38,838 nucleotides of DNA from a virus. Taxonomy: Duplodnaviria; Heunggongvirae; Uroviricota; Caudoviricetes. The position numbers and the translations under genes are program-made. Location of the stretch: the IMG/VR virus record IMGVR_UViG_2531839130_000015; one strand, written 5' to 3'. The notes beneath the pieces were generated by a model, which was not told where the DNA came from, did no database searches, and was given only the letters and a program-made list of their open reading frames with translations. Positions within the stretch are counted from its first letter, which is position 1. The number at the start of each line of letters is the position of its first letter. Of the stretch, positions 1 through 38,838 are shown piece after piece.

Positions 1-1362
1 ATGTTTAAACCGGAACTCCTTTCCCCGGCGGGAACGCTGAAAAATATGCGTTACGCTTTCGCTTATGGCGCAGATGCTGTTTATGCGGGCCAGCCGCGTT
101 ATTCCCTGCGTGTGCGCAACAACGAATTCAACCACGAAAATCTTCAGCTCGGCATCAATGAAGCCCACGCGCTGGGGAAAAAGTTTTATGTCGTGGTCAA
201 CATTGCACCGCACAACGCCAAGCTGAAAACCTTTATCCGTGACCTGAAACCGGTGGTGGAAATGGGGCCGGATGCGCTGATTATGTCCGATCCAGGGCTG
301 ATTATGCTGGTGCGTGAGCACTTCCCTGAAATGCCGATCCACCTTTCGGTGCAGGCTAACGCCGTGAACTGGGCGACGGTGAAATTCTGGCAGCAAATGG
401 GCCTGACCCGCGTGATCCTCTCTCGCGAGCTGTCGCTGGAAGAGATTGAAGAGATCCGCAATCAGGTGCCGGATATGGAGATCGAGATCTTCGTTCACGG
501 CGCGCTGTGCATGGCCTACTCCGGTCGCTGCCTGCTCTCTGGCTATATCAACAAGCGCGACCCGAACCAGGGCACCTGCACCAACGCCTGCCGCTGGGAG
601 TACAACGTCCAGGAAGGGAAAGAAGATGATGTTGGCAACATCGTACACAAGTACGAGCCGATTCCGGTGCAAAATGTTGAGCCGACGCTGGGTATCGGCG
701 CACCAACCGACAAAGTGTTTATGATCGAAGAGGCCCAGCGTCCGGGCGAGTATATGACCGCGTTTGAAGATGAGCACGGCACTTACATCATGAACTCGAA
801 AGATCTGCGCGCCATCGCCCATGTAGAACGCCTGACCAAAATGGGCGTGCATTCGCTGAAAATCGAAGGTCGTACCAAATCTTTCTACTATTGTGCACGC
901 ACCGCACAGGTTTACCGCAAAGCTATCGATGACGCCGCTGCGGGAAAACCGTTCGATACCAGCCTGCTGGAAACTCTGGAAGGTCTGGCGCATCGTGGCT
1001 ATACTGAAGGTTTCCTGCGTCGTCATACTCACGACGATTATCAGAACTACGAATACGGTTATTCAGTTTCTGACCGCCAGCAGTTTGTTGGTGAGTTTAC
1101 CGGTGAGCGCAAGGGGGACCTCGCGGCGGTAGCGGTGAAAAATAAATTCTCCGTTGGCGACAGCCTTGAGCTGATGACGCCGCAAGGCAACATTAATTTT
1201 ACCCTTGAGCACATGGAAAACGCCAAAGGCGAAGCTATGCCGATAGCACCAGGCGATGGTTATACTGTGTGGCTCCCGGTCCCGCAGGATCTTGAGCTCA
1301 ATTACGCGCTGCTGATGCGTAATTTCTCCGGGGAAACCACGCGTAATCCCCACGGTAAGTGA
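1..1362 (+). CDS. yegQ: Peptidase U32-family protein YegQ (RlhA, 23S rRNA hydroxycytidine synthase), 453 aa, host gene
   Basis: Full-length ORF starting MFKPELLSPAGTLKNMRYAFAYGADAVYAGQPRYSL, recalled as E. coli YegQ; typical enterobacterial GC-rich codon usage. Confidence 0.85.
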   Translation: MFKPELLSPAGTLKNMRYAFAYGADAVYAGQPRYSLRVRNNEFNHENLQLGINEAHALGKKFYVVVNIAPHNAKLKTFIRDLKPVVEMGPDALIMSDPGLIMLVREHFPEMPIHLSVQANAVNWATVKFWQQMGLTRVILSRELSLEEIEEIRNQVPDMEIEIFVHGALCMAYSGRCLLSGYINKRDPNQGTCTNACRWEYNVQEGKEDDVGNIVHKYEPIPVQNVEPTLGIGAPTDKVFMIEEAQRPGEYMTAFEDEHGTYIMNSKDLRAIAHVERLTKMGVHSLKIEGRTKSFYYCARTAQVYRKAIDDAAAGKPFDTSLLETLEGLAHRGYTEGFLRRHTHDDYQNYEYGYSVSDRQQFVGEFTGERKGDLAAVAVKNKFSVGDSLELMTPQGNINFTLEHMENAKGEAMPIAPGDGYTVWLPVPQDLELNYALLMRNFSGETTRNPHGK

Positions 1363-1446
1363 TTAATTTCGATTATTTTTCCCGGATGGAAAATTCTTAG
1401 AAACCGATCACATACAGCTGTATTTATTAAGGTTATCATCCGTTTC

Positions 1447-1532
1447 GCTGAAAAACATAACCCATAAAATGCTAGCTGTACCAGGAACCACCTCCTTAGC
1501 CTGTGTAATCTCCCTTACACGGGCTTATTTTT
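1447..1532 (+). ncRNA. cyaR: CyaR (RyeE) sRNA; 3' terminator hairpin overlaps the prophage att core
   Basis: Sequence gctgaaaaacataacccataaaatgctagctgtaccaggaaccacctccttagcctgtgtaatctcccttacacgggcttatttttt matches my recollection of cyaR; position directly downstream of yegQ as in E. coli K-12; ends in a stem (gcctgtgtaa/ttacacgggc) plus T-run. Ends approximate. Confidence 0.7.
1504..1530. other. Prophage attachment site core, cyaR-proximal copy
   Basis: About 27-bp sequence aatctcccttacacgggcttatttttta repeated exactly at about 38337..38363; matches the recalled P2 att core; lies between host cyaR and phage ogr. Confidence 0.8.
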
Positions 1533-1635
1533 TACGTACAACAAATTGAAATAAAAGGATTTATTTCTGGTCACGTCCACACATTGACCACATCGACAAA
1601 AAAAGCCCCTCGACTGAGGGGCTTCCTGTTTCTAA

Positions 1636-1854
1636 TTACATCCACATAATTTGCTGCCCTGACGGCAACGGGTGCGGCCTTACGGCGTGGACTTCTCCCG
1701 GCTTCACGATGTATCGCTGTACCGACTCATAAGTGATGAACGTGGCGCTGCAATTCACGTTCTGACACTGGTGATAACGCTCTTTTGTCGTGTCAGTGAT
1801 ATAGCGGCTTGTACGCGCATGTGCGGCATGCTGGCATAAAGGACAATGAAACAT
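1636..1854 (-). CDS. ogr: Ogr, zinc-finger late-gene transcription activator (72 aa); track ORF is N-terminally over-extended
   Basis: MFHCPLCQHAAHARTSRYITDTTKERYHQCQNVNCSATF matches recalled P2 Ogr; start placed at the internal Met (MFHCPLC). Confidence 0.9.
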   Translation of the reverse strand: MFHCPLCQHAAHARTSRYITDTTKERYHQCQNVNCSATFITYESVQRYIVKPGEVHAVRPHPLPSGQQIMWM

Positions 1855-1935
1855 CGCGAGCACCTCTTCCGGTTTTGTTGATGGTGCCATTTTAGTTAAC
1901 TTATCCTTATAAAACAAACAGATAAAATAAAAACA

Positions 1936-3099
1936 TCACTCATCATCTTCTGTTTCGTACTCCACATCAGAAAGCCTGACCTCAAGCTCTAAGGACGTCG
2001 TGAAGCCGGAATTATTCAGAAAGTGTGTCACCTTAGTGATTGTCCAGTCCTGCTCGTCTATGACGCGCTTAAAGCCTGACACTTTGACCGGTGTTTCCGT
2101 GTAAATATCTGCCCGACCGGTAGCCAGGCTGATGGAGAACTCCGCAACGCCCCGTTGCAGTTTATCCCACTTCGCCTGAGCGGCGCGCATGGCCTGCGCT
2201 TTCGTGGCATATACCGTAGTCAGGGCAAAAACGTTGTCAGCCTCACCGGCCATGTATTCACCTTCGCGCGCTTCCGGTACTTTTGGCGCTTTCTTCTGCG
2301 TGACCGGTTTCGCTTTCGGGTGCTCCAGTGCGCGCAGGTGTTTTTCTTTCTTTTTGCGTTTCAGTTTTACCTTCTGCTTTTGTGGTTTCGGGTCTTTGGT
2401 GTGTAACCACTTTGCCGTTACGCCGGTATAGGCTCCACGGTCAGCAATCGCAAAATGATGGCGGTCGCCGTCGTTGCGGGTGATGGTGACCTGCGGGATT
2501 TTTTTACCGCTGGCCGTCACCCCCTGCCCCGCTTTGAGAAACAACAGTTTTCCCATTTTTACCGACACCTCACCGCCGTTGCGTTCTGCAAGACGGGTCA
2601 GGAATTTCGCATCAGACTCCTGCGACTGGTCGATGTGCGGGATTTTAATTCCGGCCAGTGACGGAGCGACACTGGCTTCCAGCCTGTTACGGGAGGCTAT
2701 CGCCTCAACAATCGCACCGAGCGTGGTGTCATGCCAGGAGCCTTCCCGGCGGGAATTGAGCGTCCCGCGGAAATCTGCACTCCGGGCGCGGATGGTGACC
2801 ACATCCGGTGCGCCCCGGTGTTCAACCTCATCAACGGTAAATTTCCCTTTGCATACCAGGGCAAAACCTTTCCAGCCGATATACACCGTCAGGACAGCGC
2901 CACGAACCGGCAGCCCGACCTGCCCGTCGGCATCGTTCAGTTCAATATCAAGCTGGTCAGCCTCAAAGCCCCGGTTATCCGTCAGGGTCATGCTCATCAG
3001 ACGGTCACTGATATTGCCGGTAATATCCCTGCTGTCGAGCATCAGCATGTAATCCGGCGTCAGCGTACTGCCTGCATCAAATGTCAGCGCATCCAGCAT
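1936..3099 (-). CDS. D: Tail protein D (387 aa)
   Basis: Length and sequence match recalled P2 gpD; position between ogr and U. Confidence 0.9.
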   Translation of the reverse strand: MLDALTFDAGSTLTPDYMLMLDSRDITGNISDRLMSMTLTDNRGFEADQLDIELNDADGQVGLPVRGAVLTVYIGWKGFALVCKGKFTVDEVEHRGAPDVVTIRARSADFRGTLNSRREGSWHDTTLGAIVEAIASRNRLEASVAPSLAGIKIPHIDQSQESDAKFLTRLAERNGGEVSVKMGKLLFLKAGQGVTASGKKIPQVTITRNDGDRHHFAIADRGAYTGVTAKWLHTKDPKPQKQKVKLKRKKKEKHLRALEHPKAKPVTQKKAPKVPEAREGEYMAGEADNVFALTTVYATKAQAMRAAQAKWDKLQRGVAEFSISLATGRADIYTETPVKVSGFKRVIDEQDWTITKVTHFLNNSGFTTSLELEVRLSDVEYETEDDE

Positions 3100-3578
3100 T
3101 ATCCCGCCCCCGTCATACCCGTGAATCTGGTCGCCATACTGCCAGCCTTACCGATGAGCGATTCCGCCTGTTTACCGATATCGCCATAAAGCGCGGCCAG
3201 TGATTCATCAACGCGGGTGAGCGACAGCGTAAAATCAATTTTCCGGGGTGTGCCGTCTGCAAAGAAAATACTCCCTGTTTCACTCACCCTGCTGATGACA
3301 TACATGCCGTAAATCATGCCGGTGCCATCCAGCAACGGCCACGCCCGGCCTTCCTCTGCCATCAGCCTGAGCGTGGTCATCGTCAGCTTCCCGCCGGTCA
3401 GTTCGGGATAAAGCACGCCGGCAAGCGTCATGTTTTCCTCACCCACACCGAGAAACTGAAAGGCATCCCGTTTACCGATACGGGAATTTGACGGCCAGCG
3501 ATAATCTGATTCGCGCTGCATGGTCTGGTGTGGCAGCGTCTGGCGCATAAAAACAAACATACCTAACGCGAGCATCAT
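3099..3578 (-). CDS. U: Tail protein U (159 aa)
   Basis: Size and synteny with P2 gpU; start overlaps D stop. Confidence 0.85.
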   Translation of the reverse strand: MMLALGMFVFMRQTLPHQTMQRESDYRWPSNSRIGKRDAFQFLGVGEENMTLAGVLYPELTGGKLTMTTLRLMAEEGRAWPLLDGTGMIYGMYVISRVSETGSIFFADGTPRKIDFTLSLTRVDESLAALYGDIGKQAESLIGKAGSMATRFTGMTGAG

Positions 3579-3592
3579 TTTTCGTCACCTCC

Positions 3593-6040
3593 TTAACCGT
3601 CATGCATCATGCTGGCACGGGCGCGCGCACGTTTATCCCGCTCGTATTTTTCGAGCGCATCCTGTAACTGGCGGTCGAGCTGAGTCCCCGGCGCAGTACC
3701 GCCCGTCAGACTGATGTGATATTCGTTTTTACTCTGGTCCACATAAGAGCGGCCAGCCGGTGCCGTAACCGGCTGATAAGCCTGATAGCCTGCATAAGAG
3801 CTGGTCGCCGGAATATAACCACCGGTGCCATACGTGGCGGCATGAGTCCTTGCGGCGGTCTGGTCAAGTGTGTCTGACTCTTTGTTGATAACACCGAGTT
3901 TTTCCAGTACCCAGTCAATACCACTGCGCAGTTTGTTGAACGCATTAAGCGGCAGCATCAGCACGTCAGCCAGTGCTTGCCCGAACATGACGCCCGTGTC
4001 ACGGCAACGGTTCAGGGTGTCCTGGGTGGCTTTAACCGGGGCAATCAGGTTTTTAAACCACTGCCACGCGGCCTGTAACTTTTCGCCCAGCCAGTCAAAC
4101 ACCGGTTTAAGTGGCGTGAACAGTTCCCCCACCGGCGCAAATGCTGCTTTCAGCCCTTCAACCACACCGCCAAAGAATGCGCTGACAGGCTCCCAGTATT
4201 TACGGATAAGCAACGCCCCGGCGACAATTGCAGCCACCACGGCCACAACCGGCCAGCTAATCGCCCCGATGGCCGTCATAACAGCACTGCCAACCGTCGT
4301 GAAGATTGCCCCCATTGCGCCTGCTGCCGCGATGATGGCATTGATGCCGGTGATAACCGGCCAGGCTACGAGGCCAATTGCACCGATGATGCCAGTCAGC
4401 GCCAGTGCGCCACCGGCAATGATGCCGATGGTTGACGCCAGTGATTTGTTTTTCTGTATCCAGCCGTCGAGTTTTAACACATACTTTGTGGCCGTCTGCG
4501 TGAGCTTACGCAGTGCGCCTTCCTGCTGGTCAAACAGGTCAGTCCCCACTGCCTCATAAGCGGACTGAAACTCTTTAAAGTCACCGCCTAGGTTGTCCTG
4601 CATGATATTTACCAGCTCGGCAGTCTTCCCGTCTGAGGCTTTAAACGCAGCGGTCAGTTTGTCCAGCTTTCCGGTTGAGGCGGCAGTCATCAGCACGGCG
4701 GCGGCTGAGCTGGCCTCCTCCCCGAAAATAGTTTTCATGTATTCAGCCTGCTGGGCAGTACCGAGCCGGTTTTTCTCAAAACTGGCCTGCATTTCTTTCA
4801 GAATGGTAAATATTGGCCGGGTGTTTCCCTTGCTGTCTGAGGTTTTCACTCCAAGCTCTTTGAGTGCATCCCATGCTTTTCCCGTCGGTGCCTGCAGGCG
4901 GCTTAACACGGCACGGCTTCCCGTCCCTGCCATTGAGCCTGTGATTTTTGCATCATGCAGCGCCCCGACCATTGCGGCGGTTTCTTCAATGCTGACACCG
5001 GCATTTTTTGCCACAGGTGCGGCATAGGTCAGCGCATCGCTCATGCCGTCAAAATCGGCGGCGGTTTTGTTCATCGTCATGGAGAGAACATCCCCGATAT
5101 GAGCGACCTTATCGTTTGAAAGCTGAAAGGCGGATTTCATCCCCATCAGCAGGGCGGCGTTTTCTTCCATCGTGCGGCGGTTCGCCAGCGCCATATTCAG
5201 CGTGACCGGCGTTGCCGCCTGAATGGCATCAACATCCCCACCCGCTTTCGCGATGATTATCTGTGCACCGGCCGCATCATCCGCCGAGGCGGCAGTATTG
5301 TCACCGAGCTGGCGCGCCTGCTTGCGGAGTGCGGCCATTTCGGCGGAGTCTTTTGCCACACCTAGCACGGCCTGCAATTCTGAGTTTTTCTGCGCAAACT
5401 CATAACCGGGCATCAGTAGCTTAACACCGGCCATCGTTCCCGCCGCCGCAATCCCCACACCGGCAGCGCCCACCGAGGCCATATTTCCGGCCAGTTCCTT
5501 TCCGGCCTGATAACGCTGTTTGACTGCGTTAAGTTTTGCCTGTTGCGCACTGACACGCGCCAGCGCGTCACGCTGACGGTTAAGCTGTACGGTGGTTTCA
5601 CTGATACGATTTTTCAGTCCCTGCTCATCATGTGCAAGATTGCGGGTATTAATTCCCACAGCGGCCAGTTCCCGCTGCTGGCGTTTAACGGAATCTGTCA
5701 GGCGGTTATATTTCGCCTGTAAGTCCTCCGCCGCACGCTTTGCGGATTCCAGGACTTTCGCCTGAGCACGGGTCGGACGTTCGGTGTTTTTAAACTGTGT
5801 GGCAAGGGCTTCAGCTTCCTGCCGTGCCTTTTCAAGTGCATGACCAGTCACGGCAAGCTGTGCACTGGTCTTGCGAAATCCCTCAATACGGGATGCGTGA
5901 CCGTTCAGCTCGCGCAGTGATTTTTGTGTTTCCCGGATATCCCCCGACAGCGACTTACTCGCTGTGCGGATGGATTTAAACGGGCGGGATGCCTGGTCAA
6001 CAGCCCTGAGCAATACCTGTAATTTTACATTGTTACTCAT
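3593..6040 (-). CDS. T: Tail tape measure protein T (815 aa)
   Basis: Long Ala/Gly-rich coiled-coil protein with central hydrophobic block, size and position as P2 gpT. Confidence 0.9.
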   Translation of the reverse strand: MSNNVKLQVLLRAVDQASRPFKSIRTASKSLSGDIRETQKSLRELNGHASRIEGFRKTSAQLAVTGHALEKARQEAEALATQFKNTERPTRAQAKVLESAKRAAEDLQAKYNRLTDSVKRQQRELAAVGINTRNLAHDEQGLKNRISETTVQLNRQRDALARVSAQQAKLNAVKQRYQAGKELAGNMASVGAAGVGIAAAGTMAGVKLLMPGYEFAQKNSELQAVLGVAKDSAEMAALRKQARQLGDNTAASADDAAGAQIIIAKAGGDVDAIQAATPVTLNMALANRRTMEENAALLMGMKSAFQLSNDKVAHIGDVLSMTMNKTAADFDGMSDALTYAAPVAKNAGVSIEETAAMVGALHDAKITGSMAGTGSRAVLSRLQAPTGKAWDALKELGVKTSDSKGNTRPIFTILKEMQASFEKNRLGTAQQAEYMKTIFGEEASSAAAVLMTAASTGKLDKLTAAFKASDGKTAELVNIMQDNLGGDFKEFQSAYEAVGTDLFDQQEGALRKLTQTATKYVLKLDGWIQKNKSLASTIGIIAGGALALTGIIGAIGLVAWPVITGINAIIAAAGAMGAIFTTVGSAVMTAIGAISWPVVAVVAAIVAGALLIRKYWEPVSAFFGGVVEGLKAAFAPVGELFTPLKPVFDWLGEKLQAAWQWFKNLIAPVKATQDTLNRCRDTGVMFGQALADVLMLPLNAFNKLRSGIDWVLEKLGVINKESDTLDQTAARTHAATYGTGGYIPATSSYAGYQAYQPVTAPAGRSYVDQSKNEYHISLTGGTAPGTQLDRQLQDALEKYERDKRARARASMMHDG

Positions 6041-6460
6041 TCGTGTTTCCGCTTCGCCGGAGCGCCTTTTCGCGCCATGTGATGAGTTCGGTCAGGCTCA
6101 TGGGATACAGTTCTGATGGCGGCCAGTGAAATATCACTGCCACATCCGCCATCAGGTCATCGACCGAGAGATTTTTCGGAAACGTCACTGCACCGAGTTC
6201 GGCGACAAAAAACCGACCACCTTACCGGCCAGCGCCACAAGGTCAGGCAGTTCCAGCGCGGCGACTTCCTGCTCGGTCAGCATCGGTGCCGTCATGCGCG
6301 GCAGCACCTTAATCAGTGCATCGACTTCGGAGTTTGCAACCGCAGCCAGACTGACACCGCGCAGCGTCCCGGCATTGGGTTTTATCAGCGTGACCTGTTC
6401 GATAACCTGCTCACCACGTTTGACCGGATTGTCCAGGGTAATGACATTTTCTTTGTTCAT
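6033..6460 (-). CDS. E+E': E+E' fusion made by programmed -1 translational frameshift at the slippery run GGTTTTTTG (minus strand, about 6203..6211)
   Basis: Codons GGT TTT TTG (G-F-L) near the 3' end of E form a T-run slippery site; the hand-translated -1 frame continues about 57 codons (VAELGAVTFPKNLSVDDLMADVAVIFHWPPSELYPMSLTELITWREKALRRSGNTNE) to a TAA just inside the start of T, giving about 142-145 aa as for P2 E+E'. Confidence 0.7.
6185..6460 (-). CDS. E: Tail assembly chaperone E (91 aa)
   Basis: MNKENVITLDNPVKRGEQVIEQVTLIKPNAGTLRG matches recalled P2 gpE. Confidence 0.9.
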   Translation of the reverse strand: MNKENVITLDNPVKRGEQVIEQVTLIKPNAGTLRGVSLAAVANSEVDALIKVLPRMTAPMLTEQEVAALELPDLVALAGKVVGFLSPNSVQ

Positions 6461-6516
6461 GGTTTTCTCACTTCTGAATCAGGGTTAACCGGTCAGCCTG
6501 GCTGACCGGATGAAAA

Positions 6517-7035
6517 TCACAGGCCGATATTTCGGCGGTGTTGCTCCAGCCGGTCGACGCCGTTCACCTTCTCAATCATGTTAATGGTGTCGATTTCGAC
6601 CAGCTCCTTACCGTCCATCGTCAGCCGGAAATAGGTGCAGACCACGGAGATTTTCGACTCAGTGTCTTCTCCCTGTTTCCCCTCGCCGGTGTCGATTTCT
6701 TTCTGACGTCCACGCATGACCACCTCGACGGCCACCGTTTCGCCGGTATCGTCGCGCTGGTAAGAGCCAGCAAAACGAATCGGTACGGCATCCACACCGG
6801 TTGCGGCGTAAAGCTCCCAGATAACCGAATCCGGGAAGCCACCGAGCGACCACTCCATTGACAGCGCATCGTCATCAAGGCCGAGGTCTACCGGTGCGCT
6901 GCCGTTCATCCCCGCACCGCGATAGTTTTCGAGTTTACGGGTCAGTTTTGGTAGCGTGACGGACTTTGCAACGCCCTGATAGCTGTAGCCGTTCAGAAAG
7001 ACGTTCATTAACTTGAGTTTGCGCGGCATTGCCAT
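6517..7035 (-). CDS. FII: Tail tube protein FII (172 aa)
   Basis: Size and synteny with P2 gpFII. Confidence 0.9.
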   Translation of the reverse strand: MAMPRKLKLMNVFLNGYSYQGVAKSVTLPKLTRKLENYRGAGMNGSAPVDLGLDDDALSMEWSLGGFPDSVIWELYAATGVDAVPIRFAGSYQRDDTGETVAVEVVMRGRQKEIDTGEGKQGEDTESKISVVCTYFRLTMDGKELVEIDTINMIEKVNGVDRLEQHRRNIGL

Positions 7036-7047
7036 CGGTCAGGCTCC

Positions 7048-8238
7048 TTAATTGCTGTTAACCGAGGTGACCAGATTCGCCAGGTATTTATCGGTAATAC
7101 GCTGGCGCAGGGTCAGGTTTTCAAGAGGAGGCACCGGGGTATAGTCGTAGTCGATATACAGTTTTCCGGCCTTGAGGGTTTCCGCATCGTTGGATTCTTC
7201 GCTGAACCAGCATGAGCCATCCACGATATAGCCGTTTGTTTTCAGCTCACGGAATTTGGCATTGATGCCGTCAACGATGTCGCGAATCAGCGTTGCGGTG
7301 ATGGGCTTGTCCACCGCCCACATGTGCGCCTCAGCCATCGTGTCGGCCAGCACCTGCGCGGTGCGTGTGTAGTTTTCAAAGAGAAACAGCGGGTCATCAG
7401 AGCAGGTACGGTTACCCCAGAAGCGGAAACCGTCGCGGCGAATCAGCGTAGTGACGCCTGACTCGTTAAGCAGGTCAGCATCGGTGCCGGACTCCTGCAA
7501 ATCCCAGAATACAGAGGCGCTGATGCCGGTAACACCGTTCACCCCGACGTTGGACAGCGTTTTATGCCAGCCCTGCTCCTGGTCGATTTTAGCGCGCAGA
7601 CCCAGCGCACGGGCGGTGGCATACGCGGTGGCAGTGGTACTGGTGACCGTATCCCATGCGAGGAAATCCGGCCAGATGACCATCAGCTCACGCTGGCTGA
7701 AATTCTGGCGGTAGGCTTTCACCTCGGAAATGGTCTTACAGCCCCATGCGCTGATATATCCGAAAGCGCGCAGCTTCTGACAGACGGATGCCAGTGCAAC
7801 AGCCACCTCTTTGGTGTCCAGCCCCGGCACACCGAGAATACGCGGTTTAACACCGGTTACCGACTCCGCCGCCAGCAGGGCTTTCAGTCCGGTGTACTGA
7901 CCGTTTTCGTCGGTGGTTCCGATGATATTGGAAACAGTCTGCGCGAGTTTCGTTTCTTCGTCTTCGCCGGTGCCGTCTTCCACACGCACGACAACGGTGA
8001 CCGGTTTTGACTGGTCGGCGATGGCCTGCAACGATGCCGCCAGCGTGCCTTTTTTACCGGCCTTTGCAATTGCGCTCTGCACATTGGTAATCAGCACCGG
8101 TTTATTGAGGGGGAAGGTTTCCGCATCCGCATCGCTGGCTGTGCAGACCATGCCGACAATGGCGGTGGATACGGTGGAAATGACGCGGGTGCCGTCGTTA
8201 ATCTCCAGCACCTGCACGCCGTGATGATAGTCACTCAT
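7048..8238 (-). CDS. FI: Contractile tail sheath protein FI (396 aa)
   Basis: Size and synteny with P2 gpFI; MSDYHHGVQVLEINDGTRVIS start. Confidence 0.9.
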   Translation of the reverse strand: MSDYHHGVQVLEINDGTRVISTVSTAIVGMVCTASDADAETFPLNKPVLITNVQSAIAKAGKKGTLAASLQAIADQSKPVTVVVRVEDGTGEDEETKLAQTVSNIIGTTDENGQYTGLKALLAAESVTGVKPRILGVPGLDTKEVAVALASVCQKLRAFGYISAWGCKTISEVKAYRQNFSQRELMVIWPDFLAWDTVTSTTATAYATARALGLRAKIDQEQGWHKTLSNVGVNGVTGISASVFWDLQESGTDADLLNESGVTTLIRRDGFRFWGNRTCSDDPLFLFENYTRTAQVLADTMAEAHMWAVDKPITATLIRDIVDGINAKFRELKTNGYIVDGSCWFSEESNDAETLKAGKLYIDYDYTPVPPLENLTLRQRITDKYLANLVTSVNSN

Positions 8239-8327
8239 CCGTTTAACTCCGTGGTTAATGGGTGCAACTATTTTCTGTTGGGCAGAGCATGAGACGCTAT
8301 TTGACCTGGCTGGTCAGTGGATGAAAC

Positions 8328-8361
8328 AACAGATAAAGAAAAGGCGGGCAATTCGCCCGCC
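8328..8361 (-). terminator. Intrinsic terminator on the minus strand upstream of FI, separating the cargo locus from the FI operon
   Basis: Minus strand reads GGCGGGCGAATTGCCCGCC followed by TTTTCTTTAT; the late promoter for the FI operon should lie in the about 90 bp between this hairpin and the FI start (not resolved). Confidence 0.55.
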
Positions 8362-8661
8362 TGTCCTGATTTGTACTCACTCATTTTCCGCCTGACAATT
8401 TACATAGCCCAAATGCTATCAAATCTGACAGTCTGCTTTGAGCGAGAAACGGACGTTATAGATAGTGTGTTAAGGTTTTCTCTTTAATTGCAATGTCATA
8501 TCCTCAACGACCAAGTAGTGACATTTTTCGTTATTATATGGTATTGTGTTAGAATTAATTTATTGATGCGAAATCATTCAAAGCTTCATTGGTACTTATA
8601 TTTAACTTATAATCTTAATTAAAGAATTTCTTATTTTTAGATATTTTTATGCAAATACTTA

Positions 8662-9414
8662 ATGAAAGGAGGCATAAATTTGGATACTAACAGTCCATTA
8701 ATTGAAGTCGAGCAGAACACTTCAGACATATATATTCCGTTGCAAGCCTGGTTCGAGGGGAGAAAATTCCTTTCACACAGATTTTCGGGCCAAAACTGTA
8801 GTGATAATCCATCAAGTGATTGGGAGGCTTGGTTATCAATACAGGAATGCTGTCCTCTCCATCAGGTCAATAGTCTTAACTGGGTCGGACTGCATGAAGC
8901 CAGGAAAAATACAGATTCATTCTTGGGGAATGTGAAGAGTGAATTTAATGGAAAGCTTCCCATTTTTATTCATGAAAAGGAGAGGGTGATAATCGAAAAA
9001 AAAATCGGCATTCCTCCCAAACCCTCATTACCAATCTATTTAATATCATGCTCTGATATGGATGATACCAATGAACACATTGTTTATGTCGGAAAAACCG
9101 TTAACTCCAAAAGGTTTATTGGCGGTCACTCGGCTGCCTTAAAGTTGCTAGATCCCAAATATAATAATATGAAAAAGAGGATATATAGAGCCACCCCATG
9201 GTTTTATGATGGAAAAGACTATATTTCACTGGATTGGATTAGTCCGACATCATTAGCTATAGAATTACTTGACTTTATAGAGTCTCATCTTATTTACAAT
9301 CTCAAGCCGGAACTCAACACATCGAAGAAAAAAAATGAAGATACACGTTATTCTTTTTATCTTCACATTCAGAACTTTTTATCAACAGGCTTTCTTAATG
9401 ATGAGTTTATTTAA
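8662..9414 (+). CDS. AT-rich cargo protein with a C-terminal GIY-YIG nuclease-like domain and an unknown N-terminal domain (about 244-250 aa)
   Basis: PIYLISCSDMDDTNEHIVYVGKTVNSKRFIGGH fits the GIY...YVG(K/S)(A/T)...R...H pattern of I-TevI/UvrC-type domains, with a downstream IESHLIYN...N segment consistent with the catalytic Glu/Asn. Strong AAGGAGG Shine-Dalgarno at about 8666..8672 suggests the real start may be TTG at about 8680 rather than ATG at 8662. Occupies the P2 Z/fun position. Confidence 0.6.
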   Translation: MKGGINLDTNSPLIEVEQNTSDIYIPLQAWFEGRKFLSHRFSGQNCSDNPSSDWEAWLSIQECCPLHQVNSLNWVGLHEARKNTDSFLGNVKSEFNGKLPIFIHEKERVIIEKKIGIPPKPSLPIYLISCSDMDDTNEHIVYVGKTVNSKRFIGGHSAALKLLDPKYNNMKKRIYRATPWFYDGKDYISLDWISPTSLAIELLDFIESHLIYNLKPELNTSKKKNEDTRYSFYLHIQNFLSTGFLNDEFI

Positions 9415-9440
9415 TATCATTACTTATTAACATAGTAGAG

Positions 9441-9464
9441 ATTAAACTACGTCCGCTCCTGGCA
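9441..9464. repeat. Palindromic hairpin GTCCGCT-N10-AGCGGAC, copy 1 of a three-member family
   Basis: Read directly from sequence: gtccgctcctggcaagcagcggac. Confidence 0.6.
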
Positions 9465-9484
9465 AGCAGCGGACATTGCTGGCT

Positions 9485-9506
9485 GAGTTGAGGGTCCGCT
9501 GTGAGC
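9485..9506. repeat. Palindromic hairpin TCCGCT-N10-AGCGGA, copy 2
   Basis: Read directly from sequence: tccgctgtgagcgaggagcgga, 20 nt after copy 1. Confidence 0.6.
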
Positions 9507-9789
9507 GAGGAGCGGAAGTTCAAAATTTTTCATAACGACTGATGAGAACAACACTAATTTTCGAACTTACTGGTACAAAAAATTTCCATAATCTTATAAA
9601 AAGTGGGGGAGTCAGTATGGTTCAATATTTGAAATACTACTTGTTTATGTTGAGAAAATTTTAAGCTTGACCTGGTTACCAGATTACAGCCGATCAACAC
9701 CTAGACATCGAAACTTAGAGGTACCTCTGCTTTCAGGCATACTTAGAGGTCTATGTCTAAACCACCCGCTATGCAGGTGGTTGATTTAC

Positions 9790-11325
9790 CTAATTCGGCC
9801 TTGCTTGAATAGCAGACTCTATAGCTGCTCGGAATTCCGGGGCATCAGTTCTTAATCGATAATCATCAAGGGTATTGAATATTTCTAGAAGTTCTCTACG
9901 ATAATGCAGCGGTGCTGAATTACCTTCGCCTCTAGTGGTGAAAATTAATAATGAGTCAGCGACGTCTTTTAATTTTTTATTCCTTTTCAACCTAATATAA
10001 CAAGATACAACTATATCAAGAATATGCTTTCTAGATTTCAAGGTGAGTTTATTATTAGGCATAACCAACTGCAGCATAGCACCAAGTAATTTGGTAGCCT
10101 CTTTTGAAATATAATGAAGATCGAAATTATCTATTTCTTTATTTTCTTGAGGAATCTCCTTTTCATCTATCCATTCGCATTGTTCTGCCCAATCTGTAGC
10201 GACGCTAAATAAATGACAGAGAAGGAAGTGAAAAGGTGTTTCCCATTCACCACTATATTCATCTGATTGCCTATTCATATTCTTTATAATTTTCCTTGCG
10301 AAATATGAATAGTAATGCAACCATAAATGATCCTGAAGACCCTGGTGAATACCTTCATGAACCATAATTTCAAACAGCGTGACACCTGAGTAAATAGGAC
10401 ATTTATATTTTGAAGCATCGTAATAGGAACCTAAAGACTTATTAAGTGCAGCAATAATTTTTTCATCTTCATCTAACCTCCAGTAGAGATAGTCACCGAT
10501 ATCACGGTATATTGCTAAATCAGCTGCAAACTTAGCATTGGAAAAGAAAAAATGTAATATACGGTTGTTTTTTGGAATCAATAAACGATGTCCTCGACTA
10601 ACGTTAAGATTATTTTTAAGCTCAACATATAGACGACTGTTAGGTGAACCAAGTAATGCACTGATAAAATTAGAAGTAAAGTCAGAACGAACTATTGGCT
10701 CGATCTTGATTAACTCAAGGCAGAGGGATGGGTGCGCAAGTGCAAAGTGATTGGTAAGTTCAGGTGATGAGACAATATTTAACAATGCTTCATGTGCATG
10801 TTCAGCAGCTGTCTCGCGATTAGAGATGCGGAGATTGTTAGCTATCTTATCACAAAGTCGATTCTTCACAGGTCTATCAATTATTGATATTAATTTTTCT
10901 AGTTGAGGTGCCAACAATTGTGCCAGATCGTCGTATCGTTTAGTAAGGTGCAAATTTTCCACTAACTCTAGAAATATCCCTGTTCTTCCAATTGAGAGTT
11001 TAGGGTTTTTTAAGCGAAATGAAATGTAAATAGCAACTGCGAGTGATATCAGGTATACGGCACTTGAACTATCTAATCCCCATTTCCAGGGGCCAAAGCT
11101 AAAATATAAGTCTAGTGATTTTAAAGCCGGTGCAAACACCAAATAATTGCTTAGTAAGAATGCAAACCCAACAATTACCCAATCCCACCACGCTAGGCAG
11201 AACCTTAAACGTAGTCGAGCGTTTGGCGTAATAAGGGCCCATACAGCAGCAATAACGCCCAATATGGTAAGTAGACTTGATGTATCAATTTTGGTTGGCG
11301 GTGTCATAATTTCTCTTGTAATCAT
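9790..11325 (-). CDS. AT-rich cargo membrane protein (511 aa): about three N-terminal TM helices plus a large soluble domain with an HExxHxxxxxH motif; function unknown
   Basis: Hydrophobic segments LLTILGVIAAVWALI, WVIVGFAFLLSNYLVFAPAL, AVYLISLAVAIYISF; motif VHEGIHQGLQDH resembles zinc-metallopeptidase HExxH/metzincin spacing; no P2 backbone gene of this kind recalled; convergent with the upstream GIY-YIG gene. Confidence 0.6.
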   Translation of the reverse strand: MITREIMTPPTKIDTSSLLTILGVIAAVWALITPNARLRLRFCLAWWDWVIVGFAFLLSNYLVFAPALKSLDLYFSFGPWKWGLDSSSAVYLISLAVAIYISFRLKNPKLSIGRTGIFLELVENLHLTKRYDDLAQLLAPQLEKLISIIDRPVKNRLCDKIANNLRISNRETAAEHAHEALLNIVSSPELTNHFALAHPSLCLELIKIEPIVRSDFTSNFISALLGSPNSRLYVELKNNLNVSRGHRLLIPKNNRILHFFFSNAKFAADLAIYRDIGDYLYWRLDEDEKIIAALNKSLGSYYDASKYKCPIYSGVTLFEIMVHEGIHQGLQDHLWLHYYSYFARKIIKNMNRQSDEYSGEWETPFHFLLCHLFSVATDWAEQCEWIDEKEIPQENKEIDNFDLHYISKEATKLLGAMLQLVMPNNKLTLKSRKHILDIVVSCYIRLKRNKKLKDVADSLLIFTTRGEGNSAPLHYRRELLEIFNTLDDYRLRTDAPEFRAAIESAIQARPN

Positions 11326-11596
11326 TGTTTGATGTACATCGGAATGGTTTCAAATGATAAGGCTCTGTGTATGATAAATCAGAACGTTATGCACGTTTAA
11401 GAATACCCTCAAAATGGCACATTTTAATCTAAAAATGGCATTAAATGGACACTACTTGTCCACACAAGTTTTTTTCAGTCGGCTTTTCCCGACTAACGTT
11501 TGGGGTGTCCTATTGAAACTACGCTCCTTATAAAAGCAATACTGTAGCTGTATGTTTATCAAAGGGGTTGTGCTAACCAAATTACTGAAGCCTAAG

Positions 11597-11620
11597 GTCC
11601 GCTCTTGGCACAGAGCGGAC
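11597..11620. repeat. Palindromic hairpin GTCCGCTCT-N6-AGAGCGGAC, copy 3
   Basis: gtccgctcttggcacagagcggac between the cargo membrane gene and tail gene G; shares the GTCCGCT/AGCGGAC stem with copies 1 and 2. Confidence 0.6.
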
Positions 11621-11681
11621 TGTCAGATCAGGCTTTACTCTGTGCCATAGATATGTAAGCTCACACCAGAGCTCATACAAC

Positions 11682-12209
11682 TTATTGTGGCATTTTCGGC
11701 CATTCGGGATTTGCAGGATCCACACGGCTGACCAGAACACTGTAGCGTTCCCATGCTTCCAGTCGGCTATGCTCCTCATCTGTTGCCATGTTCAGCCTGA
11801 CAGCGCGCTCCAGTGGCTGAATAACGCTTTCCGCTTCGGAAAGTAACGCGGCCTTTTGTGATTCTGTCTGTTGTTGCTGTTCGTCTGCCGTATAAATCCG
11901 CTTAATCACGGCACCATCCTTAAACATCCATTTACCTGAGTCATCAGCACGTCGGTTGGCGGTAATATCAGGAACCTCGACAACGCTAAAACCTTCAGGG
12001 TTAAGCGTTGAAGCATCTCTGGTGATGCCGACAATTATATTATTCTCGTCGTAAACAATCTTTATCGTGTCTTCCTGAAAATTACTTACTTCCTCATACC
12101 AGTTTTTTCCGTCTTCGGACCATAACCAGATAACATCAAAATTTTTTGTCAGTTGATATTGAGCAACAGTTTTTGGATTACCCGCAGTAATATTTTTTAA
12201 ATGCTGCAT
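11682..12209 (-). CDS. G: Tail fibre assembly chaperone G (175 aa)
   Basis: MQHLKNI...[29 protein letters not shown] matches recalled P2 gpG. Confidence 0.9.
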
Positions 12210-12212
12210 AAA

Positions 12213-14435
12213 TTACACCTGTGCGACGTTATACCATGTGCCATTGATGTATTTTTGTATCGGTCTGAATACTGCGGGGTCATCACCATCGACTTCACCG
12301 ACAATACCAAGCCCTGTAATTACGTGCCCTGCTTTCTCATACATAACCCCTTTCTGCATAGTCTGAACAACACGAGTGCCCAGGCGAATATCCCGGACAT
12401 AGCGAGAATCTGATTCAGCTTTGGTGTATGCACCAACATCTCCCGCTGATGGTTTTCGTGTTGTGGTATAGAAATCAGACCAGCCAGATTCAAAACCATA
12501 ACCATCACGGGCTGACCTGTAAGATATACCGCCATTTTTATAATTCACACGAAACTGTACAGCCGGGCAGCTACCAGCATTTATATTAAAGTGAAGAATT
12601 AATGCAGATGCTCCCCCAATCAGAGCGTTGTATGCGCCACTGTCCCAATTCCATCCAACGGCTGTATCACCATTAACCGTATTACCTGTCTGCCGAAGTG
12701 CAAATGCACCGACATTTCTGGCATTAAGGGTAATATCTCCAGAACCATCAAAGGCAACACCTGCTATTTTCCTCGGTGTTTCGAGTTTTGAGGCTGTTGC
12801 AGCATTTCCTGAAAGGCTGGAAATAAATGGATGTGAACAGTAATAACCACGTCCATTTTTAAAATCCAGAATAGCCTGTACGTTCGTGCTTTCTGTAGCG
12901 GGATTAGTTGCCCCCCACTTATATGTCGTCTGACCGACGACATAATCCTCTGTCGGAACAATAACCGTTAGCCCTTCCTCTGCAAGAATTTGTACTGGGA
13001 AAGCTCTGGCTTCAACATAAAAAACACTACATACATCATCATCTTTCAGGCTTGTAACAATGGAATGGATTGAACGCTCATTAGTCTGATACGTCCAGAA
13101 ATAACCTGCCGCATATGAACCACGATCGGTCCAGCCTCCGGGCATAACCATGCCATTAAACTCGCAGTTATTCATTACATAATCGCCGTTATAACAACCA
13201 GTTGAAATAACGACGCGGGATGCCATTTCTCCTGAAAGGCTGGCAGCACGGCGAAAGATAACGGGATACCACTTCCCGGCAACGACATTTGCAGGGGCTG
13301 CAAACGAATACTTTCGCATTCCCTTTTTCTTATCCACTTCACCTTTGCTGTAAACATTAATGTTACTCAGGAAGCGTCCTTTATCAGGAATATCCGCACC
13401 GTTCTGATCTTTCTGAAGACGTTTTTCAGCATTGTCATAGGCAGACTTCACCGCTTTTGGTGTTGCAGCCAGCGTTTCAGAATCACTGTTGGTGGCGCTA
13501 CTGAGCTGGACAAGACCTTTTCGCGCTGTGGTGGCATCCTGTGCAGTGTATTTCCCGTTAGCAAGGTCATACGCTGTCTTAACCGCCTTTGGCGTTGCCG
13601 CAAGCGTTTCAGAATCGCTGTTGGTGGCGCTACTGAGCTGGACAAGGCCTTTTCGCGCGGTGGTGGCGTCCTGTGCAGTGTATTTCCCGTTAGCAAGGTC
13701 ATATGCTGCTTTTACCGCTTTTGGTGTTGCGGCGAGCGTTTCAGACGTGCTGTTGGTGGCACTACTGAGCTGGACAAGGCCTTTTCGCGCTGTGGTGGCG
13801 TCCTGTGCAGTGTATTTCCCGTTAGCAAGGTCATATGCTGCTTTTACCGCTTTTGGTGTTGCGGCGAGTGTTTCAGACGTGCTGTTGGTCGCACTGCTTA
13901 ACTGAGTAAAACCTTTGGCGGTCAGCGAGGCGTCCGGGTGACGTCGTGACTGTTCATGTTCTGCAATTTTGTCATCAACGTAATCCTGCGTTGCCATCAC
14001 CGTTGTGGTGTCAATGGTCAGCGCCACTGAGGCCACACTGCTGACGATGATGACCATGCGGCAGGTCTGCGAACGCCCTGAGCCTTCGGCAAGAGCTGGC
14101 TTATAACTTTCAGCCATGTTCGCCACGGCAATTAACGTTCCAGCATCATCGTACAGGCCAAGCTCACGCATCCAGAAACCGCCCACCTCCGGCGGAATAA
14201 CCAGCTCTGCGATAATATAATTACTGTTTCGTTTGTCCTGGCTGATTTTGTTCAGCGCATGTCGCCAGACTTCGTGGATAAGCCCGGTCTGTCCGGCATC
14301 CGGGACAGGCAATTTACCACCGCCATCCCCGACGGCCATCGTGGTAATGTTGACCTTCCGCCCTCCCGGCGCGGTTGCCGCTGCCAGCTTTGCTGCACCA
14401 GCAGTGGTGATAACGGTTCTGAATTTTGTGCTCAT
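12213..14435 (-). CDS. H: Tail fibre protein H (740 aa) with internal tandem repeats and an AT-rich distal receptor-binding region
   Basis: N-terminus P2 gpH-like; four tandem copies of an about 40-aa unit (…LSSATNSTSETLAATPKAVKAAYDLANGKYTAQDATTARKGLVQ…); product longer than recalled P2 gpH (about 669 aa). Confidence 0.85.
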   Translation of the reverse strand: MSTKFRTVITTAGAAKLAAATAPGGRKVNITTMAVGDGGGKLPVPDAGQTGLIHEVWRHALNKISQDKRNSNYIIAELVIPPEVGGFWMRELGLYDDAGTLIAVANMAESYKPALAEGSGRSQTCRMVIIVSSVASVALTIDTTTVMATQDYVDDKIAEHEQSRRHPDASLTAKGFTQLSSATNSTSETLAATPKAVKAAYDLANGKYTAQDATTARKGLVQLSSATNSTSETLAATPKAVKAAYDLANGKYTAQDATTARKGLVQLSSATNSDSETLAATPKAVKTAYDLANGKYTAQDATTARKGLVQLSSATNSDSETLAATPKAVKSAYDNAEKRLQKDQNGADIPDKGRFLSNINVYSKGEVDKKKGMRKYSFAAPANVVAGKWYPVIFRRAASLSGEMASRVVISTGCYNGDYVMNNCEFNGMVMPGGWTDRGSYAAGYFWTYQTNERSIHSIVTSLKDDDVCSVFYVEARAFPVQILAEEGLTVIVPTEDYVVGQTTYKWGATNPATESTNVQAILDFKNGRGYYCSHPFISSLSGNAATASKLETPRKIAGVAFDGSGDITLNARNVGAFALRQTGNTVNGDTAVGWNWDSGAYNALIGGASALILHFNINAGSCPAVQFRVNYKNGGISYRSARDGYGFESGWSDFYTTTRKPSAGDVGAYTKAESDSRYVRDIRLGTRVVQTMQKGVMYEKAGHVITGLGIVGEVDGDDPAVFRPIQKYINGTWYNVAQV
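13430..13925. repeat. Four tandem about 120-bp coding repeats inside tail fibre gene H
   Basis: Near-identical repeated DNA blocks seen directly (e.g. tggtggcgctactgagctggacaag... recurring); corresponds to the repeated peptide unit in H. Confidence 0.8.
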
Positions 14436-14445
14436 TATTCCTCAC

Positions 14446-14976
14446 TTATCCGGGGTAAACCGTAATTACATCGCCGTCATAAGCCACACCACCGGCGAAC
14501 AGGTAGCCGGGAATGTCCCGGGTAATGTTCAGACCAATAAGGTGACGGCTTGCAGGTTTGGCATCAGCAATCAGCCGTTCCATTTCCTGATACATTGCCT
14601 CTGTGATACCGCTTTCCAGTACACCAATATCAAGGCGGAAGGTGCCGGGCGGGTCACTGTTTTCCCACCACTCCGTCACGTTGATGAGATAGCCGAGCGG
14701 CTCCACCACACGCCGGATTGCGCCGATAGTGCCTTTATGACAGTGGATGAAATAGGCATCGCGGATAACGGCGCGTTTTGTCGCTTCCGGCCACTTTTCA
14801 TCCCACCTGTCGACCGAAAACGCCCACGCCAGCCACGGCAGCAGATTTGCCGGGCAGGTGTCCGGGTTCCACAGCTCACGAATCCTGACCGGCGTTTTTT
14901 CAATTTCCGCACAGGCTTTTGCGGCGGCAACTTCAAGCGGTGATGAGCCGGTCGGCAGCAGGCGCGAATCACTCAT
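14446..14976 (-). CDS. I: Baseplate assembly protein I (176 aa)
   Basis: Size and synteny with P2 gpI. Confidence 0.85.
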   Translation of the reverse strand: MSDSRLLPTGSSPLEVAAAKACAEIEKTPVRIRELWNPDTCPANLLPWLAWAFSVDRWDEKWPEATKRAVIRDAYFIHCHKGTIGAIRRVVEPLGYLINVTEWWENSDPPGTFRLDIGVLESGITEAMYQEMERLIADAKPASRHLIGLNITRDIPGYLFAGGVAYDGDVITVYPG

Positions 14977-15877
14977 CCGAGCCTCCGGTCACGACGCGGT
15001 ATTCGGTACAGAAAGACGCCTGCGTACTGTTGAGCACGATGTCAGCCAGTGGTGCAGCCAGTTCGACACGCTGCACGCCTTCCACATGCAAAGCGGCATA
15101 AATGGCAGACAGACGGATGTCGCGCCCCAGTCGGTGCTGTGCCGTGATATACGCTTCCAGCTTTTTCACAGCGGCAGCGCGGATGGGTTCGCTTTCGGGA
15201 CCAGGGTAAAGGTAAAGCGTGGCGTTTATCTGGTATTCAACGATGGCAGCAGACTGCACGGTCACGCGGTCGGCCACCGGCCTGACGTCCTCGCCATTAA
15301 GGGCGTTACGCACCACAGCCAGCAGGTCTTCGGATGCGACGCCGTTATTTTCACGTGACAGCACAGAGATGGTGACACAGGCAGGAGACGGACTGGTGAC
15401 AGAAATATCCGCGACACGCCCGTCAGCACTGCGACCATGATACTGATAGGCCCCCACCGACCCGGCGACGCTTAAACCTTCAAACGCCTGCTGAATACGC
15501 AGACGATAATCGGTGTCAGATTCCATCACGGCCGGTGTCGGCGGGAGGGTCGAATCATCTGCCGGGGTGATAATCAGGCGCGTGGTGTTGTAATTGGCAC
15601 CAATCACATCAAGGTCATTACCGGCGGCACAGGCCAGCATCACCGCCCGTGCGGCCTCATTCACACGCTGACGCCAGATAAGCTCACGATAAGCATTTTC
15701 TTCCAGCAGTTTGACGAGAGGCTCAGATTCCATTGTCAGGGTACGGGCGACCGCCTCCTGCTGATCTTCCGGGTAAAGGGAAATCAGTGTCGCCTTGCGT
15801 TCAGCGAGAATGCTTTCAAAGTCCAGCTCCTCGACCACATCCGGTGCGGGTAGCTGGTTCAGGTCGATAATCGGCAT
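14969..15877 (-). CDS. J: Baseplate assembly protein J (302 aa)
   Basis: Size and synteny with P2 gpJ. Confidence 0.85.
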   Translation of the reverse strand: MPIIDLNQLPAPDVVEELDFESILAERKATLISLYPEDQQEAVARTLTMESEPLVKLLEENAYRELIWRQRVNEAARAVMLACAAGNDLDVIGANYNTTRLIITPADDSTLPPTPAVMESDTDYRLRIQQAFEGLSVAGSVGAYQYHGRSADGRVADISVTSPSPACVTISVLSRENNGVASEDLLAVVRNALNGEDVRPVADRVTVQSAAIVEYQINATLYLYPGPESEPIRAAAVKKLEAYITAQHRLGRDIRLSAIYAALHVEGVQRVELAAPLADIVLNSTQASFCTEYRVVTGGSDE

Positions 15878-15881
15878 GGTT

Positions 15882-16229
15882 TCAACTCACAGGGATGGTT
15901 AATGAAAGTGGCTGGCCGGTGTCGTTGTGCTGGCCGGTTAACGTGACCGTCATTCGCCCGTCAAAACTGCGCTCAGTGGTGACGGATGACAGGGTGACGC
16001 GGGGTTCCCATTTCAGCACCGCCATGTAACAGGCGACCTTAATCTGCAACTCAAGCGCCGGGGTCTGCGGCTGGTCAATCATTGATGCCAGCAACGAGCC
16101 GTAATCACGACGCATCACCCGTGAGCCGACCGGTGTGCGCAGGATATCGCCGATACTCTGGCTGATATGCTCAAGGTCAGTGACAGTCAGGCCATCACTG
16201 CGATTCATTCCGAGATAACGCGCTGTCAT
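15882..16229 (-). CDS. W: Baseplate protein W (115 aa)
   Basis: Size and synteny with P2 gpW. Confidence 0.85.
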   Translation of the reverse strand: MTARYLGMNRSDGLTVTDLEHISQSIGDILRTPVGSRVMRRDYGSLLASMIDQPQTPALELQIKVACYMAVLKWEPRVTLSSVTTERSFDGRMTVTLTGQHNDTGQPLSLTIPVS

Positions 16230-16861
16230 AAAGGACTCCCGGTTGTGCCGCCGCTGTCGCCGGGGTGTTTATGGGTATGCAGTACCTTACCGTTTGATGA
16301 GAGTTCACCGCCGGTGTGTTCAATGTTGCCGCGCATCGTCCCGCCCTTCTGCACTTCCAGCGTGCCGGTAATCAGCCTGTTGGTGCAGACCACCTCCGGG
16401 GTGTCCAGGGTGACGCGGGTTGATGCTTTCACCATGACCACCGGCACCGTGGCAGTAACAGAATCAGAAGCCGTCACGCTGGCCGTTTTAATTCCGCTTA
16501 CCGTAAGTGCACTGGTTTCGGGTTCATATTCAATCACCGCCCCGTCAGGGAAACGGATATGCAGGGCATCCGCCGACGCAGACGGCGCGGGGTTATCGCC
16601 GGAATAAATCCCCGACAGAACGAACGCCGTGTCGAGTTCACCGCCGACGGCCAGAATCAGCACCTGTTCCCCCACGGAAGGTGCCCACCATGTGCGCGAA
16701 CGCCCGGCGCGATGGGTCAGCCACTGAAGCCAGTCGGTGCACATGCCGCCGGTCTGCACACGGCAGCGACCGGCGTTAAGGTCGGTTTCGACGACAATGC
16801 CGGTGCGTATCATGTTGCGCAGTGCGCGCGCGAGTTCCTGAATATTTGATAATGTGCTCAT
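16226..16861 (-). CDS. V: Baseplate spike protein V (211 aa); track ORF over-extended at the N-terminus
   Basis: MSTLSNIQELARALRNMIRTGIVVETDLNAGRCRVQTGGM matches recalled P2 gpV; start moved to that Met. Confidence 0.85.
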   Translation of the reverse strand: MSTLSNIQELARALRNMIRTGIVVETDLNAGRCRVQTGGMCTDWLQWLTHRAGRSRTWWAPSVGEQVLILAVGGELDTAFVLSGIYSGDNPAPSASADALHIRFPDGAVIEYEPETSALTVSGIKTASVTASDSVTATVPVVMVKASTRVTLDTPEVVCTNRLITGTLEVQKGGTMRGNIEHTGGELSSNGKVLHTHKHPGDSGGTTGSPL

Positions 16862-16944
16862 ACGGCAATAATGAGAGATATATACTCGATAAACCATTAC
16901 AACCCGTTGTATCATTTTTGGCACAATCAAGAAGGAACTGAAGT

Positions 16945-17688
16945 ATGGATAAATATCAAATCTGGGAAAATCAAAAAGACACCATCGCCCACCAAGAGTA
17001 TTTAAAAATCTCCGACACCAATTTACTTGGACATATGCATATTGCCAATTACGAAGTTGTCCAACATGAATTAAGCAAATTCAACTCCCCTGACATTGTT
17101 TCCCGTCATTCATTTAACAGAGACAAATTTAAAAAAGAACATTTAAACATATCAAGACACCTTTTCAATTATATATCTTCAGCATTATCATTTAGAGATT
17201 CAACGCGCAACCTACTTAAAACAAAAGCATTAAATATTGCCGACATTAAAATCAAATCAGAGGCATTCATCAATCATGAATTCCGAAATAATCCAGTAAT
17301 AAAATTAATGGAGGATTTAAGAAACATCCTGACGCATCAAAACATGATCGCCCCATCAATATCATCATTCATGCACCTCCAAAGAAATATAAACATGCAC
17401 GGCTTTTCATTTAAGATTGAAAGAATCTTAAACAATGACAGAACCACCAAACAAACAAAAGAATATTTAATCTCACTAAAGCAAAAAAACTTATTCATTT
17501 TACCGATAATAGAAGAATACCAATACACGACTCTTAAGTATCAACACTGGCTTTTAGCAAGTATCTACACTGTTCATCAAGATACTTACCAAGAATACTG
17601 GAATGCGAGAAAAAACATCATGAACGAATGGGGAGGAGACACTCAGCTAATACCTAAAGAGAGTGAGCTCACTTATTTAACCAGATAA
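16945..17688 (+). CDS. AT-rich cargo protein (247 aa), unknown function, with an R-N-x3-H (HEPN-like) motif
   Basis: Clean ORF with AAGGAA Shine-Dalgarno; inserted between V and S and divergent from V; motif LRNILTHQN; no confident family assignment. Confidence 0.55.
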   Translation: MDKYQIWENQKDTIAHQEYLKISDTNLLGHMHIANYEVVQHELSKFNSPDIVSRHSFNRDKFKKEHLNISRHLFNYISSALSFRDSTRNLLKTKALNIADIKIKSEAFINHEFRNNPVIKLMEDLRNILTHQNMIAPSISSFMHLQRNINMHGFSFKIERILNNDRTTKQTKEYLISLKQKNLFILPIIEEYQYTTLKYQHWLLASIYTVHQDTYQEYWNARKNIMNEWGGDTQLIPKESELTYLTR

Positions 17689-17721
17689 CAACCTGGTCAG
17701 TTCGCAAACGGAAAAAACTGG

Positions 17722-17742
17722 CCGCGACATTTTATCGCGGCC
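17722..17742 (-). terminator. Hairpin terminator between the 247-aa cargo gene and S (functions for the minus-strand O-to-S late operon)
   Basis: GCCGCGAcattttaTCGCGGC; on the minus strand the hairpin is followed by CAGTTTTTTCC. Confidence 0.5.
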
Positions 17743-17892
17743 TTAAACATTCAAACGATCACCATTGATGAATCCTTATGCCCCAATCGACTGTATATTT
17801 TCAAGTGGCAATTAAAACTTATCCGACGAAAATACAAAGAGTGTTATACAACAATCAACAACTCAGCAATAAAGCGTAAAAAAATTGCACAA

Positions 17893-18345
17893 CTAACGAT
17901 CGAGGTGAGCCAGGATAATCTCTTCAATCATCTGCACATCCTTACCGGTAAAGCCGAGCAAAGGACGCGCCGGATAATCAATTTTCTTACCGTCTTTCCG
18001 GGTTTCTTCCGACAGACCAAACTGATGCACGCTGGCGATTTTCGGTGACTTCCCGCCGTAAAATTCCATTGATGCCTGTTCCGGGCTGGCGCGGATATGC
18101 AAAAAACGACTGGTGATAAGTTTCGCAAACATTTTTCGCTTAACGCGACCGGTCTTTTTTCTGGCGCTCTGCTGCTGGCGTGGCGCGTAGGGTGTGCCGT
18201 CCGGGGCTTTCTGTGCCATCACCCGACGCTGCTGACTCTGACGCAGACGTTTCGCCAGTTCGGCGCTCAGTCGCCGACGCCCTGACGGTGACAGCGATTC
18301 AATCAGCCCGGTCAGCCGGTCTTCAAAACGCTTAAACTCATTCAT
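17893..18345 (-). CDS. S: Tail completion protein S (150 aa)
   Basis: Size and synteny with P2 gpS; start overlaps the stop of the R remnant. Confidence 0.85.
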   Translation of the reverse strand: MNEFKRFEDRLTGLIESLSPSGRRRLSAELAKRLRQSQQRRVMAQKAPDGTPYAPRQQQSARKKTGRVKRKMFAKLITSRFLHIRASPEQASMEFYGGKSPKIASVHQFGLSEETRKDGKKIDYPARPLLGFTGKDVQMIEEIILAHLDR

Positions 18346-18538
18346 CCCACTTACTCACCAGTTCGCCATTGATATAAAGCTCCATCGGGCGGGTGACCGG
18401 CTCCGGCGGCGGGGGTTCCGGGATATTCTTCACATGCAGTGCGCCGTCAACCTTGCGTATTACCGTGAAGGAGATCGGTGAGTAACATCGATGGAGATCG
18501 GTTCGTGTCACTTTCACAGAACCGTTTTTAAATTACCT

Positions 18539-19288
18539 TCACTGATCTCCTTCGGTCAACGGAGATTGTATTTTCCGCATTGATTCTCCTTTAAGTTCGA
18601 TCTTGATACTGCCATGAACCAGTCGATCTAGGATGGCATCCGCATGTGTGGAGTCTCCGATCATTTTGTACCAGTTTTCCACCGGCAACTGGCTCACTAC
18701 GATGATTGAGCCTCGTTGGTACATCAGATCCACTATTTCCAGCAGGTCGCTACGCTGTTCTGATGAGAGAGGTTCCAGCCCCCAGTCATCCAGAAGCAGC
18801 AGATCGCTATTATTCAGCCTGGTCAAAAGTTTGCTGTATCTTCCATCAGCATGCCCCTGATAGCACTGTTCCATCAGCGCTTTAAGGCGATAATAGTAGA
18901 CCTTGTATCCCTGTCGGCAGGCATTATGACCAAGTGCACATGCCAGGAACGTTTTACCGCTGCCGGTGGCCCCGGTCAGTAAAATATTTTGTTTCAGGGT
19001 TAACCAGTTTCCCTGACTGAGTGAACGGATGAGGGCCCTGTCCAGCCCTCTATTGTTACGATAATCCAGCTTTGATAACTCAGCATTAAGTCTGAACCGT
19101 GCATGTTTGATCAGACGCTCTGCCTTCCTGTTTTCACGGCAGGTTAGTTCTTCTGCTGTCAGTAATGACAGGCGTTCTTCGAAGCCCAGCTCCTGGTATG
19201 TGCCCGGTTGAGCAAGTTGCTTTTTAAGCGCATCACGGAAGCCGGTGAGTTTAAGTGCGGTCAGTTGTTCGTAAAGATGATTCATCAT
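18539..19288 (-). CDS. istB: IS21-family helper ATPase IstB (249 aa)
   Basis: Walker A LLTGATGSGKT and Walker B LLLLDDWG, DnaC-like AAA+ architecture typical of IstB. Confidence 0.85.
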   Translation of the reverse strand: MMNHLYEQLTALKLTGFRDALKKQLAQPGTYQELGFEERLSLLTAEELTCRENRKAERLIKHARFRLNAELSKLDYRNNRGLDRALIRSLSQGNWLTLKQNILLTGATGSGKTFLACALGHNACRQGYKVYYYRLKALMEQCYQGHADGRYSKLLTRLNNSDLLLLDDWGLEPLSSEQRSDLLEIVDLMYQRGSIIVVSQLPVENWYKMIGDSTHADAILDRLVHGSIKIELKGESMRKIQSPLTEGDQ

Positions 19289-19299
19289 TGGATCCCGTA

Positions 19300-20841
19300 T
19301 CAGTGGTAATACTCACTGCCGCGTACGTTTTCGTGTTCCATCGTGGATAACAGATCTGGTTTTGGATCCTGAACAGGTTGTTTATCCAGACCTTTTTCCA
19401 GGATCGATTTAATACCTGACAGACGCCATACCTTTGTTTTCAGAGCTCTTGCACATGCTGCATTAAGTCTGGCTTTACTGTATTTTTTATGAAGGTTCAG
19501 GAGTCCAAGGCAGAAGCGATAGCTTTGTTCCGGATGTGGACGAGAGTTCAGTATATGAAGCACATAACTATGAGTTTCACTGCCTATGTGCCCCGCCCAT
19601 TCCAGAAGACGCTCTGGCGTCCAGGTGGCATGCTGTCGATGAGCTTCAGGCATGTGCTCGTTGCGGGTACTGTAGCCATAAGTACGCTTGCGCGGGTGCA
19701 CAGCAACCTCCTGCCCCTGATTGAAGAGTCTTACCAGTTCTCCGGAGATCCATGCTTCCAGTTGCTGGCCTAACAGCGAACATGGAACCGAGTAGTAATG
19801 TTTGTCGATTTCCACGTGGTAATCGGCATGAACTCTGACTTTCTTCACCAGGGTGTAACTGTAACTGGCTTCAGGAAGAGGCTTCAGTGCGGGTTTATCA
19901 AGCTGGATGAAGAGTTCTGCACGTGAATAACCCAACTTCTGCATTATTTTGTTATTCAGTCTTTCCAGCAACTCCCGAATGCGCTGATTAAGCGATGCAA
20001 GGCTGTAGAAGATCTCATGCCTGATTCGGGCCATGATCCAGCGTTCAACAACCTGAACGCCAACTTCAGCTTTGGCTTTATCTTTCGGTTTACGTGGCCG
20101 CGCAGGCAAAACTGCGACATTATAATGCTCAAGCATCTGCTGGTAGGTAGGGTTAACGTCAGGATCATACTTACATGCCCTGGATGTGGCGCTTTTCAGA
20201 TTGTCCGGAACAACAAGTTCAGGAACGCCACCCAACCACTGGAAGCAGCGAACATGACTCATCACCCAGTCTTCAGGCTGCTGAGACCAGGTGGCCTCTG
20301 CCCATGTGTAACTTGATGCCCCGAGAACAGCTACGATGACCTGAGCAGTTCTTATTTCTCCGGTCTCAGGGTCGGTAACGCCAACGGTAGGTCCACAGTA
20401 ATCAACGAAAAGTTTTTCGCCAGCTTTATGTACCTGACGCATTGATGGTGAAGTGGTTTTGAGCCATTCACGGTACATCCGGCAGTAATGGTTATAGCTG
20501 TAAAAACCGCCTGGATTACGCTCACAGTATTCTTCCCAGAGTAGCTGCAGCGTCACGCATTTATTACGCAGTTCCCGGTGTACTGTAGCCCAGTCAGGCA
20601 GAGAGTGCTTCTTCATCTTAACCTGGGTCTGAAGGAACGCATGTTTTAGTTTTGTATCATCCCATCCTGTAGGTAAGGGCCACTGCTTTATGCCAAGTTG
20701 AGCCGCCCGATTAGCATATCTGGATACAACGGAAGGGGAGATTGCAAGACTACGACCAATTTGTCGATGGCTGAGTCCAACACCGTATTTAAGCCTAAGA
20801 ATTTCTTTAAGTTTTCTCATAGAAATTGGAACTGTTGGCAT
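19300..20841 (-). CDS. istA: IS21-family transposase IstA (513 aa)
   Basis: N-terminal HTH plus integrase-like core, directly upstream of istB in the same orientation; family recognised by recall, specific IS name not assigned. Confidence 0.8.
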   Translation of the reverse strand: MPTVPISMRKLKEILRLKYGVGLSHRQIGRSLAISPSVVSRYANRAAQLGIKQWPLPTGWDDTKLKHAFLQTQVKMKKHSLPDWATVHRELRNKCVTLQLLWEEYCERNPGGFYSYNHYCRMYREWLKTTSPSMRQVHKAGEKLFVDYCGPTVGVTDPETGEIRTAQVIVAVLGASSYTWAEATWSQQPEDWVMSHVRCFQWLGGVPELVVPDNLKSATSRACKYDPDVNPTYQQMLEHYNVAVLPARPRKPKDKAKAEVGVQVVERWIMARIRHEIFYSLASLNQRIRELLERLNNKIMQKLGYSRAELFIQLDKPALKPLPEASYSYTLVKKVRVHADYHVEIDKHYYSVPCSLLGQQLEAWISGELVRLFNQGQEVAVHPRKRTYGYSTRNEHMPEAHRQHATWTPERLLEWAGHIGSETHSYVLHILNSRPHPEQSYRFCLGLLNLHKKYSKARLNAACARALKTKVWRLSGIKSILEKGLDKQPVQDPKPDLLSTMEHENVRGSEYYH

Positions 20842-21353
20842 AGGTATCCTTTACCGGAATGGCAAAAGATACAGATCAACACACCTGTGAAGTTCCAATA
20901 ACATTGATGGAGATCACTGAATAACAAAATGAGTCAAAAGTGATCTCCATCGATGTTATTCAGCGATCTGTTCAAATGTTATTACCCGATCTCGATGGAA
21001 GTTATTGAGTGATCTCCTTTCATGAAAATACGCAAACCTCACTGACCAGCGTGCGCTCGGTCAGCATCAGGCTGATGCTGATATCAAAGCTGCTGTCATT
21101 GTTGATGTCTGCATAAAACGTGAAGCCCTTTTTCTGGCCTTCGTCGGTGGTCATGATGTCGGGCTGATTTTCCCGCAGCCACGCCAGCACCGGCACGATG
21201 AGCAGGTCAAAATCACCGGTAAAGTCGGTCACAATCACATTGAGCGTGTAACGCTTTTCGAACGACAGCGACGTCGCCAGTGTGGAGGCAATACTCCCGT
21301 TATCCACGAATATCCGCAGCATATCGGGGTTAGTTTTCAGCACCGTGACGGCA

Positions 21354-21644
21354 TCAGTCAACGCCCTGCGCAGGCTGTCGGGTTTGAGCATCGTTTTCGT
21401 CCTGACAGTGTTTAATCATTTTTACCTGGCTGGCACAGCGTGCCAGCGCGTTCTCAAGCTGCCTGATATCAGCACTTAAATCGCCGTTCGTCTGCGGGTC
21501 ACTGCCCGGCATCGGGCAAAGACTCACTTTCGGGCAGGCGTTGGCGACAATCACTGGCGTCGGTGCAGGCCGGACGCTGGTGCAACCGGCGCACAGCATC
21601 AGGCAGGTCAGCACCGTACCAGCGGCGAAAATCTTCGTTTTCAT
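21354..21644 (-). CDS. lysC: LysC, outer-membrane lipoprotein spanin (Rz1-like), embedded out of frame in lysB
   Basis: MKTKIFAAGTVLTCLMLCAGCTS lipobox signal; nested in lysB as in P2. Confidence 0.7.
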   Translation of the reverse strand: MKTKIFAAGTVLTCLMLCAGCTSVRPAPTPVIVANACPKVSLCPMPGSDPQTNGDLSADIRQLENALARCASQVKMIKHCQDENDAQTRQPAQGVD

Positions 21645-21924
21645 TGAGTAACCTCGTGATGGTTTTCTCGCGCTGTGCTTCACGCTTCGCGGCGTTTTCC
21701 AGTTCCTGACGCAGTGCAACCTGCGCCAGCTCGTTTTTGTCTGCCCTGGTGATGGCAACATGAAGCTGATTTTTCAGCATGGTGATGGTCGCCTGCTGCC
21801 CGCTGGCGACGTTGTTCGCCCTGTCCAGCGAGGCGCGCAGGCTGGCATTTTTATGTTTCACCAGAAACAGACCGGCCACCGCCAGTGATAACAACACAAC
21901 CAGCACAGTCATCAGCTTTGACAT
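21499..21924 (-). CDS. lysB: LysB, inner-membrane spanin (Rz-like), 141 aa
   Basis: N-terminal TM helix plus coiled-coil; size and synteny as P2 LysB. Confidence 0.85.
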   Translation of the reverse strand: MSKLMTVLVVLLSLAVAGLFLVKHKNASLRASLDRANNVASGQQATITMLKNQLHVAITRADKNELAQVALRQELENAAKREAQREKTITRLLNENEDFRRWYGADLPDAVRRLHQRPACTDASDCRQRLPESESLPDAGQ

Positions 21925-22337
21925 GGTTCCCGCCCCTCAAAACGCTGACGGCAGGCCGTACGTATCAACCGGAAGAACACCGATACCACGAGATAAATCA
22001 GCGCGGTAAAAATCCACCCGGCAGCGACCAGCGAGATAAACGTCGCCACCATCACTACCAGAGCCGCCGCCCGTCTGCGCCACGGCACCGGCTGCAAAAA
22101 CAGCGACGTGACAATCTTCACGGCCAGCGATTCCGGCGGCAGCTCCCGCCCGTAGCGTTCCAGTACATACTCTGTGGCATACACGCCGACACCACCGGCA
22201 ACCACACAGATAACCGTCGCCAGAATCGCCCAGGTGGCGACAAAACTGACGGCCACGCTCTGGGGGTAAATCAGGGACAGTGCCAGCATCAGCGCCAGCG
22301 ACACGTTCAGCATCAGTGAAAGAGATAATTTCTTCAT
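21912..22337 (-). CDS. lysA: LysA, lysis-timing membrane protein (141 aa)
   Basis: Multi-TM hydrophobic protein in the P2 lysA position. Confidence 0.8.
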   Translation of the reverse strand: MKKLSLSLMLNVSLALMLALSLIYPQSVAVSFVATWAILATVICVVAGGVGVYATEYVLERYGRELPPESLAVKIVTSLFLQPVPWRRRAAALVVMVATFISLVAAGWIFTALIYLVVSVFFRLIRTACRQRFEGREPCQS

Positions 22338-22351
22338 GGTGTTTACTCCGT

Positions 22352-22849
22352 TTAAGCCGGTACGCCGCCAGCGGTACGCCAGACGGTGACCAGTTTTTCC
22401 AGTGAATACTCACGCTGACCGTAACCGGCACCCGGCAGGGACGCCCAGATATTGCGACAGCGTGAAATGGCGCGCTCAATGCGTCCCGCCCGGATGTCAT
22501 CCAGTGCACCGCGTTCGCGGATCAACTGAATGGCAAGTCTGTCCTGTGACAACGGACTGAAATCCGGCAGGGCAAGTTGTTTGCGGTAGTGCGGCCAGAA
22601 CAGGTAAAGCTGCTGATAGCGACCGGAGGCCGTGGATTTTTCACCGCGACGGTTAAACACCTTCGCCGGTCGGCCATGTGCGAACGGGTGGTCACTGTAG
22701 TCGGTGAAGATTTCCGGCTTCCCGTCCAGTCCGGTGACTATCACGTCATAGCCCCGGTTTTTCGTCAGCGGATGATTCGCCGTCCCTTCGGACACGGCCA
22801 GCATGTCGAGAAAGGCGGCGATATTCTGATGCGTGTTAATTACTGGCAT
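22352..22849 (-). CDS. K: Endolysin K (165 aa)
   Basis: MPVINTHQNIAAFLDMLAVSEGT... lysozyme-like, size and synteny as P2 gpK. Confidence 0.9.
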   Translation of the reverse strand: MPVINTHQNIAAFLDMLAVSEGTANHPLTKNRGYDVIVTGLDGKPEIFTDYSDHPFAHGRPAKVFNRRGEKSTASGRYQQLYLFWPHYRKQLALPDFSPLSQDRLAIQLIRERGALDDIRAGRIERAISRCRNIWASLPGAGYGQREYSLEKLVTVWRTAGGVPA

Positions 22850-23130
22850 TACGGTTTCCCCCTGCCCTTAAAGCGGCGCTGAATGGCAATCTCAATCACC
22901 TGATAACCGGCGATACCCAGCATGGAGCCGATGCCGCACACCGCAGGCAGTGACAGGTCAGGAAACTGCACCAGAACAACACCGGCAACCATCGAGACAA
23001 AACCACCGAGCAACATGCGCCCGATAAACAGACGCGGGGTGATAGGTTCACCACCGGCAAGCACCTTGCCGACAACAATCAGCACCCCAATCATGAAAAG
23101 CGACAGGACGCTTTTTTCTTCTGCTGTCAT
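22849..23130 (-). CDS. Y: Holin Y (93 aa)
   Basis: Small multi-TM protein directly upstream of the endolysin, as P2 gpY. Confidence 0.85.
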   Translation of the reverse strand: MTAEEKSVLSLFMIGVLIVVGKVLAGGEPITPRLFIGRMLLGGFVSMVAGVVLVQFPDLSLPAVCGIGSMLGIAGYQVIEIAIQRRFKGRGKP

Positions 23131-23133
23131 GCG

Positions 23134-23337
23134 TTACTCCCACAGATTGACAGTTTCAGCCACGGGCGCGGTCTGAACGTCGGGCAGTTCGACGGCGGTG
23201 CCGTGTGGCAGCACCGCGCCCAGTTCAGCCAGTCCCGGATTTGCGGCGAGCACAGCCTCGACCACGCCCTCAGTGCGCCCGTAATACCGGACACAAATGG
23301 CGTCGAGCGTGTCGCCCTGTAGCGCAAAAGCCTTCAT
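23134..23337 (-). CDS. X: Tail protein X (67 aa); track ORF over-extended
   Basis: MKAFALQGDTLDAICVRYYGRTEGVVE matches recalled P2 gpX. Confidence 0.85.
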   Translation of the reverse strand: MKAFALQGDTLDAICVRYYGRTEGVVEAVLAANPGLAELGAVLPHGTAVELPDVQTAPVAETVNLWE

Positions 23338-23843
23338 CAGATTTGACTCACGATGCAGCGCGGCTTGTCCTGGATGCGCGCCACTGCCCAGCGCATATCC
23401 CGCCACAGTTCATCGATGGTGCTGTCAATGCTGTCAGCCTTCTTGTCGCCTTTCGCACTGGCATCCACGCCGCGATAACGCTCATAAAGCGACGCGGTCG
23501 CCATCGCACACACGGCGCGCTCGTAGTAAAAAACTTTGATGCTTTCACCGTCGATGTCGTCCGCCGGGACGTCCGCCAGACGCGTAAAACCGGCAGCAAT
23601 TTTCTGTTCGCGGTACTCGTACAGCTCCGCATTCGTTTCAGCCATGCCTGACTTGATGGCCTCACGCAGACGGGCGGGAGCGACGGTCTGCTCAAGGCGC
23701 ATACGTTCCCGGACGCGCTTCGGGTCGATATCGGGAAAAAAGAACGTGTTTTTAATCACCGGCTCATCGCCTGCCGGTTGCGGGATGACCACCGTACCCT
23801 CACCGGACACGGGAGCCTCCTTTCGCGGAATAATCAGCGTCAT
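23337..23843 (-). CDS. L: Capsid completion protein L (about 169 aa); track ORF over-extended
   Basis: MTLIIPRKEAPVSGEG... matches recalled P2 gpL. Confidence 0.85.
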   Translation of the reverse strand: MTLIIPRKEAPVSGEGTVVIPQPAGDEPVIKNTFFFPDIDPKRVRERMRLEQTVAPARLREAIKSGMAETNAELYEYREQKIAAGFTRLADVPADDIDGESIKVFYYERAVCAMATASLYERYRGVDASAKGDKKADSIDSTIDELWRDMRWAVARIQDKPRCIVSQI

Positions 23844-23945
23844 CATGACTACCTCTGAAAAGTCGGGCGGTGGACGCCGGTACAGTGTCAGGTGATTCAC
23901 CCTTACAGACCGGCGTGCCGCCCTGGCGCGGGGCGCATTCGGTTG

Positions 23946-24689
23946 TTAACTGGCTTTCTTTTTCGGGCGTCCACGTTTTGCCGGTGTCGCACTCCGGGTC
24001 TTACGCGGGGCGCGGGTGGCCGCTTTGGGTTGCGGCTCCGGCTTCGGTTTCAGCTCCCGCTCCAGTCGTTCAATCTCTTTTTTGACGCCTGCCTGACAGT
24101 CGAGCTGTGTCGCACGTTGCAGGTGAGCCAGCGCACCGGCGGCATCACCACCGTCACGCAGAAACAGACCGGTAATTTTGTGCAGCTTTGCGCGCACTTC
24201 ATCAGGCATGTCAGCCGTGGCGGTCAGTTCAAGGGTCTCCGTCAGCAGGCGGGTATCCACAGACTCACCGGCAGCGTGAGCGCGCATGGCCGCAAGCGCT
24301 ACCTCCTCGGTGAACATGTACGGCGGGGTACGGCGGTGTTTACCCGGCATGGTCAGACCGTACTTCAGGGCATAACGGGCAATCTCCAGCGCACCGGCAA
24401 TATCGCCGGTATCCAGACGCCACAGCATGACCGTCATCAGAATGTCATCCTGTGCACCTTTGCCCTGCTCCAGCACGCCGTTCACCCACGGCAACCAGAA
24501 CGGCAGCAGTTCGCGTTTTTTCGCGGCCTTCAGCTCTTTTGAATAAATCGCTTTCAGTGTGCGCTGGTCTGCGGCGAGCTTAACCAGCATCTGCTCATAG
24601 ACAGTTGCATGTCGCAGCGGGGCGGCTTCCCGCTGCGCGGTCATCGCTGCCGAGACCCGCATCATGTGGCGCTGTGCGGGACTCGTCAT
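23946..24689 (-). CDS. M: Terminase endonuclease (small) subunit M (247 aa)
   Basis: Size and synteny with P2 gpM; basic C-terminal tail. Confidence 0.85.
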   Translation of the reverse strand: MTSPAQRHMMRVSAAMTAQREAAPLRHATVYEQMLVKLAADQRTLKAIYSKELKAAKKRELLPFWLPWVNGVLEQGKGAQDDILMTVMLWRLDTGDIAGALEIARYALKYGLTMPGKHRRTPPYMFTEEVALAAMRAHAAGESVDTRLLTETLELTATADMPDEVRAKLHKITGLFLRDGGDAAGALAHLQRATQLDCQAGVKKEIERLERELKPKPEPQPKAATRAPRKTRSATPAKRGRPKKKAS

Positions 24690-24692
24690 CGG

Positions 24693-25766
24693 TTACGCTC
24701 CAGGCTCTGCGGTCGCTTTAGCCAGTGTGGAGAAATCACCGACCTTAATTTTTTCCACCAGACAACCGGCGGCGTAGTCTTCCACCACGTAATCAATGTT
24801 CATTGACTCGTAGTTCTCCACGCGGTCGAGTTTCGGGTTTTCCTCAATCACGCGGCGATGGCTGTCATCCATGTAGTAGATGGACAGGTTTTCCAGCTTT
24901 GTGATGAGCATCGCATCCGCCGGGAAGTACGGGACGCGTACCGCCGGCAGGTTACCGATGCGTTTCTGGCTGATGATGACGTCAGCGGCCAGCATTTCGC
25001 TGTTGTCCTGCTCCTTGTTGACGATGGGAAAATACTTGTCCGCCAGTAGCTGACGTCCCACAACCACCACAAGGTCAGGGTCTTCCTGATACCACGGCTC
25101 AATCAGGTTGTTGGTCGCATCCATCACCAGTGCGTCAAGGCTGGCATAATCACCGCCCTTACCCACGCGGATAACCTCAGAGGTGGTGTGCCCTTCCTCG
25201 TCAGTGACCTTGCTCATCACGCGCGCCGGGGCTTCATTGCGGTATTTCTGCAGCCAGCCGACCGCCACATCCTGCAGCATCGGATTGCTGCTGCGGTCAG
25301 AGGTTTCGGCACGCCTCACGCCGTTAAAACCGGCCATGATTAAATCAAGGGACTGGCGTTTGATAATGGCGTTACGGACACGGAGCTGGAAATCCTGATA
25401 ACGCGCCCACAGGTCCAGCGTTTTGTAGCGGATATAAAAATCGAAGTTAATCTGGTCGCATTCGTACTTGTTTGACGCCAGCTTCGAGAAGTCCTTCGGC
25501 TGACGCTCGGTGCCACCGGCGGTGTCGGTGGTGCTGGCGATGGAGCCGGTGACACCGATGCCAATTTTTTCCCCTTTCATTTCGCTGACCGGCACAATGT
25601 TGATGCGGGTCAGAAAGTCAGAGGACTCCTGCATGGTGTTCATCAGGGTCTGGGTGACCGACGGTTCAACGGTGAATTTTTTCGACACATCACCGGCGTC
25701 GATGCCGTTCAGTTCGGCAACACGGGACAGGTAGGCATTAAATTTAAAGCGGGTTTCCTGGCGCAT
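24693..25766 (-). CDS. N: Major capsid protein N (357 aa)
   Basis: Size and synteny with P2 gpN. Confidence 0.9.
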   Translation of the reverse strand: MRQETRFKFNAYLSRVAELNGIDAGDVSKKFTVEPSVTQTLMNTMQESSDFLTRINIVPVSEMKGEKIGIGVTGSIASTTDTAGGTERQPKDFSKLASNKYECDQINFDFYIRYKTLDLWARYQDFQLRVRNAIIKRQSLDLIMAGFNGVRRAETSDRSSNPMLQDVAVGWLQKYRNEAPARVMSKVTDEEGHTTSEVIRVGKGGDYASLDALVMDATNNLIEPWYQEDPDLVVVVGRQLLADKYFPIVNKEQDNSEMLAADVIISQKRIGNLPAVRVPYFPADAMLITKLENLSIYYMDDSHRRVIEENPKLDRVENYESMNIDYVVEDYAAGCLVEKIKVGDFSTLAKATAEPGA

Positions 25767-25824
25767 AGTTTTTCCTGAAATTAAGGGTTAATCGTGAAGG
25801 TTTTCCCGGACTGACTGACGCCGG

Positions 25825-26679
25825 TCAGCAGTTCGTCATCAGGGCGTCACCGCCACCACCGGTGGCCTTGCTGCGGCGCTGCTGGGTCAGACTTTCGGTG
25901 TGGTCGAGACTGTTTTTCAGGCGGGTGAATGCCTGGCTGGTTTCATCCGCCCTGTCAGTCACATCCTGCTTAAGTGCGGAAAAAGCGGTTTCCATCTCAG
26001 CGAGGCGCTGCTCAGTGGCGCTCAGTTTTTCCTGCACATGTTCAGCAACAGCGGTCACCGCTTCATGCACGTCATTCAGACGGGCGTCATCGCTGGCCTG
26101 TTTGCGGCCAAAAATGGATTTCACCTTTTCGGTCAGGGCGGTGAACACGGTTTCAGGCAGGTCTTCAAATTCCAGCTCAACAGGCGTTGCCACTGAAATC
26201 AGGTTTTCAGGGCTTAATTTGAAGCGGTTCAGGGGGTTGTGTTTTGCCGTGCGGCAGAATTCCAGGTATTCCGTGCCGAGGCTTGCCGGGTCATCGGTGA
26301 CGGCCAGACCCACCAGATAACATTTGCCGGTGTTGGCAAAGTTCGGCTGAATTTCCATTGAGGTGTAGACCTTCTGCGCGGCCTTGTTCATCGCGATAAG
26401 GTCATCGGTCGGGGTGATTTTCGCAAACAGCGCCCATTTGCCTTTCAGCGCCGAATCATCGTCAATCTTTTCGGCCTTCAGTTCGGCCACATCGCCATAA
26501 CGCTTAAAAATACCGTCAGGCAGGATGCCGCGCAGATGTTCCAGGTTAATGCGGCAACCATAGACTCGCGGGTCAAAGGTTTCGGCCATTTCCTGAATAT
26601 CCTGCGCACTGATGACACGCCCGTCACAGGTGTCACCCTCAACGCCGATACGAAAGAATTTTGAGACTTTTTTTGCCAT
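25825..26679 (-). CDS. O: Capsid scaffolding protein O (284 aa); track ORF over-extended
   Basis: MAKKVSKFFRIGVEGDTCDGRVISAQDIQEM matches recalled P2 gpO. Confidence 0.9.
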   Translation of the reverse strand: MAKKVSKFFRIGVEGDTCDGRVISAQDIQEMAETFDPRVYGCRINLEHLRGILPDGIFKRYGDVAELKAEKIDDDSALKGKWALFAKITPTDDLIAMNKAAQKVYTSMEIQPNFANTGKCYLVGLAVTDDPASLGTEYLEFCRTAKHNPLNRFKLSPENLISVATPVELEFEDLPETVFTALTEKVKSIFGRKQASDDARLNDVHEAVTAVAEHVQEKLSATEQRLAEMETAFSALKQDVTDRADETSQAFTRLKNSLDHTESLTQQRRSKATGGGGDALMTNC

Positions 26680-26852
26680 TGTCAGGAGTCCTGAATAGTG
26701 ATTAGAGGAGTCACATGTCGGCATCAGTTTCCCGACGATGCGCATCCTCCGCCATCAGTCCCGGATGGCTTATCACTGACACAACAGCACCTTAGCGAAT
26801 CGCGGGGCGCGACTCAGTAGCCTTGCCGTGTATTCATCACGGCGAGGTATTC
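26680..26852. promoter_or_regulatory. Divergent late promoter region between O and P (Ogr-dependent promoters expected)
   Basis: Inference from P2 organisation only; I looked for a clean TGT-N12-ACA Ogr site by eye and did not find an exact match. Confidence 0.4.
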
Positions 26853-28625
26853 ATGACCATCACCACAGACACCACTCTTTTACACGACCCGCGTCGTCAG
26901 GCGGCGCTGCTGTACTGGCAGGGATTTTCCGTGCCGCAGATTGCCGCCATGTTGCAGATGAAACGCCCGACGGTGCAGAGCTGGAAACAGCGCGACGGCT
27001 GGGACAGCGTTGCCCCCATCAGCCGTGTCGAAATGAGTCTGGAAGCGCGGCTGACCCAGCTCATCATCAAACCGCAGAAAACCGGCGGTGATTTCAAGGA
27101 AATTGACCTGCTCGGACGCCAGATTGAACGACTGGCACGGGTAAACCGCTACAGCCAGACCGGCAACGAGGCAGACCTTAATCCGAACGTCGCTAACCGC
27201 AACAAAGGCGGGCGGCGCAAACCGAAAAAGAATTTTTTCAGTGACGAGGCCATCGAAAAGCTGGAGCAGATTTTCTTTGAGCAGTCTTTCGATTATCAGT
27301 TGCACTGGTATCGCGCCGGGCTTGAGCACCGCATCCGCGATATCCTGAAATCCCGCCAGATTGGCGCGACGTTTTATTTTTCCCGCGAGGCGCTGCTGCG
27401 CGCCCTGAAAACCGGTCATAACCAGATTTTTCTGTCGGCCAGTAAAACGCAGGCGTATGTGTTCCGTGAATACATCATCGCCTTTGCCCGTCTGGTTGAT
27501 GTTGACCTGACCGGTGACCCGATTGTCCTGGGCAATAACGGCGCAAAACTGATTTTTCTCGGCACCAACTCCAACACCGCGCAGAGCCATAACGGCGACC
27601 TGTACGTCGACGAGATTTTCTGGATCCCGAATTTTCAGGTGCTGCGTAAGGTGGCATCAGGTATGGCCTCACAGAGTCACCTGCGATCGACCTATTTCTC
27701 CACCCCGTCCACGCTGGCGCACGACGCCTACCCGTTCTGGTCGGGTGAACTGTTCAACCGGGGACGCGCCAGCGCCGCCGAACGCGTGGAAATCGACGTC
27801 AGTCATAACGCCCTTGCCGGTGGGCTTCTCTGTGCGGACGGCCAGTGGCGGCAGATTGTCACCATTGAGGACGCCCTGAAAGGCGGCTGCACGCTGTTCG
27901 ACATTGAGCAGCTCAAACGCGAAAACAGCGCCGACGATTTTAAAAACCTGTTCATGTGTGAATTTGTTGACGACAAGGCGTCGGTGTTCCCGTTCGAGGA
28001 GCTGCAATGCTGTATGGTCGACACGCTGGAAGAATGGGAAGACTATGCGCCGTTTGCCACCAATCCGTTCGGCTCCCGCCCGGTATGGATTGGTTACGAC
28101 CCGTCACACCGTGGCGACAGCGCCGGATGCGTGGTGCTGGCACCGCCGGTGGTGGCCGGTGGCAAATTCAGAATACTTGAGCGTCACCAGTGGAAAGGCA
28201 TGGACTTTGCCACCCAGGCTGAATCCATCCGCAAACTCACCGAAAAATACAACGTCGAATACATCGGTATTGATGCCACCGGCCTCGGTGTCGGCGTGTT
28301 CCAGCTCGTGCGCTCGTTCTATCCCGCCGCGCGCGACATCCGCTACACGCCGGAAATGAAAACCGCAATGGTGCTCAAGGCAAAAGACGTCATCCGCCGT
28401 GGCTGTCTGGAATATGACGTCAGCGCCACCGACATCACCAGCTCGTTTATGGCTATCCGCAAGACCATGACCAGCAGCGGACGCAGCGCCACCTATGAGG
28501 CCAGCCGCAGCGAGGAAGCCAGCCACGCCGACCTCGCCTGGGCGACCATGCACGCCCTGTTAAATGAGCCACTCACCGCCGGTATCAGCACCCCGCTGAC
28601 ATCCACCATTCTGGAGTTTTACTGA
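26853..28625 (+). CDS. P: Terminase ATPase (large) subunit P (590 aa); track ORF starts 10 codons early
   Basis: MTITTDTTLLHDPRRQAALLYWQGFSVPQIAAMLQ matches recalled P2 gpP. Confidence 0.9.
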   Translation: MTITTDTTLLHDPRRQAALLYWQGFSVPQIAAMLQMKRPTVQSWKQRDGWDSVAPISRVEMSLEARLTQLIIKPQKTGGDFKEIDLLGRQIERLARVNRYSQTGNEADLNPNVANRNKGGRRKPKKNFFSDEAIEKLEQIFFEQSFDYQLHWYRAGLEHRIRDILKSRQIGATFYFSREALLRALKTGHNQIFLSASKTQAYVFREYIIAFARLVDVDLTGDPIVLGNNGAKLIFLGTNSNTAQSHNGDLYVDEIFWIPNFQVLRKVASGMASQSHLRSTYFSTPSTLAHDAYPFWSGELFNRGRASAAERVEIDVSHNALAGGLLCADGQWRQIVTIEDALKGGCTLFDIEQLKRENSADDFKNLFMCEFVDDKASVFPFEELQCCMVDTLEEWEDYAPFATNPFGSRPVWIGYDPSHRGDSAGCVVLAPPVVAGGKFRILERHQWKGMDFATQAESIRKLTEKYNVEYIGIDATGLGVGVFQLVRSFYPAARDIRYTPEMKTAMVLKAKDVIRRGCLEYDVSATDITSSFMAIRKTMTSSGRSATYEASRSEEASHADLAWATMHALLNEPLTAGISTPLTSTILEFY

Positions 28626-29659
28626 TGAGCAAGAAAAAAGGGAAAACACCGCAACCTGCGGCAAAAAAAATGACCGCCAGCGCCCCGAAAATGGAGGCAT
28701 TCACCTTTGGTGAGCCGGTGCCGGTACTCGACCGCCGTGACATTCTGGATTACGTCGAGTGCATCAGTAACGGCAGATGGTATGAGCCACCGGTCAGCTT
28801 TACCGGTCTGGCAAAAAGCCTGCGTGCTGCCGTGCATCACAGCTCACCGATTTACGTCAAACGTAATATTCTGGCCTCAACGTTTATCCCGCACCCGTGG
28901 CTTTCCCAGCAGGATTTCAGCCGTTTTGTGCTGGATTTTCTGGTGTTCGGTAATGCGTTTCTGGAAAAGCGTTACAGCACCACCGGTAAGGTAATCAGAC
29001 TGGAAACCTCACCGGCCAAATATACCCGTCGTGGCGTGGAGGAGGATGTTTACTGGTGGGTGCCGTCCTTCAACGAGCCGACAGCCTTCGCGCCCGGCTC
29101 CGTGTTTCACCTGCTGGAGCCCGATATTAATCAGGAGCTGTACGGCCTGCCGGAATATCTCAGCGCCCTTAACTCTGCCTGGCTGAATGAGTCGGCCACG
29201 CTGTTCCGCCGCAAGTATTACGAAAACGGCGCACATGCCGGATACATCATGTACGTTACCGATGCCGTGCAGGATCGCAACGATATCGAAATGCTTCGCG
29301 AAAACATGGTTAAGTCGAAAGGCCGCAATAACTTTAAAAATCTGTTTCTCTATGCCCCGCAGGGGAAAGCCGACGGCATTAAAATTATCCCCCTCAGTGA
29401 AGTGGCAACGAAGGACGATTTTTTTAATATCAAAAAAGCCAGCGCCGCTGACCTGCTGGACGCGCACCGTATCCCCTTTCAGTTGATGGGCGGCAAGCCG
29501 GAGAACGTCGGGTCACTGGGAGATATTGAGAAAGTGGCAAAGGTCTTTGTCCGCAATGAGCTTATCCCGTTACAGGACAGAATTCGGGAAATAAACGGCT
29601 GGCTCGGTCAGGAGGTCATCCGCTTTAAAAACTACTCACTGGACACTGACAACGGCTGA
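28625..29659 (+). CDS. Q: Portal protein Q (344 aa)
   Basis: Size and synteny with P2 gpQ; start overlaps P stop. Confidence 0.9.
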   Translation: MSKKKGKTPQPAAKKMTASAPKMEAFTFGEPVPVLDRRDILDYVECISNGRWYEPPVSFTGLAKSLRAAVHHSSPIYVKRNILASTFIPHPWLSQQDFSRFVLDFLVFGNAFLEKRYSTTGKVIRLETSPAKYTRRGVEEDVYWWVPSFNEPTAFAPGSVFHLLEPDINQELYGLPEYLSALNSAWLNESATLFRRKYYENGAHAGYIMYVTDAVQDRNDIEMLRENMVKSKGRNNFKNLFLYAPQGKADGIKIIPLSEVATKDDFFNIKKASAADLLDAHRIPFQLMGGKPENVGSLGDIEKVAKVFVRNELIPLQDRIREINGWLGQEVIRFKNYSLDTDNG

Positions 29660-29661
29660 AC

Positions 29662-29695
29662 ATCGCCGCCTGCGGGCGGCTTTTTTACACCCCGT
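29662..29695 (+). terminator. Intrinsic terminator after Q
   Basis: GCCGCCtgcgGGCGGC followed by TTTTTT. Confidence 0.7.
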
Positions 29696-29828
29696 CATCA
29701 CGCCCTCACACGCTCACCACTGCACAAAACACCCCGCAGACACACCAACGCCCCAGCAGGCCAAGTAAACACCTTCACGACGCGCTCAGACGCTGAAAAA
29801 ATAAAATCAGCACCACCGCCAGCGCGCA

Positions 29829-29847
29829 GTGCTTTCCCCGCCTCGCC
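29829..29847. other. cos site (19-nt cohesive end sequence), internal to the prophage
   Basis: gtgctttccccgcctcgcc is the reverse complement of the recalled P2 cohesive end GGCGAGGCGGGGAAAGCAC; located between Q and the tin/old-position cargo as expected. Confidence 0.7.
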
Positions 29848-29990
29848 CGCCCGCTTCATGGGGCGGTTTTAATGCAGGTGCATCATCCCCCCCCGGCAAG
29901 CGCCTGTTCTGGTGCTCGCTGTCAAAAGATATATTTGAAAATGAATGCAAATTTATGCACCTAATGCAGGCGAGGCTAAAAAGAACATCT

Positions 29991-31313
29991 TTAGTTTGTT
30001 TTTTTAACTCCACTGTATTCCGCTATCATCCTCTCAACCGCTGGAAGCAACTCAGCAGGAACGCAAATAGACCTATCTGCCTTTCCAACATCTTTTGGCG
30101 TTTTGTAAGTACCATTATAATTAAGGACGCATTCTTTAAGAATTTCAAAAAGAGAAACAATAGGGTCCACGCCATAGCTATCAATAAACTTTCGATAGCT
30201 ATCATTATCAGATAACGATGAAATATCTCCATGAACAAACTTACACCTAAGCTCATAGATTATTCCTATTTTTGAATCAATATCAATAATTTTCGCCGCA
30301 TCTCTGCAAACACCGCCAACAATTGAATTTTTATTACCATTATTGGTTCCATACATAGCATCCAATGCTATAAATTGATTCAAAAACCTTTCACGTTTGT
30401 CATCCCTCCACCCGTGCGCTATAAAGGAAAGAGCAGACAACATCCTTTTATCAGGTGATGAAAGTATTTTTGTAAGTATCGCCAAGGCTGAATCCGTTAT
30501 ATTTAAATTATATACAGACGGAATATTCACCCGAAACTCACTTTCATGATATTTCCCGACACCAAAAGACTCAACTAGATTATTAACAGCAACTCGATTA
30601 ATCGCAAAAGGATTATCAACCGCAAGACATAAAGCTCCAAACAAACTATCAAACATTTTCACCGCTTTATCCTCTGATGAAGCATATGCCACCACCAAGC
30701 AGGATTTTGACTGTCGAAAATATTTCCCAATTGGTTTATGCCGCATATATTCATCATCATAAAAATCAACAGGAACCTTGATGTCAGTTTTGTCTTTAAT
30801 ATCAGAAAGTAATTCCACCCCTAGCCCCGGGCCATATAAAAATAAATTTTCTCTAAGCTCAAGCTTCCCATCAAAGCCAGCACACCCAAGATTATAAATA
30901 TACGGACAGGATTTTATTCGTGAAAGTATATAATACTTAAACATCTCACTAAGATTTTTTCTATGAACTTGCGTTATAATATCATCAACACAAATCTTAT
31001 CAGGATTAAGCGACAGAAAATCAGCATCAATGCGATTGAAGGCTTCAGAACAAAAACCTAACAATAATCTTTTCGCATTGTGAAGGTCACTTATACCTAA
31101 TTGGGGGCCATATGCTTTTAATAACCTACTAGCACATTTTGCAATCTCCTCATCATTATATGCAAGCCAAAAAACAAAATCTTCTAATGCTTTACCGACT
31201 TGAATACAAGGCTGCTCCTTACCATGACTATAAAAAAAACTTTTGCATAATTTGTTTATCATGCCATTAGAGAACGCAACCTTCATAGATACTTCATCCC
31301 TTAACGCACTCAT
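29991..31313 (-). CDS. AT-rich cargo protein (440 aa), unknown function, at the P2 orf91/tin/old position; possible C-terminal HEPN-like R-x4-H motif
   Basis: Clean ORF with AAGGA Shine-Dalgarno about 9 nt upstream; same orientation as gene A, between A and cos; motif ELRCKFVHGD; no Walker or other catalytic motif recognised. Confidence 0.6.
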   Translation of the reverse strand: MSALRDEVSMKVAFSNGMINKLCKSFFYSHGKEQPCIQVGKALEDFVFWLAYNDEEIAKCASRLLKAYGPQLGISDLHNAKRLLLGFCSEAFNRIDADFLSLNPDKICVDDIITQVHRKNLSEMFKYYILSRIKSCPYIYNLGCAGFDGKLELRENLFLYGPGLGVELLSDIKDKTDIKVPVDFYDDEYMRHKPIGKYFRQSKSCLVVAYASSEDKAVKMFDSLFGALCLAVDNPFAINRVAVNNLVESFGVGKYHESEFRVNIPSVYNLNITDSALAILTKILSSPDKRMLSALSFIAHGWRDDKRERFLNQFIALDAMYGTNNGNKNSIVGGVCRDAAKIIDIDSKIGIIYELRCKFVHGDISSLSDNDSYRKFIDSYGVDPIVSLFEILKECVLNYNGTYKTPKDVGKADRSICVPAELLPAVERMIAEYSGVKKTN

Positions 31314-31396
31314 CGATAATAATTCCTTATAAGTTATTAATGCACGACTACTAAAGCATTGCTTCAGATTTGTTAATGTATCATGATGACATCAGT

Positions 31397-33670
31397 TTAA
31401 GAAAACATCACCCAGTCGTCTTTTACAGCATAACTAAACCGCTCACCGTCATAAATTACTGTTGCCCCGCGCGCCAACGCCTCAAGCTCCCATCGCTGCG
31501 GCCTGATACCGTTCTGAGCAAGGTCAACGCGGATACGGGTAATTTGCATTCTTTCCGACCGGGTCAGTCTGGCCGATGGTGCAATTTCATGTGGTTTTAA
31601 CGGGCTTCCGTTTCTTTGCTGACGATTTGGCGTTCTCAGGCCGTGTTTTAATGCGCCCCTGAGCGCCCTAACAACCTCCGGGTCATTCCATTCTATAACC
31701 CCGTCATCAACCAGATTAAGCACTGCTGCAGCGTGCTCAGACGGTGTGGGAGCCTGTAATGAAGTATCACCACCGGTGAGCTTTCCACAGTTATTGACAG
31801 GACTCCGAGGCGCGGCGATGCCGCTTTTTAAAGTCAAAGGCTCAACGACCGGAACTTTCGGAACAATGCGCCAGTCCGTCGTTCTGGTGATATGAATATG
31901 ACGCGCGCCGAGATGCGGCGCGTAAATGCCGACCACTCTCTCGACTTCTTCCTCGTACTCGTTAACTTCATCCGACGGGCTACGGGCAACCCTGACAGTC
32001 TGACAATCGCGCGGGACATTTGCCCCACCCTGCGCGCTGATATACAACGCAAAATCACCACTGTCTGCGGCGGCGCGTGCAGCCTCGACGCGCTCGTCAA
32101 ACTCATCAGCAATGCTGACGCCGCTAGGCAATTTGCGTAGTTCACGGTAAGCCCCCATTGTCGGCAGGCCAACCGTTTTAAATTGTGGGATACGCCACGT
32201 TGACGCCCATGCGGTAACAGCCGCTGCAGTATCTTTCAGCGGCTTGCCGGTATCGTTATCGAGCTGACCATCCAGTGCATAGCCGTCGATGTTTTTTGAA
32301 ATGTATTTCGCGATATACCCCGCAGCACCGCCCCGGTTAAGATGTTTTGCCTGAAAACGGTTTCGCGCAGCTCCTCTTTCGTCGCCATCCTCTTTGAGCG
32401 CGTAGCGACGCATGATTTCAATAATCTGGTTACGCTGGCGTGGATTACAAAAAAGCATCATATGCCAGTGCGGCGTTCCGTCGTGGTGTGGCTCGACGAC
32501 TCGCAAACCGTAGACCTGTAAATCATTATCCTTGAATGCCGTGCGCATCAGGCTCCAGATACGGCAGAGATATCGCTGCGCATCCTTTGGATTAAATGCC
32601 TCATCATTCCAGCCGTGATTAAGCTGGACGGTTTTACTTTCGCCTTTTCCGACCTGACGTGTCGGGTGATACTTTGACGGCGCGGTCAGCGTGATAAACA
32701 TCCCCACATCGCCCTCTGCGGCGGCGTAACGCTCAATACCGGCAATGGTGTTCATCAGCTCCATCCGGCGAATTTCAGGATTAGAAATACTGCCCATCAC
32801 CTTACTGATAAGGTCGATGCGCTCGCCGGTTTCCCTGTTTTCAAGGTCACACGATTTAAGAAATTCCAGATTTGCCTGGCGGCGCGCACGCACATCACGA
32901 ATGGCATGTTTACTGGCATAAGGAGAACGGTCTTTATTCACCTCCCCGACAGCAATCAGTAACGCCTCATGCCAGCGCATACGCTGGCCTTTAAGCTGAC
33001 TAATCCACCACTCATCGTTAAACAGGCGGGCAATGGCAGAATATGCCTGCCTCGTGGTCATCTGTCCTTTACGGTATTTTTTCCAGAAAAGCGGGGAAAT
33101 ATTGAAAGCACGTGCAGCGCCAGCAACATGACCATACAGATGCGCCTGCGCCTCATCTGTAAACAGCGATTCTTTCTCGCCATGTGCATCAACCCAGGCA
33201 TCGCAGAGTTCCTCATACATCATGAAAAGCTGCGATGAAATACGGGCGGCAAACTTTTTCAGCTCCTTGTCATTCATCCCCGGCAGACGCGCATAATGGT
33301 CACGCTCTGCCAGAAACAGCAACGACGCGTCGGTGTTCATTTCATGGCGCTGATTCACGCGCTCAATACGCGGCCATAAACGGCGCTGAAAAGTGGATGT
33401 GAGGAAATAAAACCCGTGTAGCGGGCTTTTATTGCGCCGTATGTAGTCATAACGTGAAGTAAACAGCGAGCGCAAAAAGTAAGGCAGGCGGTTAATCGTG
33501 GATAAAACACCTTGCACCTGACGCATCTCGTCACGTGTAAGGGGTCTTTCGCGCCCGACAGCCTCGCGTGGCGTATTCCATGCATAAGCACCGGTAAACG
33601 CCTTACCGGTGCCTGCGGCAAACGCAGACGGAGGTACGCAGGTGTATTGCTCCTGGAAAGAATGACTCAT
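31397..33670 (-). CDS. A: Replication initiation endonuclease A (757 aa)
   Basis: Sequence matches recalled P2 gpA (rolling-circle initiator, about 761 aa). Confidence 0.9.
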   Translation of the reverse strand: MSHSFQEQYTCVPPSAFAAGTGKAFTGAYAWNTPREAVGRERPLTRDEMRQVQGVLSTINRLPYFLRSLFTSRYDYIRRNKSPLHGFYFLTSTFQRRLWPRIERVNQRHEMNTDASLLFLAERDHYARLPGMNDKELKKFAARISSQLFMMYEELCDAWVDAHGEKESLFTDEAQAHLYGHVAGAARAFNISPLFWKKYRKGQMTTRQAYSAIARLFNDEWWISQLKGQRMRWHEALLIAVGEVNKDRSPYASKHAIRDVRARRQANLEFLKSCDLENRETGERIDLISKVMGSISNPEIRRMELMNTIAGIERYAAAEGDVGMFITLTAPSKYHPTRQVGKGESKTVQLNHGWNDEAFNPKDAQRYLCRIWSLMRTAFKDNDLQVYGLRVVEPHHDGTPHWHMMLFCNPRQRNQIIEIMRRYALKEDGDERGAARNRFQAKHLNRGGAAGYIAKYISKNIDGYALDGQLDNDTGKPLKDTAAAVTAWASTWRIPQFKTVGLPTMGAYRELRKLPSGVSIADEFDERVEAARAAADSGDFALYISAQGGANVPRDCQTVRVARSPSDEVNEYEEEVERVVGIYAPHLGARHIHITRTTDWRIVPKVPVVEPLTLKSGIAAPRSPVNNCGKLTGGDTSLQAPTPSEHAAAVLNLVDDGVIEWNDPEVVRALRGALKHGLRTPNRQQRNGSPLKPHEIAPSARLTRSERMQITRIRVDLAQNGIRPQRWELEALARGATVIYDGERFSYAVKDDWVMFS

Positions 33671-34674
33671 TCACATACACCGGCATAGACACTACTGCAA
33701 ACGGCTTTATCATTCGCCGAAGCCAGTAAATCAAACTGAGTACCCCCACGCGTTGTCATTGTCCAGTCATGGTAGGTTTCAATTCCGTATGCCTCGACTG
33801 TTACAACCTCAATACGACGTTCTGCGCGTAACGGATCATGTGTGGATGGGAAAAAAGTGGAATTTCCCCGACGGGAGCACGACGCAACCAGTCGTTCCCA
33901 TTCAGCAACCCGCTTTATTTCCTCCGGCCACCGGCGAAAAATTTCTGCCAGTTCAGATTTACGGACATGAATACATGGCATACAACCAACACGGCCACAC
34001 CCCTGCTGATATAACGGATTTGGCTTAATGTCATGTCTTCTGGCTATTGCAAATACATCTTCATGCTTCCAGTGCAAAATCGGGCGATATACATGCAATC
34101 CGGGGGTGTTGTCTGCATCCTCTTCCCAGACAGGTAAAGCTGCGCGTGATGGCGATTCCTGAGCACGCACTCCCTGCCAGCTAATCACTTCCTCAAATTC
34201 ATTGAGTAAAGGCAGGATTACCTGAGAACGCACGGGTTCATGTTTCAGTTCAAATGTGCAAAATCTGGCTTTGGTTGATGGGAAACGCCCCTTCCACAGA
34301 CACAAATCAAGAAACGGGATACCCGTTGGTTTGAGAATTTCCAGCGCACAACTGATGCGCTGGTGCGCTTCTTCTTCCGACATTCCACAATCGTTAACCA
34401 ACAAATCAGGCCATTTGGTCTGGATAAACTTGCGCTTTGATTCAATCCGGCAGGAAAAATCAGCCCTGACCCTTTTAATTGGGCCAAGCCGTTTTTCCAG
34501 ATAATCCAGATATTTCATTGTCTGTGGATGTTCATGTCCCGTATCAGCAAAAACCGGCAATATGGGTACATTTTCTTCAATAGCGACAAGCCACTGAGCA
34601 AGGCTGTCCTTTCCACCTGAAACAAAAATAACATTGATGGTATTTTCAGTATGGCAACGAGCATCAGTAATCAT
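33667..34674 (-). CDS. PAPS-reductase-like PP-loop ATP pyrophosphatase family protein (335 aa) with a C-terminal Cys cluster
   Basis: PP-loop motif VIFVSGGKDSLA; cysteine cluster GCGRVGCMPC; stop overlaps the ATG of gene A. Confidence 0.7.
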   Translation of the reverse strand: MITDARCHTENTINVIFVSGGKDSLAQWLVAIEENVPILPVFADTGHEHPQTMKYLDYLEKRLGPIKRVRADFSCRIESKRKFIQTKWPDLLVNDCGMSEEEAHQRISCALEILKPTGIPFLDLCLWKGRFPSTKARFCTFELKHEPVRSQVILPLLNEFEEVISWQGVRAQESPSRAALPVWEEDADNTPGLHVYRPILHWKHEDVFAIARRHDIKPNPLYQQGCGRVGCMPCIHVRKSELAEIFRRWPEEIKRVAEWERLVASCSRRGNSTFFPSTHDPLRAERRIEVVTVEAYGIETYHDWTMTTRGGTQFDLLASANDKAVCSSVYAGVCE

Positions 34675-34949
34675 TCAGACGCTCCTCTGGAGAACGCCTC
34701 TGAACAACGCTTGCTGAGCTGCTCAACCTGCGTGTTTAAATCGGCAAAAGATTTTGCGCTTCCGGTCAGAATATCGTGATGCATCAGGCCGGAAACGAGC
34801 TGGCTTAATTTCGGATAATAACCAACCACCGCCAGCCATTCCTGACCGGCGTTTTTACCGCTTTCCGCTCTCTTTTTCTCGTGGAGAATAAACTGAAAGC
34901 TGTCACTGGTAACGACATAACGTTCGCCAATTTCAATACGAATACTCAT
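34671..34949 (-). CDS. Early-operon small protein (92 aa), function unknown
   Basis: Overlapping start/stop coupling within the B-to-A early operon. Confidence 0.5.
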   Translation of the reverse strand: MSIRIEIGERYVVTSDSFQFILHEKKRAESGKNAGQEWLAVVGYYPKLSQLVSGLMHHDILTGSAKSFADLNTQVEQLSKRCSEAFSRGASE

Positions 34950-35170
34950 GCCGTTCTCCGGTAATGCTTGTTTTTTGCTTCAAAGACTGACTGGCAGGAA
35001 ACACAACGCGTGGCTGACGGATAAGCCGCACGACGGGCAGCAGGTATTGGCGCGTCACACTCTTCGCAAACCAGCGCAGAAACACCGCAATGTTTTACCC
35101 TTGCCGCGTTAATCTGGCGCTCCAGTAATTCAGCCTGTTGTTCCTGAATAAAATCTACGTTGTCCGGCAT
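34946..35170 (-). CDS. DksA/TraR-family C4 zinc-finger protein (74 aa)
   Basis: CxxC...CxxC pattern (CEECDAPIP...CVSCQ) typical of TraR-like proteins; similar protein recalled in the P2 early operon. Confidence 0.7.
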   Translation of the reverse strand: MPDNVDFIQEQQAELLERQINAARVKHCGVSALVCEECDAPIPAARRAAYPSATRCVSCQSVFEAKNKHYRRTA

Positions 35171-35475
35171 TACCAGCTCCTTTTGTCGTTCAGCTTCTTA
35201 AATTCATCAGCGCAATAACTGGCGATTTCTGTCGTTAATTTCGTCAGTTCATCCACTGAGGAAATTTGCTTGTGGAATACAGCGCGTTTAACAAGTAAAT
35301 TGACCACATCAGACAGGAGGTTTAATTCATTCTGATAAATCGCGATAACAGATTCAGTGATGTCGCGTTTTTCTTTATCAAGACAAAGTTGAATAAGAGA
35401 CAAATCACCATTTTCCATAACGGCGATTTTTAAGGCGTTATTCAGTAATACAACTGAATGAGAACAGGACATCAA
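35170..35475 (-). CDS. Early-operon small protein (101 aa), function unknown
   Basis: Translationally coupled ORF in the early operon. Confidence 0.5.
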
Positions 35476-35729
35476 AGTACCTCCCCGCGAGACAATCCGA
35501 TATTGTGAAATTTTTCCGACTCCTGACTGAGCAGCTCAACTATCTCCACGCGGGATAACTCCGCCTTTGTGATGTGGCGAATCATGGCGTCAAGATGAGA
35601 AGAAAAGCGCGTCGCCGCGTCGGCCTGTGCTTCGGTTCTGGCCTGTTGCAGCAGTAATGCGTATTTACCGCACTGATTTTCAGAAACTGTATGCATGACT
35701 TTCTCCAGGCAAAAAGAAGCCCCGCACAA
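35472..35729 (-). CDS. Early-operon small protein (85 aa), function unknown
   Basis: Translationally coupled ORF in the early operon. Confidence 0.5.
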
Positions 35730-35759
35730 TTAAGTGCGTTAAAAACTCTGGTTAATTAC

Positions 35760-36266
35760 TTAATGCAGATATTGCTCTGGTTTTACCGACGTCAGAATTG
35801 TCGGTGCATACTCAAACAGGCTGAATAATTCACGTAATGCACGGAATAAAGCATCACGCCAGTAACATGACTCTTCATTAATTCGCCAGTATGGCTGGTT
35901 GAATTCTTTTTCAGTCAATCCGGCATGCATAAATAAAGTACGACGCTGACTGACTGTTAAAAAACTAATATATGCATACTCACTTGCACCGACCTGACGG
36001 CGTTTTGAGAATGCCCCACGCAATTCATCAATTGCACAAACCAGCCGTTCACGTTCGACGTCGTTCATTTCTTCAAAACGCATCGTTGCGTGACGTTGTT
36101 TTAACTGCGCATGAAAGCAAACTGTTAGCCGTTCGCGCTCCATCATCTGATTATAATAATCACATGTATCCTGCCAGCGAGGAACGGCAAGATGCTTACC
36201 AATTATCCGGCGCATGGTTGCTGGCTGTTTTTCAACGAGATTGAGCGTCATCACTGTCATTTCCAT
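35760..36266 (-). CDS. B: Replication protein B (helicase loader), about 166-168 aa
   Basis: MTVMTLNLVEKQPA.MRRIIGKHLAVPRWQDTCDYYNQMMERERLTV matches recalled P2 gpB; true start may be 2 codons downstream of the track start. Confidence 0.85.
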   Translation of the reverse strand: MEMTVMTLNLVEKQPATMRRIIGKHLAVPRWQDTCDYYNQMMERERLTVCFHAQLKQRHATMRFEEMNDVERERLVCAIDELRGAFSKRRQVGASEYAYISFLTVSQRRTLFMHAGLTEKEFNQPYWRINEESCYWRDALFRALRELFSLFEYAPTILTSVKPEQYLH

Positions 36267-36451
36267 ACCCTCCGGCTTTTCAGAAAGGTCAGAGCCTTTT
36301 TTAACGGACTCTGTTTTTTGGTGCGGATAATGATTCCCTTACGCCCCTTACCGTGGGTGATGGTGAAGTCAATCGCCCTGGGGCTTTCGTTACGCAGTAA
36401 CTGAGCAATACAACGAGGCTCACTCATACGGTTCTCCTTAACGTGGTTCAC
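36257..36451 (-). CDS. Small ORF between cox and B (orf78-like), uncertain
   Basis: Position corresponds to the small ORF between cox and B in P2; internal AAGGAG then ATG (MSEPRC...) suggests a shorter product; my manual coordinate count here disagreed with the track by 1 nt. Confidence 0.35.
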   Translation of the reverse strand: MNHVKENRMSEPRCIAQLLRNESPRAIDFTITHGKGRKGIIIRTKKQSPLKKALTFLKSRRVWK

Positions 36452-36713
36452 CGAGACCTAACCACATCAACCAGCCGTCACGAATCTCTTTAGGGCGGCT
36501 TTCATAAGCCAGTTTTAGTCCATTATTCCATGCCGGAAGGTATACCCAATATTCACCTGCACGACCTGAAGCTGATTGTGGATCGGTCATATCAATTACA
36601 GGCAGCTTTCCTTTATCGATCATCCGACGAACCGCTCCTGTCGATTTTCCTATTAGTTTTGCGAACTCCTGATAAGGAATCGCATCAGTCATGAGTGTTA
36701 CTTGCTTGCTCAT
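36438..36713 (-). CDS. cox: Cox, excisionase and repressor of the lysogenic promoter (91 aa)
   Basis: MSKQVTLMTDAIPYQEFAKLIGKSTGAVRRMIDKGKLPVIDMTD matches recalled P2 Cox. Confidence 0.9.
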   Translation of the reverse strand: MSKQVTLMTDAIPYQEFAKLIGKSTGAVRRMIDKGKLPVIDMTDPQSASGRAGEYWVYLPAWNNGLKLAYESRPKEIRDGWLMWLGLGEPR

Positions 36714-36827
36714 GTCGTCCCCCAGCCCTCATGAATTGCGTTTAATGCCTTATAATGCCTTTTAGTGCCCACATCCAAGCACTAAACAATCTACATCTAA
36801 ACTAAATACTATTGAGATCTAAACACT
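36714..36827. promoter_or_regulatory. Immunity switch region: divergent early (cox side) and lysogenic (C side) promoters with direct-repeat operator half-sites
   Basis: ATCTAAAC occurs twice in direct orientation about 22 bp apart (acATCTAAACtaaatactattgagATCTAAACac), consistent with P2 C-repressor operators. Confidence 0.65.
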
Positions 36828-37127
36828 ATGTCAAACACGATAAGCGAGAAGATAGTCTTAATGCGAAAATCAGAGTATTTGAGCAGACAACAACTTGCTG
36901 ATTTAACAGGGGTACCGTATGGCACGCTGAGTTACTATGAAAGTGGTCGTTCAACACCTCCAACAGATGTCATGATGAACATCCTGCAGACCCCACAATT
37001 CACCAAATACACTTTATGGTTCATGACCAATCAGGTCGCTCCTGAGTCCGGGCAAATTGCGCCCGCTCTCGCACACTTTGGGCAAAACGAAACAACGTCG
37101 CCCCACTCCGGTCAAAAGACTGGTTAA
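36828..37127 (+). CDS. C: Immunity repressor C (99 aa)
   Basis: MSNTISEKIVLMRKSEYLSRQQLADLTGVPYGTLSYYESGRS matches recalled P2 C. Confidence 0.9.
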   Translation: MSNTISEKIVLMRKSEYLSRQQLADLTGVPYGTLSYYESGRSTPPTDVMMNILQTPQFTKYTLWFMTNQVAPESGQIAPALAHFGQNETTSPHSGQKTG

Positions 37128-37242
37128 CAATTCATCGTGAATATATTCATCACAAGTGCCTACTATTGGTGGCTAAATTTCAGCCACCACGAAAAAAGCG
37201 ATTAGTAGTCGCAAAAAAACACACCACTCGGAGGGTTTTCTG

Positions 37243-38256
37243 ATGGCAATCAAAAAACTCGATGATGGTCGATATGAAGTGGACATCCGCCCTACTGGAC
37301 GTAATGGAAAACGCATCCGTAGGAAGTTTGATAAGAAAAGCGAAGCTGTCGCTTTCGAGAAATACACGTTGTACAACCACCACAATAAAGAATGGCTATC
37401 AAAACCAACAGACAAGCGACGTCTGTCGGAGCTGACACAGATCTGGTGGGATTTAAAGGGTAAACACGAAGAGCATGGGAAATCTAATCTTGGAAAAATT
37501 GAAATCTTCACAAAAATAACGAATGACCCATGCGCATTTCAAATTACGAAATCGCTTATCAGCCAGTACTGCGCCACCCGAAGAAGTCAGGGTATTAAAC
37601 CTTCGAGTATCAATCGTGATTTAACATGTATTAGCGGCATGTTTACAGCCCTGATTGAAGCGGAGTTATTCTTTGGTGAGCACCCTATCAGAGGGACAAA
37701 AAGGCTTAAGGAGGAAAAACCAGACACAGGCTATCTCACGCAGGAAGAAATTGCCTTACTGCTTGCTGCTCTTGACGGCGACAACAAAAAGATTGCGATT
37801 CTTTGCCTGAGCACTGGAGCACGTTGGGGAGAAGCAGCTCGTTTGAAAGCAGAAAATATCATCCATAACCGCGTCACGTTTGTTAAAACGAAAACAAACA
37901 AACCACGCACCGTCCCGATCTCAGAGGCTGTTGCCAAAATGATCGCGGATAACAAACGAGGTTTTTTATTCCCTGATGCTGATTACCCTCGCTTCAGACG
38001 AACAATGAAAGCAATAAAACCGGATTTGCCAATGGGGCAAGCCACACATGCACTAAGGCACAGCTTTGCCACTCATTTCATGATTAATGGAGGAAGTATT
38101 ATCACGCTACAACGGATACTAGGTCACACGCGGATTGAGCAAACTATGGTTTACGCTCATTTTGCGCCAGAGTACCTTCAGGACGCCATTTCTCTTAATC
38201 CGCTAAGAGGTGGTACTGAGGCCGAGAGTGTCCACACAGTGTCCACAGTAGAGTAA
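37243..38256 (+). CDS. int: Tyrosine integrase Int (337 aa)
   Basis: P2 Int-like sequence with C-terminal R...HxxR...Y catalytic pattern (ALRHSFATH ... MVYAHF); directly upstream of the att core. Confidence 0.9.
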   Translation: MAIKKLDDGRYEVDIRPTGRNGKRIRRKFDKKSEAVAFEKYTLYNHHNKEWLSKPTDKRRLSELTQIWWDLKGKHEEHGKSNLGKIEIFTKITNDPCAFQITKSLISQYCATRRSQGIKPSSINRDLTCISGMFTALIEAELFFGEHPIRGTKRLKEEKPDTGYLTQEEIALLLAALDGDNKKIAILCLSTGARWGEAARLKAENIIHNRVTFVKTKTNKPRTVPISEAVAKMIADNKRGFLFPDADYPRFRRTMKAIKPDLPMGQATHALRHSFATHFMINGGSIITLQRILGHTRIEQTMVYAHFAPEYLQDAISLNPLRGGTEAESVHTVSTVE

Positions 38257-38336
38257 CGTTTAAGGGCTTTCAGTGGTAATTTATGCCGCTCAAACCCGCA
38301 TTGTACCGTTGAAAGCCCCTACTGGTGACACCCTAA

Positions 38337-38363
38337 ATCTCCCTTACACGGGCTTATTTTTTA
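38337..38363. other. Prophage attachment site core, int-proximal copy
   Basis: Exact second copy of aatctcccttacacgggcttatttttta. Confidence 0.8.
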
Positions 38364-38520
38364 TGCATAAGCCCTATCCCTGGTCACCGTCTTCCATTGA
38401 CCACATCGATAGAATCTCCCTTCATAGCACGATGCCTTTCACGTAACGGCATCGTGCTCGCACAGGTTCCGGCTAAGCACAACCAGAACGCGCATGTTTG
38501 ACGCTTACCAAAAAATATTC

Positions 38521-38838
38521 TCACTCTCCACATTTGAATGTCAGACGAGCGACGCCATGTAATCCTGCACCTTCTGTCTTCAGGTCAACTATCTGCATTT
38601 TTTTGCCCTGAGTAACACAGAAATGGGCTGCATCATTTTTTACTATATTTTCTGCACCAGATATTCTGCCCCTGGCTAAAGAAGCTTCGGCTTCGGTGTA
38701 GTATTGGTTATCGAGTTTACGCTGAATATTACTTTTATATGCAAGACCAAATTTACCGATACTTGTCTCATCATTATGCACAGCACAACCAGACATAATA
38801 AAAATACTAATTAATGATATAGCAGCTATCTTTTTCAT
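38521..38838 (-). CDS. yegR: Lipoprotein YegR (105 aa), host gene
   Basis: MKKIAAISLISIFIMSGCAVHN lipoprotein signal; recalled as E. coli yegR, the next gene after the cyaR-associated prophage remnant in K-12. Confidence 0.75.
   Translation of the reverse strand: MKKIAAISLISIFIMSGCAVHNDETSIGKFGLAYKSNIQRKLDNQYYTEAEASLARGRISGAENIVKNDAAHFCVTQGKKMQIVDLKTEGAGLHGVARLTFKCGE

Follow-up and report, generated by a model that had tools for sequence, protein, structure and literature searches.

A P2-like prophage at the cyaR attachment site with an IS21-family insertion in tail gene R and replaced accessory loci

The window analyzed here is a stretch of 38,838 nt (IMG/VR virus record IMGVR_UViG_2531839130_000015, Caudoviricetes), in which a 36.8 kb prophage lies between yegQ/cyaR and yegR. 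The left chromosomal flank carries yegQ/trhP (1–1362, plus strand), which is 99% identical to K-12 trhP and bears the PGAP name yegQ in strain 504838, and the cyaR sRNA gene (1445–1530, plus strand), which matches the Rfam model CyaR RF00112 over its full length (100.7 bits, model positions 1–85 of 85). The right flank consists of yegR (38521–38838, minus strand). The prophage is bracketed by an exact 28-nt direct repeat, AATCTCCCTTACACGGGCTTATTTTTTA, with one copy at 1507–1534 (attL core, aligned to the P2 attP core at 24356–24382) and the other at 38336–38363 (attR core). The first 27 nt of this repeat are the P2 attP core, and they overlap the 3′ end of cyaR, the 3′ half of whose terminator, together with the T-run, forms the att core. 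The P-arm Int-binding region of P2 attP could be placed within attL at 1569–1596 by transferring the P2 annotation (24293–24320) through a 97% alignment. Chance is ruled out as an explanation for an exact 28-nt repeat bracketing 97%-identical P2 DNA. The first-pass annotation had placed the insertion in the 3′ end of cyaR between yegQ and yegR, with exact 27-bp core copies at both ends; the identified flanks and the overlap of the Rfam match with the repeat confirm this, except that the exact repeat is one nucleotide longer.

A P2-type tyrosine integrase very probably inserted the phage at the classical P2 site locI, which corresponds to the 27-nt core in the 3′ half of the cyaR terminator. 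The phage brings an identical core, so that integration rebuilds an intact cyaR at attL and leaves a second core at attR, beside int.

The backbone is that of P2, as had been expected from a first inspection. BLASTN of the whole window against P2 (NC_001895) yielded eight collinear blocks with 96–98% identity, totaling 26.2 kb or 78% of P2, although identity was lower (86.5%) in G and the end of H. By tblastn, 37 P2 backbone genes are present in P2 order from ogr to int (Q P / O N M L X Y K lysABC R S / V W J I H G / FI FII E T U D ogr, then int C cox B A), with 92–100% amino acid identity over the conserved parts; 34 of them are stop-free over essentially their whole length, and A and orf83 fall short of P2 by only a few terminal residues. 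The leftmost block, ogr and the F tail operon (1636–8238, minus strand), is full length and stop-free with 98–100% amino acid identity, and comprises ogr (1636–1854), D (1936–3099), U (3099–3578), T (3593–6040), E/E′ (about 6040–6460), FII (6517–7035) and FI (7048–8238). The V operon (11682–16861, minus strand) contains G (11682–12209), H (12213–14435, 740 a.a.), I (14446–14976), J (14969–15877), W (15882–16229) and V (16226–16861). In this operon, H departs from P2 after residue 251; its middle and tip are divergent, and a 132-nt unit is repeated 3.4 times at 13450–13895, giving the H of the prophage two extra 44-a.a. repeats relative to P2. The tail completion gene S (17893–18345, minus strand, 97% amino acid identity) is intact, and the rest of the O operon for lysis and head formation (lysC, lysB, lysA, K, Y, X, L, M, N and O; 21354–26679, minus strand) is full length with 95–100% identity. 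On the plus strand lie P (terminase large subunit) and Q (portal) (26853–29659, 99.4–99.7%).

An internal cos site, also predicted in the first-pass annotation, was located at 29829–29847, where the cosL and cosR alignments of P2 abut and the 19-nt cohesive-end sequence equals P2 positions 1–19 in reverse complement. Farther right are the replication initiator nickase gene A (31397–33670, minus strand, 96% over residues 10–755), the early operon with orf83, orf82, orf81, orf80, B, orf78 and cox (34671–36713, minus strand, 92–100%, Cox being 100% identical to P2), the immunity repressor gene C (36828–37127, plus strand, 99.0%) and int (37243–38256, plus strand, 99.7%). The prophage thus shares with P2 its gene order, its att core and cos site, Int/C/Cox and every structural gene. 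In contrast, fun(Z), orf30 and orf91/tin/old are exchanged for unrelated cargo, an extra gene of the PAPS-reductase family is present, the middle and tip of H differ, and an insertion sequence (IS) lies inside R. The earlier view that cargo loci and the tail-fiber tip account for most of the difference from P2 is therefore correct for these regions, but it missed the IS (18454–21034) and the 1-kb PAPS-reductase-family gene (33667–34674). Since only 78% of P2 is alignable, against a usual whole-genome criterion of 95%, the prophage probably represents a different species of Peduovirus.

R is the one backbone gene that is interrupted. Its 5′ fragment (21035–21391, minus strand) retains codons 1–119, as delimited by tblastn (R 1–119), and matches Pfam P2_Phage_GpR at positions 1–118 of 133, so that the truncated gpR has 118 of 155 residues; the 3′ fragment (18338–18453, minus strand) holds codons about 119–155. 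Between them lies a 2,581-bp IS of the IS21 family (ISEc12-like; 18454–21034, minus strand), whose ends, TGCGTATT... and ...AATACGCA, read TG...CA and carry imperfect terminal inverted repeats with reiterated GGAGATC motifs. It encodes istA (513 a.a., 19300–20841, minus strand) and istB (249 a.a., 18539–19288, minus strand) in tandem, with NCBIfam matches to transpos_IS21 (9e-92, 307.7 bits, cut-off 160) and IS21_help_AAA (2e-80, 270 bits, cut-off 200) and Pfam matches to IstB_IS21 (2e-67), rve and Mu-transpos_C_2. The IS is flanked by a 5-bp target duplication, AACCT (18449–18453 and 21035–21039), where P2 has a single CACCT. The DDE transposase and AAA+ helper genes, the TG...CA ends, the reiterated terminal repeats and the 5-bp duplication are all shared with IS21/ISEc12-like elements; related copies carry the PGAP name “ISEc12 family”, and the sampled IS end is 96–99% identical to other E. 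coli copies. The position in R, in contrast, is unique: the same R::IS junction was found in none of 5,426 complete E. coli genomes, the single full-coverage match in that search having the IS at another position. Another ISEc12 insertion near R/S occurs in strain GN04171.

In the P2 record, R carries the annotation “essential tail gene; tail completion”, and because the IS splits this gene, the prophage is likely defective for virion production. The ISEc12-like element would have transposed into R at codon ~119 after integration, generating the 5-bp duplication. Apart from R, the modules for immunity, integration and excision, replication, packaging, lysis, head and tail are all P2-type and intact, and the prophage should still confer P2 immunity and express its accessory cargo; excision and replication are probably retained. 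Judged from the sequence, however, it most likely cannot produce infectious particles, which would presumably not be assembled unless gpR were supplied in trans. The alternative of a still fully functional and inducible P2-like prophage, with the IS harmless to virion production, draws on the other backbone genes, which are free of stops and frameshifts, on att, cos, int, cox and C, all counted as P2-identical, and on the orientation of the IS along the late operon, by which S could be transcribed by read-through. The R fragment, together with read-through from the IS, could in principle keep some activity. We nevertheless consider this alternative very unlikely, since 2.58 kb splits an annotated essential tail-completion gene at codon ~119 of 155, and since the absence of the junction from the closest relative and from all 5,426 genomes fits a recent, unselected lesion.

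The same chromosomal place in K-12 MG1655 holds cyaR, the cryptic prophage PR-X (ogrK, yegZ) and yegR. As the first-pass annotation stated, K-12 retains only a remnant, namely ogrK and the D′ fragment yegZ: window positions 1–2142 and 38345–38838 are contiguous in K-12, the remnant itself being window 1507–2142 joined to 38345 onward, so that K-12 keeps just ogr and the 3′ end of D, whereas the window has the whole genome. Its description as a “full-length occupant” of the site stands insofar as a whole P2-type genome is present, but not for virion production, for which the prophage is probably defective with R split by the IS. PR-X shares its attachment site with the window prophage and with Wphi2 (E. 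coli W) and P2*B (E. coli B); cyaR has been listed among the sites of P2 prophages in E. coli W and B, along with the K-12 ogr-D′ (PMC3032704). In 812 of the 5,426 complete E. coli genomes, this yegR flank adjoins a P2-type int.

Such decay elsewhere raises the alternative that the window holds a long-dead cryptic prophage heading toward a K-12-like remnant and kept solely as a chromosomal defense island. The site has indeed decayed to remnants in other strains, e.g., PR-X in K-12, and an IS insertion is a typical opening step of domestication; in addition, V is broken by an internal stop in the strain 504838 relative, and one metagenomic contig (L016) joins G′ straight to cox. We regard this alternative as unlikely, because there is only one lesion, the backbone apart from R has no stop or frameshift and keeps 92–100% amino acid identity to P2, and the att cores are still exact. 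The single lesion, the intact backbone genes and the exact cores point instead to a very recent inactivation. The prophage therefore offers a precisely bounded case of the first step of prophage domestication, with one IS in an essential tail gene and the rest intact.

The closest relative, the prophage of strain 504838 (NZ_CP025856) at the same yegQ–yegR site, is 99.8% identical over window 1–18453 and shares cargo A, cargo B and H/G. It differs from the window prophage in its intact R, which carries no IS, and in the internal stop of its V gene; it also lacks the PAPS gene and cargo C, the interval between A and Q having no annotation. The right part of the window reaches at best about 97.6–98.5% identity to other genomes, and the relative switches at the IS. 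The two halves of the element thus do not share a closest relative, which makes it a recombinant mosaic and not the clonal offspring of a sequenced phage; P2 hotspots are normally mosaic through recombination (PMC13586616). The switch at the IS might alternatively reflect a chimera, formed in assembly or by recombination, of two different P2-like prophages, and E. coli strains can harbor a pair of nearly identical P2-like prophages that assembly merges into one (PMC3032704). However, every backbone gene occurs once and in order, both chromosomal flanks come from one locus, and the two pieces of R adjoin the IS at a perfect 5-bp target duplication, which is what genuine transposition would leave. 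With recombination mosaicism normal at these hotspots, we give a chimera hardly any credence.

The window as a whole is very probably best explained as a P2-like temperate myovirus prophage (genus Peduovirus) of 36.8 kb at locI/cyaR that acquired its IS lesion in R after integration. Both outcomes that would have refuted the first-pass annotation, a backbone unrelated to P2 and an element not bounded by the duplicated core, are contradicted by the P2 alignments and the exact repeat. The prophage is otherwise an ordinary P2-type element, complete save for the IS-split essential tail gene, and in this respect it is textbook, P2 at locI/cyaR, the K-12 remnant and the P2 hotspots all having been described previously. 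Its genome is 36.8 kb compared with 33.6 kb for P2, and the IS adds 2.6 kb.

Low-GC cargo (34–37% GC, versus 55–57% in the backbone) has taken the place of the three classical accessory loci of P2, fun(Z), orf30 and old/tin, in agreement with the initial observation that the cargo loci differ from P2. Defense systems are known to accumulate in P2 at hotspots located between gpA and gpQ and in the tail genes (PMC9122126, PMC13586616). Judged by position, composition and motifs, the accessory genes at these three loci and at one early-operon site most likely serve lysogenic conversion, anti-phage or anti-defense functions. The 250-, 511-, 247- and 440-a.a. cargo proteins had no Pfam, PADLOC or NCBIfam match at E≤0.01, and relaxing the Pfam threshold added nothing but GIY-YIG matches below the gathering score. 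That at least one of these four (HEPN, GIY-YIG-like, membrane-anchored helical and RNxxxH) constitutes a new anti-phage (abortive-infection) system is, in our estimate, slightly less than an even bet. All four are compact candidate defense genes, whose conserved, catalytic-looking residues could easily be mutated.

Cargo A (8458–11592, 36.5% GC), at the fun(Z) position, encodes a divergent GIY-YIG-like protein of 250 a.a. (8662–9414, plus strand) and a 511-a.a. protein (9790–11325, minus strand). The former carries the GIY-YIG set Tyr...Tyr-x-Gly...Arg...Glu...Asn, with Y126, Y142, G144, R151, E207 and N219 invariant in 40 homologues; a relaxed Pfam search gave GIY-YIG models at E values of 0.03 and 0.09, below the gathering score, and among the homologues GIY_YIG_2 was matched at E≤0.01 by 9 of 40 and GIY-YIG by 3 of 40, with no sequence match to the 250-a.a. 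protein in the PDB. The 511-a.a. protein, with three N-terminal TM helices, a helical-repeat domain and a conserved H-E-x-x-H/D-H motif, is putatively membrane-anchored and helical. Its gene gave the sole DNA match of cargo A in the phage collection (Klebsiella phage-plasmids, 74%). A conserved two-gene system is not supported, as the gene convergent with the P. aeruginosa 511-a.a. homologue is not homologous to that of the 250-a.a. protein. Moreover, 511-a.a. homologues occur without the 250-a.a. partner, and the 250-a.a. protein without the 511-a.a. one in L012.

Cargo B (16862–17890, 34.5% GC), which replaces orf30 and has no P2 match, encodes a 247-a.a. protein (16945–17688, plus strand) with an invariant L-R-N-I-x-T-H-Q motif (RNxxxH). 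Its sole family match is PHROG 12680, to which no function is assigned. The family comprises seven clusters and is confined to the S–V locus of P2-like phages, including a distant one. The cargo B DNA had no match in the phage collection; the protein showed no similarity to P2 orf30 and, by profile-profile comparison, no relation to the HEPN family of cargo C.

Cargo C (29877–31445, 36.3% GC), replacing old/tin/orf91 and likewise without a DNA match in the phage collection, encodes a 440-a.a. protein (29991–31313, minus strand) with a C-terminal HEPN domain, in which the HEPN fold is accompanied by a conserved R-x4-6-H motif (invariant R356, near-invariant H361). This protein has previously been catalogued at the P2 defense hotspot. 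Like ApeA, the HEPN_Apea anti-phage tRNase, it is a single gene in a defense hotspot with a C-terminal HEPN and R-x4-H, and its family has been labeled HEPN_Apea or Apea-like by others (UniRef; the HH-based Table S5A of Rousset 2022). By hmmscan, however, no ApeA/HEPN_Apea profile was matched in PADLOC, Pfam or NCBIfam, for Pfam even at E≤10. The architecture also differs: ApeA is a three-domain, predominantly helical protein of ~580 a.a. (10.64898/2026.01.26.701840), whereas the cargo C protein has 440 a.a. and an alpha/beta N-terminal half. The “Putative HEPN” from P2 tested as pFR103 in Rousset 2022 is a different protein.

The additional early-operon gene, absent from P2, lies between orf83 and A (33667–34674, minus strand) and encodes a 335-a.a. 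protein of the PAPS-reductase family (Pfam PAPS_reduct, PF01507; 5e-35, 121.4 bits, cut-off 22.5) with partial PADLOC matches of the SspD/BrxP/DndC-like type. Because it scores below the NCBIfam cut-offs for the CysH and DndC equivalogs, we assign it to the family without a specific function. A DNA-modification or anti-defense role in the phage is a possibility, and our search of the literature on phage PAPS reductases found no mechanism. A 79%-identical gene occupies the same place in Yersinia phage P37 and in Peduovirus OU784746.

On the chromosomal side of attR, a segment at 38375–38414 resembles the P2 P arm, with 75% identity to 1562–1601; within it, 15 consecutive nucleotides match exactly and in the same register. 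K-12 has the same sequence. The attachment site thus resembles, on its bacterial side, an arm of P2 that has decayed, and this segment may be a fossil of an older P2-type element.

Comparison with bacteriophage P2 (NC_001895) by blastn gave eight collinear blocks, mostly at 96–98% identity, which together account for 26.2 kb (78% of P2). In a tblastn search with all P2 proteins, 37 backbone genes were found in P2 order, stop-free in every alignment, in agreement with the synteny from ogr to int that the first-pass annotation had described. Most of the P2 backbone genes are full length at 92–100% amino acid identity (Int, 99.7%; C, 99%; Cox and Ogr, 100%), the exceptions being A and orf83, which are short of a few terminal residues, H, which departs from P2 beyond residue 251, and R, which is split. 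The expected internal cos site was located at 29829–29847, where a 19-nt cohesive end identical to that of P2 lies and the cosL and cosR alignments meet. The best matches in a megablast search of 50,697 phage records were P2, Wphi, L-413C, pro147 and other Peduovirus genomes. The prophage belongs to a well-known kind: P2 prophages at cyaR have already been described, namely Wphi2 (E. coli W), P2*B (E. coli B) and ogr-D' (K-12) (PMC3032704), and a P2-type int is joined to the yegR flank in 812 of 5,426 complete genomes.

The window starts at the start codon of yegQ/trhP (1–1362), contains full-length cyaR at 1445–1530 (Rfam, 100.7 bits) and ends inside yegR (38521–38838), confirming integration in the 3' end of cyaR between yegQ and yegR. 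A repeat search of the window revealed an exact 28-nt direct repeat, AATCTCCCTTACACGGGCTTATTTTTTA, at 1507–1534 and 38336–38363, the first 27 nt of which are the P2 attP core (P2 24356–24382); the P2-related backbone is thus bounded by exact copies of the 27-bp core, as proposed. The left copy comprises the 3' half of the cyaR terminator and the T-run, so that cyaR is regenerated on integration. At this place K-12 MG1655 has only the remnant that the first-pass annotation named: between cyaR and yegR lies the cryptic prophage PR-X, made up of ogrK and the yegZ pseudogene. Since window 1–2142 (99% identity) and 38345–38838 (96%) adjoin each other in K-12, the remnant would be the residue expected from a deletion with one end within D and the other at the attR core in a comparable element. 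On the chromosomal side of attR, window 38364–38470 (compare 1535–1640, and 2823–2940 of the K-12 sequence L003) resembles a segment of the P2 P arm: a 16-nt gap is followed by CTGGTCAC...CATTGACCACATCGA, where 15 consecutive nt match exactly, in register with the Int arm sites, and then by a hairpin where the ogr terminator stands in P2. K-12 shares this P-arm-like sequence, so the flank native to attB appears to be a relic of attL from an earlier P2-type element. The int-attR-yegR junction is 100% identical to that of E. coli O157:H7 TR01 (H138, NZ_CP033605.1, 2837939–2838309).

The original observation was thereby confirmed and its interpretation supported, with one main amendment: the element is interrupted in the tail gene R and is therefore probably defective, and it carries one accessory gene beyond those tallied. 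Window 18454–21034, which has no P2 counterpart, sits within R and encodes an IS21-family transposase (513 aa; NCBIfam transpos_IS21, 9e-92) and an IstB helper ATPase (249 aa; IS21_help_AAA, 2e-80). The insertion has TG...CA ends and imperfect terminal inverted repeats with reiterated GGAGATC motifs, and is bracketed by a 5-bp duplication, AACCT (18449–18453 and 21035–21039), the P2 equivalent being a single CACCT; PGAP labels related copies 'IS21-like element ISEc12 family'. It separates a 5' fragment of R (21035–21391; codons 1–119, Pfam GpR positions 1–118 of 133) from a 3' fragment (about 18338–18453; codons about 119–155). Because R is marked in the P2 record as essential, with a role in tail completion, the prophage would probably be unable to make infectious particles unaided, while excision, replication and lysis are predicted to remain possible. 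P2 prophages are not induced by the SOS response.

The junction between R and the IS was found in none of the 5,426 complete E. coli genomes, and R is intact in the closest relative, the prophage at the same site in strain 504838 (99.8% identical over window 1–18453), which indicates, by sequence comparison, a recent and strain-specific insertion. The 504838 prophage, with its intact R, carries an internal stop in the baseplate gene V (L002 21490–22125), so that in related prophages at this site different tail genes have been hit independently. P2-like prophages elsewhere also have ISEc12-family copies in or beside tail genes: the copy in GN04171 (H104, NZ_CP095520.1, 4726561–4727140) is near R/S, and that in KE54 (H107) adjoins a sheath gene fragment; such insertions may be recurrent.

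The first-pass annotation placed the differences from P2 mainly at the cargo loci and the fibre tip. The cargo is indeed replaced and H does diverge, but, besides the IS, a gene of the PAPS-reductase family (335 aa; 33667–34674; Pfam 5e-35) between orf83 and A was overlooked; Yersinia phage P37 and one Peduovirus isolate have a 79%-identical gene of this family at the same position. In H (740 aa, versus 669 aa), a 132-nt unit encoding a 44-aa Phage_fiber_2 occurs in 3.4 tandem copies at 92% identity (13450–13895), and the three copies all align to one P2 segment (P2 13252–13461). P2 fun(Z), orf30 and orf91/tin/old were not found in the window by tblastn, and the segments replacing the P2 accessory genes have 34–37% GC, versus 55–57% in the backbone. 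P2 hotspots are reservoirs of quickly exchanged defence systems (PMC9122126, PMC13586616), and the latter study explicitly counts hotspots in tail genes and from int to primase. The left and right halves of the window have different closest relatives, which fits this pattern of modular recombination, and none of the complete genomes in the collection has the entire window. The remaining novelty lies in the possible defence function of the uncharacterised cargo genes.

At the A–Q interval, the main P2 defence hotspot (29877–31445), a 440-aa protein is encoded (29991–31313), which is present in 46 of 5,426 genomes, with gpA adjoining in all. Its family (29 clusters, Gammaproteobacteria) conserves R356-x4-H361, and PGAP names the protein 'HEPN domain-containing protein'. 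Rousset et al. 2022 (Table S5A) catalogued it (WP_032190067) among the loci of the P2 hotspot, as a single gene labelled 'HEPN_Apea'; the 'Putative HEPN' assayed there, pFR103, is a different protein. We did not assign it as ApeA, because PADLOC and Pfam profile searches gave no match and characterised ApeA differs in size and N-terminal fold. The gene lies on the same strand as A, 83 nt 3' of it, in the position of orf91 in P2, unlike old and tin, which are antisense. Judging from this strand and position, it could belong to the transcript of the early lytic operon instead of being expressed from the lysogen.

The product of the orf30 locus (16862–17890) is a 247-aa protein whose very small family (7 clusters) has an invariant LRNIxTHQ motif. 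Genomic context was inspected for one relative (59% identical), which, as here, occupies the interval between S and V, in this case of a distant P2-like phage. Comparison of the 247-aa protein with P2 orf30 and with the A–Q cargo revealed no relation.

The fun(Z) locus (8458–11592) carries genes for 250-aa and 511-aa proteins. The family of the former (147 representative clusters) conserves Y126, Y142-x-G144, R151, E207 and N219, the GIY-YIG catalytic set, and Pfam GIY-YIG matches are sub-threshold. The 511-aa protein (9790–11325) has three predicted N-terminal transmembrane segments and an all-helical soluble domain (AF2 model, pLDDT 83.5), and its best-matching solved structures are generic helical repeats. 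Its family conserves an HExxH-like cluster, H322-E323-x-x-H326, D331 and H332, within this otherwise generic fold; in residues 317–337 (motif FEIMVHEGIHQGLQDH), H326, D331 and H332 are invariant and H322 and E323 near-invariant among 37 gamma- and beta-proteobacterial homologues, and the cluster could be a metal site. In Delftia, homologues of the 511-aa protein lie beside Lamassu-like genes, and in P. aeruginosa they lie in an integrase island; the 250-aa partner is missing in both, so the two genes are probably independent. The entire cassette (window 8431–11619) recurs at 99.75% identity in a Logan contig (L011, SRR8502398_339, 3308–6496) where its neighbours are a P4-type integrase and an AAA_21 ATPase and ~27 nt of P2 backbone flank it on either side; either the cassette has moved between elements or the contig is a chimera of k-mer assembly. 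Another Logan contig (L016, SRR32337740_69188) matches window 8323–11958 and 36558–38415, fusing this cargo and a truncated G directly to cox-C-int, and appears to be either a derivative of this type of prophage with a large internal deletion or an artefact of assembly.

Follow-up and report, generated by a model that had tools for sequence, protein, structure and literature searches.

Palindrome-bounded cassettes with two candidate anti-phage genes in the Z/fun slot of a P2-like prophage

The Z/fun locus is a hotspot already known from published work, where it is reported as the second defence hotspot of P2 (PMC9519451, Vassallo et al. 2022; bioRxiv 10.64898/2026.02.27.708500). The window analysed here is a stretch of 38,838 nucleotides from a P2-like prophage, in which the slot lies between the tail sheath gene FI (7048-8238, minus strand, matching tail-sheath Pfam families) and the tail-fibre assembly gene G (11682-12209, minus strand, matching Caudo_TAP). 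An earlier note had described an AT-rich insert of 3.4 kb between FI and G, and this is borne out by the Pfam matches and by the GC profile, with values of 0.33-0.40 over about 8400-11400 as against 0.53-0.60 in FI and the tail genes. The convergent gene pair claimed for the insert is also present: the longest open reading frame on the plus strand, ORF A (8662-9414), encodes 250 aa from ATG 8662, and it faces a minus-strand frame of 511 aa, ORF B (9790-11325). A weak hairpin with a 5-bp stem (9766..9780, plus strand), just 3' of the ORF B stop codon, may serve as a weak terminator between the two. Rfam covariance models (E <= 1) gave no match in 8239-11681 or in L024, a non-P2 island used for comparison; the sole Rfam match in the window is CyaR (1445-1530).

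The assignment to the Z/fun position agrees with reference P2, in which fun(Z) lies between G and FI and is flanked by the same A- and B-type sites described below. The two loci also share the backbone terminator and pF region, and their cargo is variable and AT-rich. They differ in that the cargo here is unrelated to Fun(Z) and comprises two cassettes with an internal junction instead of one; moreover, ORF B is read in the same direction as the late tail operons, to which fun(Z) is antisense. The terminator (8332..8362, minus strand) is a hairpin with a T tract that immediately precedes the FI (pF) promoter region. Its stem-loop at 8362..8342 has a 9-bp stem with 7 G-C pairs and a 3-nt loop, followed by TTTTCTTTATC, i.e., the G+C-rich stem-loop and T tract of an intrinsic terminator are found at 8362-8332 on the minus strand (tail TTTTCTTT). 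Insulation of FI by this element, as suggested in the earlier note, is reasonable, and the terminator would stop read-through from G and the cargo ahead of the Ogr-dependent FI promoter. Reference P2 has the same terminator just before its annotated pF activator-binding site (17555-17583), and the element belongs to the conserved P2 backbone and not to the insert.

Four 24-bp palindromes of the form GTCCGCT-N10-AGCGGAC, overlooked in the earlier note, start at 8431, 9451, 9494 and 11597, a count reached in none of 100 shuffles. Each consists of 7-bp inverted arms around a 10-bp centre, and two flavours with distinct, nearly invariant centres can be distinguished: A-type sites (TGAGCGA) on the FI side and B-type sites (TGGCAC) on the G side. 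The left boundary of the ORF A cassette is an A-type site (8431..8454, plus strand, GTCTGCT-TTGAGCGAGA-AACGGAC), and the right boundary of the ORF B cassette is a B-type site (11597..11620, plus strand, GTCCGCT-CTTGGCACAG-AGCGGAC). Between the cassettes lies a junction element (9451..9517, plus strand) composed of a B-type site (9451-9474), a 19-nt spacer and an A-type site (9494-9517). The resulting layout is A, ORF A, B-19 nt-A, ORF B, B, a two-cassette array in the Z/fun slot, each cassette containing one self-contained gene with its own upstream region. Inverted repeats in the Z region have been annotated in the records of P2-EC30 and P2-EC53 (GenBank AJ512676, AJ512682; Nilsson et al. 2004).

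Alignments with other contexts place the homology breakpoints within these sites. At the left boundary (alignment A7), the window is identical to the P2 backbone as far as GTCTGCTTTGAGCGAG and to the ORF A cassette of L024 from GAGCGAGAAACGGACGTTATAG on. At the junction (alignment A4), it matches L024 on the ORF A side up to GTCCGCTGTGAGCGA and the NDM6 and NCTC9022 islands on the ORF B side from TGAGCGAGGAGCGGAAGTTCAAAA on. At the right boundary (alignment A5), four contexts share an unchanged ORF B cassette through GGTCCGCTCTTGGCACA, and from GAGCGGACTGTCAGAT on the window equals a P2 phage with different cargo. Homology switches inside the palindrome centres at all three boundaries tested, as mapped on a handful of contexts and at a resolution limited by the conserved site sequence, and the palindromes are real module boundaries. 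Conservation of the junction extends over ~67 nt and takes in the spacer. As single-stranded DNA, the junction of the window folds with -22.7 kcal/mol (z -4.9), as one long imperfect hairpin (z about -5), and many junctions have AAC/AAT...GTT at the base. The site arms show no compensatory covariation, which is compatible with, but does not prove, a sequence that is recognised by a protein.

The distribution of the two cassettes indicates that they travel separately. The ORF B cassette is present in 81 of 5426 complete E. coli genomes, 75 of which lack ORF A. At 99% DNA identity, it (window 9493-11627) also occurs in non-P2 islands devoid of ORF A, and there the homology ends at the palindromes. 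ORF A is found in only 6 of the 5426 genomes, never without ORF B, as compared with 1139 genomes with the conserved flanks of P2-like prophages. Its homologues lack an ORF B neighbour in Pseudomonas, in Dickeya, in a Proteus prophage, where they adjoin SIR2 and STAND genes, and in Tn7-like cargo of Acinetobacter, where the neighbours are Shedu or DUF3800 genes; these contexts are chromosomal, Tn7-like or plasmid-borne and lie next to defence genes, not phage core regions. Conversely, ORF B homologues without an ORF A neighbour are found in Yersinia, Delftia, Pseudomonas and Klebsiella plasmids. Some adjoin AbiC-like and Lamassu genes, and the Yersinia homologue shares its cassette with an AbiC-like gene. 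About 115 non-mobilizable Klebsiella plasmids (IncFIB where typed) carry an ORF B homologue; they are related to records deposited as Klebsiella phages, and in them the gene adjoins phoH and grxA. Independence of ORF A and ORF B, as opposed to a single operon, is strongly supported, by their distribution and by the palindrome boundaries and not just by the convergent orientation put forward earlier.

Paired sites of the same kind also lie between the cassettes of integrase-bounded islands in many Enterobacterales. Across about 12 genera of this order, the exact 33-base junction pattern was located 23 times, often several times per locus and in one orientation throughout. Among the 5426 E. coli genomes, 716 contain a junction-like sequence, with 1-3 copies each that are always intergenic. 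L024, which has a P4-like integrase, contains 7 sites as compared with 0.2 expected, in the order A, ORF A, B+A, DUF6615, B+A, ORF B (99% identical to that of the window), B+A, next gene. Two near-identical islands, L050 and L051, are distinguished by a single cassette that follows a junction. In some arrays, lone B sites have no detectable A partner. Eight of the ten neighbouring cassette proteins tested match PADLOC models, namely PD-T7-5, Drt1b, PDC-S71, PDC-S06, a TmtA/Mko-like protein, an HNH effector, PD_DExK and AbiC. As the palindromes of both cassettes also bound defence-gene cassettes elsewhere, ORF A and ORF B are probably anti-phage genes moved by cassette exchange, a role suggested by genomic neighbourhood and association.

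ORF A most likely starts at TTG 8680 and encodes 244 aa (8680..9414, plus strand), because this codon follows a perfect AAGGAGG (8666-8672) and is the start in RefSeq and in the homologues. A promoter-like site (8518..8547, plus strand; GTGACA, 18 nt, TATTGT with a TG extended -10) is proposed from its match to the consensus. The product contains a GIY-YIG nuclease domain preceded by a ~115-aa N-terminal domain of unknown function, for which there is a weak RHH/DUF1778 match (E 0.08). The GIY and YIG tyrosines, the conserved Arg and the catalytic Glu and Asn of the superfamily are all present: Y126, Y142/G144, R151, E207 and N219 do not vary among 29 homologues with identities as low as 27%, and the structure has the GIY-YIG alpha/beta fold, with T4 EndoII, R.Eco29kI and UvrC as best matches. 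Membership in the GIY-YIG superfamily is confirmed by the invariant motif residues and the fold, so that the earlier identification holds, except that the start probably moves to TTG 8680 and the Pfam scores remain below the gathering thresholds (PF01541, 14.9 bits with a cut-off of 22.6; PF20815, 13.1 with a cut-off of 22.4). A few homologues have a precomputed PF20815 match. T4 endonuclease II (DenA) and R.Eco29kI share 14-22% identity with ORF A, which differs from both by the extra N-terminal domain, and Eco29kI has a cognate methyltransferase, whereas ORF A has none. A plausible functional analogue is the defence nuclease PD-T4-3, entered in PDB 9u75 as a 5hmC-specific restriction endonuclease; it is a single GIY-YIG protein of ~245 aa from E. 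coli that likewise has no methyltransferase. ORF A is predicted to be a catalytically intact endonuclease expressed from the lysogen as a stand-alone anti-phage gene. As it lacks a partner methyltransferase, it most likely cuts invading phage DNA of a kind not found in the host, or acts only when triggered; modified phage DNA, as for type IV enzymes and PD-T4-3, would be a possible target.

For ORF B, the length of 511 aa given before is probably too long. Translation most likely starts at ATG 11307 (Met7), giving 505 aa (9790..11307, minus strand), since RefSeq, the phrog profile and nearly all homologues agree on this start. Furthermore, the -10 of a promoter-like site (11324..11353, minus strand; TTGAAA, 18 nt, AACAAT) overlaps the upstream ATG, which favours Met7. 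Hydrophobic segments with KD > 1.6 at residues 13-36, 40-68 and 87-105 coincide with helices in the structure model, and the flanking charges follow a positive-inside pattern, with three Arg and no acidic residue in loop 32-46 and K/R after TM3. With helices of transmembrane length and this charge pattern, ORF B has the features of an integral membrane protein, as the earlier note had it, although only the first ~106 residues are membrane-embedded and the remainder forms a soluble cytoplasmic alpha-solenoid, in which no enzyme fold was found. A putative HExxH zinc metalloprotease (HEGIH...H) was considered and rejected, as an invariant HExxH with a third ligand in a zincin fold is lacking, and BLASTP against Fun(Z) (NP_046777) gave a best E of only 0.57. 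Both products are absent from reference P2, and in this sense they are novel relative to its backbone, but each already belongs to a PHROG family of unknown function and to RefSeq hypothetical proteins. ORF B is predicted to sit in the inner membrane with N-out, C-in topology; its periplasmic loop is conserved, and its cytoplasmic part would be a large helical scaffold. Prophage inner-membrane exclusion or abortive-infection proteins include P22 SieA, T4 Imm, lambda RexB and AbiC-type proteins. Like these, ORF B is prophage-borne, constitutively expressible and predicted to be a single, N-terminally membrane-anchored protein, but it is much larger, owing to the ~400-aa alpha-solenoid, and no sequence or fold relationship with them was detected. 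Its most likely function would be that of a superinfection-exclusion or abortive-infection factor at the membrane, encoded by a stand-alone anti-phage gene and expressed from the lysogen.

Other roles for the two genes have to be weighed against defence by single proteins. Sensor-plus-effector pairs are a common design of defence systems, and one mutually dependent two-gene system, e.g., a membrane sensor or anchor with a nuclease effector, would account for the constant company of ORF B in ORF A-positive E. coli genomes and for their shared array in L024. It is nevertheless very improbable, because most ORF B-positive E. coli genomes lack ORF A, homologues of each gene occur without the other in several genera, a further cassette separates them in L024, and between the convergent genes lies a site pair where the match to other contexts is interrupted. 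Somewhat less remote, yet still improbable, is a selfish, free-standing homing-type endonuclease that cuts P2 genomes without ORF A and spreads by repair. The GIY-YIG fold is common to I-TevI and T4 EndoII, ORF A occupies an intergenic position flanked by conserved phage genes and has neither a methyltransferase partner nor evident self-protection, and its extra domain, given the weak RHH/DUF1778 hint, could bind DNA. However, the gene lies between the same A and B sites that enclose non-nuclease cassettes, it is rare in P2-like prophages, its homologues are not restricted to phages, and the C-terminal DNA-binding modules usual in Tev/Seg enzymes are absent, with the domains in reverse order and no Pfam match. 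Both genes could also be lysogenic-conversion morons unrelated to phage defence, with ORF B as an envelope or stress factor and ORF A as a DNA-repair or regulatory nuclease. In line with this, neither ORF A nor ORF B finds a family among the PADLOC-DB v2.0.0 HMMs (E <= 1), ORF B stands beside phoH and grxA in Klebsiella plasmids, and P2 hotspots also hold cargo other than defence genes, e.g., partition systems and cytolethal distending toxin (PMC9122126). This alternative is unlikely in view of the recognised defence genes that dominate the cassette pool bounded by these sites, the AbiC, Lamassu, Shedu and SIR2-STAND genes that adjoin homologues, and the location in a reported defence hotspot (PMC9519451). 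On balance, the interval is probably a two-cassette array with the palindromes as recombination core sites and with both cargo genes acting as stand-alone anti-phage genes.

Each palindrome may be a double-strand recombination core site, in which two inverted 7-bp arms flank a crossover region of ~10 bp. A sites would recombine with A sites and B sites with B sites. Such pairing would let cassettes be gained, lost or exchanged among replicons with no need for a mobility gene in the cassette itself. Integron attC cassettes, pdif modules of Acinetobacter plasmids and engineered exchange at heterospecific lox/FRT sites provide comparisons. Similar to integron and pdif modules, short imperfect palindromes bound single-function cassettes in tandem, defence-rich arrays on several replicons. 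In contrast to them, there is no IntI- or Xer-type site sequence, each cassette has two flavours of site instead of one attC, genes have promoters of their own and point in either direction, and crossovers map to palindrome centres instead of the GTT core. The window contains no IntI integrase with an attI site, as an integron would have beside its array, and the integrases beside arrays are P4-like or a 200-aa catalytic-domain protein. The P4-like integrases (55% identical to P4 Int) adjoin only two of the arrays seen, the 200-aa tyrosine recombinase occurs in some arrays but only inside one particular (dynamin) cassette, and no recombinase is consistently linked to the arrays examined. This last observation would also fit an alternative in which the palindromes are REP-like or terminator-like intergenic repeats. 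Cassettes would then be exchanged by ordinary recombination, either homologous or of the short-homology (Red/RecET) kind, or by a single-strand mechanism that resembles the one of integrons and acts on the folded junction. With ~70 nt of conserved sequence, the junction would suffice for phage recombinases and yield similar breakpoints, and its single-stranded hairpin with AAC...GTT at the base is reminiscent of attC. This explanation is possible but doubtful, since the three breakpoints fall inside the 24-bp sites and not in the spacer or at the attC-expected GTT, the two flavours keep distinct centres and a fixed orientation within arrays, 1-3 copies per E. coli genome are few for REP elements, and an integron-like process is at odds with the missing integron integrase and with genes in both orientations that have their own promoters. 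We tentatively propose, as one possibility, that the A and B palindromes are heterospecific core sites of an undescribed recombinase-driven exchange system acting on double-stranded DNA, which shuttles defence genes between the P2 hotspot and integrase islands throughout Enterobacterales, with ORF A and ORF B as new single-gene anti-phage systems. Its outcome would be integron-like, albeit with two sites per cassette and no linked integrase.

ORF A and ORF B represent compact, uncharacterised and widely distributed candidates for single-gene phage defence, with catalytic or conserved residues at hand. ORF A offers a GIY-YIG nuclease with a new accessory domain, and ORF B a 3-TM alpha-solenoid protein that is common in P2 prophages, genomic islands and non-mobilizable (phage-like) Klebsiella plasmids. 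According to a 2026 survey of P2 and P4 hotspots, the recombination behind defence-gene swapping is still to be elucidated. The sites make this question directly testable, with regard to both the acting protein and RecA-independence, and the palindromes could serve as a simple sequence flag for new defence cassettes. If the proposal is true, exchange at A and B sites would explain how defence loci can be swapped so rapidly.

The P2-like prophage of the window carries the tail sheath gene FI at 7048-8238 (minus strand) and the gene for the tail-fibre assembly protein G at 11682-12209 (minus), both confirmed by Pfam and PHROG matches, and the GC content falls from 0.53-0.60 outside to 0.33-0.40 between them. 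This bears out the AT-rich insert described in the earlier note, together with its two convergent genes: in their longest readings, ORF A, a GIY-YIG nuclease gene, occupies 8662-9414 on the plus strand, and ORF B, encoding three TM helices and an alpha-solenoid, occupies 9790-11325 on the minus strand. The gene extents proposed there hold for both reading frames but not for the start codons. For ORF A the probable start is TTG 8680 (244 aa), because a perfect AAGGAGG lies ahead of this codon and RefSeq and the homologues agree, and for ORF B it is ATG 11307 (Met7; 505 aa); a promoter-like -10 of ORF B overlaps the upstream ATG. The island is real and correctly described, and the hotspot has already been published. 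The fun locus has been reported to be a second defence-enriched locus of P2 (Vassallo et al. 2022, PMC9519451), and hotspots within the P2 late genes are described in a 2026 preprint, according to which the swapping recombination processes are still to be elucidated and in which hairpins and inverted repeats go unmentioned (bioRxiv 10.64898/2026.02.27.708500).

Absent from the earlier description are four 24-nt palindromes (GTCCGCT-N10-AGCGGAC) at 8431, 9451, 9494 and 11597, a number of matches that was reached in none of 100 shuffles. Two flavours can be distinguished by their centres, TGAGCGA in A-type and TGGCAC in B-type sites, and the order in the island is A, ORF A, B, 19 nt, A, ORF B, B. 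In L024, a non-P2 island that carries a P4-like integrase of 561 aa, the order is A, ORF A, B+A, a gene for a DUF6615 protein, B+A, ORF B (99% identical), B+A and a next gene, with seven sites observed versus 0.2 expected. The exact 33-base pattern of the B+A junction has 23 occurrences, spread over about a dozen genera of Enterobacterales; a locus often has several of them, at spacings of 0.7-3.5 kb and in a single orientation. Of 5426 E. coli genomes, 716 contain junction-like sequence, with one to three copies each that are intergenic in all cases. In reference P2, fun(Z) lies between a B site that directly follows G and a degenerate A site that precedes the FI promoter, and the GenBank records of the P2-EC30 and P2-EC53 Z regions already annotate 'left/right inverted repeats' over the site positions. 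The P4 satellite hotspot does not share these sites, none of which is found in NC_001609, and the idea that arrays always abut a P4-like integrase is ruled out, as just two loci show such adjacency. The palindrome motif and both protein accessions were not found in the searchable literature, and the island and the junctions match no Rfam family.

Comparative alignment supports the modular swapping suggested for this interval, with homology switching inside palindromes at three boundaries. At the left end (alignment A7), the window matches the P2 backbone as far as GTCTGCTTTGAGCGAG and, from GAGCGAGAAACGGAC on, the ORF A cassette of L024. In the middle (A4), it follows L024 up to GTCCGCTGTGAGCGA on the ORF A side, and the NDM6 and NCTC9022 islands from TGAGCGAGGAGCGGAAGTTCAAAA on at the ORF B side. 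At the right end (A5), the ORF B cassette is unchanged through GGTCCGCTCTTGGCACA across four contexts; the window is then identical, from GAGCGGACTGTCAGAT on, to a P2 phage bearing other cargo. The concordance of the three alignments places the crossovers within the palindrome centres. This pattern is as expected if the palindromes were double-strand core sites, with inverted binding arms flanking the crossover region.

Two rival explanations of the junction remain, an attC-like single-strand mechanism and simple short-homology recombination. The former is favoured by the predicted fold of the junction as single-stranded DNA, a single long and imperfect hairpin (-22.7 kcal/mol, z -4.9), and the latter by a conserved junction stretch of ~67 nt. 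Compensatory changes do not exceed those of shuffles for either local hairpins or long-range B:A pairing; the sites are therefore treated as conserved in sequence, as the palindrome arms are, without any claim to RNA or ssDNA structure. Exchange between double-strand core sites, A with A and B with B, would allow cassettes to be inserted, deleted or swapped, and it would do so without collapse because the A and B centres differ. One candidate enzyme for the A/B sites is a 200-aa protein (WP_161620211) made up solely of the catalytic domain of a tyrosine recombinase (PF00589), encoded in cassette arrays of E. coli CP4-like islands (L050 4857-5459, L051 4857-5459 and L053 9982-10584) and located inside a dynamin-family cassette in L050 and L051. 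As a general recombinase it is unsupported, being confined to the dynamin cassette of three loci.

The whole island is found in 6 of 5426 complete E. coli genomes, every time at the same P2 position, and the ORF B segment in 81 genomes of the E. coli survey. Non-P2 islands also contain this segment at 99% identity, with IS66, IS100 and inovirus-Gp2-type genes as neighbours, and the homology there spans exactly 9493-11627. The proposal of two independent modules is thus upheld by the occurrence of the ORF B segment alone in non-P2 islands, with ends at 9493 and 11627, and this distribution makes it firmer by far than the convergent orientation does. A single operon or two-gene system is rejected in view of the distribution of ORF A and ORF B homologues, and the cargo represents two independent, uncharacterised single-gene cassettes. 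The ORF B cassette of L024 (4287-6997) is ~580 nt longer than its counterpart at 9494-11620 and contains an extra 100-aa ORF (4492-4794) downstream of ORF B, which is missing from the window, where the corresponding region holds just a 40-aa ORF (9542-9664).

ORF A has no match to known defence families in PADLOC and nothing useful in NCBIfam; a sequence search against solved structures gave a weak DUF1778/RHH hint for its N-terminal domain. Its homologues adjoin SIR2 and STAND genes in a Proteus prophage, and DUF3800 or Shedu in the cargo of Acinetobacter Tn7-like transposons; others occur in Pseudomonas and Dickeya contexts.

The ORF B family is widespread in Proteobacteria, with a typical length of ~533 aa. 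ORF B matches nothing in Pfam, NCBIfam or PADLOC, a comparison with the sequences of solved structures returned only noise, and a fold search against BFVD gave nothing significant. Three hydrophobic helices (13-36, 40-68 and 87-105) and Arg/Lys-rich cytoplasmic loops predict an N-out, C-in topology, and the predicted periplasmic loop FGPWKWGLDSS is highly conserved. The other ~400 residues form an all-helical solenoid in a confident model (pLDDT 84), which resembles in structure only generic HEAT/ARM proteins or designed repeat proteins. Within the conserved HEGIHQGLQDH block, H327, D332 and H333 are invariant; the reading as an HExxH protease is rejected as unconvincing, given the variation at H323 and E324 and the lack of any protease fold. 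The protein is also unrelated to P2 Fun(Z), which rules out homology to it. Like those of ORF A, the homologues of ORF B are solo genes, adjoining an AbiC-like gene in Yersinia and a Lamassu system in Delftia, and located in an integrase island in P. aeruginosa. They are also present on about 115 non-mobilizable Klebsiella plasmids of ~110 kb, IncFIB in both records typed (n=2); these plasmids have relatives that were deposited as Klebsiella phages. In Yersinia enterocolitica (L018 5308-8709), a 50%-identical homologue and an upstream, co-oriented AbiC-like gene (PF16872) share a single site-bounded cassette; some family members may thus work with a partner, though the copy in the window stands alone. 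In E. coli NCTC9022 (L003 5310-6826), and in other strains whose annotation shows two hypothetical proteins, ORF B is broken into two ORFs of 996 and 528 nt, which suggests that a frameshift has inactivated it in a fraction of the population.

The minus-strand terminator-like hairpin with its T tract is present at 8362..8342. The terminator (8362-8332) is conserved in reference P2, immediately 5' of the annotated pF activator-binding site, and as a backbone element it would block read-through ahead of the Ogr-dependent FI promoter. Insulation of the FI operon is thus a reasonable idea, but it is not a property of the insert, given this conservation. Because ORF B runs in the same direction as G and FI, with no predicted terminator separating it from G, late transcription probably reads through into it. 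The V-operon terminator annotated in reference P2 falls within the cargo. A palindrome, TGGACA-CTACT-TGTCCA, lies at 11446-11462, ~140 nt upstream of ORF B, and a similar 16-nt motif, CAAGTAGTGACATTTT, at 8512-8527, ~150 nt upstream of ORF A, where it overlaps the -35. Both have the same orientation relative to their gene and could represent a shared operator or a chance match, the latter because this AT-rich DNA contains several repeats of similar length.

Elsewhere in the window, a CyaR/RyeE sRNA gene at 1445-1530 (plus; Rfam 100.7 bits, E 5e-19) closely follows a host gene of the peptidase-U32 family (yegQ-like) at 1-1362 (plus), which identifies the left end as host chromosome and places the prophage at the cyaR-proximal P2 attachment region. 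An IS21-family insertion sequence in the late region (18539-20841, minus), encoding an IstA-like transposase of 513 aa (rve and Mu-transposase C) and an IstB-like ATPase of 249 aa (PF01695, E 2e-67), has probably disrupted the block of tail-completion or lysis genes, so that the prophage may be defective. A 440-aa ORF at 29991-31313 (minus), in the main P2 hotspot between portal gene Q and replication gene A (old/tin position), has no Pfam or PADLOC match and no flanking A/B palindromes, and is another uncharacterised cargo candidate. Pfam and PADLOC matches are likewise lacking for a 247-aa ORF at 16945-17688 (plus), antisense to the late genes at the P2 orf30 position between S and V. ORF translation and composition profile show that the tail-fibre gene H (12213-14435) encodes, around 13400-13900, near-identical tandem protein repeats (LAATPKAVKAAYDLANGKYTAQDATTARKGLVQLSSATNS...) with a strong AT skew.

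Among the neighbouring cassette proteins in such arrays, eight of ten match PADLOC models: PD-T7-5, Drt1b with its reverse transcriptase, PDC-S71, PDC-S06, a TmtA/Mokosh-like helicase, an HNH effector, a PD-(D/E)xK protein and AbiC. L050 and L051, otherwise near-identical E. coli islands, differ by one cassette, located after a junction. Defence is the best guess for the function of the ORF A and ORF B cassettes; we infer both this function and the recombination mechanism, and both cassettes are good defence candidates. Of greatest interest are the conserved two-flavour palindromic boundaries, which link the P2 slot to the cassette arrays of Enterobacterales.

Follow-up and report, generated by a model that had tools for sequence, protein, structure and literature searches.

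A divergent GIY-YIG nuclease gene with a probable role in defence, carried in the Z/fun slot of a P2-like prophage of E. coli

Introduction

What is encoded by a solitary gene that lies antisense to the late tail operons of a P2-like prophage, and does it serve the phage, the mobile element or the lysogen? The window, i.e. the whole stretch of DNA analysed here (38,838 nucleotides; IMG/VR record IMGVR_UViG_2531839130_000015), represents an E. coli prophage of the P2-like type, with the same sequence over this stretch as that of strain 504838 (NZ_CP025856). A sequence-only reading of this DNA had proposed that the gene encodes a GIY-YIG nuclease, possibly a defence effector. The following sections consider the gene, its predicted protein, the locus and the wider family in turn, and discuss the mechanisms by which such a nuclease may act.

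Gene model and evolutionary constraint

The open reading frame extends over 8662–9414 on the plus strand (250 aa) if counted from the upstream ATG, and over 8680–9414 (244 aa) if counted from a TTG codon, with a TAA stop at 9412–9414. A Shine-Dalgarno sequence, AAGGAGG, can be read at 8666–8672 (plus strand), 7 nt upstream of this TTG. The RefSeq/PGAP annotation in NZ_CP025856 uses the TTG start and gives a 244-aa product (WP_001471804.1, 'hypothetical protein'). Furthermore, the Proteus vulgaris ortholog carries an in-frame TAG between the conserved upstream ATG and the TTG. On the basis of the RefSeq annotation and this stop codon the ATG at 8662 was rejected as the start, and translation from the TTG, as already suspected from the sequence, is supported. 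Residue numbers in this work refer to the 244-aa protein.

The E. coli and Proteus coding sequences differ at 14 first, 15 second and 67 third codon positions, with a dN/dS of 0.10. The nuclease gene is real and under strong purifying selection. It is preceded by an AT-rich region (8459–8679, plus strand) in which a promoter scan lists candidate sigma-70 promoters, for example GTGACA-18-TATTGT at 8518–8547 and TATAAT at 8608–8613, both by consensus match only. In the alignment of E. coli and Proteus DNA, the approximately 200 bp upstream of the gene are partly conserved.

A divergent GIY-YIG domain related to T4 EndoII

The C-terminal part of the protein (aa 113–215; 9016–9324, plus strand) is assigned to a divergent, T4 EndoII-like GIY-YIG nuclease domain. 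The motifs on which the sequence-only reading had based this call were checked codon by codon on the DNA, and every one was found in its place: P118-I119-Y120 (9031–9039, with the Y120 codon at 9037–9039), V135-Y136-V137-G138-K139-T140 (Y136 codon at 9085–9087), K144-R145 (R145 codon at 9112–9114), G148-G149-H150 (H150 codon at 9127–9129), I200-E201-S202-H203-L204-I205-Y206-N207 (E201 codon at 9280–9282), and N213 (codon at 9316–9318). In an alignment of 53 sequences extending down to about 20–30% identity, invariance is limited to the columns of Y136, G138, R145, H150, L156, E201, L204 and N213, while Y120, F146, G149, K166 and P210 are conserved to at least 90%. Judged by this alignment, the conserved columns are the GIY-YIG catalytic set, beyond chance.

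Pfam profiles detect the domain in the single protein below threshold. PF01541 (GIY-YIG) matches aa 119–155 with E 0.03 and 15.0 bits (cutoff 22.6), and PF20815 (GIY_YIG_2) matches aa 180–222 with E 0.09 and 13.1 bits (cutoff 22.4), the two spanning complementary halves of one domain. Among 35 relatives, weak matches to PF01541 are found in 29 and to PF20815 in 20, at best with 7e-5 and 2e-4. Profile-profile alignment (hhalign) relates the nuclease family to T4 DenA alone with E 9.9e-5, and the 53-sequence family to an alignment of the T4 EndoII family, the members of which carry PF01541, with a probability of 95% and E 3.9e-8 over 106 columns (aa 113–234). This alignment pairs PIY with VIY, VYVGKT with VYIGKT, R145 with the Arg of LRKR, E201 with E118 (mutated in PDB 2WSH), and N213 with the Asn of PPWN; H150 pairs with an Arg in EndoII. 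Y120 and Y136 are 16 residues apart, as compared to a usual spacing of about 10–11 and of 10 in EndoII, and the beta1-beta2 loop (SDMDDTNEH) is acidic and 6 aa longer than that in EndoII.

The full-length structure model (pTM 0.85) contains the three-stranded sheet flanked by helices that is typical of the GIY-YIG fold, and its similarity to this fold is modest. Foldseek returned no match with E < 0.09 for the model against the PDB. A search of all PDB sequences with the family profile yielded no match at E <= 10. Taken together, the conserved catalytic residues, the profile homology and a modest similarity of fold speak for a GIY-YIG domain at aa ~113–215, in agreement with the pattern first noticed in the C-terminal part. 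The domain call as such is not new, since some homologue records already bear the automatic name 'GIY-YIG nuclease family protein'.

Non-catalytic N-terminal region and C-terminal tail

The N-terminal region comprises aa 1–112 (8680–9015, plus strand). Counted from the TTG it is thus shorter than the roughly 130 aa initially estimated. Residues 1–15 are disordered and present only in enterobacterial proteins. The remainder (aa ~16–112) is acidic, family-specific and, in the model, mostly helical with a single long strand at aa 49–59. This strand is confidently modelled in the full-length protein only, and is gone when the region is modelled alone. Together with the pTM of the full-length model, its loss suggests that aa ~16–112 pack on the catalytic core and do not form an autonomous domain.

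The N-terminal region has a mean net charge of −7 over about 100 aa (35 members), and the beta1-beta2 loop adds a mean of −2.6 among family members. The sequence-only reading had suggested a sensor or specificity domain; this acidity argues against a role in DNA specificity, and would suit a role in regulation, oligomerisation or protein sensing. No match to the N-terminal region was found in Pfam, NCBIfam, PADLOC or the PDB, by sequence or by fold, and its description as a domain without recognisable motif still holds. When fusions to other effectors were sought with a profile of the N-terminal region, only truncated fragments of its own family were retrieved; hence these sequences give no sign of a portable sensor module. 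Among the distant relatives with a longer N-terminus, one cluster (P0214) has leucine-rich repeats (LRR) in place of the N-terminal region, joined to the same nuclease domain; this is the only case with a recognisable Pfam domain.

The protein ends with a family-specific C-terminal tail (aa 216–244; 9325–9411, plus strand). It consists, in this order, of a basic KKK patch, a conserved 'HIQN' strand and an 'FLND' end. I230, N232 and L239 are nearly invariant in the family alignment, and strands are modelled at 228–232 and 241–242.

The Z/fun slot and its cassettes

On the left, the slot is flanked by minus-strand genes of the tail, i.e. the tail tape-measure and E/E' genes, the tube gene FII (6517–7035) and the sheath gene FI (7048–8238). 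On the right follow the tail-fibre assembly gene G (11682–12209) and the fibre gene H (12213–14435), likewise on the minus strand. The nuclease gene is located in the 3.4 kb interval between FI and G, which is the fun(Z) position of phage P2, and like fun(Z) it is oriented antisense to the late tail operons. The prophage accessory locus assumed by the sequence-only reading is thereby identified as the P2 Z/fun slot. In P2, fun(Z) is a non-essential lysogenic-conversion gene that blocks T5. The fun locus has been described as a second defence-enriched locus of P2-like phages, with three of the systems validated in that study (Vassallo et al., 2022; PMC9519451). The analysis by Rousset et al. 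(2022; PMC9122126) was confined to the other P2 hotspot, located between gpA and gpQ.

Other P2-like phages match the flanks of the slot only (8–9% of the query spanning the slot). GC content is 0.29–0.40 inside the slot as compared to about 0.55 in the backbone. Two convergent open reading frames fill the slot, the nuclease gene on the plus strand and an ORF of 505/511 aa on the minus strand (9790–11307/11325).

Each of these ORFs is bracketed by copies of an imperfect palindrome (core GTCCGCT-N10-AGCGGAC), which occurs four times in the slot, at 8423–8458, 9449–9477, 9489–9520 and 11593–11628. A pattern search over the whole window, for which 0.15 matches were expected, gave 5, of which four are in the slot and one is in the tape-measure gene. 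The first copy, R1 (8423–8458; core GTCTGCT-N10-AACGGAC), was found by repeat and pattern search and marks the left cassette boundary, adjoining the P2 backbone on its pF/FI promoter side; just after it, GC content drops from about 0.55 to about 0.30–0.38. The second copy, R2 (9449–9477; GTCCGCTCCTGGCAAGCAGCGGAC), was found by the same searches and in the alignment with Proteus. It marks the right boundary and is kept 3' of the Proteus ortholog, a gene of a lambdoid prophage. R2 is possibly a transcription-terminating hairpin. The G-proximal copy is also present in the P2 reference genome.

In many E. coli genomes the 505-aa gene and its repeats occur alone in other islands, and the homology of this cassette elsewhere begins exactly at the repeat at 9489–9520. 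Hence, the two slot genes are independent cassettes. A functional coupling of the nuclease with the 505-aa ORF was considered and rejected, because the two ORFs converge, separate repeats flank each of them, and many genomes contain the 505-aa gene alone. The nuclease gene travels as a self-contained cassette with its own AT-rich upstream region, TTG start and putative terminal hairpin.

Mobility of this kind calls to mind a free-standing GIY-YIG homing endonuclease, that is, a selfish gene spreading through cleavage of empty cognate sites. Homing endonucleases account for many of the GIY-YIG genes of phages (I-TevI and SegG in T4), and the cassette has moved between unrelated prophages. I-TevI and the Seg enzymes share with the present protein the catalytic superfamily and a phage-borne location. 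However, profile similarity to I-TevI is limited to superfamily motifs (hhalign E 0.42) and indicates no relation, the architecture is reversed with respect to the N-terminal catalytic domain and C-terminal NUMOD/HTH modules of homing enzymes, and a Pfam scan of the protein gave no NUMOD, IENR or HTH match. A homing context is lacking as well: the hypervariable slot holds many unrelated cargos, the flanks are unrelated in every genome, and the palindromic repeats at the ends of the cassette delimit its unrelated neighbour as well. Moreover, the catalytic residues are strictly conserved over wide phylogenetic distances and dN/dS is low. The sequence-only reading had itself named a homing endonuclease as an outcome that would speak against it; on the grounds given above, we regard this explanation as very improbable.

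Distribution of the family

We found 81 homologues, typically of about 226 aa and about 50% identical over 93% of the length, in Gamma-, Beta- and Alphaproteobacteria, Desulfovibrionia and Bacillales. An exhaustive profile search extends the family to at least 239 clusters at 50% identity. In E. coli the gene is rare, being present in 6 of 5426 complete genomes and always in the same arrangement. A query with the locus matches 1139 genomes, almost all of them via the conserved flanks only; 6 of them carry the nuclease gene. By tblastn, no match was obtained in 50,697 phage records, and plasmids gave only a 210-aa Klebsiella relative, which adjoins repB on IncFIB plasmids of about 110 kb, and one Alkalihalophilus match.

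No PADLOC model matches the nuclease protein at E <= 10; PADLOC-DB v2 includes Uzume and PD-Lambda-1. A search of the protein and the neighbouring ORF against NCBIfam and PADLOC returned two chance-level NCBIfam matches, both on the neighbouring ORF, and PHROGs gave a single match of 'unknown function' (phrog_16890). The protein and its accession are absent from Rousset et al. (2022) and its supplements, and our literature search found no paper specific to the family.

Genomic neighbourhoods

The gene was compared across 12 independent contexts. It is solitary in all of them, the neighbours differ, and no conserved partner gene was found. A GNAT acetyltransferase, adjacent in 3 of the 12 contexts, was considered as a system component and rejected, as two of the three are not alignable.

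In Halodesulfovibrio, the gene is located in an ICE directly beside Thoeris (ThsA 6e-194, ThsB 4e-69). In an alphaproteobacterium, the mobilisable island that holds it also has ParDE, and it directly follows Gabija (GajA 4e-276, GajB 2e-238), 117 nt downstream of gajB. In Acinetobacter, a Tn7-like transposon carries it as cargo, with Shedu (SduA 1.5e-124) or DUF3800 directly beside it, and in Proteus it adjoins SIR2 and a STAND NTPase in the cargo region of the lambdoid prophage. The Psychrobacillus gene is convergent with an OLD-family nuclease and near DndB, and that of Microbulbifer belongs to an integrase island, together with a PIN protein and, about 2.5 kb away, a separate type I RM system. 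PADLOC confirms ThsA, ThsB, GajA, GajB, SduA and SIR2, with E values from 1e-15 down to 4e-276. Five of the 12 contexts (Pseudomonas, a betaproteobacterium, Neptuniibacter, Burkholderia and Peribacillus) have no recognised defence gene within 8 kb; the Peribacillus gene resides on a mobile element with an Mrr_cat protein that weakly matches a PADLOC candidate model. Thus, 6 of the 11 contexts other than that of the window lie within 8 kb of known defence genes and are often adjacent to them, in a small sample to which no formal enrichment statistic is attached. Genomic context, which is the basis of this assignment, makes a defence role of the nuclease gene probable.

The same neighbourhoods bear on two explanations in which the element and not the lysogen would be served. 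The nuclease may be a toxin or competition factor, such as an addiction or exclusion nuclease directed against related prophages, satellites or rival plasmids, or else a module for stabilisation. This would agree with its nearly constant location on mobile elements (prophages, the ICE, the Tn7-like transposon, the ParDE island and the Klebsiella IncFIB plasmids). However, no conserved antitoxin, immunity gene or small ORF accompanies it, there being just 117 nt between it and gajB in the alphaproteobacterial locus, and most neighbours are anti-phage systems rather than toxin-antitoxin modules. We therefore consider this improbable.

Alternatively, the enzyme could take part in the carrying element's own DNA transactions, such as recombination, repair or an EndoII-like degradation of host DNA, and have no part in immunity. 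This explanation appears somewhat less probable still, as the gene runs antisense to the late operons in a cargo slot that is non-essential and hypervariable, and nearly all P2-like prophages lack it, with 6 carriers among the genomes matched by the locus query. Its occurrence in unrelated element types and in chromosomes implies that no common element function is served.

A possible mechanism

Based on this dataset, we hypothesize that the protein is a soluble, stand-alone GIY-YIG defence nuclease which is present in the lysogen and held autoinhibited until an infection cue arrives. We assign this reading a probability of roughly 0.4. WP_001471804.1 would be a metal-dependent DNA endonuclease. 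By analogy with the GIY-YIG superfamily, Y120, Y136, R145 and H150 may bring the scissile phosphate and the attacking water into place and activate them, while E201 (aligned with E118 of EndoII) and N213 would hold a single divalent metal. The lysogen would express the enzyme as a single-gene defence against phages or mobile elements.

A nuclease of this kind has to spare the DNA of its host. No methyltransferase gene lies beside it in the window or adjacent to it in the 11 other contexts, and hence protection must be achieved in some other way. We suggest that the acidic N-terminal region packs on the catalytic core and would thereby hold the enzyme inactive, possibly helped by the acidic beta1-beta2 loop, until an infection cue lifts the block. 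Autoinhibition is favoured because of the charge pattern, the modelled packing of the N-terminal region on the core, and the analogous acidic lid of CMoRE; the LRR N-terminus of cluster P0214 is a further point for regulation. Points that count against this reading are the lack of PADLOC and NCBIfam matches, the five contexts without a recognised defence gene, the rarity of the gene in E. coli and, for a sensor role, the finding of no fusion between the N-terminal region and other effector domains.

The main rival is the same defence enzyme acting by direct restriction. In this case, the nuclease would be constitutively competent and, type IV-like or structure-dependent, would act without a methyltransferase by cutting only DNA that bears a mark absent from the host (hmC, glucosyl-hmC or other hypermodifications) or that adopts a phage-specific form. 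The N-terminal region and the C-terminal tail would then provide substrate discrimination or oligomerisation, as in the tetrameric EndoII. Direct restriction is the mode of CMoRE/PD-T4-3, the only mechanistically solved single-gene GIY-YIG defence protein (PMC12923530). It agrees with the lack of a methyltransferase as conserved neighbour in the 12 contexts, with the discrimination of C-DNA from hmC-DNA by T4 EndoII, the closest relative, as given in database annotation, and with the proximity of the family to other direct-acting nucleases (Gabija, Shedu, OLD). On the other hand, the non-catalytic region is acidic and does not match modified-base reader folds (SRA, YTH, PUA-like etc.), the domain order is opposite to that of CMoRE, GIYxY is absent, and the PADLOC model for PD-T4-3 does not match. 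We thus regard direct restriction as rather unlikely, albeit the strongest competitor of an autoinhibited nuclease.

A more specific version of the autoinhibited nuclease can also be envisaged, in which a previously unseen, acidic N-terminal fold would clamp the EndoII-type domain and let go of it on binding a phage protein or a DNA mimic, and in which EndoII and a widespread immunity family of bacteria or prophages would be sister lineages exchanged across the divide between phage and host. This version is speculative, and we consider it unlikely.

If the gene confers phage resistance, its family would be a new one among single-gene defence systems, compact (about 230 aa) and phylogenetically wide, and a candidate that PADLOC does not detect and that no paper we found reports. 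The T4 EndoII branch of GIY-YIG nucleases would then have a counterpart in bacterial immunity, and the acidic N-terminal region would offer a tractable model for how nucleases without a methyltransferase spare their host. The organisation of the P2 Z/fun slot as independent cassettes bounded by a shared palindromic repeat bears on cargo exchange in prophage defence hotspots.

Comparison with known systems

The nearest characterised relative is T4 EndoII (DenA; PDB 2WSH), a GIY-YIG nuclease. EndoII is an enzyme of about 136 aa from a lytic phage that degrades host C-DNA, and it has neither the acidic N-terminal region of about 110 aa nor the HIQN/FLND tail. A sequence search starting from DenA retrieved 86 proteins of about 135–155 aa or shorter fragments, from T4-like phages wherever a source is named, and none from the present family. 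Hence, the nuclease family is a sister of the EndoII family and not a member of it.

CMoRE / PD-T4-3 (PDB 9U75), from E. coli, is a type IV restriction enzyme with a GIY-YIG domain, encoded by one gene. Its N-terminal GIYxY-YIG domain is followed by a C-terminal domain that senses modification, and the nuclease is autoinhibited by an acidic loop, the lid (PMC12923530). The two proteins are alike in being stand-alone cargo of E. coli mobile elements with about 245 aa, a GIY-YIG domain and a non-catalytic module. In each, an acidic element lies close to the catalytic domain, and its autoinhibitory role is demonstrated in CMoRE. They differ in that the catalytic domain is C-terminal here, its motif PIYLIS has no second Tyr, and the protein is not matched by PD-T4-3 in PADLOC.

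R.Eco29kI (PDB 3MX4), a type II restriction endonuclease of the GIY-YIG superfamily, needs an adjacent cognate methyltransferase, and none is conserved here in the 12 contexts. P2 Fun(Z) occupies the same slot between G and FI in the same antisense orientation and is non-essential cargo as well, but it has 528 aa and no sequence relationship to the nuclease protein. Uzume and PD-Lambda-1 are single-gene defence systems with reported GIY-YIG-like domains (bioRxiv 10.1101/2024.10.26.620412); they resemble the present system in consisting of one gene for a predicted GIY-YIG nuclease, and no model in PADLOC matches the present protein at E <= 10.

In summary, we consider the protein to be of one kind with PD-T4-3/CMoRE, PD-Lambda-1 and Uzume, which are GIY-YIG defence proteins encoded by single genes, but it falls outside each of them by the tests that define their membership. 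What is new here is the family as a defence candidate, its affinity to EndoII, and an acidic N-terminal region without a known fold.

Cargo and palindromic repeats of the Z/fun slot

The minus-strand gene at 9790–11307, next to the nuclease gene, encodes a protein of 505 amino acids (WP_032196330), or of 511 amino acids if translation starts at 11325. Stretches in its N-terminal part appear hydrophobic, as judged by eye. The protein matches phrog_13820, a family of unknown function, and has no match in Pfam or PADLOC. Its gene forms an independent cassette that is found alone in other genomic islands of many E. coli genomes, and it displays 74% DNA identity to Klebsiella phage-plasmids of about 110 kb. 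It is a second cargo gene of the Z/fun hotspot.

An imperfect palindrome (core GTCCGCT-N10-AGCGGAC) flanks each of the two cargo cassettes on both sides, with four copies in the slot (8423–8458, 9449–9477, 9489–9520 and 11593–11628). When the whole window was searched for the pattern, five matches were found versus 0.15 expected, the fifth (4542–4565) being located within the tape-measure gene. Further copies are found 3′ of gene G in reference P2 and behind the ortholog of the nuclease gene in a Proteus vulgaris lambdoid prophage. Possibly, these palindromes are elements for recombination or termination through which cassettes are exchanged. For the Z/fun locus of P2, site-specific recombination has reportedly been proposed.

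Relatives of the nuclease gene

A shorter member of the nuclease family (WP_100723117.1, 210 amino acids) is encoded next to repB on Klebsiella IncFIB plasmids of about 110 kb, for example at 3290–3919 of locus L022 on Klebsiella pneumoniae plasmid NZ_CP036373. Relatives of the 505-amino-acid gene are found on Klebsiella phage records of about 110–120 kb, so both cargo genes have kin on large Klebsiella extrachromosomal elements. P0317, a protein of 126 amino acids from a different E. coli genome, matches only the N-terminal region of the nuclease, with 84% identity, and probably represents what is left of a truncated nuclease gene. At approximately 7700–7800 of locus L006 (Proteus vulgaris, CP033736), perfect tandem copies of a heptanucleotide, (TAGATTG)n, directly precede the conserved sequence upstream of the ortholog.

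In three of the twelve independent genomic contexts of the family (Pseudomonas, a betaproteobacterium and Psychrobacillus), the nuclease homologue has a small GNAT acetyltransferase gene as its immediate neighbour on the same strand (8888–9217 of locus L004, 8812–9213 of L020 and 7282–7791 of L024). BLASTP found no mutual similarity between two of these three acetyltransferases.

Further features of the prophage

The late-gene region is interrupted by an IS21-family element, comprising minus-strand genes for an IstB-like ATPase (18539–19288) and a transposase with rve and Mu-transposase C-terminal domains (19300–20841); the prophage may be defective. The tail-fibre H protein (12213–14435, minus strand) contains three to four tandem, near-identical repeats of about 43 amino acids (…KGLVQLSSATNS(T/D)SETLAATPKAVK(A/T)AYDLANGKYTAQDATTAR…). 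A plus-strand CyaR/RyeE sRNA gene (1445–1530; Rfam RF00112, 100.7 bits) is found towards the left end of the window, not far from where the tail genes of the prophage end.

Two other ORFs gave no match in Pfam or PADLOC. One (247 amino acids, 16945–17688, plus strand) runs antisense to the tail and baseplate genes around it, at the position where P2 carries the non-essential orf30. The other (440 amino acids, 29991–31313, minus strand) lies between ORFs of 344 (28625–29659) and 757 amino acids (31397–33670), which their size and order suggest to be the portal (Q) and the replication protein (A), respectively. If so, the 440-amino-acid ORF would occupy the old/tin position, the other known defence hotspot of P2. 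Adjoining the putative replication gene, a minus-strand gene (33667–34674) encodes a PAPS-reductase-domain protein (PF01507, 5e-35) that shows similarity to SspD, DndC and BrxP in PADLOC; it may be an accessory gene related to DNA modification.

What the first reader, a model, noticed from the sequence alone, without database searches (positions are those of the whole stretch)
9415..11620. Family of GTCCGCT...AGCGGAC hairpins and other palindromes bracketing the membrane-protein cargo gene
Three hairpins share the same stem sequence (9441..9464, 9485..9506, 11597..11620). Two lie just after the GIY-YIG gene and one lies between the 511-aa gene and G, so together they bracket the 511-aa gene. 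None has the T-run of a canonical terminator. The 375-bp spacer 9415..9789 also contains AGAGGTACCTCT and TAGACAT/ATGTCTA palindromes. These could be cassette-boundary recombination sites, protein-binding sites, or a structured ncRNA.
Basis: seen in the sequence. Interest (0 to 1): 0.5.

Follow-up and report, generated by a model that had tools for sequence, protein, structure and literature searches.

The report
Recombination sites bounding prophage cargo cassettes
The hairpins are real and are the boundary sites of two swappable cargo-gene cassettes in a P2-like prophage; the same sites bound cassettes in other phages and genomic islands and are physically linked to a small uncharacterised tyrosine recombinase, which suggests how such cargo genes move.

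Summary
The hairpins exist, but two coordinates are 10 nt off. True positions are 9451-9474, 9494-9517 and 11597-11620, and a fourth copy at 8431-8454 was missed. They are 24-28 bp palindromes, (AT)GTCCGCT-NN-centre-NN-AGCGGAC(AT), of two classes: centre TGGCAC (T) or GAGCGA (G).

In the Z/fun hotspot between genes G and FI they read G-[250-aa gene]-T-19 nt-G-[511-aa gene]-T, which is two cassettes.

GenBank records of P2 Z-regions (linked by me, unread, to Nilsson et al. 2004) already annotate the outer copies as inverted repeats.

Findings I could not locate in the literature:
- The same grammar bounds cassettes in lambdoid and e14-like prophages, E. coli pathogenicity islands and Enterobacterales chromosomes.
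- Identical cassettes sit in different elements, with junctions always at the outer edge of the 6-nt centre.
- A conserved 200-aa tyrosine recombinase containing only the catalytic domain ("sInt") sits inside such site pairs in Gammaproteobacteria and between inverted sites in Alphaproteobacteria. Its clades co-vary with the site centre.

Best reading: recombination core sites used in trans. The enzyme link is inferred, not shown. They are not terminators, integron attC sites, Xer sites or REP/RAYT elements, and nothing supports a structured RNA.

The parts
8342..8362 (-). Canonical Rho-independent terminator (AGGCGGGCGAATTGCCCGCCT followed by TTTCTTT). In P2-like phages with an empty hotspot it directly follows the stop codon of G, so it marks the FI-side edge of the inserted platform.
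8365..11681 (.). Whole Z/fun platform: everything inserted between the terminator and the G stop codon, relative to empty-site P2-like phages. Cargo G+C is 34-37%, against 50% for the window.
8364..8454 (.). FI-side outer inverted repeat, homologous to the 'right inverted repeat' annotated in AJ512683 and AJ512682. Its inner end is site HP0.
8431..8454 (+). HP0, a G-type site: GTCTGCTTT GAGCGA GAAACGGAC. The left (outer) arm belongs to the P2 backbone. The centre and right arm belong to cassette A.
8455..9450 (.). Cassette A. It carries ORF 8662-9414 (+, 250 aa; PHROG 16890, unknown function). It was found only together with cassette B, in 6 complete E. coli genomes.
9451..9474 (+). HP1, a T-type site: GTCCGCTCC TGGCAA GCAGCGGAC.
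9475..9493 (.). 19-nt linker of the HP1-HP2 pair (attgctggCTGAGTTGAGg). It matches the conserved linker consensus ..TAACTGAGCTGAAG seen in 31 such pairs. HP1, linker and HP2 together fold as one long hairpin (-44.6 kcal/mol, z -5.5).
9494..9517 (+). HP2, a G-type site: GTCCGCTGT GAGCGA GGAGCGGAA.
9518..11596 (.). Cassette B. It carries ORF 9790-11325 (-, 511 aa; PHROG 13820, unknown function) and about 270 nt of non-coding DNA on each side. At about 99% identity, the segment from the HP2 centre to the HP3 centre recurs in two kinds of non-P2 chromosomal island.
11597..11620 (+). HP3, a T-type site: GTCCGCTCT TGGCAC AGAGCGGAC. The left arm and centre belong to cassette B. The right (outer) arm belongs to the P2 backbone.
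11597..11709 (.). G-side outer inverted repeat, homologous to the 'left inverted repeat' annotated in AJ512676, AJ512682 and AJ512683. It overlaps the 3' end of G, whose stop codon is at 11682-11684.

Best explanation
The four palindromes are core recombination sites that delimit two cargo cassettes in the Z/fun hotspot of a P2-like prophage.

Anatomy (shown). Each site has two inverted arms, (AT)GTCCGCTNN and NNAGCGGAC(AT), around a 6-nt centre. There are two classes, T (TGGCAC) and G (GAGCGA, roughly an inverted T). A cassette always runs from a G site to a T site. Neighbouring cassettes are joined by a conserved T-18 nt-G pair.

Recombination point (shown from natural recombinants). Exchange happened at the outer edge of the centre. 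The centre and inner arm travel with the cassette, and the outer arm stays with the host element. This allowed the same cassettes to be swapped between P2-like phages, lambdoid phages and pathogenicity islands.

Enzyme (inferred). The reaction is probably catalysed in trans by a small tyrosine recombinase of about 200 aa that has only the catalytic domain ('sInt'). Its gene sits inside such site pairs in other elements. It is absent from this window, so these two cassettes would be non-autonomous.
For: (1) The sites are non-random and confined to the hotspot. Reference P2 has exactly two, bracketing fun(Z), and P4 has none.

(2) A scan of viral contigs for GTCCGCT-N10-AGCGGAC returned about 130 matches, and the free loop was mostly TGGCAC or GAGCGA. 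The order G..T-18 nt-G..T held in the many loci with two or more sites.

(3) In a sample of P2-like loci chosen only by the FI protein there were 51 distinct G-FI intervals. Of these, 43 have at least one recognisable site in the expected orientation, 26 of them with both classes. Four of the eight intervals with no recognised site are 'empty': they lack the whole platform.

(4) The same cassette occurs in different elements. The 511-aa cassette is in this P2-like prophage, in a YfjJ/Gp2-type island and in an IS100/dynamin pathogenicity island. A 984-nt cassette is shared by lambdoid and P2-like phages. A 1917-nt cassette is shared by another array and a P2-like phage. Every junction lies between the outer arm and the centre. 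With the context held fixed and the cassette different, divergence starts at site positions 8, 9 or 11 in 81 of 106 such pairs; nearly all the others differ first in the flank just outside the site. One pathogenicity-island platform carries either this cassette or an iron-uptake operon.

(5) Arms and centres are conserved as sequence, with no compensatory covariation for either possible fold. The genes between sites point either way (66:43).

(6) The sInt gene lies in the linker position: G-type site, 39 nt, gene, about 20-30 nt, then a half T-type site (AGCAGCCCT GTGCCA nnAGCGGAC). This holds in lambdoid prophages, a Phytobacter chromosome and the CFT073 pathogenicity island. A truncated copy with degenerate flanking sites lies in a P2 Z/fun locus. 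Providencia, marine Gammaproteobacteria and Idiomarina keep the downstream half T-type site, with the upstream site degenerate or absent. It holds in 11 of 12 distinct viral loci with at least 83% identity.

(7) Alphaproteobacterial homologues (50-52% identical) are flanked by inverted TGACCC-class sites 111 nt upstream, and in three of four 107-111 nt downstream, in four different neighbourhoods.

(8) Recombinase clades co-vary with the site centre: GTGCCA, CGGCCA or TGACCC.

(9) The catalytic residues R, K, H, R, H and Y are invariant in the alignment.
Against: No biochemical or genetic test links sInt to the sites. The gene could be a passenger that happens to sit between sites. This window has no sInt gene, and only 912 of 5426 E. 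coli genomes carry it, while at least 3219 have detectable site pairs. The breakpoint mapping rests on four cassette families and on a few polymorphic positions. Crossovers within short homology cannot be strictly excluded. T and G sites flank a cassette in inverted orientation with different centres, so simple excision of one cassette is not the expected reaction. Two events, or a double exchange, must be assumed. No circular or excised cassette, and no platform without cargo, was seen. In Alphaproteobacteria the related sites behave like dispersed REP-type repeats beside housekeeping-type genes.
Confidence: 0.6

Rival explanations
1. The sites are REP/BIME-like extragenic palindromes. Their primary role would be structural or regulatory: insulating cargo transcription, stabilising mRNA 3' ends, or binding a nucleoid protein. 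Cassette exchange would be a by-product of general or phage-encoded recombination using the 24-28 bp of shared sequence.
For: There are two palindrome classes in alternating orientation forming pairs, as in BIMEs and REPINs. The sites are intergenic everywhere. In Alphaproteobacteria they are dispersed on several contigs of the same genome assembly beside ordinary genes. HP3 lies 61 nt downstream of G and forms a stable hairpin on either strand (-17.8 and -19.3 kcal/mol).
Against: Loop sequences are conserved, with no covariation. Breakpoints cluster at one edge of the centre rather than across the arms. No RAYT-like ORF is present in any locus. In E. coli the copy number is low and restricted to mobile elements. 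There is a tight positional link to a tyrosine recombinase gene, and its clades co-vary with the centre. The uninterrupted identical stretches of 6-9 nt are far shorter than RecA needs, as far as I know.
Confidence: 0.22
2. The hairpins are ordinary intrinsic transcription terminators that flank independently transcribed cargo genes ('morons').
For: They sit at gene ends, and each forms a G+C-rich stem.
Against: None has a T-run, and the terminator scan does not call them. The real terminator of the G operon is at 8342-8362. The same sequence, including the loop, is conserved across two proteobacterial classes. The sites occur at both ends of cassettes regardless of gene direction.
Confidence: 0.05
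3. They are substrates of a known recombination system: integron attC sites cut by IntI, or dif-like sites cut by XerC/XerD, as in the pdif modules of Acinetobacter plasmids.
For: The HP1-linker-HP2 pair is an imperfect inverted repeat of about 66 nt between cassettes that folds as one hairpin, as attC does. Each site has the 11-6-11 layout of dif. The modules are bounded by sites in alternating orientation, as in pdif modules.
Against: The breakpoints do not map to RYYYAAC/GTTRRRY-type core sites, and no IntI gene is nearby. Cassettes point either way. Only 9 of 28 positions match E. coli dif, which is chance level, and the XerD arm TTATGTTAAAT is absent (comparison by eye with sequences recalled from memory). 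The linked recombinase is a distinct 200-aa protein far below the XerC, XerD and XerA family cut-offs.
Confidence: 0.04

Closest known systems
Left and right inverted repeats of the P2 Z/fun region (GenBank AJ512676, AJ512682, AJ512683). [quoted passage not shown] That attribution is mine and was not checked.
   Same: Same locus between G and FI, and homologous sequence. HP3 is the inner end of the annotated 'left inverted repeat' and HP0 is the inner end of the 'right inverted repeat'. The link to islands of pathogenic E. coli, which the paper's title announces, was reproduced here.
   Different: This window holds two cassettes with an internal T-linker-G pair. The following points are not in the GenBank annotation or in any paper I could read: the two site classes, the fixed grammar, the breakpoint position, the occurrence in lambdoid and e14-like prophages and in chromosomes, and the linked recombinase. 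The 2004 paper itself was not available to me, so I cannot say how much of this it already contains.
Integron gene cassettes with attC sites and IntI
   Same: Arrays of promoter-independent, low-G+C cassettes of about 1.4 kb are separated by imperfect inverted repeats of about 66 nt. A tyrosine recombinase gene sits next to a one-sided primary site and is followed by cassettes.
   Different: There are no R''/R' core sequences. The breakpoints fall in both half-sites. Gene orientation is mixed. The recombinase is 200 aa with the catalytic domain only, and is not IntI. Platforms sit inside phages and islands.
pdif (Xer) modules of Acinetobacter plasmids
   Same: The sites are 28 bp with an 11-6-11 layout, in alternating orientation. 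They bound modules that move between replicons without carrying their own recombinase.
   Different: The arms do not resemble XerC or XerD binding sites. Modules are separated by pairs of sites, not single sites. A dedicated small recombinase is linked.
REP/BIME elements and REPIN-RAYT systems
   Same: Two classes of palindromic unit occur as inverted pairs. In Alphaproteobacteria a single-copy enzyme gene is flanked by its own repeats while many copies are dispersed.
   Different: The linked enzyme is a tyrosine recombinase (PF00589), not an HUH/Y1 RAYT. The sites have no GTAG head. In E. coli they are low-copy and confined to mobile elements, where they bound exchangeable cassettes.
FimB/FimE-type small tyrosine recombinases (DNA invertases)
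   Same: Similar size of about 200 aa, with the first catalytic arginine near residue 50 and only a short N-terminal extension. There is a weak full-length match to the invertase models PRK09870 and PRK09871.
   Different: The scores are far below the family cut-offs (27.5 against 222 bits). The sites differ, and no inverted state of a cassette was seen in 51 P2-like loci.

Membership tests
P2 Z/fun-region inverted repeats (GenBank AJ512676, AJ512682, AJ512683) | Located between tail-fibre assembly gene G and tail-sheath gene FI of a P2-like phage | tested here: met
   FI, FII, G and H were identified by ORFs and tblastn against P2-like loci. The region matches P2-like phages at 93-96% on both flanks.
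P2 Z/fun-region inverted repeats (GenBank AJ512676, AJ512682, AJ512683) | Sequence homology to the annotated repeat_region features | tested here: met
   Window 8364-8454 aligns with the 'right inverted repeat' and 11597-11709 with the 'left inverted repeat' of AJ512683.
P2 Z/fun-region inverted repeats (GenBank AJ512676, AJ512682, AJ512683) | The repeats enclose foreign, low-G+C ORFs that differ between otherwise near-identical phages | tested here: met
   Cargo G+C is 34-37% against 50% for the window. There are 51 distinct intervals among 80 loci whose FI proteins are 85-100% identical.
Integron attC sites | The boundaries of the inverted repeat are R'' (RYYYAAC) and R' (GTTRRRY) core sites, with the crossover in R' | tested here: not met
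   Breakpoints map to the site centres, not to flanking AAC/GTT. Only a loose GCAAC...GTTGC flank is seen.
Integron attC sites | An adjacent IntI integrase and cassettes that all point the same way | tested here: not met
   No IntI was found. The linked protein is 200 aa with only a PF00589 catalytic domain. ORF orientation is 66:43.
Xer (dif/pdif) sites | 28-bp site with an 11-6-11 layout | tested here: met
   The logo is AT-GTCCGCT-NN / 6 nt / NN-AGCGGAC-AT.
Xer (dif/pdif) sites | Arms matching the XerC (GGTGCGCATAA) and XerD (TTATGTTAAAT) binding consensus | tested here: not met
   9 of 28 positions are identical to E. coli dif, which is chance level. The comparison was by eye, with the dif sequence taken from memory.
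REP/BIME and REPIN-RAYT | Extragenic palindromic units of two classes arranged as inverted pairs | tested here: met
   T-18 nt-G pairs have a start-to-start spacing of 42 nt in 31 of 45 cases.
REP/BIME and REPIN-RAYT | High copy number dispersed over the chromosome | tested here: not met
   In E. coli the median is 2 and the maximum 8 detectable places per genome, all in prophages or islands where examined. The feature is met only in alphaproteobacterial MAGs.
REP/BIME and REPIN-RAYT | Associated RAYT (HUH/Y1 transposase) and a GTAG/GTGG head on the repeat | tested here: not met
   phmmer with K-12 RayT against all six-frame ORFs of the loci found no hit. There is no GTAG in the logo.
Intrinsic (Rho-independent) terminators | A G+C-rich stem-loop followed directly by a T-run | tested here: not met
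   The terminator scan does not call HP0-HP3. It does call 8342-8362.
Core site of a simple tyrosine recombinase | Inverted binding arms around a 6-8 bp spacer, with strand exchange at the spacer edge | tested here: met
   Architecture. Natural recombinant junctions lie within site positions 12-16 of T sites and 9-12 of G sites, which is the same relative place. This is an inference from sequences, not from cleavage assays.
Core site of a simple tyrosine recombinase | A cognate recombinase binds and cleaves the site | not testable with these tools
   Only genetic linkage is available: sInt sits next to the sites at fixed distances in 7 gammaproteobacterial and 5 alphaproteobacterial contexts, and its clades co-vary with the centre.
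Known structured RNA families (Rfam 15) | A match to a covariance model, or covariation supporting a fold | tested here: not met
   There is no relevant match at E up to 10 in 8380-11700. No covariation was found.

The most novel reading that the evidence does not exclude
The hairpins would belong to an undescribed gene-cassette system that works like an integron but is built differently. A small tyrosine recombinase with only a catalytic domain would act on two-class 28-bp sites. Autonomous copies would be site pairs containing the gene, and non-autonomous copies would be 18-nt-linker pairs. The system would move cargo, including anti-phage and virulence genes, between P2-like phages, lambdoid and e14-like prophages, pathogenicity islands and chromosomes. 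A REPIN-like high-copy form would exist in Alphaproteobacteria.
Probability: 0.45. Interest if true: 0.85.

Novelty: new variant of a known kind. Interest (0 to 1): 0.7.

Why it matters
How cargo and defence genes are swapped so quickly at fixed hotspots of temperate phages is an open question. A 2026 survey of thousands of P2 and P4 elements lists transposons, homologous recombination and illegitimate recombination as unsatisfactory options. [quoted passage not shown] Rousset et al. 2022 also leave the mechanism open (PMC9122126).

The present analysis gives a concrete, testable mechanism:
- defined 28-bp sites with a mapped exchange point;
- a grammar shared by the elements that do exchange cassettes (P4 has no such sites);
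- a named candidate enzyme, present in 17% of complete E. coli genomes including CFT073.

If it holds, the sites could be used to predict cassette boundaries, to mine new cargo genes, and possibly as a compact recombination tool.

Tried and rejected
- **Rfam.** The gathering-threshold search of the whole window found only CyaR, which is unrelated. The permissive search of 8380-11700 found nothing relevant.
- **Covariation.** I tested the small hairpins and the long HP1:HP2 hairpin and found none. The structured-RNA idea was dropped.
- **RAYT/REP hypothesis.** No RAYT-like ORF is present in roughly 330 loci.
- **Integrase or RAYT next to alphaproteobacterial arrays.** Bulk Pfam scanning of 150 flanking ORFs returned only ordinary genes among the 25 most frequent families.
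- **Xer and attC membership.** Rejected on sequence.
- **'Recombinase-mediated cassette exchange with two heterospecific sites'.** I considered it as the sole model. It is kept only as one possible reaction, because same-class sites also occur as direct repeats around cassette-plus-linker units.
- **Cassettes as transposons with 17-bp terminal repeats inserting into a palindromic target.** Rejected: it does not explain the conserved linkers, and no empty palindromic target was found.
- **Klebsiella phage-plasmid homologue of the 511-aa gene (about 74% identity).** It has no flanking sites.
- **Phage HannyBb region.** No sites.
- **3' non-coding part of cassette B in a 91% variant.** Conservation could not be judged because an IS30 truncates it.
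- **Literature.** Searches for the motif and for a small-recombinase cassette system found nothing. Nilsson et al. 2004 and the Christie and Calendar P2 review are not held.
- **Not used.** Structure prediction, fold search, the representative-protein search and the metagenome scan.
Full report
**Observation**

The window carries a P2-like prophage. On the minus strand lie FII (6517-7035), FI (7048-8238), a 511-aa ORF (9790-11325), G (11682-12209) and H (12213-14435). A 250-aa ORF (8662-9414) lies on the plus strand.

The strict pattern GTCCGCT-N4-16-AGCGGAC occurs twice, at 9451-9474 and 11597-11620. The relaxed pattern occurs three times, adding 9494-9517. Shuffled sequence gives 0.00 and 0.06 matches.

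A fourth, degenerate copy lies at 8431-8454 (GTCTGCTTTGAGCGAGAAACGGAC). A very relaxed scan finds no other copy in the 38.8 kb.

**What was already on record**

The segment 8239-11700 matches P2-like phages only at its two ends. GenBank records AJ512676, AJ512682 and AJ512683 (Z-regions of P2-EC30, -EC53 and -EC58) annotate a 'right inverted repeat' and a 'left inverted repeat' at those ends. Their inner ends are the homologues of HP0 and HP3.

I attribute these records to Nilsson, Karlsson and Haggard-Ljungquist 2004. I know that paper only from reference lists and could not read it, and the attribution was not checked. The boundary repeats, and the idea of site-specific recombination linking P2 cargo to pathogenic enterobacteria, are thus not new.

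**Anatomy**

An alignment of several hundred copies gives a 28-bp unit: AT-GTCCGCT-NN-(6-nt centre)-NN-AGCGGAC-AT. There are two classes in Enterobacterales. T has centre TGGCAC (HP1 has the variant TGGCAA; HP3 is canonical). G has centre GAGCGA (HP0 and HP2). A G site is roughly an inverted T site (repeat I2).

A scan of viral contigs for GTCCGCT-N10-AGCGGAC, with the loop left free, returned about 130 matches. Most had one of these two centres, so the loop is part of the conserved element.

The order is fixed: G, cassette, T, about 18 nt, G, cassette, T. The T-to-G start-to-start spacing is 42 nt in 31 of 45 pairs, and the linker is conserved (..TAACTGAGCTGAAG).

The window reads HP0(G) - cassette A - HP1(T) - 19 nt - HP2(G) - cassette B - HP3(T). 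HP1, the linker and HP2 together fold as one long hairpin (-44.6 kcal/mol, z = -5.5).

**The platform is itself an insertion**

I sampled P2-like loci by FI protein only, so the sample is unbiased with respect to the hairpins. This gave 51 distinct G-FI intervals. Twenty read T..G, three read T..G T..G, three more have both classes, and 17 have one recognisable site. Four of the eight with no recognised site are empty.

In the empty ones the G stop codon is followed directly by the terminator ACAGGCGGGC...GCCCGCCTTTTCTTT. The scan finds that terminator at 8342-8362 in this window. Everything from 8365 to 11681 is therefore inserted DNA. Cargo G+C is 34-37% against 50% for the window. Reference P2 has exactly two sites, bracketing fun(Z). 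There are none in the tin/old hotspot, and P4 has none.

**Evidence for recombination at the sites**

Cassette B recurs at about 99% identity in roughly 70 complete E. coli genomes. Only six of them have it in this P2 arrangement together with cassette A. Elsewhere it lies in a YfjJ/Gp2-type island (L004, L005, L007) or in an IS100/dynamin pathogenicity island (L331). The identity starts at the HP2 centre and ends at the HP3 centre, and the outer arms differ:
- G side: GTCCGCTGT (window), GTCCGATAT and GTCCGTTGT before GAGCGA.
- T side: AGAGCGGAC (window), AAAGCAGAC and AAAGCGGAC after TGGCAC.

Two further cassettes are shared between lambdoid and P2-like phages, or between another array and a P2-like phage, with the same junctions. 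A fourth shows it on the T side.

Conversely, I compared T-site pairs that share the context but hold different cassettes. In 81 of 106 such pairs the sequences first diverge at site positions 8, 9 or 11. Nearly all the others differ first in the flank just outside the site. For G sites with a shared outer context, divergence starts mostly at positions 13-17. The exchange point is therefore confined to about 5 nt at the outer edge of the centre, at the same relative place in both classes.

One pathogenicity-island platform carries either cassette B or a 5.7-kb iron-uptake operon.

**What the sites are not**

- They lack a T-run, and the terminator scan does not call them.
- There is no Rfam match.
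- There are no compensatory changes for either the small hairpins or the long HP1:HP2 hairpin.
- Genes between the sites point either way (66:43). This argues against a transcript-linked role and against the integron layout.
- The arms do not resemble XerC or XerD sites (compared by eye).
- No RAYT-like ORF occurs in any locus.

**Distribution**

In E. coli a consensus site pair is detectable in 3219 of 5426 complete genomes. The median is 2 places and the maximum 8, always intergenic. The four contexts I examined are:
- an e14-like prophage next to intE, with a three-cassette array;
- a Qin-like lambdoid prophage downstream of the replication genes;
- an ST131 pathogenicity island;
- the CFT073 pathogenicity island.

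One genome per species was scanned. The same G/T grammar appears around accessory chromosomal genes in Erwinia, Pantoea, Citrobacter, Phytobacter, Yokenella, Leclercia and others.

Many alphaproteobacterial MAGs (Pseudolabrys, Xanthobacteraceae, Hyphomicrobiales) have dense T sites paired with a third class (centre TGACCC) at 45 or about 91 nt. These lie beside ordinary genes, and in several assemblies on more than one contig. There the family behaves like a dispersed REP/REPIN-type repeat.

**A candidate enzyme**

In the lambdoid array L329 the usual 18-nt linker is replaced by a 200-aa 'site-specific integrase' gene, which I call sInt. The layout is: G-type site, 39 nt, gene, about 20 nt, then a half T-type site AGCAGCCCT-GTGCCA-nnAGCGGAC.

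Homologues occur at the same position in another viral array, in a Phytobacter chromosome and in the CFT073 island. A truncated copy with degenerate flanking sites lies in a P2 Z/fun locus (L287).

The family is large and highly conserved. At least 8000 database hits were returned, and the best 120 are 77-95% identical across Enterobacterales, Alteromonadales and Cycloclasticus. All carry PF00589 only. In Providencia, marine Gammaproteobacteria and Idiomarina the downstream half T-type site is again present 18-30 nt after the stop codon. In viral contigs this holds for 11 of 12 distinct loci with at least 83% identity.

Homologues with 59-63% identity mostly carry a related site with centre CGGCCA, and a 61% one carries TGACCC.

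The alphaproteobacterial homologues (50-52% identical, mostly recorded on a single contig) have a TGACCC-class site in inverted orientation 111 nt upstream. In three of the four neighbourhoods one also lies 107-111 nt downstream.

R51, K79, H148, R151, H174 and Y183 are invariant. NCBIfam gives only sub-threshold matches to Xer catalytic domains and FimB/FimE-type invertases. No solved structure matches by sequence. sInt is present in 912 of 5426 E. coli genomes, usually once, and is absent from this window.

**Interpretation**

Shown:
- the sites exist and are non-random;
- they bound two cassettes;
- identical cassettes occur in unrelated elements, with junctions at one defined place in the site;
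- the sites are conserved as sequence;
- a tyrosine recombinase gene is positionally linked to them in two proteobacterial classes.

Inferred:
- sInt is the enzyme that uses the sites;
- the cassettes here are moved in trans;
- the reaction is same-class (T x T, G x G) integration and excision, or double exchange.

The main rival is that the sites are REP/BIME-like palindromes and that recombination exploits them passively. The clustering of breakpoints, the conserved loops and the recombinase linkage argue against it, but only an experiment can exclude it.

**Novelty**

The boundary repeats at P2 Z/fun are known. I could not find any of the following in the searchable literature:
- the two-class grammar;
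- the mapped exchange point;
- the spread to other prophages, islands and chromosomes;
- the REPIN-like alphaproteobacterial form;
- the linked recombinase containing only a catalytic domain.

A 2026 survey still treats the mechanism of cargo swapping in P2 and P4 as unknown. I could not read the 2004 paper, so part of this may have been reported there.

Noticed in passing
window 1445-1530 (+): CyaR/RyeE sRNA gene (Rfam RF00112, 100.7 bits), close to one end of the window. It probably marks the chromosomal flank of the prophage.
   Followed up: no
window 11606-11647: A second inverted repeat, TGGCACAGAG (11606) and CTCTGTGCCA (11638), overlaps the centre and right arm of HP3. Two mutually exclusive hairpins are therefore possible just downstream of G. 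It may be a decayed T site in the outer repeat.
   Followed up: partly
window 8662-9414 (+) and 9790-11325 (-): Neither cargo protein has a Pfam, NCBIfam or PADLOC match. They fall in PHROG 16890 and PHROG 13820, both of unknown function. The 'GIY-YIG' label given in the finding is not supported. By eye, the 511-aa protein appears to have hydrophobic N-terminal segments.
   Followed up: partly
window 9714-9783: Inside cassette B there is a direct repeat CTTAGAGGT (9714 and 9742). A hairpin AACCACC..GGTGGTT (9760-9782) lies immediately after the stop codon of the 511-aa gene. The scan calls a weak terminator-like site on the plus strand at 9766-9780.
   Followed up: no
L254, L264, L291, L315 (P2-like viral contigs): These are 'empty' Z/fun hotspots. 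The G stop codon abuts the terminator, with no platform, no repeats and no cargo. The whole platform, including the roughly 100-nt outer inverted repeats, therefore looks like an ancient insertion.
   Followed up: yes
L178, L169, L150, L186, L158 and others (alphaproteobacterial MAG contigs): Dense arrays of GTCCGCT sites occur, up to 16 in 8 kb. T sites are paired with a TGACCC class at 45 or about 91 nt. Many single genes are individually bracketed, notably paralogues of ABC_sub_bind (PF04392). This hints at a role in paralogue expansion.
   Followed up: partly
L328 5833-9925 (E. coli TUM1880, e14-like prophage at icd): A three-cassette G..T array lies directly next to intE/xisE. This is another prophage hotspot that uses the same sites.
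   Followed up: partly
L375, L378, L374, L397 (viral contigs): A more distant clade of the small recombinase (59-63% identical) is followed by a variant site, GTCGCTAxC CGGCCA GAAGCGGAT. This suggests several recombinase and site specificities.
   Followed up: partly
L338-L341 (marine gammaproteobacterial contigs): The small recombinase sits between an arsenic-resistance cluster (ArsR, ArsC-like, Acr3) and copper-resistance genes (CopC/D, Cus). The system may also accompany metal-resistance cargo.
   Followed up: no
L300 (P2-like locus): The G-FI interval of this phage appears, from its translated sequence read by eye, to contain a serine-invertase-like coding sequence instead of recognisable T and G sites. 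It is probably a different arrangement of the tail-fibre region.
   Followed up: no

Follow-up and report, generated by a model that had tools for sequence, protein, structure and literature searches.

A gene carried by a P2-like prophage within the stretch of DNA analysed here (the window, 38,838 nt; IMG/VR record IMGVR_UViG_2531839130_000015) is a credible candidate phage-defence gene, on grounds of guilt by association, and not the zinc protease suggested by its HExxH motif. Its product belongs to a large, uncharacterised and unnamed protein family of the inner membrane, predicted to combine three N-terminal transmembrane (TM) helices with a cytoplasmic alpha-solenoid of about 400 aa. The features on which this account is based are collected in Table 1.

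Table 1. Features of the candidate gene and its cassette (positions in the window; residues numbered from Met7)
Feature	Position	Strand	Description or basis
Coding sequence	9790..11307	minus	505 aa from Met7; stop codon 9790-9792
Membrane module, residues 10-100	11008..11280	minus	translation, hydropathy, AF2 helices, charge counts
Predicted cytoplasmic all-alpha helical-repeat (solenoid) domain, residues 101-505	9793..11007	minus	
HEGIHQGLQDH, residues 317-327 (323-333 in 511-aa numbering)	10327..10359	minus	translation; helix 304-321 + loop
Family-wide conserved block, residues 312-332, consensus FFDIMVxEALxQxIxWHMWLYY	10312..10374	minus	alignment consensus, column counts
Type-A hairpin GTCCGCT-N10-AGCGGAA	9494..9519	.	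3' end of cassette; fold -5.3 kcal/mol, z -2.5
Type-B hairpin GTCCGCT-N10-AGCGGAC	11593..11628	.	5' end of cassette; fold -9.8 kcal/mol, z -4.3
5' non-coding region travelling with the cassette	11308..11592	minus	sigma-70-like site, 16-nt element

Reading frame and selection

The first-pass annotation had described a protein of 511 aa, as given in the list of open reading frames (ORFs) for 9790..11325 on the minus strand, counted from an upstream ATG at 11325. The ORF proved real and its strand correct, with translation probably starting at Met7 (position 11307) rather than at Met1 and yielding 505 aa. This start was preferred because the PGAP annotation was 505 aa in all genomes checked (n=4), the N-termini of homologues read MTPPTK in agreement with Met7, and an SD-like AAGAGA is located 4-5 nt upstream of Met7, Met1 being without a comparable element. 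Residues are therefore numbered from Met7, the 511-aa numbering being higher by six.

Comparison with the 93.6% allele gave a dN/dS of 0.16; the gene is under purifying selection and is selectively maintained. A frameshifted allele was found in several E. coli genomes, and the gene is therefore dispensable. In E. coli NCTC9022 (locus L002, 8310-9826) and about eight other genomes, the gene is annotated as two coding sequences of 331 and 175 aa owing to a 1-nt deletion, in copies that are otherwise 99% identical; this is recurrent or clonal pseudogenisation and would fit a dispensable, possibly costly accessory gene.

Membrane module and predicted fold

Three N-terminal TM helices followed by a soluble domain of about 400 aa had been proposed, and both were confirmed: Kyte-Doolittle peaks were observed in the first ~100 residues, AlphaFold2 (AF2) placed helices at residues 10-25, 40-57 and 80-100, and ~405 aa follow. 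The order of the module is TM1 (10-25), an Arg-rich cytoplasmic loop, TM2 (40-57), a periplasmic loop with conserved aromatics (GPWKWG, W74) and TM3 (80-100), TM1 being the second most conserved segment of the family. Charges were tallied in the alignments of close (101) and divergent (79) relatives. Net charge is +2.5 to +2.8 in the loop that follows TM1 and +4.0 to +4.3 in the segment that follows TM3, with neutral or negative values for the N-tail and the TM2-TM3 loop. Under the positive-inside rule, the two positive segments point to a predicted N-out/C-in topology, with the N-terminus periplasmic and the 405-aa domain cytoplasmic.

The AF2 model, built from the 101-sequence alignment (mean pLDDT 84.7, pTM 0.79), contained helices only, about 25 of them after the TM region, and no beta-strand. 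Antiparallel helix pairs stacked into a superhelix, a feature of HEAT/ARM type, were present in the model. The likeness to HEAT/ARM alpha-solenoids was nonetheless one of general architecture only (5-12% identity and poor Foldseek TM-scores of 0.1-0.3), and the fusion of a three-TM module to the solenoid is absent from HEAT/ARM families. Repeat-family Pfam models gave no match to the protein and, among the 79 divergent members, a single PPR match at E 0.057. The most variable parts of the family are an insert at ~145-190 and the last ~100 residues.

The HExxH motif within its family

The motif VHEGIHQGLQDH noted in the first pass is present, translating to HEGIHQGLQDH, and in the AF2 model it forms the C-terminal end of a helix plus the next loop. 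Its rarity, which had been put forward as an argument, was upheld for the extended form and not for the plain one. From the composition of the protein, 0.029 HExxH and 0.0009 HExxHxxxxxH motifs would be expected by chance; plain HExxH was found twice among the stop-to-stop frames of at least 150 aa in the window (14.6k residues), so that HExxH alone is unremarkable and only the extended motif is unusual. The metzincin-like spacing was likewise partly correct: the third His lies at +10, as in metzincins, whereas the Gly occupies +6 instead of the canonical +7 (HExxHxGxxDH against HExxHxxGxxH).

Conservation was assessed in a close set of 101 sequences (at least about 40% identity) and in a divergent set of 79 members (20-42% identity to the query). 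H317, E318, H321, D326 and H327 were kept in 98-101 of the 101 close relatives (41-90% identity). Among the 79 divergent members, H317 was kept in 5 (replaced by Ser, Thr or Leu), E318 in 44 (Ala, Ser or Arg), H321 in 35 (Tyr or Phe), D326 in 16 (Trp in 56) and H327 in 76, with no common replacement. When 258 sequences were considered, HExxH occupied the aligned site in 123, nearly all of which come from the close subclade, and the site switched as a unit between H-E-H-D-H and S/T/L-E-H/Y/F-W-H, H317 being paired with D326 in 120 of 125 sequences and a non-His residue at 317 with W326 in 103 of 133. Such a unit switch suggests that the HEHDH cluster of this subclade would replace a buried, Trp-centred packing arrangement of the remaining family with a polar His/Asp cluster. 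On these alignments, the HExxH is a quirk of one sub-branch of a large family, and the HEHDH cluster would at most bind a metal locally, possibly in a structural role.

Family conservation over 20 residues peaks at 311-330, which is the window of lowest entropy, and the conserved block given in Table 1 rests on F312, M315, H327, W329, L330 and Y332. Polar residues conserved family-wide are S224, E229 (100%), N233, N248, N289, H327, E354 and D481. The natural split between HEHDH and Trp types provides a ready-made test of the role of the conserved block, and the case is a cautionary one, as an HExxH that is well conserved in close homologues can vanish under whole-family sampling.

The initial proposal was that the protein could be a membrane-tethered, metzincin-like zinc metallopeptidase, with H317/H321/H327 as ligands and E318 as catalytic residue, which would serve in abortive infection by cutting a protein of the host or the phage. 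The extended motif with its third His at metzincin spacing, its near-complete conservation among close relatives, and a local geometry like that of metzincins (astacin, serralysin), in which HExxH ends a helix and is followed by a Gly-containing turn and the third His, all speak for this proposal, and Lit provides a conceptual precedent as a defence metallopeptidase. Lit (Peptidase_U49, the abortive-infection metalloprotease of prophage e14) is similarly prophage-borne, encoded by a single gene and HExxH-containing; however, sequence similarity to it was not detected (PF10463 and the PADLOC Lit model, E<=1), and size and architecture differ.

The proposal was largely refuted in silico and is now considered very improbable. 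A zincin catalytic domain comprises a mixed beta-sheet, with an edge strand that binds substrate, packed against the active-site helix, and the predicted structure has no beta-sheet. Foldseek searches against the PDB and viral models returned no match at E<=0.001; a few M1 aminopeptidases, enzymes that possess a C-terminal helical-repeat domain, appeared at E~0.1 and TM~0.15, which is not significant. No Pfam or NCBIfam family, peptidase families included, was matched by the protein, no peptidase model matched the 79 divergent members at E<=0.1, and a PDB profile search for relatives of solved structure found none. The protein further differs from zincins in its Gly, offset by one, and in that its family mostly lacks the zinc-ligand His residues. 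Even inside the HExxH branch, HQGIH, YEGIH and NEGIH variants exist, and one of them, the HQGIH allele (P0026), accounts for 168 member sequences, borne by E. coli phage-plasmids. In zincins, Glu-to-Gln is the textbook substitution for loss of activity, and since this allele is maintained, as are the natural His-to-Tyr/Asn variants, a protease centre is very unlikely. A zincin or metzincin peptidase was thus rejected on fold, family conservation and the absence of any peptidase match.

Extent of the family and searches for known systems

The sole profile match of the protein was the uncharacterised phrog_13820. A word-indexed search yielded 161 relatives, all named hypothetical and all without Pfam domains, and an exhaustive profile search yielded 831 clusters at 50% identity, nearly all of 520-560 aa and of the same architecture. 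The 90% protein cluster of the target itself spans seven enterobacterial genera. No family in PADLOC-DB v2.0.0 was matched at E<=1, a search of the literature by accession and of the DefensePredictor supplements found no publication of the family and none of its accessions, and no homology was detected to the K-12 CP4-57 cargo proteins AbpA (YfjL) or YfjW.

Membrane-acting defences (RexB, Kiwa KwaA, the TM effectors of retron, CBASS, Thoeris and Rst systems, and Imm/Sie exclusion proteins) share with the target an inner-membrane location, carriage on prophages and islands, and the same hotspots. Homology to them is, however, absent, PADLOC being empty, and the target has a fused 400-aa cytoplasmic domain and no conserved partner, unlike known TM effectors, which are usually small or sensor-partnered. 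The target at most works like the TM-anchored effectors and exclusion proteins of prophages, and belongs to none of them. The TM proteins of such defence systems are thought to be suicide effectors (Rousset et al., PMC9122126).

Genomic slot and neighbourhoods

That the locus is defence-associated, as first claimed, was supported by its position. The gene lies inside an island of 36% GC within a P2-like prophage backbone of ~56% GC, between the tail sheath gene FI (7048..8238) and the tail fibre assembly gene G (11682..12209), both assigned by Pfam. In reference P2 the same slot is occupied by Z/fun, here replaced by the island cargo. This G-FI slot (P2 hotspot #2) holds three validated PD systems plus fun (Vassallo et al. 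2022) and should not be confused with the gpA-gpQ hotspot described by Rousset et al. (PMC9122126). The Z/fun cargo shares with the target its slot, low GC and type-A/type-B hairpins, but the proteins are unrelated and the target is without a PADLOC match.

The gene was present in 81 of 5,426 complete E. coli genomes (1.5%). A 2.1-kb module containing it (9493-11627) was found at 99% identity in unrelated CP4-57-type chromosomal islands, between YfjJ-like and YfjP-like genes, where the K-12 slot holds abpAB and rnlAB. By these sequence comparisons, the gene travels on its own, in a cassette complete in itself, between the cargo slots of prophages and islands. A two-gene system with the adjacent, convergent 250-aa ORF was considered and rejected: the neighbour was present in only 6 of the E. 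coli genomes, as opposed to 81 for the target, and the two are therefore not one system; each has a separate hairpin pair, and the target travels alone.

No conserved partner gene was found across nine homologue neighbourhoods. A Delftia ICE homologue adjoins a Lamassu-like operon (DUF3800, LmuB_C, MC3, CTD7), a Yersinia enterocolitica homologue putAbiC, a Pseudomonas ICE homologue an AAA_21 ATPase and a Lit-type Peptidase_U49 (~2.6 kb away), a homologue in a Pandoraea integrase/Prim-Pol element an AAA_15 ATPase, and one in a P. aeruginosa integrase island HNH and Vsr genes. On SSU5-like phage-plasmids the homologues are lone opposite-strand genes, with two alleles in one slot, and in lambdoid prophages they occupy accessory slots. 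On metagenomic contigs the homologue P0108 is surrounded by housekeeping genes only, mobile-element and defence neighbours being absent. In an island of E. coli a15, the neighbour is an 877-aa protein annotated as a 'restriction endonuclease' (L013, 4752-7385), which consists of an Mrr_cat nuclease and an nSTAND1 NTPase in an Avs-like architecture; it has no PADLOC match and lies in the same hairpin-bracketed stretch as the 93.6% allele of the target.

Boundary hairpins and the 5' region

Each of the two island genes is bracketed separately by hairpins, with copies at 8423-8458, 9449-9474, 9494-9519 and 11593-11628, the last of these also being the right arm of a 36-nt inverted repeat that brackets the whole island. 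A pattern search gave 5 matches against 1.3 expected. The hairpins share the stem GTCCGCT/AGCGGAC and 10-nt loops, the type-A loop being nTGAGCGAGnA and that of type B roughly its reverse complement. For three of the four, and for the B-19 nt-A junction (-22.7 kcal/mol, z -4.9), folding is much more favourable than for shuffled sequences, and none is accompanied by a T-run. In the boundary alignment with L001, identity to the CP4-57-type islands starts at the type-A hairpin and ends at the type-B hairpin. The same A-cargo-B pattern flanks Z/fun in P2 and ORF1 in P2-EC58, whose GenBank record marks a left and a right inverted repeat, and it recurs in tandem units of CP4-57-type E. coli islands. 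In Y. enterocolitica at least 12 hairpins were found in 17.6 kb, in an array that also brackets LysE, acetyltransferase and AraC/MFS genes. Hairpins were carried by loci L001, L002, L013, L014, L015/L016, L028, L029 and L044. A ubiquitous REP/ERIC-type repeat was ruled out, because 719 of 5,426 E. coli genomes contained the hairpin junction, and these at just 1-3 places each.

It is possible that the hairpin pattern reflects a cassette-exchange mechanism for hotspot cargo. Site-specific recombination at the P2 Z/fun locus was apparently proposed by Nilsson et al. 2004, going by its citation in PMC3448106, and the swapping of P2 hotspot cargo is listed as unresolved by recent work on P2/P4 defence turnover (bioRxiv 10.64898/2026.02.27.708500). 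Hairpin-bounded cassettes offer a concrete handle on this swapping.

Within the 5' non-coding region, a promoter scan gave a weak sigma-70-like site from 11353 to 11324, promoter-like sites being unenriched over shuffles. The only ORFs wholly within the region are of 42 aa or less. A search of the island for structured RNA gave only sub-threshold noise, and the 5' region had no Rfam match. A 16-nt element (CAAGTAGTGACATTTT / CAAGTAGTGTCCATTT) occurs at 8512-8527 and 11443-11458, upstream of both convergent cargo genes and in the same orientation relative to each, the left copy overlapping a promoter-like site at 8518-8547. The two genes may thus have a promoter or operator in common, carried along with the cassettes.

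Function of the candidate gene

The reading preferred here, held tentatively as a possibility, is that of a stand-alone anti-phage protein, acting by exclusion or abortive infection, with the solenoid as sensor and the three-TM module as the site of action. The cytoplasmic solenoid would bind or sense a phage or host component, and the conserved three-TM module would act on the inner membrane, disturbing it in the case of abortive infection or barring passage across it in the case of exclusion. The solenoid is taken as the sensor because this fold is typical of binding platforms, and the variable insert and C-terminal third are as would be expected of a recognition surface. Counting against a defence reading are the lack of a PADLOC match, the absence from the DefensePredictor supplements, the housekeeping surroundings of P0108, the unenriched promoter-like sites and the frameshifted allele. 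If protection against phage were shown, this would be a widespread single-gene system of an architecture absent from current defence catalogues, and, if the family as a whole were protective, its scale would be that of 831 sequence clusters in Gamma- and Betaproteobacteria, on prophages, phage-plasmids, ICEs and islands.

Some of the same evidence would suit an accessory membrane protein without a defence role that merely shares cargo slots with defence genes, such as a lysogenic-conversion, envelope or fitness factor, or one engaged in mobile-element competition (plasmid or conjugation exclusion). P2 cargo slots are known to hold partitioning systems and cytolethal distending toxin as well (PMC9122126), the Yersinia hairpin array encloses the LysE, acetyltransferase and AraC/MFS genes named above, P0108 sits among housekeeping genes, and known defence models in PADLOC are unmatched. 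This explanation is nevertheless regarded as rather unlikely, given that defence-type genes repeatedly adjoin homologues in unrelated elements and taxa, that the slot is shared with three validated systems plus fun, and that a patchy distribution (1.5% of E. coli genomes), near-identity across genera and occasional pseudogenisation are typical of defence cargo. The family-wide polar residues raise another alternative, namely a new all-alpha, membrane-anchored enzyme that uses E229, H327, E354, D481, Asn233/248/289 and S224 and not the HExxH, with a membrane-proximal or cytoplasmic small molecule, lipid or nucleic acid as substrate. All-alpha enzymes exist, E229 is invariant, at least 91% of the 79 sequences (only 20-42% identical to the query) retain H327, E354 and D481, H327 lies within the best-conserved block of the family, and polar conservation of this kind is typical of active or ligand sites; an enzyme of this type is judged improbable all the same.

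A bolder version of the stand-alone anti-phage reading, which we consider unlikely, is that the protein would be the first of a new family of single-protein immune systems (solenoid sensor plus three-TM effector) spread by transposase-less, hairpin-bracketed cassettes. If true, one- or two-gene A/B-hairpin units would shuffle defence cargo among P2 hotspot #2, CP4-57-type islands and the Yersinia chromosomal array, in what would amount to an integron-like exchange network for defence genes.

Other cargo and insertions in the prophage

The adjacent 250-aa ORF (8662-9414, plus strand) forms its own hairpin-bounded cassette. It gave sub-threshold GIY-YIG matches (PF01541, E 0.033; PF20815, E 0.094) over IYLI...VYVGKT, matched the uncharacterised phrog_16890 and had no PADLOC match; judged by these matches, it may be a small GIY-YIG nuclease and defence candidate. 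A homologue of the P2 Z/fun slot genes was rejected for this ORF, as it showed no similarity to the 233-aa product of the larger slot gene.

A second low-GC island (36%) contains a 440-aa ORF (29991-31313, minus strand) between the portal gene Q (28625-29659) and the replication gene A (31397-33670), which is the old/tin defence hotspot #1 of P2-like phages; without Pfam or PADLOC matches, it adds a further uncharacterised gene to the hotspot cargo. A third patch of low GC (~36%) contains a 247-aa ORF (16945-17688, plus strand) encoded on the strand opposite to the flanking tail and virion-morphogenesis genes, near a Phage_tail_S gene at 17893-18345; Pfam and PADLOC again gave no match for this ORF, a further moron-like insertion. 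An IS21-family element (18539-20841, minus strand) is inserted among the late genes, and the prophage may therefore be disrupted. It encodes an IstB-like ATPase of 249 aa and an IstA-like transposase of 513 aa with rve and Mu-transposase C-terminal domains; the PADLOC DrmD match to the IstB protein is probably explained by an IstB-like ATPase similarity common to both, Pfam assigning the protein to IstB_IS21 at E 2e-67.

What the first reader, a model, noticed from the sequence alone, without database searches (positions are those of the whole stretch)
16862..17892. Unknown 247-aa cargo gene inserted divergently between V and S
P2 has only a tiny ORF between S and V. Here there is a 744-bp AT-rich ORF (16945..17688, plus) divergent from V and followed by a hairpin terminator shared with the end of the S operon. 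The protein has no recognisable fold by eye but contains R-N-x3-H (DLRNILTHQN), the most typical form of the HEPN RNase motif. It is a third accessory locus beyond the two classical P2 ones.
Basis: partly seen in the sequence, partly recalled or inferred. Interest (0 to 1): 0.7.

Follow-up and report, generated by a model that had tools for sequence, protein, structure and literature searches.

The report
Solo HEPN-like cargo gene in P2 prophage
A P2-like prophage carries, in a known swap-in slot between two tail genes, a rare single gene from an unannotated protein family whose only invariant residues form the signature of HEPN RNases, so it is most likely an untested anti-phage or toxin RNase.

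Summary
A 744-bp, 33%-GC ORF (16945..17688, +) lies between P2 genes V and S, whose GC is 54-60%. It is a real gene: dN/dS is 0.17, 337 family representatives exist in public data, and the AlphaFold model reaches pLDDT 95. It is accessory. 1679 of 5426 complete E. coli genomes carry this P2-like module, but only 18 carry the gene. The same V-S slot is usually empty (66 bp) or holds unrelated single-gene cassettes, one matching the PADLOC defence candidate PDC-S59.

Distant homologues are solitary genes, several beside restriction-modification, KAP/STAND NTPase and SIR2 genes.

Best reading: a new HEPN-like family acting as a stand-alone RNase effector, analogous to the prophage defence protein HepS. 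The V-S (orf30) slot is already known as a variable region. The hairpin is the S-operon terminator, not a shared one.

The parts
16226..16861 (-). P2 gene V (baseplate spike), left anchor of the slot
   Evidence: ORF and translation. Annotated as baseplate assembly protein V in the matching records. 99.5% and 94.8% identical to V of L002 and L003.
16862..17885 (.). The swapped cassette: everything from V's start codon to within a few bases of S's stop codon
   Evidence: Alignments with prophages that have an empty slot or other cargo lose similarity immediately after V's ATG. Similarity returns at about 17885, at GCACAACTAACG. The right-hand boundary is approximate.
16886..16915 (+). Sigma-70-like promoter candidate for the cargo gene (TCGATA-18-TATCAT)
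   Evidence: Consensus scan, 9 of 12 matches, not above the shuffle expectation. This is an inference only. The -10 hexamer overlaps the dyad listed next.
16908..16925 (.). TGT-N12-ACA dyad, 47-64 bp upstream of V's ATG; candidate Ogr/late-activator site of the V promoter
   Evidence: Exact match. The element is largely conserved in L002-L005. The assignment to the P2 late promoter rests on my knowledge of P2 late promoters and was not tested.
16930..16936 (+). Ribosome-binding site AGAAGGA
   Evidence: Read directly from the sequence. Conserved as AGAAGGA or GGGGGA in all five aligned loci.
16945..17688 (+). 247-aa cargo gene, HEPN-like family
17320..17337 (+). Codons for R126-N127-I-L-T-H131, the predicted catalytic motif
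   Evidence: R126 and H131 are present in 131 of 131 members, N127 in 108 of 131. The motif lies at the C-terminal end of helix 117-131 in the model.
17710..17742 (-). Intrinsic terminator of the S (late) operon: 10-bp stem, 3-nt loop, T6 tract
   Evidence: Terminator scan. The fold energy is -25.1 kcal/mol, z = -2.1. A compensatory pair change occurs in L002 and L003.
17743..17892 (.). AT-rich spacer between the terminator and the S stop codon; no assigned function
   Evidence: It holds only ORFs of 27-33 aa and has no Rfam match. It is poorly conserved in L002 and L003 and absent in L004 and L005.
17893..18345 (-). P2 gene S (tail completion / virion morphogenesis), right anchor of the slot

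Best explanation
The 247-aa gene is a horizontally exchanged, single-gene cassette. It occupies the known variable slot between genes S and V (the orf30 position) of a P2-like prophage.

The protein belongs to a previously unannotated family that is best read as a divergent HEPN-type, metal-independent RNase. R126, N127 and H131, at the end of a core helix, would form the active site, probably with N75 and R88 of the preceding long helix and probably across a dimer interface as in other HEPN enzymes.

It has no partner gene. The most likely role is a stand-alone effector expressed from the prophage. It would stay inactive until an infecting phage triggers it, then cleave RNA and abort the infection. 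That would protect the lysogen population, as shown for the Gifsy-1 protein HepS.

Shown here: cargo status, family-level invariance of the motif, all-alpha fold with the motif in the HEPN position, absence of a conserved partner, and defence-island or prophage contexts of relatives. Inferred: RNase activity, dimerisation, regulation, and the anti-phage phenotype.
For: Cargo status.
- 18 of 5426 complete E. coli genomes carry the gene, always between V and S.
- 1679 genomes carry the same flanking module at 95-99% identity.
- In a spread sample of 60 records, about 35 have an empty 66-bp slot. Eleven have an unrelated 261-aa membrane protein. Others have a 347-aa protein, a P-loop NTPase matching PADLOC PDC-S59 at 5.8e-31, a 246-aa minus-strand ORF, or two small ORFs.
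- GC is 0.33 against 0.54-0.60 in the flanks.
- Cargo dS is 0.75 against 0.04-0.15 in the flanks, with dN/dS 0.17. The alleles are therefore older than the backbone and under purifying selection.

Family and motif.
- An exhaustive HMM search gave 337 representatives at E <= 1e-3.
- In 131 aligned members the only invariant columns are N75, R126 and H131. N35, R88, L125, Y192 and W202 are at least 90% conserved.
- The residue after R is N in 108 of 131 members, and Q or H in 11 more. The HEPN definition expects a polar residue there (PMC3710099).

Fold.
- The AlphaFold2 model has pLDDT 95.4 and pTM 0.90. It is all-alpha with a small beta insert, and the motif lies at the end of helix 117-131, followed by non-helical residues. 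[quoted passage not shown]
- The best hhalign and HMM local alignments to the pEK499_p136 HEPN family superpose the two Rx4H motifs exactly.

Context of distant relatives.
- One lies immediately downstream of an MmeI-type restriction-modification enzyme.
- One lies next to SocA_Panacea and N6_Mtase/Eco57I genes.
- One lies next to an nSTAND NTPase and a DUF4011 helicase.
- One lies between a KAP NTPase, a GIY-YIG protein, a restriction-modification fusion and SIR2.
- One lies in a Firmicute prophage.
- There is no recurrent neighbour.

Precedent. HepS is a solo HEPN abortive-infection protein on a prophage (PMC13043305).
Against: - No significant sequence or profile link to any established HEPN family. 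Pfam gave nothing for the query. Only 1 of 131 members hit PF18736, weakly, at E 0.0057. hhalign against PF18736 gave 3% probability over 25 columns. The family profile had no relevant PDB hit.
- Foldseek found nothing at E <= 0.001 in PDB or BFVD.
- I could not inspect coordinates. The clustering of N75, R88, R126 and H131 and the dimer geometry are therefore untested.
- The usual helix-2 acidic residue (E68 in 95 of 131 members) is N in this protein.
- There is no PADLOC hit and no phenotype data.
- The carrying prophage in this window is defective because an IS interrupts R, so current selection on the gene is uncertain.
Confidence: 0.5

Rival explanations
1. The protein is a helical accessory factor with a non-nuclease role. 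Candidates are a counter-defence protein, a superinfection-exclusion or lysogenic-conversion factor, or a ligand- or nucleic-acid-binding protein. The conserved R, N and H would then serve binding rather than catalysis.
For: - There is no significant profile or fold match to HEPN enzymes.
- Phage accessory slots also carry anti-defence and exclusion genes. The commonest cargo at this same slot is a predicted membrane protein.
- Some HEPN-fold domains are non-catalytic (PMC3710099).
Against: - Strict invariance of exactly R and H, spaced by four residues with a polar residue after R, over 131 members down to 15% identity, is the pattern of a catalytic site.
- Relatives lie among restriction-modification, NTPase and SIR2 genes in bacterial chromosomes, not only in phages.
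Confidence: 0.2
2. It is the toxin of a toxin-antitoxin pair. The antitoxin would be unrecognised: a small peptide or an antisense or cis-encoded RNA within the cassette, for example in the 150-bp AT-rich spacer at 17743..17892 or antisense to the ORF.
For: - Many HEPN toxins are held in check by a partner (HepT/MntA, RnlA/RnlB).
- The cassette has an unexplained AT-rich 3' spacer with ORFs of 27-33 aa.
- Promoter-like sites lie on the minus strand inside the gene.
Against: - The spacer is poorly conserved in the 77%-identical alleles and absent in the 51-59% alleles at the same slot.
- There is no Rfam match.
- Promoter-like sites are no more frequent than in shuffled sequence.
- There is no conserved neighbour in nine contexts of relatives.
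- HepS shows that solo HEPN proteins can be self-inhibited.
Confidence: 0.12
3. It is a phage gene needed for P2-type morphogenesis or late regulation, for example a tail or baseplate assembly helper, given its place between tail genes.
For: - Its position inside the late tail-gene cluster.
- Homologues at 51-59% identity occupy the same slot in more distant P2-like prophages.
Against: - It is absent from about 99% of E. coli prophages with near-identical V and S; most have a 66-bp gap instead.
- It is on the opposite strand to the late operons.
- GC is 0.33 and its dS is 5- to 20-fold that of the flanks.
- Family members occur in non-phage chromosomal islands.
Confidence: 0.02

Closest known systems
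HepS (STM14_3211), the solo HEPN abortive-infection protein of the Salmonella prophage Gifsy-1 (PMC13043305)
   Same: - A single protein under 250 aa, encoded in an accessory slot of a temperate prophage.
- No partner gene.
- An Rx4H motif (R100-H105 in HepS; R126-H131 here).
- Homologues are spread across distant bacteria, often on prophages.
- It offers a working model: an inactive resting oligomer that is triggered by a phage structural protein and then cleaves tRNA.
   Different: - No sequence similarity was detected; the family profile found no PDB chain.
- This protein has a beta insert and two long helices after the motif.
- The host phage is a P2-type myovirus rather than a lambdoid siphovirus.
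- No phenotype, trigger or substrate is known here.
pEK499_p136 HEPN family (Pfam PF18736; 'HEPN family nuclease')
   Same: - An LRN-x3-H motif preceded by a hydrophobic helix.
- The best local HMM and hhalign alignments superpose the two motifs.
- A small stand-alone protein found next to restriction-modification and toxin-antitoxin genes on mobile elements (PMC3710099 Table 1).
   Different: - p136 is 166 aa, against 247 aa here.
- The profile-profile match covers only 25 columns, with 3% probability.
- Only 1 of 131 family members touches the Pfam model, below its threshold.
- It is therefore not a member of PF18736.
HepT/MntA (HEPN-MNT) type II/VII toxin-antitoxin toxins (e.g. PDB 7ae2, 8xdj, 1jog, 1ylm)
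   Same: - A helical bundle carrying Rx4H.
   Different: - There is no adjacent nucleotidyltransferase (MNT) antitoxin gene.
- This protein is about 100 residues longer.
- There is no sequence similarity.
orf30 position, the S-V variable region of P2-like phages, including ORF16 of phage R18C (PMC3091744, PMC6823313)
   Same: - The same slot between S and V.
- The literature already states that non-P2 genes are commonly found here and are thought to be horizontally acquired.
- R18C has a 741-bp hypothetical ORF in this slot.
   Different: - P2's own orf30 is a 261-bp ORF.
- The occupant here is a different, 744-bp gene on the opposite strand to the late genes.
- tblastn of this protein against 50,697 phage records found nothing. 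R18C ORF16 therefore cannot be equated with it. It may instead correspond to the 741-bp minus-strand ORF seen in L019, which I did not test.

Membership tests
HEPN superfamily (as defined in PMC3710099) | A conserved Rx4-6H motif with a polar residue (N, D or H) directly after R | tested here: met
   R126 and H131 are invariant in 131 of 131 members. Position 127 is N in 108, Q in 7 and H in 4. The motif is in register in essentially all 150 listed representatives.
HEPN superfamily (as defined in PMC3710099) | [quoted passage not shown] | tested here: inconclusive
   [not shown]
HEPN superfamily (as defined in PMC3710099) | Statistically significant sequence or profile similarity to an established HEPN family | tested here: not met
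   Pfam gave 0 hits for the query at E <= 10. There was no consistent hit across the 131 members; PF18736 was hit once at E 0.0057. hhalign against PF18736 gave 3.3% probability. The family profile against PDB gave no relevant hit.
HEPN superfamily (as defined in PMC3710099) | A second conserved acidic residue in helix-2 (Ex3[KR]) | tested here: inconclusive
   The family has E68-x2-R71 (E in 95 of 131, R in 116 of 131) plus invariant N75 in the long helix 59-90. The window protein has N68. The spacing differs from Ex3[KR].
HEPN superfamily (as defined in PMC3710099) | Metal-independent RNase activity that depends on R and H, usually at a dimer interface | not testable with these tools
   This needs biochemistry or a multimer structure.
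Accessory cassette of the P2 S-V (orf30) variable region | Located between S and V, with variable occupancy among otherwise near-identical prophages and deviant base composition | tested here: met
   The flanks are 95-100% identical while the slot is empty or holds at least six unrelated contents. GC is 0.33 against 0.54-0.60.
HepS-like solo HEPN abortive-infection proteins | A stand-alone gene with no conserved partner or inhibitor gene | tested here: met
   It is the only ORF of 40 aa or more in the cassette. No recurrent neighbour appears in nine contexts of relatives.
HepS-like solo HEPN abortive-infection proteins | Homology to HepS, and an abortive-infection phenotype triggered by a phage protein | tested here: inconclusive
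   [not shown]
HEPN-MNT (HepT/MntA) toxin-antitoxin | An adjacent minimal nucleotidyltransferase antitoxin gene | tested here: not met
   There is no second gene in the cassette or in the homologous loci.
Known or candidate defence systems in PADLOC-DB v2 | A match to a system model | tested here: not met
   0 hits for the query. There was no consistent hit over the 131 members.

The most novel reading that the evidence does not exclude
The family, with at least 337 clusters at 50% identity and found from Enterobacteria to Firmicutes and metagenomes, is a genuinely new stand-alone immune effector class. A roughly 230-aa module carries an invariant N...R-N-x3-H site. It may be only convergently HEPN-like, or a deep new branch of HEPN with a beta insert. 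It would sense infection by itself. In the roughly 700-aa relatives it is fused to a conserved C-terminal domain of unknown function that could be a dedicated sensor. The P2 V-S slot would then be a small, under-explored reservoir of single-gene defences alongside the cos-proximal hotspot.
Probability: 0.2. Interest if true: 0.6.

Novelty: new member of a known kind. Interest (0 to 1): 0.45.

Why it matters
If the prediction holds, it adds an uncharacterised and fairly widespread family to the HEPN RNases, and a second example, after HepS, of a partner-less HEPN protein carried by a prophage. It raises the same questions as HepS: how is the protein kept silent, what triggers it, and how does the carrying phage avoid self-targeting.

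It also shows that the V-S slot inside the P2 late genes exchanges whole single-gene cassettes, one of which matches a PADLOC defence candidate. Recent surveys of P2 defence hotspots have focused on the cos-proximal region, so this slot is a compact place to look for new single-gene systems.

The claim is cheap to test: one 744-bp gene and two point mutants.

Tried and rejected
- **Family scans of the query.** Pfam, NCBIfam and PADLOC gave nothing; PHROGs gave only an unknown-function family.
- **Family scans of relatives.** Pfam and PADLOC scans of all 131 members gave only scattered chance hits. The long relatives have no Pfam domain and no PDB sequence hit.
- **Phage records.** Megablast and tblastn against 50,697 phage records found no match. 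I therefore cannot equate the gene with R18C ORF16.
- **First AlphaFold run.** A 6-sequence alignment gave a poor model (pLDDT 56.7). It was discarded in favour of the 131-sequence run.
- **Fold searches.** Foldseek against PDB and BFVD gave nothing significant. The afdb50 library was unavailable.
- **PDB profile searches.** Only chance hits appeared: TRF2 and tropinone reductase.
- **Direct homology test.** I fetched pEK499_p136 and confirmed it as PF18736. I aligned 62 members and ran hhalign. The result was a motif-only match and was not significant.
- **HEPN paper supplement.** The supplement of PMC3710099 holds only links, not alignments.
- **Antitoxin search.** The spacer has only unconserved 27-33-aa ORFs, and Rfam gave no hit.
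- **Late-promoter dyad.** An exact TGT-N12-ACA search showed no enrichment in the window: 5 matches found, about 10 expected. The dyad next to V is therefore a lead and not evidence.
- **Morphogenesis role and spurious ORF.** Both were rejected on distribution and selection.

Full report
**1. What is there**

The window is a complete P2-like prophage. Its gene order runs D/U/T/E/FII/FI, G/H/I/J/W/V, S/R, lysis genes, X/L/M/N/O, P/Q, A and int.

Gene V occupies 16226..16861 on the minus strand. Gene S occupies 17893..18345, also on the minus strand. Between them, on the plus strand, is a 744-bp ORF (16945..17688) encoding 247 aa. It starts with ATG, and an AGAAGGA ribosome-binding site lies 8 nt upstream.

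GC falls from 0.55-0.63 in V/W/J to 0.31-0.37 across the ORF, then rises to 0.52-0.57 in S.

The one terminator-like site is a 10-bp stem at 17720..17742. Its T6 tract is on the minus strand. It is therefore the terminator of the late operon that ends with S, and not a symmetric terminator shared with the cargo gene. A compensatory G-C to A-T change in two related loci supports a functional stem.

**2. It is a real gene and it is cargo**

Megablast finds the 1031-bp interval in 18 of 5426 complete E. coli genomes, always between V and S of a P2-like prophage. Six copies are at least 99% identical and twelve are 80-82% identical.

A 5-kb query spanning J to lysB finds the flanking module in 1679 genomes, mostly at 95-99% identity, but only those 18 cover the middle. 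A spread sample of 60 records gave the following slot contents.

| Slot content | Records or locus |
|---|---|
| Empty; V start and S stop 66 bp apart | about 35 |
| Unrelated 261-aa protein with hydrophobic segments | 11 |
| 347-aa protein | 1 |
| 414-aa P-loop NTPase matching PADLOC candidate PDC-S59 (E 5.8e-31) | 1 |
| 246-aa ORF on the minus strand | 1 |
| Two small minus-strand ORFs | 1 |
| IS2 insertion | 1 |

None of the other cargo proteins matches the profile of this family.

Alignments of the junctions show that each class replaces everything from V's ATG to within a few bases of S's stop codon. Whole cassettes are therefore exchanged.

Between the window and two prophages whose J, W, V and S proteins are 95-100% identical, the cargo protein is only 76-77% identical. 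Its dS is 0.75 against 0.04-0.15 for the flanks, and its dN/dS is 0.17. The alleles are much older than the backbones they sit in, and they are under purifying selection. One allele (L002) is identical to the window for the first 60 nt or so and then diverges, which indicates recombination inside the gene.

Homologues at 59% and 51% identity occupy the same slot in more distant P2-like prophages, whose V proteins are 70-73% identical and S proteins 51-53% identical.

**3. The slot is already known**

The P2 literature names three regions where non-P2 genes are commonly found: the TO region, the Z/fun region and orf30 (PMC3091744). For phage R18C, a 741-bp hypothetical ORF was reported in place of the 261-bp orf30 between V and S (PMC6823313).

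Rousset et al. (2022) studied only the cos-proximal hotspot. [quoted passage not shown]

The 'third accessory locus' is therefore real but not new.

**4. What the protein is**

Pfam, NCBIfam and PADLOC give nothing. PHROGs gives phrog_12680 over its full length, with function unknown. The word-indexed protein search found only 7 close clusters.

The exhaustive HMM search with their alignment found 337 cluster representatives at E <= 1e-3. Most are 200-310 aa; some are about 700 aa with the homologous module at the N-terminus.

In an alignment of 131 members, which are 15-76% identical to the window protein, only N75, R126 and H131 are invariant. N35, R88, L125, Y192 and W202 are at least 90% conserved. 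The family signature is E-x2-R-x3-N ... D-H-T-R in one long helix, then F-x2-D-L-R-N-Y-x2-H-x3-P. The residue after R is N in 108 of 131 members. The window protein keeps all of these except E68 (N) and H86 (S).

A lone Rx4H would mean little, since this protein has a second, unconserved one at residue 147. Family-wide invariance is what gives the motif weight.

**5. Fold**

With six sequences AlphaFold2 gave a poor model (pLDDT 56.7). With the 131-sequence alignment it gave pLDDT 95.4 and pTM 0.90.

- The helices are at 14-44, 59-90, 99-113 and 117-131.
- They are followed by strands at 138-144 and 149-157, short helices, and then long helices at 185-214 and 216-229.
- The motif lies at the C-terminal end of helix 117-131, followed by non-helical residues.

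[quoted passage not shown] It adds that the residue after R is typically N, D or H, and that inserts are frequent (PMC3710099). The model fits that description.

The search statistics do not prove it.

- Foldseek has no hit at E <= 0.001 in PDB or BFVD.

As a direct homology test I fetched the pEK499_p136 HEPN protein, confirmed it as PF18736, aligned 62 members and ran hhalign against the family. The only match is 25 columns that superpose the two LRN-x3-H motifs, with 3% probability.

My conclusion is that the protein works like a HEPN domain and plausibly is a deep branch of the superfamily. Membership remains unproven.

**6. Context of relatives**

The gene is alone in its cassette. The 150-bp AT-rich spacer after the terminator holds only unconserved ORFs of 27-33 aa and has no Rfam match.

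Nine contexts of distant relatives show no recurrent neighbour.

- Four are defence-island-like. One lies directly after an MmeI-type restriction-modification enzyme. One lies beside SocA_Panacea and N6_Mtase/Eco57I genes. One lies beside an nSTAND NTPase and a DUF4011 helicase-nuclease. One lies between a KAP NTPase, a GIY-YIG protein, a restriction-modification fusion and SIR2.
- One is a Firmicute prophage.
- The rest are uninformative.

The roughly 700-aa forms add a conserved C-terminal region with no known domain and no conserved second Rx4H.

**7. Most likely mechanism**

The best-supported reading is a stand-alone HEPN-type RNase effector carried by the prophage. It would be inactive at rest and activated by infection, leading to RNA cleavage and abortive infection.

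The closest functional precedent is HepS of Gifsy-1. HepS is a solo HEPN protein that forms an inactive tetramer, is triggered by siphovirus tail-tip proteins and cuts tRNA anticodon loops (PMC13043305).

Shown here are cargo status, the invariant motif, the compatible fold, the absence of a partner, and defence-type neighbourhoods. RNase activity, oligomerisation, the trigger and the phenotype are inferred. Confidence is about 0.5.

The rivals are these.

- A non-catalytic accessory or anti-defence factor (0.2).
- A toxin with an unrecognised RNA or peptide antitoxin (0.12).
- A morphogenesis or regulatory gene (0.02, effectively refuted by its absence from about 99% of near-identical prophages).

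**8. Expression (weak inference)**

The 83-bp V-cargo spacer contains an exact TGT-N12-ACA dyad (16908..16925), 47-64 bp upstream of V's ATG. The element is largely conserved in the five aligned loci. From my knowledge of P2 late promoters this resembles the Ogr-type activator site.

The only sigma-70-like candidate for the cargo gene (TCGATA-18-TATCAT, 16886..16915) has its -10 hexamer inside that dyad. Such sites are no more frequent here than in shuffled sequence.

If both sites are real, late activation of V could compete with cargo transcription. This is speculation.

**9. Verdict**

The finding is real and correctly read. It is a new, unannotated family that most likely belongs with the HEPN RNases, sitting in an already known variable slot of P2-like phages. 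A specialist would find it plausible rather than surprising. Its value is that it is a cheap and well-defined test case.

Noticed in passing
window 18454..21035 (istA-like 19300..20841 -, istB-like 18539..19288 -): An IS21-family element interrupts tail-completion gene R. Compared with the intact prophage in L001, the window has a 2582-bp insertion with a 4-bp overlap at the junctions, which looks like a target duplication. The prophage is therefore probably defective for tail assembly.
   Followed up: partly
window 8662..9414 (+), 9790..11325 (-) and 29991..31313 (-): These are the other accessory ORFs of the prophage. The first two lie in the Z/fun position between FI and G, and the third in the TO region between Q and A. 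None has a Pfam or PADLOC hit. All three variable regions of this prophage therefore carry unannotated cargo.
   Followed up: partly
L016 2084..2869; L017 2111..3154; L018 2107..3351; L019 2078..2818; L028 2078..2807: The V-S slot of other E. coli P2-like prophages holds unrelated single-gene cassettes. They include a common 261-aa protein with hydrophobic segments (about 1 in 5 of the sampled prophages), a 347-aa protein, and a P-loop NTPase matching PADLOC candidate PDC-S59. There is also a 246-aa minus-strand ORF with CxxC...H...CxxC spacing that looks HNH-like by eye, and a pair of small ORFs.
   Followed up: partly
window 16862..16944 compared with L016-L019, L027, L028 (alignment A5): Each cassette brings its own sequence right up to V's start codon, so V's upstream region differs between prophages. 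A short G(C/A)ACAAC-like element about 50-60 bp upstream of V recurs in most classes. In the empty class V is only 66 bp from S, with a GC-rich hairpin in between. This raises the question of where V's promoter lies.
   Followed up: no
proteins P0037, P0052, P0076, P0078, P0103, P0144-P0146, P0152 (about 700 aa): These long relatives fuse the roughly 230-aa module to a conserved C-terminal region of about 450 aa. That region has motifs such as PIA-x-LE and QG-x-AA, but no Pfam domain, no PDB sequence hit and no conserved second Rx4H. It could be a sensor domain. A second set (P0068, P0082, P0109) has a different C-terminal extension.
   Followed up: partly
L002 6084..6827 versus window 16945..17688: The L002 allele is 100% identical to the window over the V-proximal spacer and the first 60 nt or so of the gene, then drops to 60-90% per 60-nt block. 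This indicates a recombination breakpoint inside the cargo gene.
   Followed up: partly
L001 7365..8000 (NZ_CP025856.1): In the strain whose cassette is 100% identical to the window, RefSeq flags gene V as a pseudogene with an internal stop. V is intact in the window.
   Followed up: no
window 1..1362: A Peptidase_U32 family gene (E 5e-89) lies at the left edge of the window. It is presumably host chromosome flanking the prophage.
   Followed up: no

What the first reader, a model, noticed from the sequence alone, without database searches (positions are those of the whole stretch)
18338..21391. IS21-family insertion in tail completion gene R implies a tail-defective prophage that keeps its cargo
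The R reading frame is cleanly split by a 2.58-kb istA/istB element flanked by a 5-bp AACCT duplication; removing the IS and one AACCT copy restores an intact R of about 155 aa. The IS-derived stop truncates R. The prophage therefore probably cannot make infectious tails, while its immunity, integrase and cargo genes look intact. That pattern is consistent with a domesticated prophage retained for its accessory functions. The intact TSD suggests a recent insertion.
Basis: seen in the sequence. Interest (0 to 1): 0.55.

Follow-up and report, generated by a model that had tools for sequence, protein, structure and literature searches.

The report
ISEc12 insertion splits P2 prophage gene R
A common E. 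coli jumping gene (ISEc12) has recently landed in the tail-terminator gene R of an otherwise complete P2 prophage, which most likely stops it making infectious particles; this is an ordinary way for prophages to break and gives no sign that the prophage is being kept for its cargo.

Summary
A 2,581-bp IS21-family element (18454-21034; istA and istB on the minus strand) sits in gene R of a P2 prophage, flanked by a perfect 5-bp AACCT duplication. Removing it and one AACCT copy restores a 155-aa gpR that is 98.3% identical in DNA to P2 R. The element is ISEc12, which has 100%-identical copies in many E. coli genomes.

The truncated R keeps residues 1-119. It loses both segments (123-125 and 142-145) that a 2026 cryo-EM study shows tie the tail terminator to the head adaptor and to the sheath, so a tail or head-joining defect is well founded.

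The 'domesticated, kept for cargo' reading is not supported:
- Every other P2 gene is full length, including lysis, replication, int, cox and C, and both att cores are perfect.
- The junctions are absent from 5,426 complete E. coli genomes. The exact truncated product was found only in one draft assembly (GCA_000356665.2) and two sequencing runs.
- A prophage with a 99.97%-identical left arm in strain 504838 has R intact.

This is a single, recent, private hit. ISEc12 insertions in P2-like prophages are in fact common: 105 and 39 genomes in two searches, spread over many genes. That makes the case ordinary, although the size of this association may merit its own study.

The parts
1507..1533 (.). 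P2 att core copy on the ogr side (prophage end next to host yegQ/trhP)
   Evidence: Exact 27-bp match to the P2 attP core. The flanking 453-aa ORF at 1-1362 is TrhP/YegQ.
17720..17742 (-). Terminator-like hairpin downstream of S, at the position of the P2 O-operon terminator
   Evidence: 10-bp stem followed by a T run. P2 annotates a putative terminator right after S.
17893..18345 (-). Gene S (tail completion), intact at 150 aa. Its ATG overlaps the R stop codon.
   Evidence: 150/150 aa aligned at 97.3% to P2 gpS. PHROG 26.
18338..18453 (-). 3' fragment of R (codons 120-155 plus stop, preceded by the duplicated AGGTT)
   Evidence: tblastn to P2 gpR residues 114-155; reconstruction.
18449..18453 (.). 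Target-site duplication copy 1 (AACCT)
   Evidence: A single copy is present at the empty site of relatives.
18454..21034 (-). ISEc12 (IS21 family), 2,581 bp, complete
   Evidence: 100% identity over the full length to annotated ISEc12 copies. Terminal inverted repeats TGCGTATT...AATACGCA.
18539..19288 (-). istB, AAA+ helper ATPase, 249 aa
   Evidence: NCBIfam IS21_help_AAA E 2e-80; Pfam IstB_IS21.
19300..20841 (-). istA, DDE transposase, 513 aa
   Evidence: NCBIfam transpos_IS21 E 9e-92; Pfam rve plus Mu-transpos_C_2.
21035..21039 (.). Target-site duplication copy 2 (AACCT)
21020..21391 (-). Truncated R ORF: native codons 1-119 (21035-21391), then CVFS and a stop read from the IS end
   Evidence: The exact 123-aa product is also called in GCA_000356665.2 and two SRA assemblies.
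38336..38362 (.). P2 att core copy on the int side (other prophage end)
   Evidence: Exact 27-bp match to the P2 attP core.

Best explanation
A resident copy of ISEc12 (IS21 family) transposed into codon 118/119 of gene R of a complete P2-type prophage integrated next to yegQ/trhP in E. coli, duplicating 5 bp (shown).

The gene now encodes residues 1-119 of the tail terminator plus four IS-coded residues (shown). It therefore lacks both beta-strand 'handshake' segments that join the terminator to the head-to-tail adaptor gpL and to the top sheath ring. On derepression the prophage should still excise, replicate, package DNA and lyse the cell. Its tails, however, cannot be properly capped or joined to heads, so few or no infectious P2 particles are released, and no particles of a dependent P4 satellite either (inferred).

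Gene S downstream may also be under-expressed, because its start overlaps the R stop and now lies behind 2.6 kb of IS (inferred).

The event is recent, private to one small group of isolates, and most simply an incidental IS hit of a kind that is frequent in P2-like prophages. It is not evidence of selection to keep the cargo.
For: Anatomy and restoration of R.

IS identity.

R is essential and lies in the O operon with S: P2 GenBank annotation. gpR is the hexameric tail terminator, contacting gpL by L123-V125 and sheath gpFI by E142-I145: preprint 10.64898/2026.09.14.750843. These residues map exactly onto the lost part (sequence).

Rest of the prophage is intact: every other P2 gene with a match, from Q to ogr and from int to A, is full length or nearly so, and the att cores are perfect.

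Recency and privacy:
- Neither junction is contiguous in any of 5,426 complete E. coli genomes.
- The left-junction 31-mer is absent from GTDB species representatives and JGI metagenomes.
- The exact product is found only in GCA_000356665.2 and two runs.
- Strain 504838 carries the same prophage left arm at the same site, with 5 mismatches in about 17 kb, and has an uninterrupted R.
- R reaches at least 80% coverage in one place in 1,557 of the 1,566 genomes that have it.

Ordinariness: ISEc12 lies in or beside P2-like late modules in 105 genomes (same orientation) and 39 genomes (opposite orientation). Mapped sites fall in Q, the P/Q junction, O, R, S, J, H, A and cargo loci.
Against: No experiment shows loss of infectivity.

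Only this window was available, so a second P2-like prophage supplying R in trans cannot be excluded; up to 3 R homologues per genome occur elsewhere.

No strong terminator was found inside the IS on the R strand, so the polar effect on S is uncertain.

A 57-59-aa ORF reading out of the IS end into the R 3' fragment exists, so fragment complementation cannot be formally ruled out.
Confidence: 0.85

Rival explanations
1. Domesticated prophage: the host benefits from the cargo (unknown-function genes at the orf30, Z/fun and tin/old loci, and a PAPS-reductase-like gene). The prophage has been grounded by losing tail function while selection keeps the immunity, integrase and cargo genes.
For: The cargo ORFs are full length against their PHROG profiles and lie at loci where P2 itself carries its non-essential exclusion and conversion genes. 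One of these, the gpA-gpQ locus, was shown to be a defence hotspot (PMC9122126). Defective P2-like elements with conserved defence genes have been described, and their domestication raised as an open question (PMC13586616).
Against: There is one lesion only. Lysis, replication, packaging and excision functions are as intact as the cargo, so nothing shows differential retention, and the prophage can still kill its host. The insertion is private and recent. None of the cargo proteins matches a known defence family in PADLOC, except for weak SspD/DndC-like similarity of the PAPS-reductase-like protein.
Confidence: 0.08
2. The prophage is still productive. R is supplied in trans by another P2-like prophage in the same genome, or the two R fragments (1-119 and an IS-initiated C-terminal peptide) reassemble, so infectious particles are still made.
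For: Some E. coli genomes hold 2-3 R homologues. An ORF of 57-59 aa reads from the IS end in frame into R codons 119-155.
Against: The median number of R copies per genome that has any is 1. No promoter-like site was found at the IS end facing R/S. I did not check for a ribosome-binding site at the GTG start of that ORF. Even with trans-complementation, progeny genomes would still carry the broken R and would be 2.6 kb longer than the IS-free prophage.
Confidence: 0.1
3. Assembly artefact: a repeat-collapsed IS copy was wrongly placed in R by the assembler.
For: The source is a draft assembly, ISEc12 is multi-copy in E. coli, and the istB-side junction was recovered only from that assembly.
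Against: There is a perfect 5-bp duplication of a sequence present once at the empty site. The istA-side junction was recovered independently in two Logan assemblies of separate runs. One of these runs through the whole IS to within 3 nt of its far end.
Confidence: 0.02
4. Targeted rather than incidental: ISEc12 has a real preference for P2-like phage DNA, or insertions there are positively selected. R::ISEc12 would then be one instance of a systematic IS-driven inactivation of P2-like prophages.
For: 105 and 39 genomes carry ISEc12 in or beside P2-like late modules, against a rough chance expectation of a few. Independent hits re-use sites: S at P2 coordinate 9257 in two alleles with allele-specific duplications, and the P/Q junction at 1221 and 1222 with 5- and 6-bp duplications. 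None of the P2-like phage records carries ISEc12: the five ISEc12 hits among phage records are four PhiR12 phages of 52-54 kb and a 64-nt fragment in vB_EcoS-783R2, while 76 records hold R.
Against: The counts are not corrected for clonal inheritance or for the general tolerance of prophage DNA to insertions. Sites are spread over the whole prophage, with no R-specific hotspot.
Confidence: 0.3

Closest known systems
ISEc12 (IS21 family), for example the copy that split tssM in E. coli ST131 clade C
   Same: Same element (copies with 0-1 mismatch over the full 2,581 bp), the same 5-bp duplication length, and the same outcome: a clean split of a contractile-machine gene giving a presumed null (PMC10711316).
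   Different: The target here is a prophage tail gene, not a chromosomal T6SS gene. The tssM insertion is fixed in a global lineage, whereas this one is private to one draft genome and two sequencing runs.
Bacteriophage P2 gene R (gpR, tail terminator / tail completion)
   Same: Restored sequence of 155 aa with 2 aa differences from gpR; same lysC-R-S synteny with overlapping stop and start codons; Pfam PF06891.
   Different: Interrupted after codon 119, so the gpL-binding (123-125) and sheath-binding (142-145) strands are not made as part of the protein.
Other ISEc12-disrupted P2-like prophages in E. coli (GN04171 R::ISEc12; NR2550, APEC E19025, S9, OHT76-1 and VE-V10-F S::ISEc12; others in O, Q, J, H, A)
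   Same: Same IS, same class of prophage, and 5-8-bp duplications. R or its operon partner S is hit.
   Different: Different insertion coordinates and both orientations. None shares this junction.
Defective or cryptic P2 remnants and 'domesticated' defective prophages
   Same: A P2-type element at the yegQ site that can no longer complete its life cycle. Defective P2-like elements with conserved defence genes are documented (PMC13586616).
   Different: Those are multiply decayed or deleted. This one has a single lesion and a full, otherwise P2-identical gene set.

Membership tests
IS21 family / ISEc12 | Two consecutive co-oriented genes: istA (HTH plus DDE transposase) and istB (AAA+ helper ATPase) | tested here: met
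   NCBIfam transpos_IS21 at 307.7 bits (cut-off 160) and IS21_help_AAA at 270 bits (cut-off 200); Pfam rve, Mu-transpos_C_2 and IstB_IS21.
IS21 family / ISEc12 | Imperfect terminal inverted repeats (5'-TG...CA-3') with repeated internal motifs at both ends | tested here: met
   TGCGTATT...AATACGCA; several GGAGATC-containing repeats at 18467-18502 and 20897-21024.
IS21 family / ISEc12 | Short direct target duplication (4-8 bp) | tested here: met
   AACCT on both sides. 18 other copies mapped here have 5-8-bp duplications.
IS21 family / ISEc12 | Nucleotide identity to the named element | tested here: met
   100% over 2,581 bp to copies RefSeq annotates as the ISEc12 family. ISfinder itself was not available.
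P2 gpR tail terminator (Pfam PF06891, PHROG 65) | Profile match and P2 synteny (lysC-R-S) | tested here: met
   Restored protein: PF06891 E 1.4e-45, PHROG 65 E 9e-71, 98.3% nt identity to P2 R.
P2 gpR tail terminator (Pfam PF06891, PHROG 65) | Uninterrupted ORF that includes the adaptor (123-125) and sheath (142-145) handshake strands | tested here: not met
   The ORF ends after residue 119 plus 4 foreign residues.
Peduovirus P2-type prophage | Full P2 gene order, P2-type int/C/cox, and att core repeats at both ends | tested here: met
   39 P2 proteins matched in P2 order; int 99.7%, C 99%, cox 100%. Two exact 27-bp att cores.
Domesticated / grounded prophage retained for cargo | Several inactivating lesions or deletions in lytic functions, with the accessory genes selectively conserved | tested here: not met
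   One lesion only; all the other P2 genes that have a counterpart here are intact.
Domesticated / grounded prophage retained for cargo | The defective allele is vertically maintained across a lineage | tested here: not met
   Junctions absent from 5,426 complete genomes, GTDB representatives and JGI metagenomes. The product is seen only in one NCBI assembly and two runs.
Domesticated / grounded prophage retained for cargo | Demonstrated benefit of the cargo to the host | not testable with these tools
   The cargo proteins match only unknown-function PHROGs and have no significant Pfam match (the best were sub-threshold hits to GIY-YIG and other families). They have no PADLOC match except the PAPS-reductase-like protein.

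The most novel reading that the evidence does not exclude
ISEc12 is disproportionately found inside P2-like prophages of E. coli: roughly 9% of genomes with a P2-like R gene in two partial searches, about 25-30 times a naive genome-wide expectation, with some exact sites hit independently more than once. It is absent from the P2-like phage records searched. If this reflects a real target preference of the IstA/IstB machinery, or selection, then ISEc12 would be a major and so far undescribed route by which E. coli populations ground P2-like prophages, and thereby also strand the P4-like satellites that depend on them. The R insertion in this window would be one fresh example.
Probability: 0.3. 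Interest if true: 0.45.

Novelty: already known. Interest (0 to 1): 0.15.

Why it matters
For this genome, it means the P2 prophage next to yegQ should be annotated as defective in tail termination, though not as cryptic. It probably cannot spread or serve as a P4 helper, yet it still carries functional lysis, immunity and cargo genes.

More generally it is a textbook snapshot of the first step of prophage decay, caught with its near-identical intact counterpart (strain 504838). That counterpart has its own independent nonsense mutation in gene V.

The only wider point is the unexpectedly high frequency of ISEc12 in P2-like prophages. This would need a proper census before anything is claimed.

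Tried and rejected
1. An R/S-specific ISEc12 hotspot. Chimeric flank-plus-IS-end queries found 2 co-oriented and 6 opposite-oriented insertions in R/S of other genomes, which looked like clustering. Wider queries and mapping of 19 copies showed hits all over the prophage: Q, P/Q, O, R, S, J, H, A and cargo. The R/S-specific idea was dropped.

2. An apparent 'always co-oriented with the late operon' pattern. This was an ascertainment artefact of strand-restricted joining of BLAST pieces, and the opposite-orientation queries removed it.

3. A solved structure of gpR by sequence: no PDB hit. The structural argument rests on the 2026 preprint.

4. Naming the cargo: PADLOC, Pfam and NCBIfam gave nothing significant for the 247-, 250-, 511- and 440-aa proteins.

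5. An exact left-junction 31-mer in GTDB species representatives and JGI metagenomes: no match.

6. A literature link between ISEc12 and prophages or P2: no paper making the link appeared in the held library, judged from titles and abstracts.

7. A statement in the papers read that P2 is non-inducible: not found. That point is marked as my own knowledge.

8. An internal terminator or an outward promoter in the IS that would settle expression of S: none convincing.
Full report
**What is there**

The region 18338-21391 is gene R of a P2-type prophage, on the minus strand, interrupted by a 2,581-bp insertion sequence. The IS runs from 18454 (TGCGTATT...) to 21034 (...AATACGCA). It is flanked by AACCT at 18449-18453 and 21035-21039.

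The IS carries istA (19300-20841, 513 aa) and istB (18539-19288, 249 aa) in the same direction as R. Both score far above the NCBIfam cut-offs for IS21 transposase and the IstB helper ATPase, with the matching Pfam domains. The ends are imperfect inverted repeats with several GGAGATC-type internal repeats.

The element has 100%-identical copies that RefSeq annotates as ISEc12, and it is present in 1,909 of 5,426 complete E. coli genomes. Full-length copies with one mismatch, at unrelated sites, confirm the exact ends.

**Restoring R**

Deleting the IS and one AACCT gives a 468-nt ORF of 155 aa. It differs from P2 gpR at two residues and is 98.3% identical in DNA. It matches Pfam P2_Phage_GpR and PHROG 65, 'tail terminator'.

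The interrupted gene encodes residues 1-119, then Cys-Val-Phe-Ser and a stop codon from the IS end. The target AGGTT (R nt 353-357) exists as a natural allele in other prophages such as NR2550, while P2 and strain 504838 have AGGTG. This is consistent with a true duplication of the ancestral site.

**Is it real?**

The exact 123-aa truncated product is called in NCBI assembly GCA_000356665.2. Contig AQER01000011.1 is 100% identical to the window over 12.4 kb and is probably the source. The same product is called in two independent Logan assemblies of runs SRR446929 and SRR446928, whose contigs cross the istA-side junction. The istB-side junction was recovered only from the NCBI assembly. Together with the perfect duplication, an assembly artefact is very unlikely.

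**Context**

The window holds a whole P2 prophage between two exact 27-bp copies of the P2 att core, at 1507-1533 and 38336-38362. It lies next to host yegQ/trhP.

Of the 42 P2 proteins I compared, 39 have a match in P2 order. The three without a match were orf30, fun(Z) and orf91 among the first forty, and tin and old also gave none; the 39 that matched run from Q to ogr and from int to A.
- All matched genes except R are full length or nearly so: orf83 aligns over 86 of 91 residues and A over 746 of 761.
- Identity is 91-100% aa, except for the mosaic tail fibre H, which is still a single open 740-aa ORF.
- Int is 99.7% identical, C 99% and Cox 100%.

The P2 morons orf30, fun/Z, tin, old and orf91 are replaced by other genes:
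- a 247-aa ORF at 16945-17688;
- 250-aa and 511-aa ORFs at 8662-9414 and 9790-11325;
- a 440-aa ORF at 29991-31313;
- a PAPS-reductase-like ORF at 33667-34674.

All are full length against their PHROG profiles but of unknown function.

**Consequence for the phage**

The P2 record annotates R and S as essential tail-completion genes at the end of the O operon. A 2026 cryo-EM preprint (10.64898/2026.09.14.750843) shows gpR as the hexameric tail terminator. It binds the head-to-tail adaptor gpL through L123-V125, and it anchors the top sheath subunits through a beta-strand at E142-I145.

Both segments are present in the restored sequence at those positions (ALHV and ELYI), and both lie beyond the break at residue 119. 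The truncated protein therefore cannot make either contact, so loss of infectious particle formation is a well-founded inference, though it is not shown.

S starts inside the R stop codon (ATGAATGA) and now lies behind the IS. No convincing terminator or outward promoter was found in the IS, so the degree of polarity is open.

**Why 'domesticated for cargo' does not follow**

Domestication would predict differential decay and persistence in a lineage. Neither is seen.
- R is the only lesion. Lysis, replication, packaging and excision functions are as intact as the cargo, so the prophage can presumably still kill its host.
- Neither junction occurs contiguously in any of 5,426 complete E. coli genomes. 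The left-junction 31-mer is absent from GTDB species representatives and JGI metagenomes.
- Strain 504838 has the same prophage at the same site. Its left arm differs from the window at 5 positions in about 17 kb, and its R is uninterrupted. That prophage has its own independent lesion, W58* in gene V. This fits random, independent decay.
- R reaches at least 80% coverage in one place in 1,557 of the 1,566 genomes that carry it.

The general idea that defective P2-like elements may stabilise defence genes is already in the literature as an open question (PMC13586616). The gpA-gpQ cargo locus is a known defence hotspot (PMC9122126). This case neither adds to nor tests that idea.

**How ordinary is it?**

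Looking for related events, I first found ISEc12 in R at another site (GN04171, duplication CCGGT) and in S (NR2550). I then found six more S insertions in the opposite orientation.

Wider queries showed ISEc12 in or beside the P2-like S-Q module in 105 genomes in one orientation. In a smaller window, 39 genomes had it in the other orientation.

Mapping 19 copies onto P2 coordinates gave sites in Q, the P/Q junction, O, R, S, J, H, A and cos-proximal or cargo DNA, all with 5-8-bp duplications. R is therefore not a special target.

The overall frequency is striking, though. The two searches together give about 3% of all chromosomal ISEc12 places, against about 0.1% of the DNA. This figure is not corrected for clonality or for the general tolerance of prophage DNA to insertions.

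Some sites were hit independently. S at P2 coordinate 9257 was hit in two alleles, with allele-specific duplications CGGGT and CGGTT. The P/Q junction was hit at 1221 and 1222, with 5- and 6-bp duplications. No P2-like phage record carries ISEc12, and I found no paper linking ISEc12 with P2. I record this as a lead, not a result.

**Comparison with known cases**

The closest precedent is ISEc12 splitting tssM of the ST131 type VI secretion system, also with a 5-bp duplication (PMC10711316). IS-inactivated prophage structural genes are commonplace. Nothing here departs from known IS21-family or P2 biology, so I rate it 'already known', with low interest.

**Practical note**

Mitomycin C is a poor test, because P2-type prophages are classically not SOS-inducible (my own knowledge; searches did not yield a citable statement). 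The repressor here is P2 C. Derepression through P4 or Cox, EM of lysates and complementation with R (with or without S) would be decisive.

Noticed in passing
window 18440-18453 (left IS flank) versus L004 (NZ_CP025856.1, strain 504838): Similarity to the 504838 prophage switches from near-identity (5 mismatches between the att core and 18439) to about 2.2% divergence at window 18440. That is 14 bp from the IS junction, and the divergence continues on the other side of the IS. A recombination tract ending against the 2.6-kb heterology is one explanation and chance is another. If the former is true, the IS predates the acquisition of the left arm.
   Followed up: partly
L004 31226-31861 (strain 504838), homologous to window 16229-16861: The near-identical sister prophage has an intact R but a nonsense codon (W58*) in baseplate/spike gene V. 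The window's V is open. These are two independent single hits in tail genes of the same prophage type.
   Followed up: yes
E. coli complete genomes; loci L002, L003, L010-L025: ISEc12 is very frequent in or next to P2-like prophages: 105 genomes co-oriented with the S-Q module and 39 in the opposite orientation in a smaller window. Insertions occur in many genes, and some exact sites were re-used independently. None of the P2-like phage records carries it. The counts are not corrected for clonality, and no control region was tested.
   Followed up: partly
window 8662-9414 (+), 9790-11325 (-), 16945-17688 (+), 29991-31313 (-): Cargo ORFs replace P2 fun/Z, orf30 and tin/old at their usual loci. 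They match only unknown-function PHROGs, with no PADLOC hit and no significant Pfam hit. The 250-aa protein has a sub-threshold GIY-YIG hint. A feature annotated as a HEPN-domain protein lies under the right-arm match in strain KE50, but I did not confirm that it corresponds to the 440-aa ORF.
   Followed up: partly
window 33667-34674 (-): A 335-aa PAPS-reductase-domain protein lies between orf83 and A; P2 has no gene there. It has weak similarity to SspD, DndC and BrxP in PADLOC and matches PHROG 424.
   Followed up: no
window 12213-14435 (-), internal repeats at 13428-13895: Tail fibre gene H is mosaic relative to P2. The N-terminal 251 aa are 96% identical and the C-terminus only 57%. The ORF is 740 aa against 669 in P2, and it holds tandem internal repeats of about 132 nt.
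   Followed up: no
window 18338-18517 (-): A 57-59-aa ORF starts inside the istB-distal IS end and reads in frame into R codons 119-155, ending at the stop codon that overlaps the S start. It is called as a gene in the NCBI assembly. It could in principle support translational coupling to S.
   Followed up: no
window 1-1421 versus L004: Host gene yegQ/trhP differs from strain 504838 at 20 positions within its 1,362 bp, partly clustered at 327-351 and 813-945. The adjacent prophage arm is almost identical. The two hosts are therefore not close relatives, and the prophage arm was shared horizontally.
   Followed up: no
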